From Scyliorhinus canicula (taxonomy: Eukaryota): a stretch of DNA of 64,000 nucleotides. Positions 1 through 64,000 of the stretch are shown in pieces. Below the pieces are notes generated by a model that had not been told where the DNA came from, searched no databases, and saw nothing but the letters and a program-made list of their open reading frames with translations. The DNA is taken from assembly GCF_902713615.1 (NCBI RefSeq), contig NC_052158.1:13636546-13700545 (forward strand), read 5' to 3'. Each line of letters starts with the position of its first letter. Within the stretch, counting starts at the first letter, position 1. The position numbers and the translations under genes were made by a program.

Positions 1-2756
1 GACATGGATAGAGCAGGGCGAGGAATCGCTGTTGCAGGTGCCGGGATTTAGATATTTCAGTAAGTTCAGGGAGGTGGTAAGAGAGGGGGAGGGGTGGAAT
101 TGTTAGTCAAGGACAGTATTACGGTGGCTGAGAGGACATTTGATGAGGACTCGAATACTGAGGTAGTATGGGCTGAGTTAAGAAACAGGAAAGGAGAGGT
201 CACCCTGTTAGGGCTTTTTTATACGCCTCCGAAAAGTTCCAGAGATGTAGACGAAAGGATTGCAAAGATGATTCTGGATAGGAGCGAAGATAACAGGGTA
301 GTTGTTATGGGGGACTTTAACTTTCCAAATATTGACTGGAAACACTATAGTTTGAGTACTTTAGATGGATCCGTTTTTGTCCAATGTGTGCAGGAGGGTT
401 TCCTGATGCAGTATGTAGATAGACCAACAAGAGGCTAGGCCATATTGGATTTGGTACTGGGTAATGAACCAGGACAGGTGTTAGATTTGGAGGTAGGTGA
501 GCATTTTGGTGATAGTGACCACAATTCGATTACATTTACTTTAGCGGGGGAAAGGGATAGGTATAAACCGCAGGGAAAGAGTTATTGCTGGGGGAAAGGC
601 AATTATGATACGATGAGGCAAGACTTAGGATGCATCGCCTGGAGAGGAAAACTGCAGGGGATGGACACAATGGAAATGTGGAGCATTTTCAAGGAACAGC
701 TACTGCGTGTCCTTGAGAAGTATGTACCTGTTAGGCAGGGAGGAAGTGGTCGAGTGAGGGAACCATGGGTTACTAAAGCAGTTGAATCACTTGTCAAGAG
801 GAAGAAGGAGGCTCATGTGAAGATGAGACGTGATGGTTCAGTTGGGTCGCTTGAGAGTTACAAGTTAGCTAGGAAGGCTCTAAACAGAGAGCTAAGAAGA
901 GCCAAACGAGGACATGACAAGTCTTTGGCAGGTAGGATCAAGGATAACCCTAAAGCTTTCTATAGGTATGTCAGGAATAAAAGAATGACTAAGGTAAGAG
1001 TAGGGCCAGTCAAGGACAGTAGTGGGAAGTTGTGCGTAGAGTCCGAGGAGATAGGAGAGGTGCTAAATGAGTATTTTTCGTCAGTATTCACACAGGAAAA
1101 AGACAAAGTTGTCCAGGAGAATACTGAGATACAGGCTACTAGACTAGAAGGGCTTGAGGTTCATAAGGAGGAGGTGTTAGCGATTCTGGAAAGTGTGAAA
1201 ATAGATAAGTCCCCTGGGCCGGATGGGATTTATCCTAAGATTCTCTGGGAAGCTAGGGAGGAGATTGCTTAACCGATGGCTTTGATATTTAAGTCATCTT
1301 TGTCTACATGAATAATGCCAGAGGACTAGAGGATAGCAAATGTTGTCCCCTTGTACAAGAAGGGGAGTAGAGATAACCCCGGTAACTATAGGCCAGTGAG
1401 CCTTACTTCTGTTGTGGGAAAAGTCTTGGAAAGGTTTATAAGAGATAGGATGTATAATCATCTGGAAAGGAATAATTTGATTAGAGATAGTCAACATGGT
1501 TTTGTGATGGGTAGGTCGTGCCTCACAAACCTCATTGAGTTCTTCGAGAAGGCGACCAAACAGGTGGATGAGGGTAAAGCAGTTGATCTGGTGTATATGG
1601 ATTTCAGTAAAGCGTTTGATAAGGTTCCCCACGGTAGGCTATTGCAGAAGATACAGAGGCATGGGATTCAGGGTGATTTAGCAGTTTGGATCAGAAATTG
1701 GCTAGCTGATAGAAGACAAAGAGTGGTGGTTGATGGGAAATGCTCTGACTGGTGTCCAGTTACTAGTGGTGTGCCACAAGGATCTGTTTTGGGGACGTTA
1801 CTGTTTGTCATTTTTATAAATGACCTGGAGGAGGGCGTAGAAGGATGGGTGAGTAAATTTTCAGATGACACTAAATTCGGTGGAGTTGTGGACAGTGCAG
1901 AAGGATGTTACAAGTTACAGAGGGACATAGATATGCTGCAGAGCTGGGCTGACAGGTGGCAAATGGAGTTTAATGCAGAAAAGTGTGAGGTGATTCATTT
2001 TGGAAGGAATAACAGAAAGGCAGAGTACTGGGCTAATGGTAAGATTCTTGGTAGTGTGGACGAGCAGAGAGATCTCGGTGTCCATGTCCATTGATCCCTG
2101 AAAGTTGGCACCCAGGTTGAGAGGGTTGTTAAGAAGGCGTACGGTGTGTTAGCTTTTATTGGTAGAGGAATTGAGTTTCGGAGCCATGAGGTCATGTTGC
2201 AGTTGTACAAAACGCTGGTACGGCCGCATTTGGAGTATTGTGTGCAGTTCTGGTCGCCACATTATAGGAAGGATGTGGAAGCATTGGAAAGGGTACAGAG
2301 GAGATTTACAAGAATGTTGCCTGGTATGGAGGGAAGATCATATGAGGAAAGGCTGACGGACATGAGGCTGTTTTCGGTAGAGAGAAGAAGGTTAAGAGGT
2401 GACTTAATTGAGGCATACAAGATGATCAGAGGATTAGATAGGGTGGTCAGTGAGAGCATTTTTCCTCGGATGGTGATGTCCAGCACGAGGGGACATAGCT
2501 TTAAATTGAGGGGAGATAGATATAGGACAGATGTCAGAGGTAGGTTCTTTACTCAGAGAGTAGTAAGGGCGTGGAATGCCCTGCCTGCAACAGTAGTGGA
2601 CTCGCCAACACTAAACGCATTCAAATGGTCATTGGATAGGCATATGGACGATAAGGGAATAGTGTAGAGGGACTTGAGAGGGGTTTCACAGGACGGCGCA
2701 ACATCGTGGGCCAAAGGGCCTGTACTGCGCTGTAATGTTCTATGTTCTATGTTCTA
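1..2756 (+). mobile_element. CR1-clade LINE, ORF2 (endonuclease end + reverse transcriptase) with stops/frameshifts, 3' UTR and (TTCTATG)n tail; 5' end outside window
   Basis: ORFs 94-438, 445-1272, 1351-2094, 2146-2667 carry VMGDFNFPNIDW, KSPGPDGI, YRPVSLTS, QHGF, DFSKAFDKV, GVPQGSVLG, YKTLVRPHLEYC; ends with gggcctgtactgcgctgtaatgttctatgttctatgttcta. Confidence 0.97.
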
Positions 2757-2759
2757 ATG

Positions 2760-4690
2760 CTCTTTGGACTCGGGCTCGAATCCTGCCATGGCAGGTGGTT
2801 GAATTTAAACTTAATAAAACATGATGACCTTTACCGTGGTTTATAGAAAACACCTGGGTGGCTCATTGCCGCCCTGTTCTGGTCTACATGTAACTCCAGA
2901 CCCACAGCAATGTGGTTGACTCTTCAATATCTCGCAAGTCACTCAGTTGTTTCAACCAATACAAGTCATCAGATCTCTGATCTGGAGCTGTGAATGGTGG
3001 TACACAATTAAATAATTCACTGGAGGAAGCTCCACAAATATCCCCATCTTCAATGATGGAGCAAACCAGCACATTAGTTCAAAAGCTAAGGCTTAAGACT
3101 TTGCAACAATATTCAGCCGGAAGTGCCGAGTGGATAATCCATCCCGCCAGCCTCTAGAGATCCCAGCATCACAAATTTCAGTCTTCAGCCAATTCGATTC
3201 ACTTCGCATAATATCAAGAAACGGCTGAAGGCACTGGATACTGCAAAAGGTAAGGGCCCTATGCTGCTCCTGAACTTGGCAAGCCCATAGCCAAACTTTT
3301 CCAATGTAGCTACAGCATTGTGAAATGTGGGAAATTGTCCGTCTTTGTCCTGGACACAAGAAACAGGACAAATCGAACCCTTCCAATTACCGCCCCACCA
3401 GTCTACTCTGAATCATCAGTGAAATGATGGAACGGGTAAACTATTACACTATCATATGGAACTTACTCAAAAATACCTTGATAGATGATCAGTTAGGGTT
3501 CTTTCCAGACCACTCTGACCTCATTAGATCCTTTGCTCAAACATGGACAGAGTACCTGAATGCGAGAGGTGAATTGACTGCTGTTGACATCAAGGCAGCA
3601 TTTGCCCGAGTATGACATTAGGGATCCCTAGCTAAACCAGAGTCAATGGGAAACAGGGGATAATTTCTCCACTGATTGGAGTCGTACTTGGCAGAAAGGA
3701 AGATGGTTGTTGTGGTTCGAAGTCAATTCTTCCAGCTCCAGGACATCACTGCAAGGCTTCTTCGGGGCAATGCCCTAGGCCCAACCATCTTCAGCTGCTT
3801 CATCAATGATATTCCTCCCATCGTAAGGTCACAAGTGGGAATGTTCTTTGATGACTGAATAACGTTCAGTACCATTCACGTTTCGTCGGATAATGAAGCA
3901 GTCCCACGTCCAAATGCAACAAGACCTGGATCATATACAGGTTCGTCTGACAGCTGGCAAGTAACATTTGTGCCACATGAGAGCCAGACAATGACCATCT
4001 CCAACAAGAGAGGATCTACCCATTACCCCTTGGAATTCAATAGCATTACCATCTCTAGATCCCACACTATCAATCACCTGGGAGGTTACCATTGACCAGA
4101 ATCTGAACTGAACTAGCCATATCAATACTGTGGTACCACAGCAAATAAAAGGCCAGGAATCCTGACTTACCTCCTGCCTCACCAAAGCCTGTCCGCCATT
4201 GACAGGACAGAAGTCAGGTGTCTGATGTATTTCTCTCCATTTGCCTGGATGAATGCAGCTGCAACGACACGCAAGAGTCTCGACCAGCCAGGACGAAACA
4301 GCCCCAATTCATTTCTAACCCTTTCGCAACCATTAATTCCCTCTATTGCCGACTAAGTGTCAGCCTTGTGTACCATCTATACGGTGCACTGCAGGAACTC
4401 GCCAAGTTTCCTTAGGCGGCACCTTCCAAACCTATGACCAACAAAATCAGGAAGAACAGGGGCTGTAGAAACTTGGGAACATCAGCACTTGGAAGTTCCC
4501 CACCCAACCACTCACGATCCTAACTTGGAAATATATCACCACTTTTCCTGTGCCAAATTCATGGAATGGTCTTGCTAACAACACTGTGTGTGCACCTAAC
4601 CCCAGGGACCTCAACGGCTGTAGAAGCCATTTAAGGGCAATTAGGGATAGGCAAAATAAAGAGTGGTCTCGCCAGTGAAGCCCCCATGTC
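2760..4690 (+). mobile_element. Older, degraded CR1-like LINE fragment (second subfamily)
   Basis: Broken RT motifs DIKAAFARV (3424-3615 ORF) and GPTIFSCFINDIP (3676-3858 ORF); same family recurs at 53430-54460. Confidence 0.85.
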
Positions 4691-7409
4691 CTTATGTGTC
4701 TTGGTGTCAAAGTTTGATTTGTACCCTTCAGAGAAAAGATTTGGAACATTAGATTACGTTCAAGGTGATATGGTACATGCAAGTTGTAATCGAAATTGAT
4801 TTTGGGTTTTTGTTTATATGTCCTGCGAATTTCCGATTGTTGATGTGTAATGTGTTATTTTTGTTTCTTCTTCTATTTATTCTTGCTGTGTGCGTGCCAC
4901 CGACAATGCCCAATCCTACTTATCCTGAAAGGGAATGCGTGCCTTCTTACACTGATACAGTTGTACTGATTAAGGAATATTCAAGGTCCTGGTATGAATG
5001 GAGATCCAGGTCTTTTGCCCATTGAGAATGAAACAGCCATCATGTATAATCAAATTCGGATGATGTGTTGCTTGGAGAGGGAAGTGAAACTAGAGACATT
5101 CGAATGCAAATAGTAAAAGGATGGTGTGAGCAAGAATGAGGGAGATTTGAGAGCAAAAGAGAGGGCTGCACATGGAAGCAAATGCCCTAGCTATTTTGTA
5201 CCTGACTTTACAAAGGAAGGAAATGCTACAAAGGTCAGAGTAAAAGAGATTGGTTTCATAAAAAATGTCCACAATATTACTAAGATGAGATGCTAGAAAT
5301 TTGTAAGGAGTTGCATCAAATCAATAAATGACCAGGAGCGGCTATGGTGCATTCCAGGATGCTGGAGCAAGTGTGGGCGGTGGCAAAGGATTTGAGGCTT
5401 GCACATGTTAAATATTTGTTCAGTATCACGTGTAAGCTACCCTGCATCCACAGGCCAATCAGGTTATCCTCAATGGTGCAAGAACTGCCCAAAATTAGAA
5501 ATAGTGATAAAATTGGATCAGTAACATAATTTTGATTAAGGACAGTCAGTATGAATTTGTCAAAATTACATTTTGTCAAAATTCATTAATTTGTTTGATG
5601 AGGTAACCAAGAGGTTTGATGAGAGTAATGCGGGTTGTAAGATTATTAGGTTTGAACCATAGCTGCAATTGTTAAAATCTCATCATTAGAAAGTCGTACT
5701 GACTTTGCTAGAAATACACTTTGCTGGTTGGTAAAGTGAGCGAACTTAGGAATAGGGCGCAGTAAAGCCAAAAGACGAGACATTGTGACCATGGGAATAT
5801 TATGCAAAGTGCCAATAAAGCTTCCTCACAGCAGAAAGTCACGACATTGAAAGTGCCTGTGTGGCTGCTTATTCATGTACAATACAGGATTAGAAAATCT
5901 AGGCCCCTATAGGAAATCAAACCTGGAAACGTTGAGACAAGAGACTCAATGATGATGGCCACATAAAAGGGACTGCGTTGCTCACACTGGGGTGCAAAGA
6001 GGGTTGGGATTGATTGGAGGAGTTAATTGAATAGCAGTCGAGATAAAAGATAAACTATCAGGTATGAGTTTTGCAATGCAGAGAAAGAAGCCATCCAGAA
6101 ACAAGAACACAAAATGCAACAAACAAGGATATGGAAGAGAATGAAAGATCAACCCAAACACCAAAACTCGAAAGCTGCGAGAGAAACCATGTCCAGATCA
6201 TGACAGGCGCATTGTAATTCACATACCAACATAGGAATTAGGAGCAGTAGTAGGCCAATGCGCCATTTAACAAGATCATGGCTTTTCTTTTCTTTCTTTC
6301 ATGTGAGGTGGGCGTACCTGGCTGGCCCAGAATTTATTTCCCATTCTAATTGGCTTCACGGGGGATGTTTTTTTACGGTCAACCATATTGCTGCGAATCT
6401 GGAGTCACATCTAGGCAGACTAGGTAAGGATAAACGATATCCCTCCCGAGCAAACAACAGTGGTTTCATCGTCATTATTAAACTAGTTTTGTATTCAAAT
6501 ATCACCATCTGCCGTGGTCCACTGGAATACGTGTCCAGTGATAATGCCACTATGCTGATCCAATTGTCTCTGCAACCCATTGTTCCCGATAACCTTTTGT
6601 CCCTTGTTAAACAATAATCATCAATTCTGCATTCAAAATATTCAAAGATTCTGCTTCCAATGCCTTGTGAGGAGAAGAGTTACAGCGCCTCACAACCATC
6701 TGAAAGAAAAATATCTCCTCACCTTTGTCTTAATTAAGAAACAGTTTATTTTTAAACAGTGATCCACCCCAGTCCTATGTTCTCGCACAAGAGGAAACCT
6801 CCTCTCCACGTATGCCTTGCCAATTCCACTCAGGATCTTAACGTGTTTGATAATGTCGCCTCTTAATCTTCTAAACTCTCGTGGATACAAAGCTAACCTC
6901 TCCAATATTTATCCATGTGCAACTGTAAATCACAGCCCAGGTTTACTTATTTTGTATTTAATCTTTCATGCGATTTTGCCTTCACTGGTTTTTTGTCCAG
7001 TCCAAAATGGCCTTAAGGCAGTGATAGCGAACTACCATTTTCAACTGCTGCAATACATGTGTTGTAGGTCCACCCACAATGTTTTTCGGGAGGGACTTTC
7101 AGTATTTTGACTCAGCTACATCGAAAGGACGGCCGAAAAATTCCGAGGGCAGGATTGTGAGTGACATTCAGAGGCGCTTGCAGGTGGTCGTGCTCCCATA
7201 TGTTTGTTTCAAAACATCATTCACAACAATGCTCTTCTCGCTCGATGATACGTGAATTATAGGGGTGTTCTGTCTAAGAAAAGGGAAGGACCTGCAGTTC
7301 AGCAGTCCCGTCATCGTTTTTTCTGGGAGAGAATGTGGGAGGCCACTTGCAGATACATCTGTGATCAAATGCACTGACAGAAATATATAAATATACGATA
7401 ATAGAAAGG

Positions 7410-9215
7410 GGGAGGGACAGAGCTGGAGGGGCTCCCGTTCAAAATGGCCCAGAACAGATTCCGTTATCTGGGGATCCAGATAGCCAGAGACTGGACAACA
7501 GATTCACAAGTGGAACCTGACCAGACTGGTGGAGGAAGTAAGAAGAGACCTTCAAAGGTGGGGCTCACGCACACTCTCCCTGGTGGTAAGAGTGCAGACG
7601 ATCAAGGTGAACGTACTGCCAAGGTACATCTTCCTGTTTAGATTCATCCCGATCTTCATCCCCAAGGCCTTTTTCCAAAATCTAGACAGTCTAATCATGG
7701 CGTTTGTGTGAGGGGAGAGTGAGGGGTGGGGGGGGGTTGGCCTTACCAAACCTACAATGCTACCAAAGAGTGAGGGGATGGGTACAAGAACCCGACACAG
7801 ATTGGGTACGAATGTAGGAGGCATCTTCCGGGGCTTGGTCACAGCAGCACTCCCATCCTCCTCAACAAGATACACAACGAGCCCAGTGGTAGCGGTCACA
7901 CTGAGAACGTGGACCCAGTTGAGACAACACTTCGTGATAACCAAAATGTCTCCCATGGCTCCCATATGCGGCAATCAGAGATTCCCTCCAGCCATGCAGG
8001 ATACTACCTTCAAAAGATGGAGGTGGGACGGGGGCACACTGACAGTCGTGTACTACTATGTAGGGCACAAATTGGCGACACGAGATGAACTGACAAGGAA
8101 GTGGAAGCTAGCAAAAGGACAGGAAATTAGACACCTCCAAATAAAACACTTCCTCCGCAAAGAGGCAGTAGGGTACCCCGGGGCCCCAGAAACCAAATTA
8201 CTGGAGGACCTGATAGGCACAAGCAACGAGATGGGGGAACTATGTGGGAAAATATACAACAGCTACTGGATAGAGCCTGGACTCCACTGGTCAGAAATGG
8301 GAGGACGAACTGGGAGCAGAGGTAGGATGGGAATCTGGAGCGAAGCACTGAGCAAGGTGAACTCGACCTCCTCCTGCCTTATACAGCTCAAAGTGGTGCA
8401 CAGAGCGCACCTGACCAGAACCCGAATGAGCAGGTTCTTTCAGGAAGTGGAGGACAAATGTGAGCGGCGACAGAGTGGCTCGGCCAACCACACCCACATG
8501 TTTTGGGTTTGCCACAAGCTTGCTGGGTTCTGGACAGCCTTCTCCGAGGCAATGTCCAAGGTTGTGGGGATGAGAATGAAGCCATGCCCACTAGTGGCAA
8601 TCTTCGGGGTATCGGAGCAACCAGAGTTACACTAGCTTTCGCTCCCCTAATCGCACACTGGAGAATCCTGCTCGGCTGGTGATTGGCGGCACCACCCACA
8701 GCTGCAGACTGGCTCACTGACAGTTCAGAATTTCTCCACCTGGAGAAGATTAAGTACACCACCCGAGGGTCAGAGTAGGCTTCCTGGATACTTGGGAGCA
8801 GTTTGTCGGTCTGCCCCAAAACCTGTTCGAGGCCAGCAAGGAGGAGTAACCTAACAAGATCTTTTTTTAAAACACCAAAAGACTGCGCAACCGGAGGGGG
8901 GGGGGTGGTGGAGGCGGAAGGAAGGTGGGAAAACCACGAGAGATGGTCAGGGCTACCCTCCCTTTTTTTCCATTGAGTCTGTAAAATAAATAAAAGCACG
9001 GCTGAAGCCATGGGGGGAGGGAGGGGGAGGGCGGTGGAGGGAGGGGGTGGACAGCGGGGAAGGGGGCGGAACCATAGACTGATCCGGAGGGCAACGAAAT
9101 GCACATAGGGTCAGTTAAACGAAGGACAAACTAAACCTTTCTGGATGATAAAGGACTGATGATAAACAACTGTTTATAAATATGGTAAATGCCAATAAAA
9201 AGATCTAAAAAAATG
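7410..9215 (+). mobile_element. 5'-truncated, degraded Tx1/L1-clade LINE (ORF2 C-terminal part and 3' UTR)
   Basis: FRYLGIQI, KVNVLPRYIFLF, RYTTSPVVAVTL, LIQLKVVHRAH, HTHMFWVCHKL match the 22343-27945 element; G-rich 3' UTR and AATAAA near 9196. Confidence 0.9.
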
Positions 9216-10119
9216 ATATATACTTTGGCCAAAACCCTCATCACTTCTTTGTGCCGTATCCCTCCATATCCATCCTATTCGTGTATTTGTCGAGATGCCT
9301 TTTGAACGCTGGATCGTACAAAACAGTGCAGCGAATCGAATTATTATTATTATTTGTCTATACATTTCCCCATAAATTGTCTGCAACTCTTTGGTTCTGA
9401 TTTTGACTTAAGTATAAAACTCTTAAGCTAAAATATCCCAGAAGCGGTTCACAGTTCCGCAGAACGCTTATGTTTTTTTCGCCTGGGTTTAGACGCGTTG
9501 CGGCCTCAATATATTTCCCATTTAAACAAAGACAAATTGCATCTACTCATTCCATCAAATAGTAACGTCTTTATATTAGTTTGTAGAAATGTTAACAAGT
9601 TTTAAAGAGTATCTCATTGTTGATTGGCTCAATGTCGATTGGTCAGCTGTGGAATCATGTACTTGACCTCTTCCGAACACGTCAATACTGTTGAGGTGGT
9701 ACAGAAATTATGCTATTTCCTGCTGGGAAATGAAAAGTAAAAAAACATCGTCAGTGGAATTCAATATTAACCAATATTTTCGTGAAATCACACCTGACCA
9801 CGGTCTTGGGGAAGCTGGGGTTTAACTTCCCGTCATCGGAGGAGCAGGCGTGGATCATGTCCCCGTTGATACTGCCAGTTTGGTAGCCCCGCTAGCCACT
9901 TAATGCGTTAACAAGTGTTAATTGGCTGGAAACCAGAAGTCCACCGCTCATTGGTAATGGAATCCCGGCTCAGAGAGCTCCTGGCGGATCTGCAGCCCTA
10001 CAGTGCCAGAAGCTGCAGTGGTCACACCTGGGACTGCACGCGGTCACCAAAGTCCAATCCGTGGAGTTCCATAGCAATTTACAGCTCGAGAATTGGCCCT
10101 GCGGCCAGTCGTGTCTGCG

Positions 10120-10830
10120 CCTGCCGTCAAGCACCTCTAAGGAGTTATAAGCGGGAGTGGGAGAAGAAGCTGGGGGAGAGATTGAGGTGGGTTATGGAGT
10201 AATACGCTGCGATAGTTAAATTCGACCTCCTTGTGTGCGAAGCTAAGCCTCGTTCAGTTAAAGTGGTGAACAGAGCACACGTGACAGTGTTGCAGATGAA
10301 TTGATTTTGTCCAGGGGTAGACGATAGATGCGGGCGGTGCTCGTGGGACCAGCTAATTTCATCCATTTGTTCTGGGCTTGCCCGAAGTTGGAGGAGTTCT
10401 GGAAATCCTTTGCGGAGACTATGCCGGAGATTCTGGGGGTGAGGGTGGTCCCGAGTCCATGGATGGCGATACTTGTGGTGTCCGAAGATCCGGGAACGTA
10501 GTTGGTCTTTGCTTCCCACATAGCCCGGAGGCAGGTTTTATTGGGGTGGCGAGTTCCGAAGCCGCCTAAGTGGCAGGGTGGGTAACCTGGCGGAATTCCT
10601 CCATTTGGAGAAAATACAATTTACTCGAAAAGTCAACTGGAGTGGGGGGGGGGGGGCATTGGGGTTGTTTTACTGTGTTGTGGGTATTGGTTTTTTTAAA
10701 TTATAACTGGAAAATCGATGGGGTTGGGACATGGAGGGGTATTGCATTGAGACTGTGTTTGTAGGTGATGATTATTTGTGTTCTCTGCTTTATAAATAAC
10801 TGGACTATTACTTGAATAAAAATATATTTG
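10120..10830 (+). mobile_element. Degraded Tx1/L1 3' fragment
   Basis: REWEKKLGE, VVNRAH and atccatttgttctgggcttgcccgaag resemble the ORF2 C-terminus of the other copies. Confidence 0.75.
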
Positions 10831-11530
10831 TCAAGAAAACTGATATAGGTATGTTCTTCATTAGTAAGGAGATTGTGGGGTTACGGAGAGAAGGCAGGAG
10901 AATGGGGATAAGAAAACTATCAGCCATGATAGAATGGCAGACAGAGCAGACTAGATGGGCCGAATGGCCGAATTCTTCTCCTGTATCTTGTGGTCTAAGT
11001 GTCACATTTCATACATAGGAACCCATTCTCTGCAAAGAATATCAATATGTTCCAGCCTTGCACCTTTATTTTGAATACCCGACCCTTGTTGAGCCTAAAA
11101 TCCACGTTGATGTCTCCATGGAAATGTATTGGCCAATCCGAGTCGGCTGGCCAACTAATGATTGTTTGAAATTTGGTATTCTTGTGTTTGGCCTGGTGAA
11201 CGCAAGACAAAAAGCGCCAGCTACATTTCCGCGTTTCGAAGTTGTTTCACAATTTGAGAGTGAATGCAAAAATTGCACTGAAGCTTGCTTTCCTGAGTAA
11301 AAGTCGTGACTGACAAAATCCAAGGCACATTGAACAATTTAGCTGAAAACTGGTGTTAAATTGACCTGTTAACTCCAGTTTATACTGTTAGCGTGTGCCA
11401 AGAATTATTGAATACATTCCTTACATATTAAGGGAAACAACGACTAAGCAAATTACTCCCGGCATACAATTAGCTTCCAGGACGTCAGCTATGAAAATAA
11501 ATTAGTTTAGGTCACTGGTCCTTCGGAACA

Positions 11531-11541
11531 TCAATTCAAAC
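11531..11541 (-). CDS. Gene A candidate terminal coding exon (A|GT TTG AAT TGA, S-L-N-stop); an alternative acceptor at 11342 gives T-K-L-F-N-V-P-W...
   Basis: Acceptor gtgattccccacag, 80-nt intron, phase 1 matches; cannot choose between the two acceptors. Confidence 0.4.
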
Positions 11542-11621
11542 CTGTGGGGAATCACTTTGCTTTCTCAGGTTTCTACTTGATTGCTTGCAGAATTATCCAA
11601 AATCACACCTGTGCAACTCAC

Positions 11622-11652
11622 TGCAATTGCCCACATCTTCCAGTTCCAAGCC
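11622..11652 (-). CDS. Gene A cytoplasmic micro-exon (GLELEDVGNC, 31 nt, phase 0 to 1)
   Basis: Acceptor tttcttctactttaaaag, donor A|gtgagt; completes YT|GL with the preceding exon. Confidence 0.7.
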
Positions 11653-11745
11653 CTTTTAAAGTAGAAGAAATCCAATTATTTTAGACACTTGTGTTAGAAA
11701 AGGCTTGCTTTAATTTATTCCGGACGTTCTGCAAATATACTTTAC

Positions 11746-11798
11746 CGTGTATGTACATTCCACTTGCGAGTGACGGCCGGTTTTATTCTGTGAGACAT
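11746..11798 (-). CDS. Gene A cytoplasmic exon (DVSQNKTGRHSQVECTYT, 53 nt, phase 1 to 0)
   Basis: Acceptor ttatttcttcgctcacag, donor ACG|gtaaag, open and in phase with the TM exon. Confidence 0.72.
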
Positions 11799-12049
11799 CT
11801 GTGAGCGAAGAAATAAACTTGTAAAATTGAATTCCCAAATAATTTATTTAGTGTTGGGACTTTAATAATGTACATCGATGATTGATTCGCCTCCCACTAA
11901 TAAGCAGAAGCCATTCCTTCCAATTGATGATGTGATTATTAGCATATCGCCACATGCCAGTTCTGTGGTTGATAGGGTTGTCCTCAAAATGTTATCAGTT
12001 GACAATTTCTACAAACATCACAATGGAGGTCAGGTTATTATAGGTGTAA

Positions 12050-12650
12050 TGTTTCATGGTATCAAAATGATTTTTTACAGGTAAAGGATGGTCACTTTTA
12101 ACGTTTATTAGAAGGGAATGGTATATATATATATTTATTTTGCAGCTGGACAAGGTCTTGGTGAGTCCACATCTGGAGTATTATGTTTAGTTTCGGATCC
12201 TTTGTTTGAGAAATAAATATGCAACTGCACGAAAAGATTGACACATTCCTGGGAGCAAGGGCTTATTTGAAGAAAGCTTAACAGGTTTGGCCTATACCTT
12301 AAGGGGATTTGATATGGTCGATGCAGAGGATGTTTCCTCGTACTGGGATAGAAGAACTAGAGGTCATAATTTAAGAATAAGAGATCTCCCCGTTTAAGAG
12401 GGGCTAAGAAGGATATTGTTTTCATCTAAGCGGGTCATTAGGGTGTGGAATTCTCTTCTCCAGAAATCAGTTAATTTCATTCAGTGTTGAGTTCGACATA
12501 TTTTTGGCAGACAAGGGAACTCAGAATTATGGGGGGGGGGCGGGGGGGTTGGGCAGGCGGGAATGCGGAGTTAAGGCCACGATCTGGTCAGTCATAATCT
12601 TACCGAATGGCGGAGCAGGCTCAAAGGGCCGAGTGGCCCAATGGTCCTAG
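12050..12650 (+). mobile_element. Highly degraded CR1 3' fragment
   Basis: cacatctggagtatt..., agaactagaggtcataatttaagaataag, ggagcaggctcaaagggccgagtggcc. Confidence 0.7.
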
Positions 12651-12839
12651 ATGCTGCTCCCCTTTTAAATCAGAATGGCGAGGGATATACGTGCTCAATA
12701 TATTCTGGTCAGTCTAAACTCAATGATGAGAACACTACGAGCACTATATTGACGTTAGGCGTGATAATGACAGAAATGAACCATGATACAATGCATAACC
12801 ATTAACGGTGGACAGAGATCTACTTACAGGAATACATAC

Positions 12840-12968
12840 CATCGCATTTCGATTTCAATTTGCATGCTAGTATTATCATGTGTACAATAACTAGGAAGAT
12901 TATTATTTTCCAAAATATAGGTATTAAAGCATTTGCGGGCTCCAGGCAATTTGATTCCTTTATCCTTG
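12840..12968 (-). CDS. Gene A stalk/transmembrane exon: PRIKESNCLEPANALIPIFWKIIIFLVIVHMIILACKLKSKCD
   Basis: Strong acceptor ctttatttttatcttttcag, donor G|gtatgt, 129 nt, phase 1 to 1, ~23-aa hydrophobic run containing Lys, basic stop-transfer KLKSK. Confidence 0.85.
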
Positions 12969-13866
12969 CTGAAAAGATAAAAATAAAGTGTTTTTGCTTC
13001 TATGATTAGGTTCATACTAAAGAACAATAAGAGCAATAATAATTGCCCGCCACAAGATAGTTAAATTTCCGCCCGCTGCATCATTGGTGAGGTTACAGCA
13101 ATTTAACTCTGTCGCTACCGATTACAGTCAACACTCTCCGAGCATCAACAAATGATATGAGAGCTGTGTTCCTTCCAGTACAGTGTCTTAGCGGGACCGA
13201 GTGCGCAGTGATCTGGACACTCTACTCTTTTCATTGGATTAAAGCCAGCTTTGTGAAGCATGCATTTGTGAACGTTGGAAGTATTGAATAGTGAGCTTTA
13301 TGGCATGTTGACCGAACGGAAACCATGAGGAGGCAGAATATTATAAACATCATAACACTTGAGTTACGTAATATTCTTATTGTAAGAAAGCATTGCTCTC
13401 GATGCAATGTATGTGATAGTAGTGGTGTTTAGGCGGTTGCAAATGTAACCATCACGTAGGAAAAGGACCAAATTGGAATTTACTGAAGAGCTCTATTATG
13501 CTGACTTTGTGCTGGTTATATCACATCACGCAATGGCAGCGCAAGTCACTTGTGTGTGAAATGCCGCTGCCGGTTACTCAAGGCCCTTCATTTATCGCCA
13601 ACAATTTAAGGCGGATATTAAAATTTCGTCAAATTAACGTTGCGCCGTCTTATTTTCAGGCATCTTTTCTCTCCTTAGATCACTCAGGTGGAGGACTACA
13701 CTGTATTCCGCGGAACATCTCAAATGGTTGCATCAACATTGGAATAGCAAGCGGTAAACTACTTAAACGTTAGTTAGAACAGAGAAAACGGGATCGCAAC
13801 AATCTGACACGTGTACAAATAGCGCAGTTTTATTTTACGAAGCACGTGTTTATGTTTATTACTTAC

Positions 13867-14205
13867 GCTTCACTTGTAAATGGGTACCATTTCCACCCCT
13901 CTCTTCTGTTCCCATCAATGATACATGACAGTAATAGGTATCTGAGTCTGCCCCAACCAAGTCGGAGATATTAATGAATATTCTGTTGTTGGCAAATGAC
14001 TCGCTGTCTGATCTCTCCAGCCGATTTTTATAAAATGGGCTATTGTCCAGCTTGTAGCCACCTGGTTTCCCCCGTGTCCAGCGAGCTGCCCCGAAAAGCG
14101 AATGGTTTCCTCCAAAGCCCAAGGCACAGTTCAGTGTCACCGACTCCCCCTCTGCTGCCGTTATAAAAGGGGGAAACTGGTAAACGGTGAAATTCATCTT
14201 TGCAC
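13867..14205 (-). CDS. Gene A V-type Ig exon, NKp30/NCR3-like (VJ-type domain)
   Basis: 339 nt, phase 1 to 1, acceptor cctttcattag, donor C|gtaagt; B-strand Cys, C-strand Trp, DSDTYYC and germline J-like GNGTHLQV; layout recalls NKp30 (VxQxP..EGxSxxLxC..W..RL..YxC..GNGTxLxV). Confidence 0.92.
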
Positions 14206-15236
14206 CTAATGAAAGGCGGAAAAGTGACTTTTTAAAAAGCAGCCTCGTAATTTCCGTTAGAAAATGTAACTATAATTTTACATTATAAGGGTGCAGAGGA
14301 AAACGAATTAGCGGGTGCTGAAACGCATACACAATACAGAGACAGAATGTGGTATGAATATTACAAATCACTGAAGATCTGATGGAGTGAATGGTGAACA
14401 TAATGCATCCTTACTTTGCCGCGCTTCGCTGTCTTATCTTCTGTACTGATACTAACTTGAGATCACAAAGTAGGTAGTCGAATGCGTTGTTTAAATGAAG
14501 CAACTTTCATTTAAAAATAAATAAGGAAGTTTAACAAGAAAAGTAACTCAGCAGAATAGTAGTGACAGCAATAACTATGAAAACAGGAGCACTGGTAAAA
14601 ATAGGTCTGGCTTACAGGTCACCCTCTTGCAGACTGAGAAGCCTGCCCAGGCCTGCACATGCTCAGTAACCTCAATAGACCGCCACTAATACAACGACAT
14701 AACAGATAGGCTTAGATGAGCTTATTTATTATAAGAATAATCTGCACTCAAAATGACACTCTTTAACATGTACCAAGAGCGAAAATGAAATAATAGATCC
14801 ATAGCACTAGGCACAAATGCCTTGCCCAGGAGTGTAATGGGACACACTCCAACTGCCTGAACGAGTGTCGCTCCAACAGCACTGATGAACTTTGACAACA
14901 TCCAGGACAAACAACCCGCTTGGTTTGGCACACCCTTCCACAAACATTCGCTCCCTCCACCACTGGCACACAGTAACACCATGGTGTAACATCAGAAATG
15001 TAACTGCAGGAACTCACCAAGGTTCACCAGGGAACATCCCAGGAAGAGCAGCAAATCAGGAAATGAAAGGGAGGCAAGAAATCAAGGAAAATATCATCAC
15101 CAGGGCTGTGGGACTGAGGCAATTGTTGGAGCTGCGGGCTGACAAGTTCTCTGAACTTGGTGGATTGCATCTCAAATGAAGTGACTAAGTCAATGTGCTG
15201 GTTTAAATTTTCCAAAATGTCCTAAATTCGAAGAAG

Positions 15237-15574
15237 GGGCAGCACGGTAGCATGGTGGTTAGCATAAATGCTTCACAGCTCCAGGGTCCCAGGTTCGATT
15301 CCCGGCTGGGTCACTGTCTGTGTGGAGTCTGCACGTCCTCCCCGTGTGTGTGTGGGTTTTCTCTGGGTGCTCCGGTTTCTTCCCACAGTCCAAAGATGTA
15401 CGGGTTAGGTGGATTGGCCGTGCTAAATTGCCCGCGTAGTGTCCTAAAAAGTAAGGTTAAGGGGGGTTGTTGGGTTACGGGTATCGGGTGGATACGTGGG
15501 TTTGAGTAAGGTGATCATTGCTCGGCACAACATCGAGGGCCGAAGGGCCTGTTCTGTGCTGTACTGTTCTATGT
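15237..15574 (+). mobile_element. tRNA-derived HE1/V-SINE-like SINE
   Basis: gggcagcacggtagcatggtggttagc...ggttcgattccc head, gggtgctccggtttc core, CR1-like gggccgaagggcctgtt...ttctatgt tail. Confidence 0.92.
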
Positions 15575-15786
15575 AAGGTTGCATTAGGTAGTAAAGCAGC
15601 CAATGTAACTCCATTATCCAACAATGGAGTGCAACAGTGATCAGGAAACTATATGCCTGTTAGCCTAACATTTGTCATCGGTAAAGTGTCGGAAGCTATT
15701 CTTACATAAGTTATAGCAGGTCACTTGGAAAAATTCACGTCAATCAAACAGAGTCAAAGAAAAATTATATTTAATTAGTTGGAGTT

Positions 15787-16102
15787 AGAACATAGAACAT
15801 ACAGTACAGAAGGAGGCCATTCGGCCCATCGAGTCTGCACCGACCCACTTAAGCCCTCACTTCCACCCTATCCCCGTAACTCCTCCTAAACCTTTTGGTT
15901 ACGAAAGGCAATTTTTCATGGCCAATCCATCTAACTGGCACGTCTTTGGACTGTGGGAGAAAACCGGAGCCCCCGGCGGAAATGCACGCAGACACGGGGA
16001 GAACGTGCAGACTCCACACAGACAGTGCCCCAGCAGGGAATCGAACTGGGACGCTGGCGCTGTAAAGCCACAGTGCTATCCACTTGTGCTACCGTGCTGC
16101 CC
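15787..16102 (-). mobile_element. HE1/V-SINE-like SINE
   Basis: Reverse complement of the same head, core and tail. Confidence 0.9.
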
Positions 16103-16685
16103 AACGTAGTAACATGTGTTGAGTATAAAAAGGAACCAGTACTTCGATTTCCAAACGAATTTGCTAAAGTGCCACATCAAAGGTTATTGCGCAAAATAAA
16201 AGCCTATTGTGTAGCTGGTAGCAGATTCACGTAGGTAGAAGATTAGCCTATTAACAGGCAAAAGGCAACAAACATAAATGGCTATTTTATGGTTGGCAAG
16301 ACTTATGGCGTGATGTGCCACAGGAATCAGTGCTGGAGCCTCAATGTTTTACAACTTATGTATGTGGCTTGGCCGAAGGGATGGATTGCATTGTTGATTA
16401 ATTTATTGATGACACAGAGACATGTAGGAAAGTAAATTGTGAAGTGGACATAAGGAGACTACAAAGGAATATTGACAAGTTAGGTGACTGGACTAAGATC
16501 CAGCTTAAATACATGAAATTGTCTATTTGGCAGAAATAATAAAAAATAAGCATATCATCTAGATGGTGAGTGATGCAAAGGTCTAATATGCAGAGGGATC
16601 TGGGTGTCGTACTGCATGAATTGCAAAACGTTACTTCGCAGGAACAGCAATTAATTTTGACATCTAACAGAATGTTATTGTTTAT
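16100..16685 (+). mobile_element. Degraded CR1 RT fragment (continues at about 15590-15785 and 17040-17870)
   Basis: aaagtgccacatcaaaggttattgcgcaaaataaaagc, gagggatctgggtgtc; split by SINEs. Confidence 0.7.
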
Positions 16686-16688
16686 TGC

Positions 16689-17035
16689 GGGCAGCACGGT
16701 AGCGTAGTGGTTAGCACGGTTTCTTCACAGTTCCGGGGTCCCAGGTTCGATTTTCCGCTTGGGTGACTGTCTATGCGGAATCTGCACATTCTTCCCGTGT
16801 GTGCGTGGGTTTCCTTCGGGTGCTCCGGTTTCCTCGCACAGCCCAAAGATGTGCAGGTTAGGTGGATTGGCAATGATAAATTGCAGTTAGTGTCCAAAAA
16901 GGTTGGGTGGGGTTGCTAGGTTACGGGGATGGGGGTGGAGACATGGGCTTAAGTGGAGTGCTCTTTCCAAGAGCCGGTGCAGACTCGATGGGTCGAATGG
17001 CCTCCTCCTGCACTGTAAATTCTATGATTCTATGA
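16689..17035 (+). mobile_element. HE1/V-SINE-like SINE
   Basis: Same head/core; attctatgattctatga tail. Confidence 0.9.
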
Positions 17036-17186
17036 ATTGAACAGCAAAGTAGGGAGTGTATGCTTCATTCTTGACCGTATTGGTGAGAGTACATTTCGAG
17101 TACTGTTAACAATATTGACCTTATCTCGGGAAGGATGTGGATGCATTGAAAGGAGTCTTGTGGTGTATTAAACAAATACCTGGAAA

Positions 17187-17442
17187 GAGCAGCACGGCAC
17201 AATGGTTAGCACTACTGTCTCGCAAGGACCAGGTTCAATTCTGACCTTGGGTAACTGTGTGGTGTTTTCACGATCTCCCCGTGTCTGCGTGAGAATCCTC
17301 TGAATTCCTCCTACAGCCCAAAGATGTGCAGGTGATATGGGGTTCACGGGATAAGGTGGGGCCCAGGTTGGATACTCTTTCAGAGGGTCGAGGCAGACTC
17401 GGTGGACCAAATGACATCCTTCTGCATTGTAGGGATTATATG
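17187..17442 (+). mobile_element. Older V-SINE-like copy
   Basis: gcagcacggcacaatggttagcact...ccaaagatgtgcagg. Confidence 0.8.
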
Positions 17443-19733
17443 CATTATCTGGATTGATTGCTTTATGAGGAGAGATTGAAGAGTCTGGGCTTATATCCTC
17501 TGGAGTTTAGAAGTGTAAAGGGCAACTTGATTGACTCATATCAGATCTTAACAGAGTCGATGTGGGTAGGGTGTTTCATCTTGCTGAAGTTTCTAGAACT
17601 AGGCGTCATTGTATAAGTAAGGGATCGCCCATATAAGACGGAGATTAGGACATTATTCTCTCTTACAGCGTCATGAGCCTCTGGAACTCTTGATCACAAG
17701 GCGGTGGGAGCAGAGCCTTTGAATGATTTTACGATAGTTCTAGATAGATCCTCGGTGTGTAAGGGTGTGAAACGTTACTGGGAGCTGAAATGTGGGGTTG
17801 CGGTTACAATCAGTAGCCATGATTTTATTGAATAACGGAGCAGGCTCCAGGGGCCGAGTGGAGAATTCTTGTTTCTTATGTTCTTGATAGCACACAACAG
17901 TACTAATCTTTGTAAAGTGCTGCAAATTGTAAGCGATTTATATTATGACATCCCGATATGCAAACACATAGAACCCAGTTAGATTGGTAATGCCGATGAT
18001 AACAAGTTAATCGTGCGACATGTGAGAAATAAAGAGAGGCTCGAACAGTCTCAATGTTGTTGTTCGATAACGGAAGCTATTATAACCGTCCATCCCTCCT
18101 CTACTTCAGTTTAGATATTAACCCATTTATATTGAACTTGCAGATGCCTGACCTAAAGCTGAGTACAGAGTGGATGTCACGTGAACATTTATCTCCCACC
18201 TGAAGAAATGTGAAACTTTAAACCGGATAAATACTACACATTGACCAACGCAGAGCATCATGTGGTGGTACAGTTTGATAGGAAGATGCTGGAGAAACAA
18301 TCTAAGGTAAAGTATACTGCTGTGAGGGAATTGCCTGCATATTTGCATAAATCATTATAAGTGAAGTCAAGATTGATAGAGCACGTCATAAAAATGCAAT
18401 GTCCAATGCATCATTAATAGGGGCATGGAGCAAACGTGTGTTTGTCCTCAGCTGGAACATTGCGTACAGTTTGGGGCAGCGTATTTTAGGAAATGTGTGA
18501 CGCGTTGGAAAGAGTACAGAAGAGAATTACAATAATGGTTTCAAGGATGAAGAACTTCAGTTATGAAGGAAGATTGGAGAACTTCGGGCTCTTTTCCTTG
18601 GAGAATATAAGACTGAGAGGAGATTTGACTGAGATATTCAAATGCGGGAGGAGTCTTGACAGAGTAGACAGGGAGAAACATTTCCAAGGGAGTGGTGGAT
18701 GTTAATTTCTTCAGACTGCATGGCGTCATGCCACGATGTTCACCCGAGGTGGCTATTTCAATGTCGATTAATATCTGAGATTTTCTGCACTTTTATATAC
18801 AGAGCCACATTTCAAATATGATTTGTACCACACATCAAGCTCGAAAATATAGGAAACAATGATGAGGGTAGCGAAGGGCTTTAGGGTATGGTCAACCAGG
18901 TCAAATTGCAGACTTTTGCAAATGCAATGTAACATGGAGAGGCGTGTAATTTACCTGGAACAATGAGAAGAAGCAATATGAGTAGAATGGAACGATTTGA
19001 ATGGGGCCACACGAACAAAGAGACATGCGGAGGCAAGATCAAATCAGTCCAGTAATCAGGAATCTGCTGAAGAATGACTTAAATGCGATATCATGCAGTG
19101 TTTCTATTACTGTTACTGTTATGCCCATAATATGTCTAACAATTTTCTTCAATTTGCGTATTAATTACTTTACAATTAAAATATAGAAACCTCATCCCAG
19201 CCTAAGTATCAGCCTCAAAGTGAATATGCTGGGAATTCCATATAATTTCCCGAATCTCAATGCAATTTGATTCTGCTGCCTGCAATGTTAGAATGGATAC
19301 CCAAAATGAGTTGAAATTTTGAAATTTAACTGACAAAGAAAGTTGTAACCTTTATTAGCTAGGTGGTTAGAATTATATGTGCCAGCGAAGTAGTTGATGC
19401 CATTTCTTCACAGTCTGTATATGAAAATAGCCCTTCATAAAATTAACTACAAACGCTTACAATTCCTGTTCAGAGGATTTCCCGTTTCACCCATTGAAAA
19501 AAATAAATTAATCAATTTCAGATCAATGACCAGATCACGACTACCAAGTCAAAATATGTAAACATCGATCCATATTACTTCTGCAGTGTACACAGCTTAA
19601 GGAAATATAAAACATAAAGGCAAGAATTTTTATTAGACTGCGCAAATTGCACAAAGACAAAGTTGAGAATGCTGAAATCTATACATTATTATTATTATAG
19701 TCTGGTCCAAATATAATGGCAGTATCGCTTTAC

Positions 19734-19795
19734 ATTTTGTAAAATGACCTTACAATAAGAAACAGGAAAATCTCAATAAGTAAGTACTGAAACAT
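19734..19795 (-). CDS. Candidate leader exon of gene A (MFQYLLIEIFLFLIVRSFYK)
   Basis: ATG plus hydrophobic core, donors ATT|gtaagg (phase 0) or AT|gtaaag (phase 2), TGTGGTT just upstream; needs a linking exon (candidate 18153-18199) to reach the phase-1 V exon. Confidence 0.4.
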
Positions 19796-19836
19796 TGCGT
19801 ATTTGCGTTTACAACACCTTAAGTAGTGCATTCGCC

Positions 19837-19843
19837 AACCACA
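19837..19843 (-). promoter_or_regulatory. RUNX consensus TGTGGTT upstream of gene A candidate leader
   Basis: Exact 7-mer about 40 bp 5' of ATG 19795; a 7-mer also occurs by chance. Confidence 0.3.
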
Positions 19844-20227
19844 GACTGGAATCCTTTTCGAAATTCGAACTGGGTGTCAAATGTTAATTTTATTTGTATC
19901 AATTGCATATTTAGAATTACGGAGTCTTATAAAGTTAACAGCGACCGCAAGTTAACTACATCTTTACATAGTAAGAGTTGTCTAATTCAAGTATAATGTT
20001 GTACGGCACCGAGTGGTATAGATAGTACAATACAAAATAACGAAGAGTATGTGTTGACTAACCAGTAGTTTGCAGAAAGAAAATCAGATGTATCAGATTC
20101 ATTTGCAGAATTGGAATCACCTTTGATGAACACGCAGAAGGAGAGAGTACATGCAATGATGCTTAAGACAACACTCTCAATATCTAGGGAGTTGACTACA
20201 GCAATGACATGATTTGTGGGCGTTGCC

Positions 20228-20513
20228 CTGATGATACAAAGTGCACAGACTGGGCTGTCACTGAAAAAGAAGTGAAGAATATACGTTCAGTGCATATTTT
20301 TTATATTTTAAAAATCGCCTTAGAATTGCTTGGGAAATGGTATCCAATAAATTTCGAGTTGAATAATGCAGGATATTGCACCTGTCAATGGGGTGCCACT
20401 CTAATTATGTATTCCCTGTTATATTCTTATAAAATAGACACCACTGAAGCTGTAGAAACTGCTGGACCCTCACGGTATCGCTTCCGACTTGACCATTACT
20501 GACCTCAGGGCAA
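20228..20513. repeat. Left arm of ~285-bp inverted duplication (partner 21747-22028)
   Basis: ctgatgatacaaagtgcacagactgg...cctcagggcaa matches the reverse complement of 21747-22028 at roughly 85% by eye. Confidence 0.92.
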
Positions 20514-20689
20514 GAAAATGGAGAATAGAAGTATGCATAATTTAACTTACATTTTACATGCAAATTGAATTATATATTTCAGCTAAAATAACAATACGAA
20601 CTGAACTGTGAACCTACACTTGATAATGAGGTTTATTTTAATGTGTTATTCTTGGATAAGGATGCAAGGAACAACACTCACTTTATTTT

Positions 20690-20906
20690 TTTAATATAAA
20701 TTTAAAGTACCCAATTCCTTTTCTTTTTTCAATTCAGGGGCAATTTAGTGTGGCCAATCCACCTAGCCTGCACATCTTTGGGTTGTGGTGGAGAAATCCA
20801 CGCAGACACGGGGAGAATGTGCAAACTCCACACGGACAGTGACCCAGAGCCGCGGTGCAACTTTCGACCTCAGCACCAGGAGGCGGCAGCACTAACCACT
20901 GCCCCA
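20690..20906 (-). mobile_element. Partial V-SINE-like copy
   Basis: ggggcaatttagtgtggccaatccacctagcctgcacatctttggg. Confidence 0.85.
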
Positions 20907-21746
20907 CCATATTGCCATAACACTCACTTTATTGACAATAAAACGTTCCCTTTAATAATGTTAAGGACTGCATTCTGTGCCTTGCTCAATTGGTCGTGAC
21001 TTGGGACCGGCGCTGGGATAATAACGAAGAACACATACCATGGTTTAAGGAATGGGTTAATTCTGTTCACTGTGAGGATACTTTGCAGATGGCCAGACTG
21101 TTTACTGGAACATAAAGTGTGAGATATTCAAACTCAGGCGTTTTCATGCCATGATATACGTGTTTAATACTTCAGTTATCTAACTATTTGCAACAACTTG
21201 CTGACTTTATCTATATTACTTATTTACTTCACTTTTTAACTATCAGGCCCTTTTGTTCATTCGGTGGACTGCACCTCGAACCAGGGTCACGGCTGGTGCC
21301 AGTAACAGAATCTCAAAGCCGCCGTCGACCCCCGGGGTCCCCAACGATCAGATGGGCGTGAGTTTCTTGTTTTATATTCTTGCTTTATGTCCCTATTTGT
21401 ATTATTTTTATATTATATTCTTATCTGTAATATTTTTGCTATTAAAATAGAGTAGACGAACTTCTATCGTTGTTCACTTTATTATATTGTGTTCCAATCA
21501 TAAAGAACCCTTGAAATAATCCAAGACACGTGCTTCATTTGCGCCTGATTAGGGGACACCTTTAAAAGAGAACGGTGATTCTCAGAAAATGAAAAAGAGA
21601 AAATGCAGGAAAAATTCAGCAGGTCCAGCGAGAACTGTGGAGAAATTGAGTTAACGTCTCGAATCTAGTATGTCGATTCTGAAGAACAGTCATATTGCAC
21701 TCGAAACTTTAACTCTGTTCCTCTCTGCACTGCTTCGGCCATGTTA

Positions 21747-22028
21747 TTGTCCTGAGGGCAGTAATGGCCAAGTTGGACGCAAAATGAGAGGCTCCAGCAG
21801 TTTCTACAGCTTCAGTAGTGTCTATTCTATAAGGATATAACAGAGAATACAGTACTAGAGACACCTCATTGATCGGTAGAATATCCTGCATTATTCTACT
21901 CGAAATTTATTGGACACCATTTCCCAAGCAAATTAAGGCGATTTTTTCAATATTAAAAATATGCACTGAACGTATATTATTCACATCCTTTTCAGTGACA
22001 GTCCAGTCTGTGCACTTTGTATCATCAG
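21747..22028. repeat. Right arm of inverted duplication
   Basis: Reverse complement of 20228-20513. Confidence 0.92.
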
Positions 22029-22245
22029 AGTTTTACACTATTTTCTCCTCAGATTTCCAAAATCTGCAGTATTTTGATTTCAATTTGCAAATAATCTCAA
22101 GATTGTTATCTCGCCCCCTGTCATCTTAACTTAAATATTTAGGAAGGTCATGATAAACAGTGTTGAAGGTTACGGCTTTCACCGTTGCCATAATGGCCAA
22201 GGGTCATTTAACTTAATTAGCATGGTACAATAACACTTAGCAAGT

Positions 22246-22325
22246 ATGGAATTACTAGACAATAGAACACTTTGGCCTATTCTGCTACTTGCTTTCTGCC
22301 GTACCTGTCATCGCATTACAGAATG
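22246..22325 (+). pseudogene. Gene C candidate leader exon (MELLDNRTLWPILLLAF...)
   Basis: agtATGG Kozak context, hydrophobic core LWPILLLAF, donor AATG|gtaaag; ends in phase 2 as written. Confidence 0.5.
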
Positions 22326-22470
22326 GTAAAGGTGCTTTGACGTACATCCGCCGCACGTTCGGCAGCTCCCGCTTTAAAAGGACGTGTGGGCTCTTTTAAG
22401 GGCCCCAAACGGCGCTGATTCGACGATTCCCGGTGGATAAAGGGGTCTGGAGCAAAACCCCCCGGGATTT

Positions 22471-23320
22471 ATGGTTCGGACTCGAAGTGGGGCGAGGAGA
22501 AAAACGGCAGCAGCTCCACTGGAAAAGCGGGGGAAGGTGGACAAAATGACAGCCGGTGGAGTCCCTGAGGACTGGAGGCAGTGGGCTGAGGAGCAGCAGG
22601 CGCCCCTTCTGCGCTATTTCACAGAGCTGAAAGGTGAGTTGTTGGAATCCCTGAAGGTGACGACGAGTAAGCTACTGGAGACCCAGACAACCCAGGGTGC
22701 AGCGATACTCGAGTTTCAGCAGCAGGCCTCTGAGCGCGAGGAGGAGGTTTCGGCCCTCGTGGGGAAGGTGGAGATACACGAGGCATTTCATAAAAAGTGG
22801 CAAGATCGGTTCGAGGAGATGGAGCTTCGATCACGGAGGAAGAACCTGCGGATCCTGGGCCTCGAGGAGGGGCTGGAGGGGTCGGACCTACCGGCCTATG
22901 TGGCCGTGATGTTGAACTCGCTGGTGGGGGCAGGATCCTTCCATCTGCCCCGGAGCTGGAGGGGGCCCATAGAGTGCTGGCCACGCGGCCGAAGGCAAAT
23001 GAACCCCCGCGGGCGGTGCTGGTGCGTTTCCATCAGTTCAGTGACCGGGAGTGTGATCTCCGATCGGCCAAGAAGGTGAGGAGTAGTAAGTGGGAGAATT
23101 CGGTAGTGCGTATCTACCAGGACTGGAGTGCGGAGGTGGCGAAGCACCGGGTTTAACCGGATGAAGGCAGTGCTCCATAGAAAGCAGGTGAAGTTCGGCA
23201 TGTTGCCGCCTGCGCGCCTGTGGGTCACCTACAAGGACCAGCATCACTACTTTGAGTCCCTGGAGGAAGCGTGGGCCTTTGTGCAGGCTCAAAAGCTGGA
23301 CTCGAACAAGCGATTGGGGG
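22471..23320 (+). pseudogene. L1-type ORF1p (coiled coil + RRM + CTD), frameshifted
   Basis: RSRRKNLRILGLEEG, PRAVLVRFHQFSDRE, FGMLPPARLWVTY split across three frames. Confidence 0.88.
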
Positions 23321-23929
23321 CTGAGGGAGTTTTTCTATTCTATTCATGTATCATTGTTTATGCTGTAGCGGGTTATTCTGTTTGTTTTTGTTTTCTCTCT
23401 CGCTTTCGGATGATGTGGGTTATGGTTCTGTGTTCTAAGGGGGGTACTGGGGTTTGTGGTTGATCTGGGTCTTTGTTTGTACAGAGTTGGTGGTTGGGTT
23501 GGGACTGCGGTCTGGGAGCTGCATTGGTGGGGTGGGGCAGTGTGAATGCGTGGGCTTATCTCTGGTTTCCCGCGCTGCGGGATGAGGGAGTGGAGCTGGT
23601 GGCGAGGGGCATGGTTATTAGACCGGGTTTCCAGCGTTGAAGGGTGCCCAGGAGCTGATGTAGGGGAGGAGGGGGGACCTCATATTGGGAGGGGTCAGAG
23701 TTAGAGTGGGAGCTGCCGGGGTCAGCAGAAGTCAGCTGGCTCACGGGAGCACAGTGGAGGGAGAGTCGCAGCTAGGAGGGGTCCTAGCCAGGGGGGGGAT
23801 ACCGGGTTGCTGCTGGATTGGCCAGGGAGGAGTTCGGGGGGTCGGGGTGAGGTTCTATCGCCGTGGGAAACGGGCCGAAGGGGTAATGGCCAGGGGCGAG
23901 CACTCGATGGGTTATGGCCAGTCGATGGG

Positions 23930-26900
23930 GGAGGGGGGGCGGGGTGCCCCCTGATCCGGCTGATTACGTGGAATGTGAGGGGGTTGAATGGGCTGGTTAA
24001 GCGGGCCTGGGTGTTTTCGCATCTGAAGGGGCTGAAGGTGGATGTGGCCATGCTCCAGGAGACCCACCTGAAGGTGGCGGACCAGGTCCGTCTGAGAAAG
24101 GGGTGGGTGGGGCAGGCTTTCCACTCAGGGCTCGACTCGAAGAACCGAGGGGTGGCGACCCTGGTGGGGAAGAGGGTGGCATTTGAGGCATCTGAGGTTG
24201 TGGCCGATAGTGGCGGCAGATATGTGATGGTGAGCGGTAAGCTGCAGGGGGAGAGGGTGGTGTTGGTTAATGTGTACACCCCAAATTGGGATGATGCTGG
24301 TTTCATGAGGCGTATGTTGGGCCGCATTCCTGGGCTGGAGGTGGGGGGCTTGATCATGGGGGGGGGGGGGGGGGACTTCAATACGGTTCTGGATCCCCTA
24401 CTGGATCGTTCTAGTTCAAGGGCAGGCAGGAGGCCAGCGGCGGCTAAGGTATTGAGGGGGTTTATGGACCAGATGGGAGGAGTAGATCCCTGGAGGTTTG
24501 GGAGGCCGAAGGCTCGGGAGTACTCTTTTTTCTCCCATGTGCACAGGTTTTATGTCTACATTGATTTCTTTGTTTTGAGCAGGGGATTGGTCCCGAGGGT
24601 GGAGGAGGCCGAATATTCGGCTATCGCGATTTCGGACCATGCTCCGCATTGGGTGGATCTGGAGATGGGGAGGCATGGGACCAGCGCCCACTTTGGAGTC
24701 TGGACGTGGGGTTGTAGGCTGATGAGGAGGTGTGTAGGATGGTTTGGGGATGTATCGAGAGGTACTTCGAGGTCAATGATACTGGGGAGTTCCAGGTGGG
24801 GATTGTGTGGGAGGCTCTGAAGGCAGTGATTAGGGGGCAGCTGATCTCCATCCGAGCCCATAGGGAGAGGGGGAGAGGAGGGAGAGGGAGAGACTGGTGG
24901 AGGAGCTGTTGAGTGTGGATAGGAGGTACGCGGAGGCCCCGGAGGAGGGATTGCTGGGGGAACGGCGTAGCTTGCAGGCCAAGTTTGATTTATTGACCAC
25001 CAGAAAGGCAGAGACACAGTGGAGGAAGGCGCAGGGAGCGGTCTATGAGTATGGAGAGAAGGTGCACCACCTGCGTAAGCGGGACGCGGCTAGAGAGATT
25101 GGTGGAGTGAAAAATCGAGATGGGAATGTGGTGCGGCAGGGGGCAGAGGTCAATGAGGTCTTTAGGGACTTCTACAGGGAACTGTACCGGTCGGAGCTGC
25201 CGGCGGTGGGAGGGGGAATGGAGAATTTTTTGGACAGGCTGCGAATTCCAAGGGTGCAGGAGGAGCAGGTGGAGGGACTGGGGGCACCGATCAAGTTGGA
25301 GGACCTGGTCAGTGGGATTGGCCACATGCAGTCGGGGAAGGCGCCGGGACCGGATGGGTTCCCGGTTGAAATTTATAAGAAATATGCAGACCTGCTGGGC
25401 CCCCTGTTGGTCAGGACCTTTAACGAGGCATGGGAGGGGGGTGTTCCACCCACGACGATGTCTCGGGCACTAATCTCCCTGATCCTGAAGCGTGATAAGG
25501 ACCCCTTGCAGTGCGGTTCATACAGGCCAATTTCACTGCTGAATGTAGACGCCAAGTTGCTGACGAAGATCTTGGCCACTAGAATAGAGGACTGTGTGCC
25601 AGGGGTGATACATGAAGATCAGACGGGTTTTGTGAAGGGGAGGCAGCTGAACACAAACTTGCGAAGGATGCTAAATGTGATAATGATGCCAGCAGCAGAA
25701 GGAGAGGTGGAGATTGTGGTGGCATTGGATGCAGAGAAGGCCTTTGACAGGGTTGAGTGGGGGTACTTGTGGGAGGTGTTGGAGAGGTTCAGGTTTGGGG
25801 TGGGGTTTATTAAATGGGTGAGGTTGCTGTACAAGGCCCCGATGGCGAGTGTAGCGACAAATGGGAGGAGGTCTGAGTACTTCAGGCTCCACCGTGGGAC
25901 GAGGCAGGGGTGCCCCCTGTCCCCCATGCTTTTTGCGCTGGCAATAGAGCCTCTTGCCATGGCTCTCAGGGAGTCAAAGGGGTGGAAGGGTTTGGTGCGA
26001 GGTGGGGAGGAGCACCGTGTGTCGCTGTATGCGGACGACTTGCTGTTGTATGTAGCAGACCGGGTGGGGGGAATGCCGGATGTGATGGAGATTCTTGCTG
26101 AGTTCGGGAGTTTCTCGGGATATAAATTGAACCTGGGCAAGAGTGAGCTGTTTGTCGTACACCCAGGAGATCAGGATGAGGGAATTGGTACGCTCCCGCT
26201 AAAGAGGGCAGTGAGGAGTTTTAGGTACCTGGGGGTTCAGGTGGATAGGAGCTGGGGGATGCACAAGCCCAATTTTACTAGGTTGGTGGAGCAGATGGAG
26301 GAGGAATTTAAAAGGTGGGACATGCTGCCATTGTCATTGGCGGGTAGCGTACAGTCCGTTAAAATGGCGGTGCTCCCGAGGTTTTTGTTTTTGTTTCAGT
26401 GCCTCCCCATTTTCGTTCCAAGTGCCATTTTTAGGAGGGTGAACAGCAGCATTCTGGGATTTGTTTGGGCGCATGGGACTCCGAGGGTAAGGAGGGTCTT
26501 TTTGGAGTGGGGCAGGGATAGAGGGGGGCTGGCACTGCCCAACATCTCTGGGTACTATTGGGCGGCTAATATGTCGATGGTATGCAAGTGGGTAATGGAG
26601 TGGGCAGCATGGAAAAGGATGGAGATGGCGTCCTGGGGGGGCACGATTCTGAAGGCACTGGTAACGGCTCCGTTGCTGCTCCCTCCAACGAGGTACACCA
26701 CGAGCCCGGTGGTGGCGGCCACCCTCAAAATTTGGGAGCAGTGGAGGCAACACAGGGCAGAAGTGGGGGGCTCGGTGGAGGCCCCGCTGTGGGGGAACCA
26801 CCGGTTTTTCCCAGGGAACATGGATGGCAGGTTCCTGGGGTGGCACAAGGCGGGCATTAGGAAGTTCGGAGACCTGTTTATTGACGGGAGGTTCGCAAGC

Positions 26901-27695
26901 CTTGGTGAACTGGAGGAGAAGTTTGAGCTCCCCCGGGGAATATGTTCAGGTACCTTCAGGTCAAGGCGCTTGCTAGCCGACAGGTGGAGGGGTTCCCTTT
27001 CCTGCCCCCGGGGGGGGGGGGTAAGGGATAGGGTGCTTTCGGGGGTGTGGGTCGGGGATGGGAAGGTGTCTGACATCTACCAGGTAATGCAGGAAGTGGG
27101 GGAGGCGTCGGTAGAGGAGCTGAAGGCTAAGTGGGAGGTGGAGCTGGGGGAGCAGATTGAGGAGGGGACATGGGTGGACGCCCTGGAGAGGGTGAACTCC
27201 TCCTCTTCATGTGCGAGGCTTAGTCTCATCCAGTTCAAGGTGCTGCACCGGGCCCACATGTCCGGATCTAAGATGAGTAGGTTCTTTGGGGGTGAAGACA
27301 TGTGCGTCAGGTGTTCGGGGAGTCCAGTGAACCATGCCCATATGTTCTGGGCATGCCCGGCACTGGAGGAGTTCTGGAAGGGCGTGGCAGGGACAGTGTC
27401 GAGGGTGGTGGGATCCAGGGTCAAGCCAGGCTGGGAACTCGCGATATTTGGGGTTGGGGTGGAGCCGGGAGTGCAGGAGGCGAAAGTGGCCGATGTCTTG
27501 GCCTTTGCATCCCTAGTAGCCCGGCGGAGGATCTTGCTGCAGTGGAAAGATGCGAGACCTCCGCGTGTGGAGACCTGGATCAATGGCATGGCGGGATTCA
27601 TTAAGCTGGAGAGGGTTAAATTTGCCCTGAGGGGGTCGGTACAAGGGTTCTTTAGGCGGTGGCAGCTTTTCCTCGACTTTCTGGCTCAACGATAA
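23930..27695 (+). pseudogene. L1-type ORF2p (APE endonuclease, RT, Cys-rich C-terminus); frameshifts near 24700-24900, then 932 open codons
   Basis: LITWNVRGLN, MLQETH, GGDFNTVLD, SDHAP; LDAEKAFDRVEW, QGCPLSP, YADDLLL; CVRCSGSPVNHAHMFWAC. Confidence 0.93.
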
Positions 27696-28354
27696 GGTAC
27701 TAGGTCAGCAGCAGCTCAACCGGGGGGAAGGGAGGGGGGAAAGGGGGGGGGGTTAGGGGGATAGTGTTTAAGTTAATTTGCTTATCGTTAATTTATTCTG
27801 TTGTTTAGTGGGGTTCGGGGGTGGGGGGGTTTGTTATATGCGTTGTTACGTGTGCCGGGGGTGTTTATTATTATTATTGTTATTGTTATTATTGTTTTGT
27901 TGATATATATTTTGAAAAAATTCCAATAAAAATTATTTTTTTTAAAAAGGTGTTTTGACGAATCACAACTACCCATTGACCCTGACATTAGACGAGGAAG
28001 ACTGCAGTGCTGGACCCATTTGGAGCCAGAGGCCTAAAATCAAGCTTCTCCTACTAATTATGTTATACTAAGCATACTCTACACCCCCCCCCCCCCCCAC
28101 CCACAGTCACCCATGTACTGAATTTCAAAATGTAGCATTTTTAAAGAAAGCTATCGAATTTGCAGTTCCATAAACAAATCTTAACCGTTTTCATCATTCC
28201 CTAAGACTCGTTTCATAGATTCACCACTTGTTACTGAAATATTTTTATTCCCTCCTGATGAATCCCTTGAACTGCAGGTCATGTCTTCTGGTTCTACTAT
28301 TCAATGTTTCCAAATGTCAATTTGCTTTGTTCTTTTTCTTTGCCTCTACCACAG

Positions 28355-28500
28355 TCCTTACTGGGGATGTAGCCTCTCGTGGTCTGAATTGTCTAGCCCC
28401 ATTACAATCCCAAAGGCAATAATCATATTCCCGCTAAACCATTGCTCTTTCAATTTCCATATCTTTACGCATAATTGAATCCCTCCAACGGCTCATTCAA
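28355..28500 (+). pseudogene. Gene C candidate stalk/TM exon, frameshifted
   Basis: Very strong acceptor ttgctttgttctttttctttgcctctaccacag; frames give NCLAP, PKAIIIFPL and TIALSISISLRII, echoing gene A NCLEP...WKIIIF; at least one frameshift needed; 3' end hit by a retroposon tail at about 28498-28570. Confidence 0.42.
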
Positions 28501-30099
28501 AGAACAAAGAACAATACGGCAAAGGAACAGGCCCTTCGGCCCTCCAAGCCTGTACCGGTCATAATACCAAAAAAAATCATTCTGATTGTTATTTTTGTGC
28601 CCCTAAAATAACTGCACTATCGGTTTATGCAATTTGTATTTTCATTGTGCTTTGTTGAGTGCATCAGGTGTCATGAAATGAAAGTGTGCAGCACCGAGCG
28701 CAATGTTGTGCATCGGGCATAATGGACAGATAGCCATCCTTCTCCCTCAAATTAGAGAGCATCTACACACAGTACCTCCTCGCTCACACAAGTAATGCTG
28801 TCAGAATTGGTAGGTACAGGCCAGAATATTCAGCTGGGGAAACTCTCTTGGACGATGGTGAGAGCAGGAAATGCCGAATCTTTTACACACCACAATTTTA
28901 ATTTTCTTGATGTGGTTTAAAATGGACCCTTTCGACCAAAACCAATTTCAGCCCTGGTGTGGACAATGGTCGTGTCTACAATATTTGGAGGAGGAGGAGA
29001 TGTTTGACTTTGCCACCTCTGCTCGTCCTTTATAACTCTCGCCTGATCCTCATCCGATTGATTCCTGTGTCAAGAAATTCAGATCGGCTCCGTCAAGAGC
29101 GGCAGACGGACGGGCGGGAGAAAGGGGGGTTCTGGTGTCCATCAGATTACCTTCCCGGCGGTAAAGTTGAAAATCTACGTCGCGGGGAGATTAATATGTT
29201 CAATGGCTTTACAGAATAAAAGCGTATGTAGAAGAAATTGGAAAACACATAAGTAAAACATGGAAATCCTCCTGAATCGCTACCGAAAATGTATGAGCGT
29301 CCCATTGCAAGTATCCACCACTATCTATGTTACGAGCAATCTGTCCCTCAATAATACTCGGCAGGAAATTTATTGATTTGACATATTATAGCAGCTTAAT
29401 TCTGTTTATTTCTGTGCATTTCTCATATCTGCTCTTAGCTTAACTATTTCCGGAAGCAGTAGAAATAGACCTCTCTTCAGTGCGTGTCAACAATTGGTCT
29501 GCTACGTGACTTCAGGCACTTTAAAATTAAACGTTGCGATCATTCGTAATATTGAAAGCCACGACAACGTTTTCTGCACGTGCGATGTTTAAAATAGCAA
29601 TCTGATTGCACAGAACGCTCAGCCGCCTTTACCATTGACACCTGGCGGGTGGTGCAGGCAGCTCCTCTCTACATAGAAGCTAAACACCTAACAACGTTCA
29701 TTCATCCTTGCACCTCTGCCCTTGTTGACTGGCGTTAAGAAAGCGTTGCTTTTTCAGGTTTCAGACTTCAACGTCTGTTGCAGTTTGTGTCACGGTGGCC
29801 TGAATATCCATTTTTTTCAATATATCAGTGACATCTGTAAATCAACTTTGCAACATTAAAGATGAGTTGCAATTCTGAACAGAAAGCAATTCATCTCCTA
29901 TTAAGCCAGGAGGTGCCCTGGTTGCACCACGTGGTCTTAAAGGGAGAGATGATGTTGTCTATCGGTACATTTTAGCAAAACATAATACTCTGTTACTTTC
30001 ATAATACTCAAGTTCTTATAAAACATTTGGCGTTACCCGACTTGTAGACCTTGGATAGGTCAGCTAGTCTTTTAACAAAATAACATTTGTATTCATAGA

Positions 30100-30400
30100 G
30101 TAGAATCCCTATAGTGCAGAAGGAGGCCATTCGGCCCATCGTGTCTGCACCAATCCATGTCTCACCCTATCCTTGCAAACCCATAATCTCACATTCACAT
30201 CCCTGGGCACTAACGGCAAATTTATCACGGCCAATCCACCTACCCCGTACATCTTTGGAATGTGCGAGGAAACGGAAGCAATCGGAGGTAACCCACACAG
30301 AAACAGACACATACAAACTCCACACAGACAGGCACCTGAGGCCGGGATTGAACCCGGGTCCGTGGCGCTGTGAGGCAGCAGTGTGCTACCGTGCCGCCCC
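30100..30400 (-). mobile_element. HE1/V-SINE-like SINE
   Basis: catagagtagaatccctatagtgcagaaggaggccattcggccc...accgtgccgcccc. Confidence 0.88.
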
Positions 30401-31115
30401 TTTTGATGTGATGTTTCCTGAATGAACTAACAGATAATGTAAAATTAACGAAGCACAATAGTTAATAATGTAAAGGCTTGTTGTGAAATGGCAAGTACCA
30501 ATGCTTTAGGCTTAGAGAAGTTGCCTCAATCTGTGTTTGACTTCCCAGGCCACCTGTGAGTCTGTATTCTCACAGACAGGTTTTAGTTCACTTCGCTTCT
30601 TGGTGGCCGTGAATCTGAGATCTCGTCGAGTTCATCTGCAGGATATTACAATTGGATGGGTTAAGGGCATGTTAGAGTTCAAGAGGAGCTGATACACTTA
30701 CTGCAGCAATTGTTCAGAGTTCTTTTCGATGCCTCTTTGCCGATTGGTGCTGGGTTGCGGATGAGTGGACTGTGGTTCTGCTGGTCATTAGTTCGCTCTA
30801 TCTCTCTCAACCCTGTTTCAAAAATAGAGGTGAAGCAGCCGATCGTATCTGTCCTAACATTTTCAAACATAATAATAATCTAATAATAGTAATAGCTTAT
30901 TGTCACACGTAGGCGTCAATGAAGTTCCTCTGAAAAGCCCCTAGTCGTCACATTCCGGCTCCTGTTCGGGGAGGCCGGTACGGGACTTCAACCCGCGCTG
31001 CAGACTTTGTTCTGGATTACAAGCCAGCTATTTCGCTCACGGTGCTAAAACAGCCCCTGGTTTAGGGATAACTGATCCCTACTCAATCTTTATCATTTCC
31101 TTGCAATTTCCTTAG

Positions 31116-31169
31116 CCTCAATTAATTGCGGCTGGTATACAGACCTTAATGGACAGCCAGAAACAATCT
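31116..31169 (+). pseudogene. Gene C ITAM exon 1 (SINCGWYTDLNGQPETI + first base of second Tyr)
   Basis: Acceptor tttatcatttccttgcaatttccttag, donor T|gtaaag, 54 nt, phase 1 to 1. Confidence 0.62.
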
Positions 31170-31290
31170 GTAAAGTGCGTTAGACGGAGTATGTGGATGA
31201 ACACCCAATGTAAAATAAAAATACACATGGCCATTTAAACACCAACCAAGTAAAAGATACCCTACTCGAAATACTTCTGTTTCTCTCCAG

Positions 31291-31309
31291 ATTCTGACTG
31301 AAACACAAA
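31291..31309 (+). pseudogene. Gene C ITAM exon 2 (T|AT TCT GAC TGA: Y-S-D-stop, followed by N-T-K)
   Basis: Acceptor atacttctgtttctctccag after a 121-nt intron; TGA sits where the ITAM Leu is expected. Confidence 0.6.
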
Positions 31310-32280
31310 GTATGTATGCCGGTGTGTACATGTAGTGTGTGTGCGTGTGATATATGTATATCTATAACTATTGTGAGTTGGAAAGAAAACATATTTGTTC
31401 CTACATTATCCAAATTTTCAATCATTAACTAACGCAATATATCAATTCATTTAAACACATGCTGTGCGAAATCTATAGTATAAGTCCACACTGTCCTTTG
31501 TATCCATGGAGCATACGTTGCATTTTTGCATCGTATCAGAAGTTACTGAAAAGGTTAATGAAGAGGACACCACATTCAAACAGCTCACTGGCCATGCCTT
31601 CCTGACTCCTGTCACAGACATATTTTGTGTCCTTTCCTTTACTTTCTGCGAGGTGGACAATCTCTCCATTTACAATGGAATGTTCTCCCAGTGGCTTTGG
31701 AGCTCTTTTGCCCATTTAATACCACCAAGTTGGATGTATTTATTCATCCCATTGCAACTGTCTCATATTTACTTCAATTTCAATTTACTCCTTTATTGAT
31801 TCGGCATGATGTCCTGTGGTGTCTATTCATTTCACGTGCTAACTACGTGATTTCTCAAACGTGGTTATGTCCATGCAGAATATTTAATAACTATTTTCCA
31901 AGAGATTATACAATACCGACAAATGTTGACAATTGCAGATGTAATTTACGATGTGGTTTGTTGCTGATATTACCTTGAGAGATGACAATACAACATCAAA
32001 GCTCAGATCCCCTGAATCCAAGGCAGGAAATGGCTGCGATTACATCCCCTCCACAGACCATAGATTTAATTCCCAGACAAGCATTCAGCACAAAAATAGT
32101 TAAAGGATGAGGGATGTTGATTTATTCCTATCACGGCATGCATGTAGGATCAAGGAAAACCCAAAAGCTTTCTATAGGTATGTCAGGAATAAAAGAATGA
32201 CTAGGGTAAGAGTAGGGCCAGTCAAGGACAGTGGTGGGACGTTGTGTGTGGAGGCTGAGGAGATAAGCGAGATACTAAAT

Positions 32281-33539
32281 CAGTGGTTCTCAACCAGGGT
32301 CCACATGGGGGTCCATGTAACATTACTGGGGGTCCACACAAAAAAAATACCGAATCAGGGGTCCACGGTGATATTTTAGTGGTCCATAGAGCAATTCTAC
32401 TTCAGAACAATTGTTATTACTGAGAATTAAATTTTTACAGTAATCTACGCCATATTAAAATACTAAAAGTAGAAATATTCATGTAGCTATGATTTTTTTA
32501 TGGCAATCAAGTAGAAGAAAAAAACTTTACATTTGACAGTGTCGTAAATTTAAAGTTACCTAGAACAAACGGAGGTGAAAATCACCCATCTTTTCTCAGG
32601 TAGCAGGCAGCGACCTTAGATGTTTGTTTTCATGATGAATATTCACCTTTCTCTCTCTCTCTCTCTCTCTCGAACTGACAAAGGTCAAAGAGAGATTATA
32701 ATCTATCTAATTTACCTTGCGGGCTGAAGGGGCTCAGAACCAAAAAGGTGCATTTGCTGTGGCCCTAATTGTCCCACTAATCTCCCTTGGAGTAGTTTAC
32801 CACGCTAATGAAGGAAGGATTAAGCAAGCTCGGTTTAGTGACCTACTCATGATGGATATACCAACTTGGGTGGCAATTCCTTTTGAAGTTAATGCTGCCG
32901 ATGTAGACATTTCTTTACAGGAGACCCTCATTGAATTACAAAGTGATGAAATATTGCACGCAAAATTCAAAGATGGGAAGCATAATATATGGAAAACAAA
33001 TGACACTGCTAAAAAGTACCCACTACTCTGGGATAAAGCACAGCTCTACGTTATAGCTTTTCCATCATCTTACCTTGTTGAATCAGGATTTAGTCGTGTT
33101 TTTCACTTATTATCAAAAGCTCGTAATAGACTCGACATTGTGAAAAAGGGTGATCTTCGACTATCATTGACCTCGATGGAGCCGAATATTAAAAAACTCG
33201 CTGAGCAGCATCAACCACGGATCTCATTGAATAAATCTGCATTTTTTTCTTAATTACTCACTTAGGCCTATCTTAAAATGGTTTATTATGAATTATTTAC
33301 TAGTGTACATAATGCTCTATAGACTTTAATTGTTAAATATGTTTATTTGCAATAAATTCGTTTTCCTTCAAAATAAAGCATAATCATTTACTATTTCTTT
33401 AATATTTGATACAATTCCTTTACTTTTTTGTTAGTGAAAAATATAAGAAGCTTTTTTTCTGTGGAATGGCTATGGGGGTCCACAAAAAAAAATTAAGAGG
33501 AAAAGGGGTCCATGGGTTAAAAAAGATTGAGAACCACTG
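32281..33539 (+). mobile_element. Non-autonomous hAT (Buster/Charlie-type) DNA transposon, 1259 bp
   Basis: TIRs CAGTGGTTCTCAACC / GATTGAGAACCACTG (14/15), perfect 8-bp TSD TACTAAAT with central TA (32273-32280, 33540-33547), subterminal GGGGTCCA repeats. Confidence 0.96.
32830..33230 (+). pseudogene. C-terminal fragment of Buster-type transposase (hAT dimerisation domain)
   Basis: YPLLWDKAQLYVIAFPSSYLVESGFSRV...RNRLDIVKKGDLRLSLTSMEPNIKKL. Confidence 0.88.
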
Positions 33540-35879
33540 TACTAAATGAATACTTTTCGTCAGTATTCACTCAGGAAAAAGATAATGTTGTGGAGGAGAA
33601 TGTTGAGACCCAGGCTATTAGAATAGATGGCATTGAGGTGCGTAGGGAAGAAGTGTTGGCAATTCTGGACAAGGTGAAAATAGATAAGTCCCCGGGGCCT
33701 GATGGGATTTATCCTAGGATTCTCTGGGAAGCCAGGGAAGAGATTGCTGAGCCTTTGGCTTTGATTTTTATGTCATCATTGGCTACAGGAATAGTGCCAG
33801 AGGACTGGAGGATAGCAAATGTGGTCCCTTTGTTCAAGAAGGGGAGTAGAGATAATCCCGTTAACTATAGGCCGGTGAGCCTCACGTCTGTTGTGGGTAA
33901 AGTCTTAGAGAGGATTATAAGAGATACGATTTATAATCATCTAGATAGGAATAATGTGATTAGGGATAGTCAGCATGGTTTTGTGAAGGGTAGGTCATGC
34001 CTCACAAACCTTATCGAGTTCTTTGAGAAGGTGACTGAACAGGTAGACGAGGGTAGAGCAATTGATGTGGTGTATATGGATTTCAGTAAAGCGTTTGATA
34101 AGGTTCCCCACGGTCGGCTATTGCAGAAAATACGAAGGCTGGGGATTGAGGGTGATTTAGAGATGTGGATCAGAAATTGGCCAGTTGAAAGAAGACAGAG
34201 GGTGGTGGTTGATTGCAAATGTTCAGAATGGAGTTCAGTTACGAGTGGCGTACCACAAGGATCTGTTCTGGGGCCGTTGCTGTTTGTTATTTTTATAAAT
34301 GACCTAGGGGAGGGCACAGAAGGTTGGGTGAGTAAATTTGCAGACGACACTAAAGTCGGTGGAGTTGTAGACAGTTGTTGCAGGTTACAGAGGGACATAA
34401 ATAAGCTGGAGAGCTGGGCTGAGAGGTGGCAAATGGAGTTTAATGTAGAGAAATGTGAGGTGATTCACTTTGGAAAGAATAACAGGAATGCGGAATATTT
34501 GGCTAATGGTAAAATTCTTGGTAGTGTGGATGAGCAGAGGGATCTCGGTGTCCATGTACATAGATCCCTGAAAGTTGCCATTCAGGTTGATAGGGTTGTG
34601 AAGAAGGCCTATGGTGTGTTGGCCTTTATTGGTAGAGGGATTGAGTTCCGGAGCCATGAGGTCATGTTGCAGCTGTACAAAACTCTGGTACGGCCGCATT
34701 TGGAGTATTGCATACAGTTCTGGTCGCCTCATTATAGGAAGGACGTGGAAGCTTTGGAACGGGTGCAGAGGAGATTTACCAGGATGTTGCCTGGTATGGA
34801 GGGAAAATCTTATGAGGAAAGGCTGATGGACTTGAGGTTGTTTTCATTAGAGAGAAGATGGTTAAGAGGTGACTTAATAGAGGCATACAAAATGATCAGA
34901 GGGTTAGATAGGGTGGACAGTGAGAGCCTTCTCCCGCGGATGGAGGTGGCTAGCACGAGGGGGCATAGCCTTAAATTGAGGGGTAATAGATATAGGACAG
35001 AGGTCAGAGGTAGGTTTTTTACGCAAAGAGTGGTGAGGCCGTGGAATGCCCTACCTGCAACAGTAGTGACCTCGCCAGCATTGAGGGCATTTAAAAGTTT
35101 ATTGGATAAGCATATGGATGATAATGGCATAGTGTAGGTTAGATGGCCTTTAGTTTTTGACTTCCCATGTCGGTGCAACATCGTGGGCCGAAGGGCCTGT
35201 ACTGCGCTGTATCGTTCTATGTTCTATGTTCTATGTCACCTTTCCCCTGTGCGCACTAATATTAAAATAACATGGACCTTCAGAACCTATAATTGGTATT
35301 AATGAGATTAACTGCAGTAAACCTTTATTATAGTGAAGTAGTGAAGCTAATTCACTATTGTCTGCACAAGTCAGATCTTCAGAGATAAGATCAGGAGTAG
35401 ACTATTCGGCATTATGTATCTGTTGTACCACTTGATCACATCGTGATTGGTTTAGTTAGAGCCTTAAGTCCACTTTCCTACCGCTGCCTCATAACCCTTG
35501 ACTCCCTTGTAGAACAAAAAATCAAGATTGTCTTTACTGTAGAAATGAATGCGCTATTATACAAAATGTTAAAATCTGGATAATATTAGTCCAGGTTCTC
35601 ACTGCATCACTTTCTGTTCAACCACTGAAGGATTCACACAATAAGATATGTTGAGTGACACTATTTCACCATTCCACTGGGAAAACAAACTTGGTGATAG
35701 TATTTCGAGAGATCCAGATATTTCCTCCTATTGAGCAGTAGACATCATCAGGAATCTACTGAGTAGAGGCTTCAAGAATCTGTAACTCGCTGATAGCTAA
35801 ATACGAAATTGCTAGTTCCACTATCTACGGCGTCAATAGCGAAATCTCGTCCTATGTGCGTGCAGCCTCAACAACTCAA

Positions 35880-36270
35880 CCATCCAGCCCGCTTGATTGG
35901 CACCCATCCACAGCCTCCAACAGGTACACCTTTCAGCACCAACGCTCAATGGCAGAAGTGTGTACCATCTGCGAGTGCACTGCAGCAACCCTCCAAGGCT
36001 CCTTTGTCAGCACCTGCTAGAAGGACATGGACAGCATATACATGGGAACCACCATCTGTAAGTTCCTCTCCGAGCCACACACTACCCTCATTTATCGCAG
36101 TTCCTTCACAGTCGCTGCGTCAATATGCTGCAATTCCCTTCCTAATGGGGCAATGCGTGTACCTACACCACATGGACTGCACCGGACGAAGGAAGCAGCT
36201 CACCGCCACTCTCTCAAGTGAAATTTTGGGTGGACAATAAATGTTGGCCTAGTCAGCGAGGCCCACATCC
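35880..36270 (+). mobile_element. 3' fragment of the older CR1-like family (also about 14750-15030, 41410-41780, 45560-46010)
   Basis: cagcccgcttgattggcacc, acaccacatggactgca, gcagctcaccgccac, aataaatgttggcc. Confidence 0.75.
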
Positions 36271-37819
36271 TGTAAAATAACAAATACAAATAATAACATT
36301 CTCACCAAGAGATCAAGGGAGAGTTCAGTTGAAGATTTATTTTAACAGGATTTATGGGGAAGGTGGAATAGAGGGAGGATGCGTTGCCACAAGGAGGAGT
36401 GAATGATAGCGCGACTGATCGTTCTAATTACAAAATATCTTTATGTGGCAGAGCTATTATTCCATAAGGTAATATTTATTGGTGACTCAGTGGATGGGTG
36501 GATTCCGCTATCTCTCCCGTTCTCTGGGAGGGGGATCTCAGAGCCTTGAAACATTCAAACCGGGGCGACAGCCCCTTTCATTTAACTTGTCGCTAACTTT
36601 TGAGTGAAATTATTTGAAGTTATTCAAAAACCCTGGAAAAGTATAACTCAACTTATATCTAGAAATACATCACACAAACTGTTTGCTTCATTCCATTCGG
36701 CAGTTCTTAGTAACTAAAAAGCAAACAACAGGAAACAAGGAAATCACATCTTGTCGAATTACATCAATATCGTTCACAGCTTTTTAATAGAAGCCTGGTT
36801 TCCTTATTCAAGGTGGTTTGATCCATCTGTTTATCTGCATACGTTTTTCAATTGTCTGAACTGTAATGGAAAAGAGTGAATCGACTGTGAGTTGCATTTC
36901 CCATCCTGCGACGAATATGCTCTTTGCAACGTTTCCAATCTCTATTTCACATTTGCAGGTTTTGTTTTTTACCGAAACGGCGATCAATCACTTGAGTTTA
37001 GTACAATATGGGATGATCAAATGTGTCTCTGGTTCTAATTTTGAATCCCTGCTGTCAATCAATTAGTGCATCAATGCCCTCAGGTATCTGAGGCTCTAAG
37101 GCTCTCTCTGTCAGCTCTGGGCTTTTAGTCATTTTTCTAATGTTGGCCGGAATTTTCCCGGTCGTTGCGATTCACTTTTTCCGTCAGTTTCACAGCGGCG
37201 TGGGCTGGAAACCCCCAATGACAAGCGGCGGGAAGGTAGAATCCCGTCGCCGGCGAACCGCGTGCCACCGAGAAACCTGAGGCTGGGAAGACGGCTAAAT
37301 CCCATCTGCATATTTTTCCCAAATCACCAGCGTTTCTTTTGGCCCTGTCCCCGCTGTGATACTGACCAGTGCAGCGTTTCTTTCATTCACGCTTTAGTCC
37401 AGAGGCATTCAGCCTTGCATACCTCCCCCCCCCCCCCCCCCCCCCCAACAACCGCCCCTCCTCCACCCCCTGAACTTATCAAGTTACCAAGCTGAAAATT
37501 CTGAGATTCACTCACTGACCTCCGGTAAAGTAATTGTAACTGTACGTAGACACGGTAGTATTGCCATCCATGTCTACCGACAGATAATCGACATGTTTAT
37601 ATGATGCCAACGTTAGACCCGATGAAGCAAAAGATGCGATATTATTTGTCATCCGTGTGAAATAGATATTCCTTGCGAGTTCTGTTTCTTACAACTCTCT
37701 GCATGTTTGAATCTTATTACAGCGGGTGGTTAGGCTTCGTGTTCAGTGCCTAAAGTCTGAGCGAATCAGCCCGGCTGTGGTCCTGGTAGTTCGGTCACCT
37801 CCAACTTTAGAAATGCACC

Positions 37820-38320
37820 GAATACCTGAAGTAACAAACATATACACAAACAAATGTACATGCAAGCTAACAAACATACATAAAACATAAACATGGTTAC
37901 AAATATAGAGACAAGCATACATACAAACAAACATATATACATACAAGCAAACAGACATGCACAAAACATACTAAAGGGATCATCCTTTAAAGCAGAGATG
38001 TGGAGGAATTTCTTGAGCCAGAGGGTGGTGAATCTATGGAACACTTTGCCGCAAAAGGCTGTGGAGGCCAAATTACTGAGCGTCATTAAGACAGATATCG
38101 ATAGGTTCTTGATTAATAAGGGGATCAGGGTTTATAGGGAGAAGGCAGGAGAATAGGGATGAGAAAAATATCAGCCATGATCGAATGGCAGAGCAGACTC
38201 GAGTGGCCTAATTCTGTTCCTATATCTTATGGTCTTATACAAACATACATATATTCATACATATATATAAGCATGCCAACGTCCAGACATACATACAAAC
38301 ACATATGAACACATATATAC
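37820..38320. repeat. ACAT/AAAC-rich low-complexity tract split by a CR1 3' fragment (about 37975-38235)
   Basis: aacaaacatatacacaaacaaatgtacatgc... on both sides of aaagcagagatgtggaggaatttcttgagccagagggtgg... Confidence 0.8.
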
Positions 38321-38567
38321 AGGCGAATTAAGAGCAGGAGTAGGCCACTCGACCCCTCAGTAATAGCATCGCTGATCTGATTGTAACCTGAACTCCACCT
38401 TCCTGCCGACCCCAAAAATCTTTAACCCACTTGCTTATCAAGAATCTATCTAGCTCTGCTTAAAGTACATAAAGACATCGCTTCCAAAATATTTTCAGGA
38501 ACATAGTTCAAAAGACTCGACACCCTCTCCTCTAGGTGAAATAAAATTTTTCTTCATTTCTGTTTTT

Positions 38568-38812
38568 ACATAGAATTTACAGTGCAGAAGGAGGCCATTC
38601 GGCCCATCGAGTCTGCACCGGCTCTTGGAAAGAGTACCCTACCCAAACCCATACCTCCACCCTATCCCCATAACCCAGTAACCCCACCTAACACTAAGGG
38701 CAATTTGGACCCTGAGGGCAATTTAGCCTGGCCAATTCACCCAACCTGCACATCTTTGGACTGTGGGAGGAAACCGGAGCACCCGGAGGAAACCCACGCA
38801 CACACGGGGAGA
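38568..38812 (-). mobile_element. 5'-truncated V-SINE-like copy
   Basis: catagaatttacagtgcagaaggaggccattcggcccatcgagtc...cacacggggagaacg. Confidence 0.88.
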
Positions 38813-39635
38813 ACGAAATTGGTTTTAATTGGCGATCCCATAATTTTAAACACTAACGTCCAGTTCTAGATTCTCCAACAGGAGGAAACATCCGCGCCAC
38901 ATCCACCCAGTGAAGAAGAATCAAGATGTTAAAGTATGCGTGAAAATGAGGTAATTCAGATCAGGGCAGCCATTGAAATTATGTATTTTATGTGTGCGCA
39001 TCAAATAATTACTTGCGCCTTATTTTTCCGGAAGTCTCTGAATTCCATAGCGGCAGGAGGTGTTCCAGGCTGGGAGAACGCTGTTTAAATCGGCGTTTCC
39101 TTTTTTGAGTGTAGATGCGGACAGCCGTTAAAAAAAACCTAAATCCACGCAAATTCACGCCTGAAATAATTATCTCAGAAGTTAGAAAGTTAGAGCGAGC
39201 TTTCCCTGTTTCTGCACCCAAACCTTTCGAATCAGTGAGGACAGCAGTTAATCGCGATAGTCAACTGCACAAACTGGGAAATACGCTCACAATTGATATT
39301 CACATTCAGTAACCACTGCTTGGGCCATGCTCGCTTCAGCCTCATACTGCAAACATGTACCCTGAGATACATTCACTTGAGTTGCAAACACTTCAATGAT
39401 CATGATTTCTAAAGAAACACAGACGTTTTTCCTTGTACAGCAGAAAATCCCTGAGGGTATCTGGTGTCCATTACATTAAAGCCTCCTGGACTGACACATG
39501 AGTAGTATTACAACTGGATCTGCAGTTGTACAGAATGGAATTTTGTGTCTGAAATGAATGTCTGAAGCTGCGAAAACAATTAGGAACTCTTCACAAATGA
39601 AAAAAAACATCAATAGTAGATGTACCTTTTCGATT

Positions 39636-39962
39636 CATAGAATTTACAGTGCAGAAGGAGGCTATTCGGCCCATCGAGTCTGCACCGGCTCTTTGAAAGA
39701 GCACCCTACCCATGCCCATACCTCCACCCTATCCCCATAACCCAGTTACCCCATCCAACGCTAAGGTCAATTTAGCATGGCCAATCCACCTAACCTGCAC
39801 ATCTTTGGACTGTGGGAGGAAACCGGAGCACCCGGAGGAATCCCACGCAGACACGGGGAGAACGTGCAGACTCCGCACAGACAGTGAACCAAGCCGGGAA
39901 TCGAACCTGGGATCCTGGAGCTGTGAAGCAATTGTGCTAACCACCATGCTACCGTGCTGCCC
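39636..39962 (-). mobile_element. HE1/V-SINE-like SINE
   Basis: Complete head, core and tail ending accatgctaccgtgctgccc. Confidence 0.92.
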
Positions 39963-42900
39963 TATTCAAGTGGTCTGTTCACTTAACACGAATCTGGTTA
40001 AGTATTTCGTCACTGCTTAGCAGAGTGCTACGTCCAGGTGTTGCTGCAAGATTAATCCAATATTCTAGATTGAAAACAAAGATAACTATGAACTCAAATC
40101 AACAGCAAAGCTGAATTTGAATGTATGTACATCAAAAAAGTAAGCAAAAATGCAGCATTGGTTGAAGTCCCTATGAAGCTATTATGATTGAAACAACCAC
40201 AGCTGGTTCACTGTTTTAATCATTACTTTCTCCATGGGATGTGTGTGTCTCTGACAAGGCTGGCATTTGTTGCCCGTCCTTAATTGCCCTTGAACTGATT
40301 GACTTGTTCGGCAATCTCAGAGGGCAGTTAGGATTCAATCGCATTGCTATTGGTCTGGAGCCACCAGTAGGAGAGACCAGGTAAGGACTAGCATTCTCTC
40401 CCAAAGGGCAAAAGGGAACCAAATGGGATTTTACGACAATCAGTGATACATTCAAAGTTACCATTACTGAGATTCGTTTTATAATTCCGAATTTCTGAAT
40501 GTTGGTCTAATATCAGCAGCTACCATGGTGCAATTTGAACCCATGTCCCCAGGACATAAGCCTGGGTTGTAGGTAACATCAGACCCAATGGAAGTAGTTT
40601 AGCATTTAACTGATCCCTGTAGTATCCTGCGCACTTGTTCAGTTGTATCAAACTGCTATATTGCAGGAAATCAAGCACGCCCTCAAAAGACCAGCAGTGG
40701 TTGAAATTACGTGCGACGCCTGCATACCAAAATAAATATGTTTTTCATTGCGGGTAACTGGAGGTGTGAAGCTGCAGCGTTCTCACTGCTCAATCGTTTT
40801 TGTTAGTTCATTGAGTGGGCCCAAAGTGCGCTTTTTCAGACATGCCGATGAGATTATATGTAGCAACACGGATTCCAAAATAACTAACATGTGCACAGCT
40901 GGAACAAACTCGGTTTTTAAGCGCAGAAAGTAAGAGGCAAGCATGAGTAGAGGTCGCTATGCAAGGCCTGTACATGTAAATGAACTAAGTTGTGAAATGA
41001 AACCCGAGCAGTAGCAACATTTCAATTCAGCGAACATGTTTAAATATCCATTTTCAGTGAGCTGGCCCAACGGTGTAACAGATTATCAACTGAATACAAT
41101 AAGCAGATTAAATGCCAGGTCAACTTTTACTTAATTGTTCACTAATTTATAATACATGTTTTATGGCACCATGAACCAATGGAAAATTGCTGACTATATA
41201 GTCACAACTATCATTTAGCGACCCATTGTAAAGACAATAAATGGTATTTGAAAACGGGCACAATATTGCATTTTCCTTTTTCATATTTGCACTGAAGCCG
41301 AAATTTAGGTTAATATGAAAATGGTTCATTGTTTCAAATCTAAATTTGGATTCCGGGCAAATATAAATATTTGGGTTAAAATTTAGCCTGCTCGTTGGCC
41401 AAAAGGAATGGTCATAATATTGGACAATACGGCAGCTGGCAAAAAGCCATCAACATTTGCAACATCTGCAAGATGCACTGCAGTAACTTGCCAAGGTTCC
41501 TTAGGCAACACCTTCCAAACAAGAGCTCCATATAACTGGGAACCCCGACACCTGGATGTTCCCCTCTAGGTAACTCACCGCCCAGACTTGGAAATGTATC
41601 ACCGTTCCTTCAATGTCGCTGAGGCAACATCCTAGAACTTCGCATCTAACAGAAAAGTGGGTGTGGCTATACCTCAAGGACTGCAGCAGTTCATGAAGGC
41701 AACTCCCCGCCACCTTCTGAATGGCAACTAGGGATGGGCAATAAATGCAGGCCTAACCAACGTCGCCCACATCCCGTAAATTAAGAAAACAAATTGTGGC
41801 CATCAACCTGTGTCGAGGTTCAAATAAATATGGATTTCTATCTTTCCAGTTGCATTCTGTTCAAATGCGGAAACGGAAAATATTACTTGGATTCTATCTT
41901 TACGTGTCTTCAAATTCTCTGTATTGGCTGGGTGAGCAAAGTCACCCAAGTCTAGAAATTGTGCAACAGCAGCCTGGTGGAACTTGGCTATTGATGTGAG
42001 TTTGCGCGAGAGGAAGGCGTCCCGTAACTTAGAGCGGTCTCTTGTTAATGACAAGAATGAAATCCAAAAGACATTGACCACGAAGTGATATTTTAGAGCT
42101 CAACACACTATTTAAATATAATAATCTCATTTTCAAAGCAGCTCAATTTAACTTCCCAGTTTGGTTTACTTTGGGTGATGATGAATGTTAAAGACTGAAA
42201 CTTCTTCAAACCGAGAAAGATACCCGACAAACATATCTAAACAGAGAAACAGATTGCTGATTCTCGGTACGGGAGGAATGGACGCAAATCGCCAGGGAAT
42301 GTGCAGTCCTACATAGGGGAGAACGCGCAGACGGACAGATAGGTCAGTAGAAAACACGAGGACAAGAGAAAGTACTTCGGCCCCGTGGGTGGAAGGGGGT
42401 GCAGCAGCGACCCTTTGTGCCTGTCAATGCACCATGACTAACAAGTTCCGACAGAGATATTTTGAGATGTATGTTGACAAAACGGGTACTTTAAACATCT
42501 TAAAAAGGGAAAGAACCCGGTTATGAACAGAACATATATACTCAAGCCATTGTATTGTAGATAACCATATCAACAAAATCTGATAAGCATTTAACACAAA
42601 GTAATTCATATGAACAGTAGAATGGCATTTAAGTTCCGGGGTTAGAAACCTGGATAGACAATCCTGGCGGAGGATCTCAACTCTCCAGGACAGTTGCAGA
42701 ATTTCAAGCCCGTTAACAAATGCGGAATAAAAAACTAAAATCAGTCAGTGTTGACCATAGAATCACAAATCACAAGATGGTGACGCAAAAGGGTGTCATT
42801 TGGCTCAGCCTAACTGCATTTGCTCTCCAAACGTGCTTCATGACCATGAGTCATCCAATTGACGCGTGAACTATTTGGTTAAACAAAGCCCTTTATATAA

Positions 42901-43962
42901 TAGTTACAACACATACGGAGGCCATTCTGCCCGTCGAGTCGAGGCCAGCTCTCTGCGAGACTAATTCAACTAGTCCCACTCACTCACTATTTGCCCAGAG
43001 CACTGCCATTTTTTTTTCTACTTCAATTCTGTTTTTTTAATTCGTTCATGGCATGTCGGCAAGGGGGAAGTTAGGAATCGACCACATTGCCGTGGGTCTG
43101 GAGTCACATATAGGCCAGACCAGACTTTTTTTAAATTCCAGATATTTTATTGAGTTTTTAAATTCCATTGCCTGCTGCGGTGACATTTGAACCCATGCCC
43201 CCAGATCCTTATCCTGGGCTTCTGGATTGCCAGCCCAGCGAAAACACCACTATGTAAACGCCTCCCCTAATTTCCTTTTGAAATCCACCATTTATTCTGT
43301 CTTCACCGAACTCCCCCTTCCACATCCTGGACAGTCCGCGAGTAAAACTGTTTTTCTCGTGTTGTCCTTGGCCGGTTGCCAGTCACGTTAAATCGCCTCT
43401 AGCTCTCGGAAGGTGATACGTTCTTTACAGAATTAAATTTAGCAGGTCTGGGCCATATGATACCTCTGGCTCAAAACAACGTGGTTCACTCTTAACCGTA
43501 CTCTGAAAATGATGTATACTAGGTTGCATTAGCAGAGGAAAGCAGAGTGTAATAAAGATATGTATTAATTGCTGAAGCATTGGCCACAGCTTCTACATTC
43601 CTATATGGAGTTCTGAAATGAAAATAAAAAGTGTTTGAGGAGAGTCAGCAGGTCTGCTAGCGACTGTGGAGAACAACATTGCTAAAGTTTCGAGTTCAGT
43701 TTACTTCTCTGCAGAACTGCCAGAGTTCTGGAGTTCTGATTGGTTCACCATAATGGAGATATTGTTTCTCTTCTGTTGATACATCGCAGGGTGGAGATCA
43801 ACAAATCTGCACCCAAGCATCCACATCTTAATCATTAGTGTAAATTCACTCGGCTTGTTCCCAGAGAGTTGTAGAAATTTCAATGTAAATTGCGGTCCTG
43901 CTTGTTCCAGTGACAGCTCATCGTTACGCATTCCCTCTAGAATCCTCTTCATCTGTACTGAT

Positions 43963-44485
43963 ATGGAGATGCCGGCGTTGGACTGGGGTGAGCACAGTAA
44001 GAAGTCTTACAACACCATGTTAAAGTCCAACAGGTTTATTTGGAATCAGTAGCTTTCGGAGCGCAGTTCCTTCACCAGCTGAGTGAAGAGGTGTGTTACA
44101 CAAACACACCATATAAAGTCAAACCAATGATGCAAGATGATATTTTGAATGCCAGTCTTTGCGGGTAATTGAGTCTTCACAGGTCTAGACGGTGTGACTG
44201 GAGAGAGGGATAATCACAGATCATCCTACCAACTGTCCTAGCTTGAGACAATTCACACCTCTTTAACCTGTGATTATCCCTCGCTCCAGCCTCACCTTCT
44301 GGACCTGTAAAGACCTAGCTACCTGCTCAGACTCGCATTCAAAGTATCATCTTGTATTGTCTTTGTATGCTGTGTTTGTGTCGTCTACCTCTTCACTCAC
44401 CTGATGAAGGAGCTGCGCTCCGAAAGCTAGTGATTCCAAATAAACCTATTGGGACTTTAACCTGGTATTGTAAGGCTTCCTACGT
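43963..44485. mobile_element. Penelope-type palindromic (inverted pLTR-like) retroelement remnant
   Basis: About 43995-44225 is the imperfect reverse complement of about 44260-44485; each arm holds a hammerhead-like motif. Confidence 0.72.
44397..44433 (+). ncRNA. Minimal type I hammerhead ribozyme motif
   Basis: TCAC-CTGATGA-A-GGAGC-TGC-GCTCC-GAAA-GC-TA-GTGA: stem I TCAC/GTGA, intact core, 5-bp stem II, palindromic AGCT stem III, UA cleavage site. Confidence 0.75.
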
Positions 44486-46495
44486 CATCTGTACTCTTTG
44501 GTAAGTTGGTTCTTCCTGTTAATTAGTACCAAGCTTCTCTGTAGGTTCAAGCCCCATTGCCGTAATTAAATCTACAATCTAGGGAGAAGAAAAACCCGAA
44601 AATGCTGGAAAAGCTCAGAACCAGCATCTGTGAGAACAAATCACACAATTAATGTTTCAAGTCCAATGTGACACTGCATCAGAACTAGCAGACTGACCGT
44701 AATCTAGGAGAACCTTTAGTGAAGTACTGCGCGAGGTGAAACTCCTCAGATCAAGTATTAAAACGGGTGTAAGTGAAATATCCCAGAACAGGCACTTCCT
44801 TCAGTATTTCAATATTAAATACTAATATCTTCCAACATATACCTGAATCAACATAATCAGAGCAATGCAATACATAAATATTCGACCCATGTGCAGTGTC
44901 GTATTATATGGAATAATTAGCAGCAACGATTATACTTCAGATATTATTAATTGATTATGAATCAATTTCCAATATCATGGAAACCCTAATGTGACTGTGT
45001 GTAGCAACCTTGTTTATTTAAGCACGCAACACCTTTATCCTAAATTGTATAACGGGCTTTACATTAAAACTGTCCGCAGTAGCTCATTCCACACCTTAAT
45101 AGTCCTTTGCTCGAAAACACACTGCTATGTTTTTTAGACTGCCTTAGGATCGTCTACGCCAATAAATGCAGGTCAGTTTAAATTTCCTATCGTATTTACG
45201 TTATTTAATTATTTATATACCACTCCCTGAATCTCAGATGCAACCTTACATTAGCACCATCATGCCTTTCCATATTTATGTTAATCACTGCACTCTACTC
45301 TATTTGCCAAACAAGGCTTTTCTTTCTTCAGACTTTATCCAACAAAAATAATGTTCCGGTTGCCGGGATTGATTTTTCCCGCAGGCAGCACAACCCTACC
45401 AGCGGGTTTCCGGCGGCGTCGGGTGGTAACAATGGGATATCCCCATTGACAATCGTCGGCAAGATAGAATCCCGCTACCAGCGAACGGTGCCCGACCGAG
45501 GAATACGCGGCTGGCGAAACGCAGAATCCTCTCCTCTGAGCATTCAATGGAATTCCCGTCAGTAAATCAGCCATTCTTAACAAATTGAGGGTTACCATTG
45601 ACCAAAACACGATACTGGGCCAGCGATGTCAAATCTGTGGCTCCAAAAGCAGGTCAGCGGCTGGAAACACTTAGTACATCAATCGCGTTCTGACCCCCAA
45701 AATCCAGTCCACCATGGACAAGGCACAAGTCAGGAATGTGATGGAATGCTCTCAACCTGTCAGGATAAAGAAGATTAACAACATTCAAGAACCACCTACA
45801 TCTTCCCCTCTAGTCTCAACCACTCAACAGCTGACCTGCAAATCCATGGTCCATCCTGCACAGCCGTTGTGCCAAACTTCTTGAACTCCTTCCCGATGAC
45901 ATCACATGGACTTCAGCGGTTCAAGTAGGCGGCTCACCGCCACACTGTCGAAGGTAATTAGGGATGGGCAATACGTGCTGGTCTATAACGACGCCGACAT
46001 CCCGTAAACGAAAAGTGAGAAAAATGGAAATCCCAGAATCAGACATTGGATTAATGATTTAAGTCCACTATCACTTTAAAGGCAAATTGTGTATCGCTAT
46101 TTCTCAATTGCCCTTCGTCACTGGTACTCCACTCCGAATGCTATTCTTATTCTATTTTCAGTGTTTGCTCCCGACATAATGGACGTAGATTTATGTAAAC
46201 TTAAATGTGTTGTGCTCTTCATTTTGCAATCCTTTGAATTCTCTTTTACAAAATTAAGATATACAATCACTTGTAATTTTTAGATTTTTAAGAAAAATGT
46301 CGGCTTCGTGCACCATTCATGATCATACATTAGACTGAGAACAAATGTAAATACAGATCCTTGTAAGTGATGATTAAAAGATGTGTTTTTACCTTCACCG
46401 ACGAGACAAATATGGAGGGTTCCCGCAGGTTAACGCCAAGGTATAGGCACACGTTCCCTCAATCCTTAGAACAGATCTTACTGAACAAAAGTTAA

Positions 46496-46842
46496 TCATG
46501 GAATCCCTACAGTGCAGAAATAGCCCATTCGGCCCATCGAGTCTGCGCCGACCCTTCAAATGAGCACTTTGCCCATTTACGAATGTCCACCCCGCCCTAT
46601 CCCTATCCCCGTAACCACATCACATAACCTAAGCTGCACGTCCCTGGACACTAAGGGGAAATTTGGCATAGCCAATCCACCTAACCTGCACATCTTTGGA
46701 CTGTGGAAGGAAACCGGAGCACCAGAAGGGAGTCATCGCAGACACGGGAAGAAGGTGCAAACTCGACAGTCACCCGAGACCAGCATTGAACCCGGGGCCC
46801 TGGCGCTGTGGGATAGCAGTGCTAACCAATGTGCCACCGCCG
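46496..46842 (-). mobile_element. HE1/V-SINE-like SINE
   Basis: catggaatccctacagtgcagaa...gctaaccaatgtgccaccg. Confidence 0.88.
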
Positions 46843-48805
46843 TAATCATTGTGAACGATTATAAAGGAAACTGTGAACGAAAGTTTCAATCAGTAGCTTT
46901 GCACATGAGTCGTGGAATTCGCCGACAGTTCTATCTCTCGCTTTCATAACTTTGGCGAAGGAGTGGACACATATCCCCTGCCGGGTTTCCATTGATCAGC
47001 AGATAAAAATCAGAAATATAAAAAACCCCGCCGCAGAAATTGTTGTTGATAATTTACTAAACCCAACCTGGGAATGCACACCATAGGGCCTCCCCCCAAC
47101 CCCATCCCCTCACCCCGACCTCAAACCAACTCAGCCTCCTCCAACACTCCAACGCCCCCCTCCCCCACCCACCTCCCATCCCTACACCACCTTCACCCAT
47201 CCCACTGTTCTGTTGTTTTTCAATGTGCATTCAATTTAGTCTTCCTTTATGTTGAACTATCGATAATAGTATTTATGTTGGCCCCACCTACATTAATCTC
47301 AGTAGGTCCTGTAAATACGGGGGACAGTTGGGAACTTTGGATCAGATTGGCAGGGTAGCACTTTACACTCACACAGTTAGCCCATTATAACTCCTTTCAC
47401 TGCCTTCCGAAGAAAGCCAGAGACAAGAGCGGTGATTTTGTCCGCGGCATTTTTTAAGTAGGCCATAAAACACATGGATGAAAATATTTGATGGACTCAT
47501 TTTGGTTGTGTGATTGATTTTATATGGGTTTTTAAATGCACTTTTCCTCATACTAAAGCGAATGATTGACCGCTTTAAACTGTGCAGGCAGACGCCACCA
47601 CAAATAAATCGGCGTGCGAATTTGAATAGTAGATTTGCATATAAGATGAAAGTGTACTTTCCTGCAAATAAACACCGTTTGGGAAATGGGAGTTTATAAC
47701 GTAGACCTAGATTATGCTTGTCAATCATGTCTCGGTTTAAATTAAGGTAGATCAATAAGCATAGCCAACATAAGCAATTCAAACAATTTATACCTCGCCA
47801 AACATCATCAATCCATCCGTGGTCGGAAGTCTAAAACGAAGCTAAAGGCTTGAGTTTATGTAGCGCCTCCCTCGAACTCCGAAAACTCTTTAAAATCAAT
47901 GAGACACGGTTACCGTTTCAAAAAGTCCGTCAGCCATGTGGAACACAGCGCCATTCGGCAAACACTAATGTGAGCACAGCCTCATAACGTTTATCGAGAG
48001 ATAGCCATTGGCAAAGAGCACTCTGGTCTCCTCCTTCAGAATAATGCCATGGGGTCTTCCATAGCCATTCAGGCGGGCAGGCGGGAATGCCAATAGCGGC
48101 ATCTCCAACAGTTCATTCACAACCCAAATCTTTGTGCTGAAGTGTGCCGGAGGCGGGGTGGGGGTGATGAACTCACGGTCTAAGAAGTGATAGTGAATTC
48201 CCGATCTATGTGGGAACACATTTGCCACGGGCCTGAAAAGGTGCACAAGAATTGGGCTGCTGGCGAACTGTTCAAGACTGACACGTGGCGGTAGGTTATA
48301 CACATAATCATTACTTAAGTGATATTGCAACTGGAGTCACAGACGTGCGATTAGCTGAACGGAAACTCTTGGTCACCTCTGTAACAAGACCCATGCAACC
48401 CCCCCCCCCCCCCCCAAACACCCCACCACCACACACATGCACACACCCCTTTAGACACATTCAACGCCATCGTCACGGAGCAATCTGCAGTGTGGACGAG
48501 GACGCCAGAGAATAAATATAAAATCGCACCATTTGAGAGCGTAGAAAGTTGGTGAGTTTATTGTTATGTTTCCTGTTGACTTTACGTATCAAACAACACC
48601 AACAGTGCATTGTGTGCAATTCCTGAATTCTAATAGAAAAACACGTTTAGAGGCGAGGAGTTTCTCATGCTGTGCAAGATTGTGTATCCTGTGTCGTCAA
48701 GGTGCTAAACCACAATTAATTCCATTCACGCGCTTGAAGTGGGTAATGTTATCTGCTCACCTTGCTTCACCTCAATATTTCCATCTCTTCACACACTCAC
48801 AGAAG

Positions 48806-48863
48806 ATGGCCTTAAGTCGACAGCTCACTCTCCTGCAGCTAATTCTCGTTGCAACGCACACGG
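48806..48863 (+). CDS. Gene B leader exon (MALSRQLTLLQLILVATHT-G)
   Basis: aagATGG Kozak, hydrophobic signal peptide, phase-1 donor G|gtgagt matching the V exon; possible 5' UTR intron 48552-48802; RUNX-type AACCACA at 48708. Confidence 0.88.
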
Positions 48864-49129
48864 GTGAGTTAATTGTATTTCTACTGCTTACAGATAACGC
48901 CGATAGGCTACAGCACCGTGCTAAACTAAATTGCAAAATTTGCAGAAGCGAGGCATTATTTCGGAAAATATTTCCACGTCTCGATCGGTACAACCCACGT
49001 GGGGCCAAACCGTTCACTTTTTCCTCCTGCTGTTTACAGAAGGTTTCAGTCTCTGCTTAGCAATTAAACCTCCCTTCTGCTGGCAGCATTACAATTATTA
49101 TTCATAGCTGATCACACGGAGGCACAATT

Positions 49130-50690
49130 TCCCAGAGGTTTCCTCGATCCCCGGCCCTAATTTTGATGGAAGGTGAGTGGTTGTTTTGGATGATAGATCT
49201 GCCGCCGAATGCCTGATGGCCAATATCTTAGGGTCTTGAAGGAAGTGGCAACAGAGATAGCAGAGGCATTGACTGTAATACTCCAGAATTCCCTGGTTTC
49301 TGGAAAGGTTCAAGTGGATTGGAAAAAGGCTAATATAACGCCCTGTTCAAGAAGGGAGAGGGGCAAAAAGAGGAAACTATAAAGCAGTTAGCTTAAGGTA
49401 TGTCATTGGGAAATTGTTGGAATTCATAATTGAGGAAGTAGTAATGGGACATTTGGAAAGTCAAAGGACAATCCATCAGAGTCAGCATGGTTTCATGAAG
49501 GGTAAATCGTGTTTGACTAATCTGCCAGAGTTCTACGAAGATGTAACCAACAAAATGGATAACCAGGGTCCTCTGGACCTCTGGAAGACATTTGACAAAA
49601 TATTAATACAAAAGGTAAGAATGCACGGGGTTGGGGAAAATATATTAGCTTGGATGGAGGGCTGGCTAACCAACAGGAAGCGGAGATGGAGAAAATGGGT
49701 CTTTTTCTAGATGGCAAGCTATAACTAATGGTGTGCCTCAGGGTCCTTACCTTGGGCCATAGCTAGTTACTATATATTAATGATTTGGATGCAGGATGGA
49801 TGGTACAGTAAGCAATGTTGCAGATGACACTAAAATAGGTGGCAAAACAAGTTGCAATGAGGAAATAAGAAACTTACAAAATGGATATGGATAAGGTAGG
49901 TGAATGGGGCAACAATTGGCAGATGGAATTTAATGATGACGAGTGTGAGGCTATCCAATGTAGTCGGTGGAATAAGAAAACAACCTATTATCTAAACGGA
50001 GTGAAACTTCAAATACTTCGGTGCAGGGGGATCTGGGTGTCCTCGCGCATGAATCGCAAAACGTTAGCATAAAGTTGCAGCAAGTATTAAGGAAGGCAAA
50101 TTGAATTTTGGCAATTAATGCTATTTGAATAGAGTATAAAAGTAGGGAAGTGATGTTGCAACTGTATAGGGCATTGACCAGTCTGCATCTGGAATACTGC
50201 GCACAATTCTGGTCCCCTTCCTTGAGGAAGGATGTAAATGCTTGAGAGGCGGTTCAGAGAAGGTTCACTAGATTGATTCCATGGATGAAGGACGTGTGTT
50301 GTGAAGCAAGATTGAGCAGCTAAAGCCGACACTCGCTGGAGTATAGAAGAATGAGAGGAGATCAATTGAGGAATGTAAGTCGCTAAAGGAATTTGACAGG
50401 GTCGGGGGTAGACCACCTGTATATTTCGTTGGACATTCTAGAACGAGAGCCCATCGTTTTCGGCTAGGGGATGGCAGGTTTAAATTAGAACGAAGGAGAA
50501 ATTGCTTCACTGAAACGGAACCCCGAGCGCTAACCAAATTTGAGGACGTAGATAGTTTTTTTTAAGTAGTCGCGGACTGAAGGGAAGTTGGCAGGAAAGT
50601 TTAGTTGAGGCCGAGATGAGATCAGCCATGATCGGATTGAATGGCGGAGCAGATTCGAGGGGCTGAATTGCTAATCTTGCTCCGAGTTCT
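49130..50690 (+). mobile_element. Degraded CR1 LINE fragment
   Basis: QSQHGFMKGKSCLTNL, WQMEFN, gagatcagccatgatcggattgaatggcggagcag tail. Confidence 0.85.
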
Positions 50691-51094
50691 TATATTCTAA
50701 ATTGTGAGGGGAGATGCACTGAATCCGCCGAAGAAATTCCGGGGGGTATCTTTCATTAGATTAAAGAAGATGATGGAACGTCGCTGACAGCGAGTGACGG
50801 CTGTAAATGTTTTCCGCCGAGCAGGAGTTACGTCAGGAAAATAATCATTCCGAAGCACGATTATATATTCCGAAATTGAGGTGGGGCACTCTCCAAATTC
50901 AAATCTGTTTATTCATTAATGTAAGGGTGGTTATTATTGTCTAATGGATGTTTTTATATCATTCCCGGGATGTGTGCGGTATTGACTCTTGAATAATGGC
51001 CAAGCGTGGTTGGTGTCCATTTCTTGTTGCATTCGGAATACTTCATAGAGAATGAGGCTCAACAACACAATCAACCATTAAAGTGCTATCAGAA

Positions 51095-51860
51095 GCAAAT
51101 ATTCACCTGGTACCAGAAGCCAATATTAACCTTCACACACACACCAATATTAACCTGACATCACATCGCAACATGAACCTGCCCACACAACCCAACATTA
51201 ACTTGCCAACACAACCCAACATTAATCTGCCAACAGAACCCAACATTAACCTAACGACACAATCTAACATTAACCTCACCAGAAAACCTAATATTAACCT
51301 GCCCACGCAATGAAACATTAACCTGCCCACACAACCAACTTTAACCTGCCCACACAACCCAACATTAACCTGCCAACACAACCCAACATTAACCTGCCCA
51401 CACAACCCAATATTAACCTGCCCACGCAATGGAACATTAACCTGCCAACGCAACCAACTTTAACCTGCCCACACAACCCAACATTAACCTGCCAACACAA
51501 CCCAACATTAATCTGCCCACACAACCCAACATTAACCTGCCCACATAACCCAATATTAACCTGCCCACGCAATGAAACATTAACCTGTCAACGCAACCAA
51601 CTTTAACCTGCCAACACAACCCAACATTAATCTGCCCATACAACATTAACCTGGCAATGCAAAACAACATTAACCTGCCCACACAACCCAACATTAACAT
51701 TCACGCACAACCCAACATTAACCTGCCCACACAACCAAACATTGATCTGCCAACACAACCCAACACAACCTGCCCATACAACGTTAATCTGCACATACAA
51801 CATTAACCTGCCAGTACAATAAACACTCATCTTCCGACACAACCCAACAATAACTTGCCT
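51095..51860. repeat. ~24-bp minisatellite (cccacacaacccaacattaacctg)n in gene B intron
   Basis: About 30 imperfect units read directly. Confidence 0.95.
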
Positions 51861-52050
51861 TTCTCTTTCAGGTGCTGACTGTTTTGCTAGACATTTCTAA
51901 TACATATTTGACGCTAGCAGTATCCACCGGTCTAATCATGTTCCTAACATCTGTGTGAGATGAAGTGAGCATTAGAGTTCCCAACTGAAATTCTCAAGCA
52001 GCACGTCACGTTTTCTAATTATCTCTGGATTTTTTTTTGTTTACCAATAG

Positions 52051-52389
52051 GTGGAAAGATGAATTTCACCGTTTACCAGTTTCCCCCTTTTATAACGGCA
52101 GCAGAGGGGGAGTCCGTGATACTGAAATGTGCCTTGGGCTTTGAAGGAAAACATTCGCTTATCGGAGCAGCTCGCTGGACACGGGGGAAACCAGGTGGCT
52201 ACAAGCTGGACAATAGCCCATTTTATAAAAATCGGCTGGAGAGATCGGACAGCGCGTCAATTGGCAACAACAGAATATTCATTAATATCTCCGACTTGCT
52301 TCAGGATGACTCAGACACCTATTACTGCCACGTATCATTCATGGGAACAGAAGAGAGGTGTGGAAATGGTACCCATCTACATGTGAAGC
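52051..52389 (+). CDS. Gene B V-type Ig exon, NKp30/NCR3-like
   Basis: 339 nt, phase 1 to 1, acceptor tttttttttgtttaccaatag, donor C|gtaagt; 96/110 aa identical to gene A V exon. Confidence 0.93.
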
Positions 52390-52789
52390 GTAAGTGACAA
52401 CTTAGAATAACCAGTTTTGAAAACGTGTTCTAATTGAGCGCAGTGATTCGACAGCCTCGTACCAGCAGACGCTTTGCTTCAATCTGCAGACTGATAAATT
52501 AACCTACCCCACTACACTCCAGGAATCTGGGCACCAAGGATCTGAAAATCATTCAGAGTAGATTATGTCATCATTCTCAAATAGTTTGCACAGAATGTGT
52601 TTGCATTTCTGTCTGGGGAATGGGAAAATAGCTGCACAGGGGCTGACGCAAGACATGTGGAATAGCAGCGGCAGTTCATTGTATAACACAACGGGTATTC
52701 ATTTTGATTGAACTCAGTATATCTGAAGTCCCGTTGAAGTCAGAAAATAGAGCGATATGTGCAACGACTGCCCGATGCAAGAAACCTTA

Positions 52790-53105
52790 ATCTATTCGCA
52801 GTGGTCAGCACTGCTGCGTGACGACGCTAAAGTGCCGGGTTCAATTCTCAACCTTGGCTGACTGTATTCAGTTTTTACATTCTCCCCGTTTCTGACTGGG
52901 ACTCCTCCGGCTGCGCCGGTTTCCTCCCACAATCCAAAGAAGTGCAGATTAGGTGGATTGTCAATGATACATTGCCCCATAGTGTCCAACGTTTGGTGGG
53001 GTTAGAGGGAGAGGGCGGGTAGTGGGTCTAGGTAGGGTGTTCTTTCGGTCGGTCGTTGCAGACTCAATGGGCCGAATGGCCTCGTTCTGCACTGGAGAGA
53101 TTACA
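52790..53105 (+). mobile_element. Older V-SINE-like copy
   Basis: gtggtcagcactgctg...ggtttcctcccacaatccaaaga...gggccgaatggcctc. Confidence 0.82.
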
Positions 53106-53219
53106 TGTACAGTACCAAGCAGGCTGAACTAGGTTGTGACGCTGCTTAGAGTCGAGCAGCTAATCTTTGGATCTAGCGCTGAGCTCGGCGTTGAACATTC
53201 GCCTTTCGGGAACCGCTGA

Positions 53220-54575
53220 ATATCAATGCAGGGAGAACAGGGTCAATACACGGAGAACGGTCAATACAGAGACAGTAGTGTCAATGAAGGGGCAGCAGCG
53301 TCAATGAAGGGAGAGCAAGGTCAATGCAGGGAAAGAAGGGCCAATATAGAGAGACCAGGGTCAATACAGGGAGAGCAGTGTTAATTCAGGGTGAACAGGG
53401 TCAATAATGGAAGAGCAATGTCCACAACAATTCCGTCAGGGTCACTCACCTCCTGACCTCATAACAGCCTTGGTTCAAACCTGGACAAAAAGCTGAATGC
53501 CAGAGGTGAGGTGCGAGTGACTGCTCTTGACATCAAGGCAGCATTTTACGGAGCATGGCATCAAGGAGTCCGAGCTAAACTGGAATTAATGGGTCTCAGG
53601 GGGGAGATTCTCCATTGGTTGGAGTCATACCTCGCACAAAGGAAGATGGTTGTGGTGGTGGGAGGTCAATTATCTCAGCTCCAGGACATCACTGCAGGAG
53701 TTCCTCAGAGTAGTATCCTGGGCCCAACCATCTTCAGCTGCTTCATCAATGACCTGCCGTCCATCATAAGGTCAGAAGTGAGATTGTTTGCGGATTATTG
53801 GACAATCAACATCCTGCGGGTTAATATTGATCATAAACTGAACTGGACTAGCAACATTAATACTGTGGTTGCCAGGGCAGGTCAAAACTCCTGCAGCGAG
53901 TAACTCACTCCTGACCCCCCCCCCCCCCCCCCCAAAGTCTGTCCACCATCTACAAGTCAGGAGTGTAATGGAATACTTTCCACTTGCCTGGATGAGTGAG
54001 CTCCAACAACACTCAAGAAGTTTGACACCATCCAGGACAAAGCAGACCACCTGATTGCTCTCCCTTCCACAAACATTCAAACCTTCCACCACCGACGGAC
54101 AGTTGCAGCCAGGTGTACCGTCTACAAGATGCACTGCAGCAACTCATCAAGGTTCCTTAGACAGCACCTTCCAAACCCAACACCACTACCATCTAGAAGG
54201 ACAAGAGCAACAGATACCTTGGAATCCCACCACCTGAAAGTTCCCCTTCAAGTCACTCACTACCCTGACTTGGGAATATATCGCCGATCCGTCACTGCCG
54301 CTGGGGGAAGATTCCACAACTCCCTCCCTAACATCATTGTGGGTGCACCTACACCACAAGGATTGCAGCGGTTCAAGAAGGCAACTCATTACCACCTTTT
54401 GAAGGACAGCTAGGGATGGGCAATAAATGCTGGCCTAACCAGCAACACCCATATCCTGTAAATGAATAAAACAAAATACAGGGACAGCAGAGTCAATGCA
54501 GGGACACCGGGATCAACTCAGGCAGAGGAGGGCAATGCATGGAGGGCAGGTCCAATGCAGGGAGAGCAGTGTAAA
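53220..54575. repeat. ~19-bp minisatellite (gggtcaatgcagggagagca-like) at 53220-53420 and 54475-54575, split by a CR1-like fragment (53430-54460)
   Basis: Repeated gtcaat(g/a)caggg units on both sides; DIKAAF and GPTIFSCFINDLP in the insert. Confidence 0.8.
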
Positions 54576-54624
54576 ATGTAATAGTGGTAGAAGGAGGAAT
54601 CTCGATACTTTCCTTACTTTGGGT

Positions 54625-54945
54625 GGTTAACACTGTTGCCTCACAGCGTCAGAGACCCTGGTTCAATTCCAATCTTGAGTGCCTGTCTGTGTGGAGTTTG
54701 CACATTCTCTCCGTGCCTGCGTGGGTTTCCTTTGGGTGCTCCGGTTTCCTCCCACAGTCCAAACACGGACAGGTTAGGTGGATTGGCCATGCTAAATTGC
54801 CCCTTACTTTCCAAAGGTTAGGTGGGGGTTACCGGTATAGGGCAGGTGAGTGGGCTTAGGTATGGTGCTCTTTCAGATGGTTGGTCAGATTCGATGAGTC
54901 AAATGACCTTCTTCTGCACTATCGGGTTCCATGATTCTATGATTC
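54625..54945 (+). mobile_element. V-SINE-like copy
   Basis: gtggttaacactgttgcctcacagc...ccatgattctatgatt. Confidence 0.85.
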
Positions 54946-56528
54946 ACGGAATTCCTACTGGAAGTGCATTAAAGTCGCAATTTTGCAACGCCCATTTTAA
55001 TATTTTGGTCATTACAGTACCAGCCCCTTGCATTTGTGTACAATAATCCAGACTGGCTCTCCAGTGCGTGATGGGGGGCGGGCTACACTGTTCAAGGTGC
55101 TGTCTTTTGGATGGAACATTAAAGCAAGTGAATCTAAAAAGTCCCATGACCCTATTTCCAGGAGTGAGTTTAACGGCCTATCCTCCATATCCTGATCAAT
55201 AATTATCCCTCAATTAGCATAACTGAACAAAATCAGAACATCTGGTGAGTTTCACAGTGCTATTTGTGGGGGCTTGCTGTGCTCAAATTGGCTATGATTC
55301 CTTCATTGCCAAAGTGGCTGCAGATCCAAAGTACTCCATTGGTTGTGGAGTGAATTGGGATGACTAAGGTCCGGAAAGATAATATAGAAACGCAATATTC
55401 CATTTATTATACCGTGAAGAAATTATGAATTTTGTCACATTTTATACTTTATAAGCATAGTCATGATGTTATTAACACTTGGGTTAAGATGCATAGAGAA
55501 TGCGTGGAAAGTTTTTTACGCAGAGGGTGGTGGGTGCCTGGAACGCTTTGCCAGTGGAGGTGGTAGAGGCGGGCATGATAGCATCATTTAAGATGCATCT
55601 AGACAGATATATGAACGGGCGGGGAACAGAGCGAAGTAGACCTTGGAAAATAGGAGACAGGTTTAGATAAAGGATCTGGATCGGCGCAGGCTGAGAGGGC
55701 CGAAGGGCCTGTTCCTGTGCTGTAATTTCTTTGTTCTTTGTCCTAGAGAGAATATGACTGCTAGTGCTGTGACCTGGCTGTCATGAAAGTGTGATAATCA
55801 TTGATTTGCAGGCGACGTATTCAGCTAATCGACCTTGAGAACCATTTACTTTTTAACAGAGATAGCTAATGGGTAATTGTTTTCATTTGAAAGACCCCTG
55901 CGGTAGAGTTAATTTATGGCGTTTGATCCCGGCTAAACAAGTCAAGGGCCATCTTGTAAGAGGCGACAAAAGAATGCCTTATGCTTTGGTGCAGGTGATG
56001 TAGTTAATGGGAGGAATCAGGACTGTCTGAAAAGACGTTGGTCCGAGAACTCTCATCTGAACAGAGGTGGTTCAGTTTGGTCCTGAAATTTTCTTTCTCA
56101 AAATATTCAGCAGAGAGAAATGCAACAAGATATATGGCTCCACTTTATTCGTGAGTAGTATTTGAAAGATGTTGGCTTGGTTAATTGGAATATAGTGACA
56201 GGTTTAGGAAGTAAGTTAAGGTGTTTCCTTTTACTTAACAACTGTTGTAACTGTTAACTGTAAAGCTATTTTGCGGCTGATGTGGTTAATTTTGTGTTTG
56301 TATTAAACTTTGTTTTTAACATAACAGATACCTATGGGTCGGTGTTATCACCCCGTGGTGCAGTCACAGTTCCTCACAGTTTTACAAATTACCGATAAAT
56401 GGGTTCTCGTCCGGGGTCCTAATAACAAATGTTTACCATCGTGTTTTTATCATAGTGCAAACAAAATCGATTCACCTCGCCATTTTCAGATCAAAATTTC
56501 AAATATTGACTTCAACTCCTTATTTCAG

Positions 56529-56648
56529 GCAAAGTTCCGAAGGAAAATAACGAGAATCCTCACCTCATCCTTGGACTGGGAGGCGCCTTAGTATTGTTGG
56601 GTTTAATCGTAATAGTTCTTATAAGTGGACTCACCTGGCAAAACAAAG
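56529..56648 (+). CDS. Gene B stalk/transmembrane exon: RKVPKENNENPHLILGLGGALVLLGLIVIVLISGLTWQNK
   Basis: Acceptor aactccttatttcag, donor G|gtgtgt, 120 nt, phase 1 to 1; uncharged hydrophobic segment. Confidence 0.87.
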
Positions 56649-57399
56649 GTGTGTATCTCTGTCAAACTTGTTTAATTAATATGTTTGCGCTATAGTGCTG
56701 CAACCACTCCCCATGAGAAGCAACTTGGTTAATGCTTCTATGGACTTTGTCAGGATTTCTAGTGTGAACGGAAATCCCATTAGAGGGAACAATTATTTTA
56801 AAACCCACTTAGGAATTGATGTTAGAATCACGGAATGATTCAGAAAGGAGCCATTCGGTCCGCTGTGTCTGCGTCGGCTCCCCGAAGACGCAAATTCCAT
56901 AGTTCCACTACTCGGCCTTCTTCCCATGGACCTGCATATTCTTCCATTTTCAGCTAACAATCCAATTCAATCTTGAATGGCTCGATTAAATCTGCCCCCA
57001 ACCACAATCTCATACAGCACATTCCAGATCCGCACCACTGGCTGCCTGAAAACAAAACATCTTTTTCTCATATGGCGATTCCTTCTTTGGCCAATCACCT
57101 TAAACCTGTGCGCTTTTGTTCTCAATGCTTCCACCAATGGAAACAGTTTTCCTGATGCACTCTTCACAGGCCAGTCGTGATTTTGATTAACTGTCAAATC
57201 TCCTCTGAACATTCTCTTCAAGGACAACTGTCCCGCTTCCCCAATCAATCTACCGAACTGAAATGTATTACCCCATTATATGAAGAAGGAAATATCCACA
57301 CGCTCATTGTGCTCAGATTCATCTGTACAGGCATCAGAATCCTGTCTCTCCTGTGTGAATGTTAAAGATAAGTTTAAGATATTTTAATAAGCAGTAGAG

Positions 57400-57845
57400 G
57401 GCGGCTCGGTGAAACAGTGGTTAGCACTGCTGCCTCACAGCTCCAAGATCCCGGGTTCAATTCCAACTTCGGGTGACTCTCTGTGTGGAGTTTGCACTTT
57501 TTTCCCAGTGTGTCTGCGTGGGTTTCCTCCGGGTGCTCCGGTTTCCTCCCACGGTCCAAAGATGTGCAGGTTAGGTGGATTGGCCATGATAAATTGCCCC
57601 TTAGTTTAAAAAAGATTCACGTGAGGAAGGAGCAGTGCTCCGTAAGCTCGTGTTTGAAACAAACCTGTTGGACTTTAACCTGGTGTTGTAAGACGTCTTA
57701 CTGTAAAAATGGTGAGCATGGGTTACTGGTTTTCGGGGATAGGGTGGAGGGGTGGGCTTAAGTCGGGTGGCCTTTCCAAGGGCCGGTGCGGACTCAATGG
57801 GCCGAATGGCCTCCTCCATGTAGATTCTGTAGATTCTATGATTAT
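57400..57845 (+). mobile_element. V-SINE-like copy with a nested Penelope-type fragment (about 57620-57705)
   Basis: SINE head/core, then gaggaaggagcagtgctccgtaagctcgtg...ggactttaacctggtgttgtaagac, then SINE tail. Confidence 0.82.
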
Positions 57846-57907
57846 TTGATTCACGATGTTGTTAGCTTCAAACAATTATAGTAACATCTATATTATTTTT
57901 CTTTCAG

Positions 57908-57926
57908 TTATCCTGAGATTGAACAG
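57908..57926 (+). CDS. Gene B cytoplasmic micro-exon 1 (VILRLNR, 19 nt, phase 1 to 2)
   Basis: Acceptor attatttttctttcag, donor CAG|gtacag. Confidence 0.7.
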
Positions 57927-58017
57927 GTACAGAAAATGTAAACTATTATAAAATTGCTGAATATTCTGAACAAAATGTACTGAATTTTAAATTCAAAAAT
58001 ATTTTTGCTTCATACAG

Positions 58018-58046
58018 ACATTCCATTGTAACCAATGCGACAGATG
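58018..58046 (+). CDS. Gene B cytoplasmic micro-exon 2 (HSIVTNATD, 29 nt, phase 2 to 1)
   Basis: Acceptor tttttgcttcatacag, donor G|gtacgt. Confidence 0.7.
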
Positions 58047-58237
58047 GTACGTGAACTTTATGTATTCTGCATTAATTATTATTTCTGGCTAATTAAAAAC
58101 GATCTAAAGATGGAAATTCACATGCAGTTTCATTCAAATAAACGATACGCATTCCTCCTATTACATGTGTTTGTGTGTGTCTGTTATGTATGTGGCACTG
58201 TATAGCTCTGACCAATCTCTGAATTTTATTTCCACAG

Positions 58238-58266
58238 CACCAGCCAATCTACAGCCAGCTACACAA
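58238..58266 (+). CDS. Gene B cytoplasmic micro-exon 3 (APANLQPATQ, 29 nt, phase 1 to 0)
   Basis: Acceptor aattttatttccacag, donor CAA|gtaaga. Confidence 0.7.
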
Positions 58267-58582
58267 GTAAGAGCAATTGGATAATGAGATGTTTGCTATG
58301 TGCAGTGCTAAATGGTTCTGGTGAACAATAGCTTGCTGATAATGCGCCTGACGTTATTTCCAGCGATGGATTTGCTCTATGCTCCACCCGGTTTCAATAT
58401 CCTGAATGTGACTGTGAAGTGCTGATTCTATTGCATAAACACAACAAAATAGAAGTGCTTATGCAATCCTGTAAAATTAAGCTAGTAGTAATCACAATCA
58501 ATAATGATCCATAAGACGATGTGTCGTTCATCACTTCTAGCCCAGACTAATGGGGTAAAATGGTCCTCTCTGTTTTTACATG

Positions 58583-58775
58583 ATGTGGAGATGTCGGCGT
58601 TGAACTGGGGTGAGCACAGTAAGAAGTCTTACAACACCATGTTCAAGTGCCAAGGCTTGTTTCAAAACACTAGCTTTCGGAGCATTTCGCCTGAGGAAGG
58701 AGCAGTGCTCCTAAAGCTAGTGATTTGAAACAAACCTGTTGGACTTGAACCTGATGTTGTAAGACGTCTTTCTGT
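58583..58775. mobile_element. Short palindromic Penelope-type fragment, same family as 43963-44485
   Basis: gtaagaagtcttacaacacc...tagctttcggagc followed by its inverse ctgaggaaggagcagtgctcctaaagctagtg...gttgtaagac. Confidence 0.75.
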
Positions 58776-59485
58776 TTTTACACTAAGGGTTGATACCTTC
58801 CGAATGGACATTGACCCACAAGATTCAAACTGTTCCACAATAGGTACAGGACAGCTTTGAATTGAGTAGAGGAAAATTCGCCTTTCAGGTCATTATACAG
58901 TACGAGCTGGAAATACTGAAATGAAATGAAAAGAAAATTGCTTATTGTCACGAGTAGGTTTCAATGAAGTTACTGTGAAAAGCCCCTAGTCGCCACATTT
59001 CCGGCGCCTGTTCTGGAGGCTGTTACGGGAATCGAACCGTGCTGCTGGCCTGCTTGGTCTACTTTCAAAGCCAGCGATTTAGCCCTGTGCTAAACAGCCC
59101 CATCTGGTCATGCAATGGATGTGATTGCGGCAATGTGCACCATTTGGGTAATATTAACGTTTGTCATTCTATGAACAAACATTTACAATGTGTGGTGGTG
59201 TACAAAGACACACCTTAATGTGATGACTTTTCCCTTTTTATCTTGCACAATTTTCCTGATAATACTTTACCGAGTTTCTAATACGGTAACTCCTTGAAAT
59301 TGTATTTTTTTTTAAATAACTTGTGTCTGCTGTCTTTCTAACCAATGCAAACTTAACAATTTCCCATTCCAGTTAATCGCTCAGCGGTTCCCGCTTTCAT
59401 AACTTTATGCTTGAGGGGATATATGACAAGCGACAGGATGAATTGTGTATTGCCAGGTGTGACTTGCCATCTTAAATTCTCAAAG

Positions 59486-59569
59486 GCTCCCCTTTCCTCT
59501 GCAAAAGCGATTCACTATTCCAGAGTCATTCTGAAACATATCAACAACTGCATTCGCTTTTGTCTGTGA
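59486..59569 (+). CDS. Gene B candidate terminal exon with ITIM (…AIHYSRVILKHINNCIRFCL*)
   Basis: Acceptors at 59486 (phase 0, fits micro-exon 3) and 59508 (phase 1, stronger pyrimidine tract) both read IHYSRV. Confidence 0.55.
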   Translation, partial: APLSSAKAIHYSRVILKHINNCIRFCL

Positions 59570-59667
59570 GGTTAAATAACTTTCCCCACAAGGGACCCCC
59601 CATCACTAACAAACACCTGAGAGAAACTTGAGAATTTTCTTATTTTCTTTTCTCGGAGTTAGAGACC

Positions 59668-61771
59668 AGCGATGGAATTCTCCGTCCCTGACACTAAGTG
59701 TTGACACTGGGGCAGGATTCATGGGACGTCCATAATGGTAAAACTGGTACAACATCTGGACTGATTCAGTGACTGTTGTGGAGCTAGCACCAGCGCCACA
59801 CTTGATTCCAATAAGAAACATGTTCGGGATTCGTCGGATTCTCGATTGAACTCAGGTGGCTGACAAGCTGCAACTGTACACATACAAAACATCCGAGCCA
59901 ACAAGATGACAGCGAGGAGAGTGGCAACCCATTTGATAAACGCTCAGCTGGACACCCTCCTGGACACAGTGTTGGAGAGCCAGGCCACCGTGTACCCTGG
60001 CCCATGAAGGAAGCTGCCAGCCGCCGCCATTCGCCATGCCTGGGTGCAGGTGGCAGAGGTCATCAGCGCTATGAGCAACATCAACCCGACCAGCCTGTAG
60101 TGCAGGAAGAAATTGCATGACCAGCTCAGGGCAGCCAGGGTGCAGTACTGTGCCCCGGCAGCAGCCCTGTCCCACATACCCATAACCCAGCCGCGCCAGC
60201 CCGGCCACGGGGTGGGGCAGCGCCCGAGTCCTCACCCTGCACCACAGGCAGACACCCTTACCAGCCACCATGGCTGGGTGCCCTGGCCTCTGATATTGAA
60301 CTGCATGTGCCGCACTGTATAACACTGTCATTTCCTGTTACTCCCCCCTCCCCACCCCCACCCCCGCCCCCCGTCCCCCACCCTCCCCACACAAGCCATG
60401 AGAAGGCCGCCCATAACCACTGGGAGTGGGAGAAAACTGCAAGGGGACCACTGGACCTGCGAGCCCTGATCGTGGTTGAGCAGAGGGTCCTGGATATGGT
60501 CAGAGGCAAGGGAAGTCGCGGGGTGGAGGTTAGACACAAGCAAGGAAGGGAGGACCATCTGACTTGCAGTTCCCCATGTCACGTGTGTTAATTATCGCCC
60601 CACACACCCTCACACTCAACCCCACCTCACCCAACCCCATCCTCACACCCATCCTACCCCCCACACCATCCTCACCCTCACCCACATACCACCGTCACCC
60701 TCACCCTCACCTCCACCCACCCTCACCCCCACCCTCCCTCGCACACCGCCCTCACCCTCATCCCACGCCACCTTCACCCTCACTCCACCCTCACCCCAAC
60801 ACCACCCACACCCCCACCCTCACCCTCACCCCCTCACCATTCTCACTTAAATCTCACCCCTACGCCACCCTCGCCGTCACCACCCCTACCCCCGGTCTAC
60901 TGTCTAAACATGTATCTTGTCTCGTGATTTGCAGGATCTGCTGGTGATGGCGGGGGCCTTCCTGGTGCACCCCGTACCCCAGCCAGTGCGACAGCTTGAG
61001 CCCTACATGGGGCCAGCAGTGATGATACAGCAGCACGGAAATGGTCTGTCAATGCAAGACCCCAGAGCTCGGGTCCAAGGATGACACTGACGTCCCGTCA
61101 CAGCTGTGTCCAACTCCCCCCACCATCGCAGAGACTCTCACTGGGGTGGGTGGTATGGTGAAGGATGGGGTGCAGGGCTGTTGGGGTGGAGGCTGGGGGC
61201 TGGGCAAAGGGTGTGCGGGGTGGGGGCAAATAAACTGCCGGTGTCACTCTGCAGGAGCAAGGCCAAGCTGGGTCGTCAGTGGGGTGTGCAGCAAGGCCAC
61301 GGCAGGCCACGGCAGTGGAGGTCAATTACTGGGCACCACCCCAGTACTGTGGGGGTCACTCAGCAACATGGCCTATTACCCCATTACTCCCACCCCAGCC
61401 AGCCCGCCCCATGTCCGGTCCGGCAGCCCACAGTCGCGCCTTTCAGTGTCCTACCTCCTCTCTCTCTCTCATTGGCCACGATACCGGTTTCACAATTTTT
61501 AAAAGCACAAATGAACCTCGCCATCCAGAATTCGCCCCATGGAGGCGGAGAATCGCGGAGGTCCAGGAGAATACCAGGTTGGGCTTGCTAATGATATACA
61601 AACGGTATTTACTTTGCGTGCATTCTAGAATGCATTGGTGCCGCTGCTGAGGCGACAGTGAACTGCGATTTGGGGTGAAATTGGCGCTCACCGAGATTTC
61701 GGCATTGGAACCAATTCTCCACCCAATCGCGTTTCCTGATTTCAGAGTCAGCTCATGGAGGATCCCGGCCC
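59668..61771 (+). mobile_element. PIF/Harbinger-type element remnant with Myb/SANT-like ORF pseudogene (59906-60141)
   Basis: MTARRVATHLINAQLDTLLDTV...AWVQVAEVISA...*CRKKLHDQLRAAR with two stops; termini ggaattctcc / ggaggatcccggccc; internal C-rich (accctc)n tract 60590-60900. Confidence 0.7.
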
Positions 61772-62599
61772 ATTTCTTAAGTTGTGAAGTTCCCTCTATT
61801 TTCCACTTGTCCACTAAGTCAAATCTTCCACAGTCCTGTCTCCGGCATTACCCTGAAGTCTGGAATTGGATTAGGCTCTACCTATTTCCCCACATCCCCT
61901 CTAAAATTGTTTCACTCATGATATTTCCAGCTTAATCTCTTGACGTGTATTCCCACTAAACAACTGATCATGTCATTTCCCTTCCTGGCACTCACGCTGG
62001 AATTCTCACACCGGCTGGCACCCATCCTGTCAATGGATATAATTACAAAGGCACTGCAGCCTACCTGTTAAAGTCCCTCCCCATCTCAATAGCCTATTAT
62101 TTGTTCCTTTATTCACATGATGCCGGCGCTACTGACAAGGCCATTGGCCATTGCGCACTAGTAATTGCCCTTGAGTAAATTGTACTTGGCTACTGATACT
62201 CGGAGAGTAAAGATACCCCGAGAGTGCTCCTGAAAAGGGATTTCTAGGATTTGGACCCAGAAATACTGAATTAACTGTGGTATATGTGTAATGCGCACAA
62301 ATGACAACATAAAGTATACTGCTCAGAAACAGGCCATTCAGCCCATCCTGTCCGTGCTGGTGTGTGTGTGTGCTGTACTTGAGCATCTTCCTACTTTTTT
62401 TGTCCAAATCTATCACCGTAATCCTCTATTACCTTCTCCTTCTTATTGCTTGTCTATCTTCCCCCTTAAAGGAATTTATAACATTCCATCCAAGCACTCC
62501 CTGTTATAGCCAGTTTCAGATTCCCATCACATCGTAAAGACGTTTCTTCTGAATTCCATTTCAGATTTCTTGGCGGCTATCTTATACTGCTTGCTCTAT

Positions 62600-63275
62600 T
62601 GCTTTTCCCCACAAGGGGAAACATTCTGAGGTATATCGCCGAGACACATAGGAATCTGGGTTATCTGATGCAGCATGCACAGGATGTTAGTATGCAGGTA
62701 CAGCAAGTGATTAGTAAGGCAAATGGGATATTGTCATTTCGAATACTCTGTAGAGTTTGGGTCTCGATATTTAAGGAAATGCATAATTGCATTACAAACA
62801 GTTCACAGAGATTCACTTGACTGACTCCTGGGATGACGGAGATACCCTCTGAGGAATGGCTGGATACGTTACGGGCCAGCATCCATTGACGTTTAGAAGA
62901 TTTGAGCGGTGGTGTGTTGAAATATTTAAGATCCTGAGTGTGCTTCACAGGGTGAAAGCTGAATGGACTGGAGTGAAGCGGATGTAGTTTAGACATTAGG
63001 CATCTTCTACTTAAGATAGAGACGAGGAGAAATGTTTTCTCGCAGAGGTTTGTGAGTCTGTGGAACAGTCTTTACCGAAGAGAGTGAATGTAGAGTCATT
63101 GAGTATTCTGAAGGCAGGGATGGACAAATTCTTAAAGAGCAGGGTAAGCAAAGTGCATTATAGTCGGCAGGATAGTGGCGTTGCGGACACAATAAGACCA
63201 ACCATGAACTTATTGAATGGTGTAGCAGGATCAAAGGACCGAATGGCCTACTCCTGCTGCTAATTCGTAAGTTCA
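62600..63275 (+). mobile_element. Degraded CR1 3' fragment
   Basis: caggtacagcaagtgattagtaaggcaaatgg, gagtctgtggaacagtc, ggaccgaatggcctactcctgct tail. Confidence 0.78.
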
Positions 63276-64000
63276 TCTGGTCGTATTTATTTTATTATTA
63301 AATTACTGGATGTAGGCGTCTCTAGCTCCGTCAGAATTTATTGCCCAACCCTAGTTTCCCGTAAGAAGGTGGTGGCGAAATGCCTTCTTGAACCGCTAGT
63401 CTATGTGGTGTAGGTACATCAACTGTGTTGTTAGGAAGGGAGTTCCGATTTTGACCTAGCGGCACTGAAGGAACGGCGATATATTTCCAAAGCAGAATGT
63501 GGGTGACTTGGAGGGGAAATTCTAGTTGGTGGTGTTTCCATGTATCTGCTGCCCTTATCCTGCTAGGTAGTATTGATCATGGGTTTGGAAGGTGCTGCAT
63601 ATGGAGTAGTCGCCGTTCGCAAATCTCGTTCGGTTCAGGCTCGCAATGAAAGATGTGCAGGAGCAATCTCGGACAGAACAATTCTCAGTTGAAGGACGAT
63701 CAATTTCAATAGGGCGGGGACAGATCAAGCCCAGGTAAATAGGAATAGTAAGCAAACCTGTGACGGAGCAATGGGCTGTCTGTAAATGGGATATGGTTTG
63801 ACCACAGTAAAGGTATATTCCCACAAGGAGAAATGACAGGATATAGAAAGACGGCGCTTTCTATGCCAGGAAAAACTGCGAGAGTAAGCATACAAATGGT
63901 GCATACAGCGGATGTCAGGTTGATAATAAATTAAGAACCAGGCCGAACATAGAAAGTTCAGAGGGGAAATGAAAAGAATAAGAGCAGCAAAAAGAGGGAA

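What the first reader, a model, noticed from the sequence alone, without database searches (positions are those of the whole stretch)
11531..59569. Candidate paired activating/inhibitory NKp30-like receptor system in a cartilaginous fish
Seen: two 339-nt V exons (14 aa differences over 110 residues) on opposite strands. Gene A splices in phase to a TM with Lys (IFWKIIIF) and a tail with YTGL; gene B splices to an uncharged TM and a tail that can end in IHYSRV. Established: a basic TM residue recruits acidic adaptors (FcRgamma, CD3zeta, DAP12); I/V/L/S-x-Y-x-x-L/V is the ITIM; near-identical ectodomains with opposite signalling define paired receptors (KIR, LILR, PILR, CD300). Mammalian NKp30 is a single activating gene. 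Inference: this is a paired NKp30-like system, with a third disabled member between them. Whether it is already annotated cannot be checked here.
Basis: partly seen in the sequence, partly recalled or inferred. Interest (0 to 1): 0.88.

Follow-up and report, generated by a model that had tools for sequence, protein, structure and literature searches.

The report
Catshark NKp30-like receptor gene pair
Two neighbouring small-spotted catshark genes of the already described shark NKp30 (NCR3) family share a near-identical binding domain; one is an annotated inhibitory-type receptor and the other an unannotated, weakly expressed activating-type receptor, which is plausible but ordinary for NK-receptor families.

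Summary
The core observation holds. Two intact 339-nt VJ-type V exons lie on opposite strands (14205-13867 minus, 52051-52389 plus), 87.5% identical in protein, in Scyliorhinus canicula. They belong to the NCR3/NKp30 family.

Gene B is NCBI LOC119976539, annotated but unnamed. It reads leader, V, uncharged TM, then a tail with one ITIM (VQYAKV) in a last exon about 1.9 kb past the window.

Gene A has no annotated product. One spliced contig from a public run joins its V exon to the Lys-bearing TM exon exactly at the predicted GT..AG sites. It carries 3 mismatches in 117 nt, so it is an allele or a close paralog. Three raw-read RNA runs show no expression. Canonical splicing gives a short tail (…CTYTV*), not YTGL. 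The leader is unresolved.

No third member lies between the genes; that region is transposon debris.

Only the V exon is shared (dS 0.11, flanking introns unalignable), which suggests exon-limited conversion. Sharks also have a separate conserved Lys-TM NCR3-like subtype, already annotated.

Verdict: a plausible activating/inhibitory pair, and a new member of a known kind. Other first-reader notes of this scan flag similar NKp30-like clusters nearby in this genome.

The parts
13867..14205 (-). Gene A V exon (VJ-type V-set domain, 339 nt, phase 1 to phase 1)
   Evidence: The ORF is intact, with acceptor ag|GT and donor C|gtaagt. Pfam V-set E 3.6e-10. Best PDB match is NCR3. An A-type contig covers 13867-13983.
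12840..12968 (-). Gene A stalk/TM exon encoding PRIKESNCLEPANALIPIFWKIIIFLVIVHMIILACKLKSKCD, with a Lys in the TM. An alternative in-phase donor lies at 12828.
   Evidence: Polypyrimidine tract then cag| acceptor, and G|gtatgt donor. The contig joint 13867->12968 has GT..AG ends on the minus strand, with 34 nt on this exon. Best 19-aa hydropathy window 2.7.
11746..11798 (-). Candidate cytoplasmic exon of gene A (DVSQNKTGRHSQVECTYT), unverified
   Evidence: Good acceptor and gtaaag donor, phase-compatible with the TM exon. No read or contig support.
11531..11541 (-). It gives V* or GLN*, not YTGL.
20063..20102 (-). Candidate leader exon of gene A (MNLIHLIFFLQTT + G, donor gttagt, phase 1), unverified
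   Evidence: Its similarity to gene B's leader is not above chance.
48806..48863 (+). Gene B leader exon (MALSRQLTLLQLILVATHT + G)
   Evidence: Exact match to P0001/P0005.
52051..52389 (+). Gene B V exon (339 nt)
   Evidence: Identical to the V domain of LOC119976539 X1/X2.
56529..56648 (+). Gene B stalk/TM exon (uncharged TM, LILGLGGALVLLGLIVIVLISGL). It is skipped in isoform X2.
57908..57926 (+). Gene B cytoplasmic exon (VILRLN)
   Evidence: The exon chain reproduces P0005 with GT..AG introns.
58018..58046 (+). Gene B cytoplasmic exon (RHSIVTNATD)
58238..58266 (+). Gene B cytoplasmic exon (APANLQPATQ). The last coding exon, carrying VQYAKV, lies about 1.9 kb beyond base 64000.
   Evidence: The gene span on record is 17,153 nt.

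Best explanation
The window holds two members of the shark NCR3 (NKp30) multigene family in Scyliorhinus canicula, arranged tail-to-tail, about 38 kb apart.

Gene B (LOC119976539) is an inhibitory-type receptor. It has one VJ-type V domain, an uncharged TM and a cytoplasmic tail with one ITIM (VQYAKV). It has lost the family's second, more conserved motif (VEYATI) to a stop codon. By analogy with other ITIM receptors, it would recruit SH2 phosphatases once phosphorylated (inferred).

Gene A is an unannotated activating-type counterpart. Its V exon belongs to the same V subtype (87.5% aa identity) and is spliced to an unrelated TM exon that places a Lys (and a His) in the membrane span. This is followed by a short tail with no ITIM or ITAM under any canonical splicing model. 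By analogy with NKp30, KIR2DS and similar receptors, the Lys would pair with an acidic ITAM adaptor (inferred).

Only the V exon is shared between the two genes, so the ectodomains were probably kept alike by exon-limited gene conversion, or by transfer of the exon into a different gene body (inferred). The 14 residue differences include homologs of three human NKp30 contacts with B7-H6, so the two receptors may bind a common ligand with different affinity (speculative).
For: - Species and gene B identity: the V domain is identical to XP_038673032, and the exon chain reproduces isoform X1.
- NCR3 family: NCR3 is the best single-domain PDB match, E 4e-9 for the single sequence and 60 bits against 51.5 for SIRP-alpha with the profile. 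The shark relatives are named NCR3 or NCR3-like.
- Gene B's ITIM is conserved across sharks as xxYAKV plus xEYATI.
- Gene A's V->Lys-TM junction is seen in a spliced contig at exactly the predicted GT..AG sites. The exon is in phase and hydrophobic.
- Every canonical tail model for A is short and lacks a motif.
- Gene A's V lies inside the otherwise inhibitory I-type clade.
- The similarity is limited to the exon: 93% over 351 nt, dS 0.107, with the 600-nt intron flanks at shuffle level.
- F35I, F68I and A69G map to human NKp30 Ile50, Phe85 and Leu86.
Against: - Transcript support for gene A is one 151-nt contig at depth 2.6, with 3 mismatches in 117 nt. It could come from an A-type paralog elsewhere in the cluster.
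- Three raw-read RNA runs of unknown tissue show zero depth on A's exons, and no indexed RNA run holds the TM exon.
- No annotated protein carries A's V domain.
- A's leader and tail are unresolved.
- A's TM exon has no significant similarity to the conserved Lys-TM subtype of sharks, and its conservation in other species could not be tested.
- Gene B has lost one of its two tyrosine motifs.
- No adaptor, phosphatase or ligand data exist.
Confidence: 0.55

Rival explanations
1. Gene A is a marginal or decaying gene. An I-type V exon copy sits upstream of a fortuitous hydrophobic ORF, is spliced at low level, and produces no functional receptor. Only gene B is a working receptor.
For: No annotated product. 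Zero depth in three raw-read RNA runs, and no RNA holder of the TM exon. No identifiable leader above chance. The TM exon has no detectable homolog in any annotated shark protein.
Against: The V ORF is intact, with all canonical V-set and J-motif residues and intact splice sites. dN/dS of 0.62 is below neutrality. The TM exon has strong acceptor and donor sites in the correct phase, and a contig shows the exact junction.
Confidence: 0.25
2. A and B are simply two diverged members of a large NCR3 cluster with different ligands and expression. They are not a functional pair, and the resemblance of their V exons reflects common descent within the Scyliorhinus I-type lineage.
For: In the tree, A's V branches outside the group (S. 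torazame I-type + B + LOC119976781) rather than as B's nearest relative. B's closest relative is another inhibitory gene, P0006. The A/B differences fall in loop positions, including homologs of ligand contacts. Many other NKp30-like genes are noted nearby.
Against: dS of only 0.107 alongside unalignable introns argues for continued sequence exchange limited to the V exon. 87.5% ectodomain identity is within the range of accepted paired receptors (own knowledge).
Confidence: 0.15
3. Gene A encodes a short-tailed decoy or co-receptor. Its Lys sits at the membrane interface and does not recruit an ITAM adaptor.
For: The Lys lies in the outer third of the span, next to a Trp. The tail is short and carries no motif.
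Against: Excluding the Lys leaves only about 15 hydrophobic residues, too few for a membrane span. A basic residue in this position is the usual adaptor-pairing feature in NKp30, NKp46 and LILRA (own knowledge).
Confidence: 0.05

Closest known systems
Shark NCR3 (NKp30) family, as described for nurse shark (Kinlein et al. 2021, Immunogenetics 73:333; GenBank MT914154-MT914161) and annotated as 'NCR3-like' in several shark genomes
   Same: A single non-rearranging VJ-type V domain in one exon, with the GNGTxLxV motif. Gene B's V, TM and tail align along their whole length with nurse shark NCR3 (P0009) and with Mustelus, Chiloscyllium and Heptranchias proteins.
   Different: Gene A combines the I-type V with a Lys-bearing TM exon that is found in no annotated family member retrieved here. 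The paper itself could not be read, so what it says about signalling motifs comes from my memory only.
Conserved shark Lys-TM NCR3-like subtype (Heterodontus XP_067865594, S. torazame scyTo_0001108, Cetorhinus, Mustelus, S. canicula LOC119975616)
   Same: A stalk Cys, a Lys in the outer part of the TM, an 'AC..K.K' stop-transfer at the same spacing, and a short tail without tyrosine motifs.
   Different: Its V domain is only about 42% identical to A and B and forms a separate clade. The TM similarity to gene A is not significant.
Human NKp30 (NCR3)
   Same: The V-domain fold family and J-like motif. It is the best solved-structure match. It has a basic TM residue, like gene A.
   Different: It is a single gene in mammals, with Arg rather than Lys and no ITIM-bearing paralog. 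Sequence identity is only about 30%. MHC linkage and B7H6 binding were not tested here.
Paired activating/inhibitory IgSF receptors (KIR2DL/2DS, SIRP-alpha/beta, PILR-alpha/beta, LILRB/LILRA, CD300)
   Same: Highly similar ectodomains. One member has an uncharged TM plus an ITIM, and the other a basic TM residue plus a short tail. Sequence exchange is limited to the ectodomain exons.
   Different: The V family is different. Function is entirely inferred, and expression of the activating-type member is barely documented.

Membership tests
NCR3/NKp30 family | A single non-rearranging VJ-type V-set domain encoded by one phase-1/phase-1 exon with a G-x-G-T-x-L-x-V J-like motif | tested here: met
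   Both exons are 339 nt with the motif GNGTHL(Q/H)V, the canonical Cys/Trp/DxxxYxC residues, and a Pfam V-set hit.
NCR3/NKp30 family | The V domain is closer to NCR3 than to other V-set families | tested here: met
   With phmmer, NCR3 scores E 3.6e-9 against 7e-7 for the next match. With the profile, NCR3 scores 60 bits against 51.5 for SIRP-alpha, the next single-domain hit.
NCR3/NKp30 family | Groups with shark proteins named NCR3 | tested here: met
   The nurse shark NCR3 protein (P0009) and NCR3-like annotations fall in the same clade, with 98/98 support for the I-type clade.
NCR3/NKp30 family | A basic residue in the TM for ITAM-adaptor coupling (as in mammalian NKp30) | tested here: inconclusive
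   Gene A has a Lys in its span. Gene B has none. Adaptor coupling cannot be tested here.
NCR3/NKp30 family | Linkage to the MHC | not tested
   The chromosome position was not obtainable, because no coordinates or DNA were returned.
NCR3/NKp30 family | Binding of a B7H6-type ligand | not testable with these tools
   There is only a homology mapping of the A/B differences onto human contact residues.
Paired activating/inhibitory receptors | Near-identical ectodomains in two linked genes | tested here: met
   87.5% aa and 92.9% nt identity. The genes lie 38 kb apart on opposite strands.
Paired activating/inhibitory receptors | The inhibitory member has an uncharged TM and a cytoplasmic ITIM | tested here: met
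Isoform X1 carries VQYAKV, encoded outside the window.
Paired activating/inhibitory receptors | The activating member has a basic TM residue and a short motif-less tail, and is expressed | tested here: inconclusive
   The junction to the Lys-TM exon is seen in one low-depth contig with 3 mismatches. The tail models are short. Three RNA runs show no expression.
Paired activating/inhibitory receptors | Opposite signalling (adaptor versus SHP recruitment) and a shared or related ligand | not testable with these tools
   This needs biochemistry.

The most novel reading that the evidence does not exclude
Gene A would be an activating-type NCR3 receptor that arose inside the otherwise inhibitory I-type lineage. 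It would have done so by coupling an I-type V exon to an unrelated Lys-bearing TM exon, with the ectodomain then kept similar to its inhibitory neighbour by exon-limited gene conversion. That would show that the 'activating receptor born from an inhibitory one' mode of paired NK-receptor evolution already operates in cartilaginous fish, on the one NK receptor family conserved from sharks to humans.
Probability: 0.35. Interest if true: 0.55.

Novelty: new member of a known kind. Interest (0 to 1): 0.36.

Why it matters
NKp30 is the one NK receptor traceable across jawed vertebrates, and in mammals it is a single activating gene. A documented activating/inhibitory pair sharing one ectodomain in a shark would give an accessible system for two questions: whether paired recognition, and possibly pathogen-driven decoy evolution, is ancestral for this family, and which adaptors a shark Lys-TM receptor uses.

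As it stands, the practical value is an annotation improvement (an unannotated gene A and the corrected tail of gene B), plus a clear example of exon-restricted sequence sharing.

Tried and rejected
- **First read-laying run.** Gene B could therefore not be checked with reads, and the IHYSRV exon could only be judged against the annotated isoforms.
- **RNA run search with gene A's V exon.** It returned shares of 0.11-0.28, which equals the 27% of 31-mers that A shares with B. Those holders are explained by B-type transcripts, apart from the single A-type contig in X3.
- **Run search with the TM exon.** It found only DNA runs.
- **Gene A's leader.** Two weak protein hits pointed to 20102-20063, but the nucleotide similarity to B's leader is at chance level. 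The stretch with low-depth X3 contigs (14382-14649) holds no ATG-led leader.
- **Homology of A's TM exon to the K-type TM.** BLASTP gave E 8.9. A profile ranked it 4th of 1,660 ORF pieces at 4.2 bits. It was rejected as evidence and kept only as a resemblance in layout.
- **The 19-nt match of A's TM exon end at 22071-22089.** It has no donor site and no hydrophobic stretch, so it is a chance match.
- **ITAM and acidic-TM scan of 20-32 kb.** Nothing credible was found.
- **DNA for gene B's full locus and for the S. torazame ortholog.** None was served, so the last exon of B and conservation of A's TM exon could not be examined.
- **Primary papers.** Kinlein 2021, Flajnik 2012 and Ohta & Flajnik 2015 are not held. 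Citing papers gave no detail on shark NCR3 signalling motifs.
- **Structure prediction.** It was not run, because V-set folds are too alike to discriminate further.
Full report
**What is there**

The window is Scyliorhinus canicula. The V domain of the plus-strand gene is identical to NCBI XP_038673032 (LOC119976539 isoform X2), and its exon chain reproduces isoform X1 (P0005, 235 aa) with GT..AG at every intron.

Two intact V-type ORFs lie at 13859-14197 (minus) and 52059-52397 (plus). The exons proper are 14205-13867 and 52051-52389. Each is 339 nt, with an ag|GT acceptor, a C|gtaagt donor and phase 1 at both ends. They differ at 24 nt and 14 of 112 residues.

**Family**

Pfam calls both domains V-set. 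Against all solved structures, the best matches are the four NKp30 (NCR3) entries at E about 4e-9, roughly 100-fold better than antibody or TCR V domains.

A profile of 15 shark V domains keeps NCR3 as the best single-domain match, at 60 bits against 51.5 for SIRP-alpha.

The relatives retrieved are shark proteins named NCR3 or NCR3-like, including a nurse shark entry. Published nurse shark NCR3 genes carry accessions MT914154-MT914161 (PMC12227049). They were described by Kinlein et al. 2021, as cited in PMC10450919. That paper is not held, so its content is known to me only from memory.

**Gene B**

The exons are:
- leader, 48806-48863
- V, 52051-52389
- uncharged TM, 56529-56648
- three small cytoplasmic exons, 57908-57926, 58018-58046 and 58238-58266

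The remaining 36 residues (HSIRGSDEDDSVQYAKV...RHVE*) are not in the window. The gene spans 17,153 nt on record, so it ends about 1.96 kb past base 64000.

VQYAKV fits the ITIM consensus. The paralog LOC119976781 and the orthologs in Mustelus, Chiloscyllium, Heptranchias and nurse shark continue into a second motif, xEYATI. Gene B loses this motif to a stop.

Isoform X2 skips the TM exon.

I could not test it with reads.

**Gene A**

No protein in the 5.8-billion-sequence index carries gene A's V domain, so the gene appears to be unannotated.

Downstream of the V exon, by 898 nt, lies an exon with a polypyrimidine tract then cag| acceptor. It is in phase with the V exon and encodes PRIKESNCLEPANALIPIFWKIIIFLVIVHMIILACKLKSKCD. 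Its donor is G|gtatgt at 12840, and a second in-phase donor lies at 12828.

- RNA runs found with the V exon held only 0.11-0.28 of its words, which is the fraction (0.27) that A shares with B.
- The TM exon was found only in DNA runs.
- Laying four runs on 11300-15306 at 96% likeness or better gave zero depth on A's exons in three raw-read RNA runs.
- It also gave one 151-nt contig in run X3 (depth 2.6) that joins 13867 to 12968, skipping 898 nt with GT..AG ends on the minus strand. This is exactly the predicted junction.

That contig has 3 mismatches in 117 nt. The two listed mismatches are not gene B letters, and they change G82V and R100K. The contig is therefore A-type, either an allele or a close paralog. 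Since other notes of this scan report further NKp30-like genes 70 kb and 250 kb upstream, a paralog origin cannot be excluded.

**Gene A's ends**

The string TGL occurs only at 11545. A good candidate cytoplasmic exon lies at 11798-11746.

With canonical splice sites the possible products end in ...KCDDVSQNKTGRHSQVECTYTV*...KCDGLN* or, unspliced...KCDGMYSCK*. None contains YTGL, an ITIM or an ITAM, and all are short. None has read support.

A leader candidate at 20102-20063 has the right phase and a good donor, but it is no more similar to B's leader than random sequence.

**No third member**

tblastn with both V domains, and blastn and tblastn with every A and B exon, find no further copy in the window. 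The one 19-nt hit at 22.07 kb has no exon features.

No ITAM, acidic-TM or other adaptor-like ORF stands out between 20 and 32 kb. The interval is dominated by LINE ORFs and SINE copies.

**How A and B relate**

Similarity between the genes covers 351 nt: the exon plus the splice consensus. In the exon, dS is 0.107, dN is 0.066 and dN/dS is 0.62. The 600 nt of intron on each side align no better than shuffled sequence, and the TM exons are unrelated. Synonymous divergence of 10% alongside unalignable introns points to sequence exchange confined to the V exon. That is an inference.

A V-domain tree resolves three shark subtypes:
- I-type: uncharged TM, with a YAKV/EYATI tail
- K-type: Lys in the TM, with a short tail. 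It is conserved in Heterodontus, Cetorhinus, Mustelus, S. torazame and S. canicula LOC119975616.
- L-type: a long tail

Gene A's V is I-type, within the Scyliorhinus subclade (90/85 support), branching outside S. torazame + B + LOC119976781.

Gene A's TM exon resembles the K-type in layout: a stalk Cys, then K, 13 residues, AC, x, x, K, x, K. The similarity is not significant.

**Ligand face**

Through the alignment to human NKp30, the A/B differences F35I, F68I and A69G fall on Ile50, Phe85 and Leu86. These contact B7-H6 and were validated by mutagenesis (PMC3135353). Three hits among 11 contact positions compares with about 1.4 expected by chance, which is not significant.

**Verdict**

The two genes are real NCR3-family members with activating-type (A) and inhibitory-type (B) architecture and a shared ectodomain, so a paired system is a reasonable reading (confidence 0.55).

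The family, gene B and a separate Lys-TM subtype are already known or annotated. Gene A's expression rests on one contig.

This is a new member of a known kind and of moderate interest.

Noticed in passing
beyond window end (~65.8-65.96 kb); proteins P0005 vs P0006: Gene B ends ...RHVE*, whereas its 95%-identical paralog LOC119976781 continues ...RHVEYATIRS.... Gene B has therefore lost the more widely conserved second tyrosine motif of the I-type tail.
   Followed up: partly
window 56529-56648 (skipped exon); P0001: Annotated isoform X2 of gene B skips the TM exon and keeps the reading frame. This predicts a TM-less, possibly secreted form that carries the cytoplasmic sequence.
   Followed up: no
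window 51061-51859: An ~800-bp tandem array ends about 190 nt upstream of gene B's V exon. It shows self-similarity at many offsets, and its minus-strand ORF is full of GCVGRLML-like repeats.
   Followed up: no
window 22471-27695, 33527-35137, 94-2667: Long LINE-type ORFs (endonuclease/reverse-transcriptase-like, up to 932 aa) fill much of the interval between the two receptor genes. The copies at 1060-2756 and 33539-35233 are 86% identical.
   Followed up: no
window 15237-15574, 16689-17030, 30110-30400, 38569-38815, 39635-39963, 46494-46839, 52799-53107, 54623-54942, 57398-57605: At least nine copies of one SINE-like repeat, 70-91% identical, on both strands. They are very highly represented in the RNA runs (depth in the hundreds to thousands at 15186-15306).
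   Followed up: no
window 13899 and 13953 (run X3 contig): The only A-type transcript fragment differs from the reference at two non-synonymous sites (R100K, G82V) in loop positions. This suggests either V-domain polymorphism or another A-type paralog.
   Followed up: partly
proteins P0167 (Mustelus asterias), P0162 (Polypterus): The Mustelus model fuses a K-type NCR3-like gene to an L-type V domain, so the two are probably adjacent genes merged by the annotation. A Polypterus NCR3-like sequence clusters with a 'PRC2A, partial' model, which hints at MHC class III linkage in bichir.
   Followed up: no
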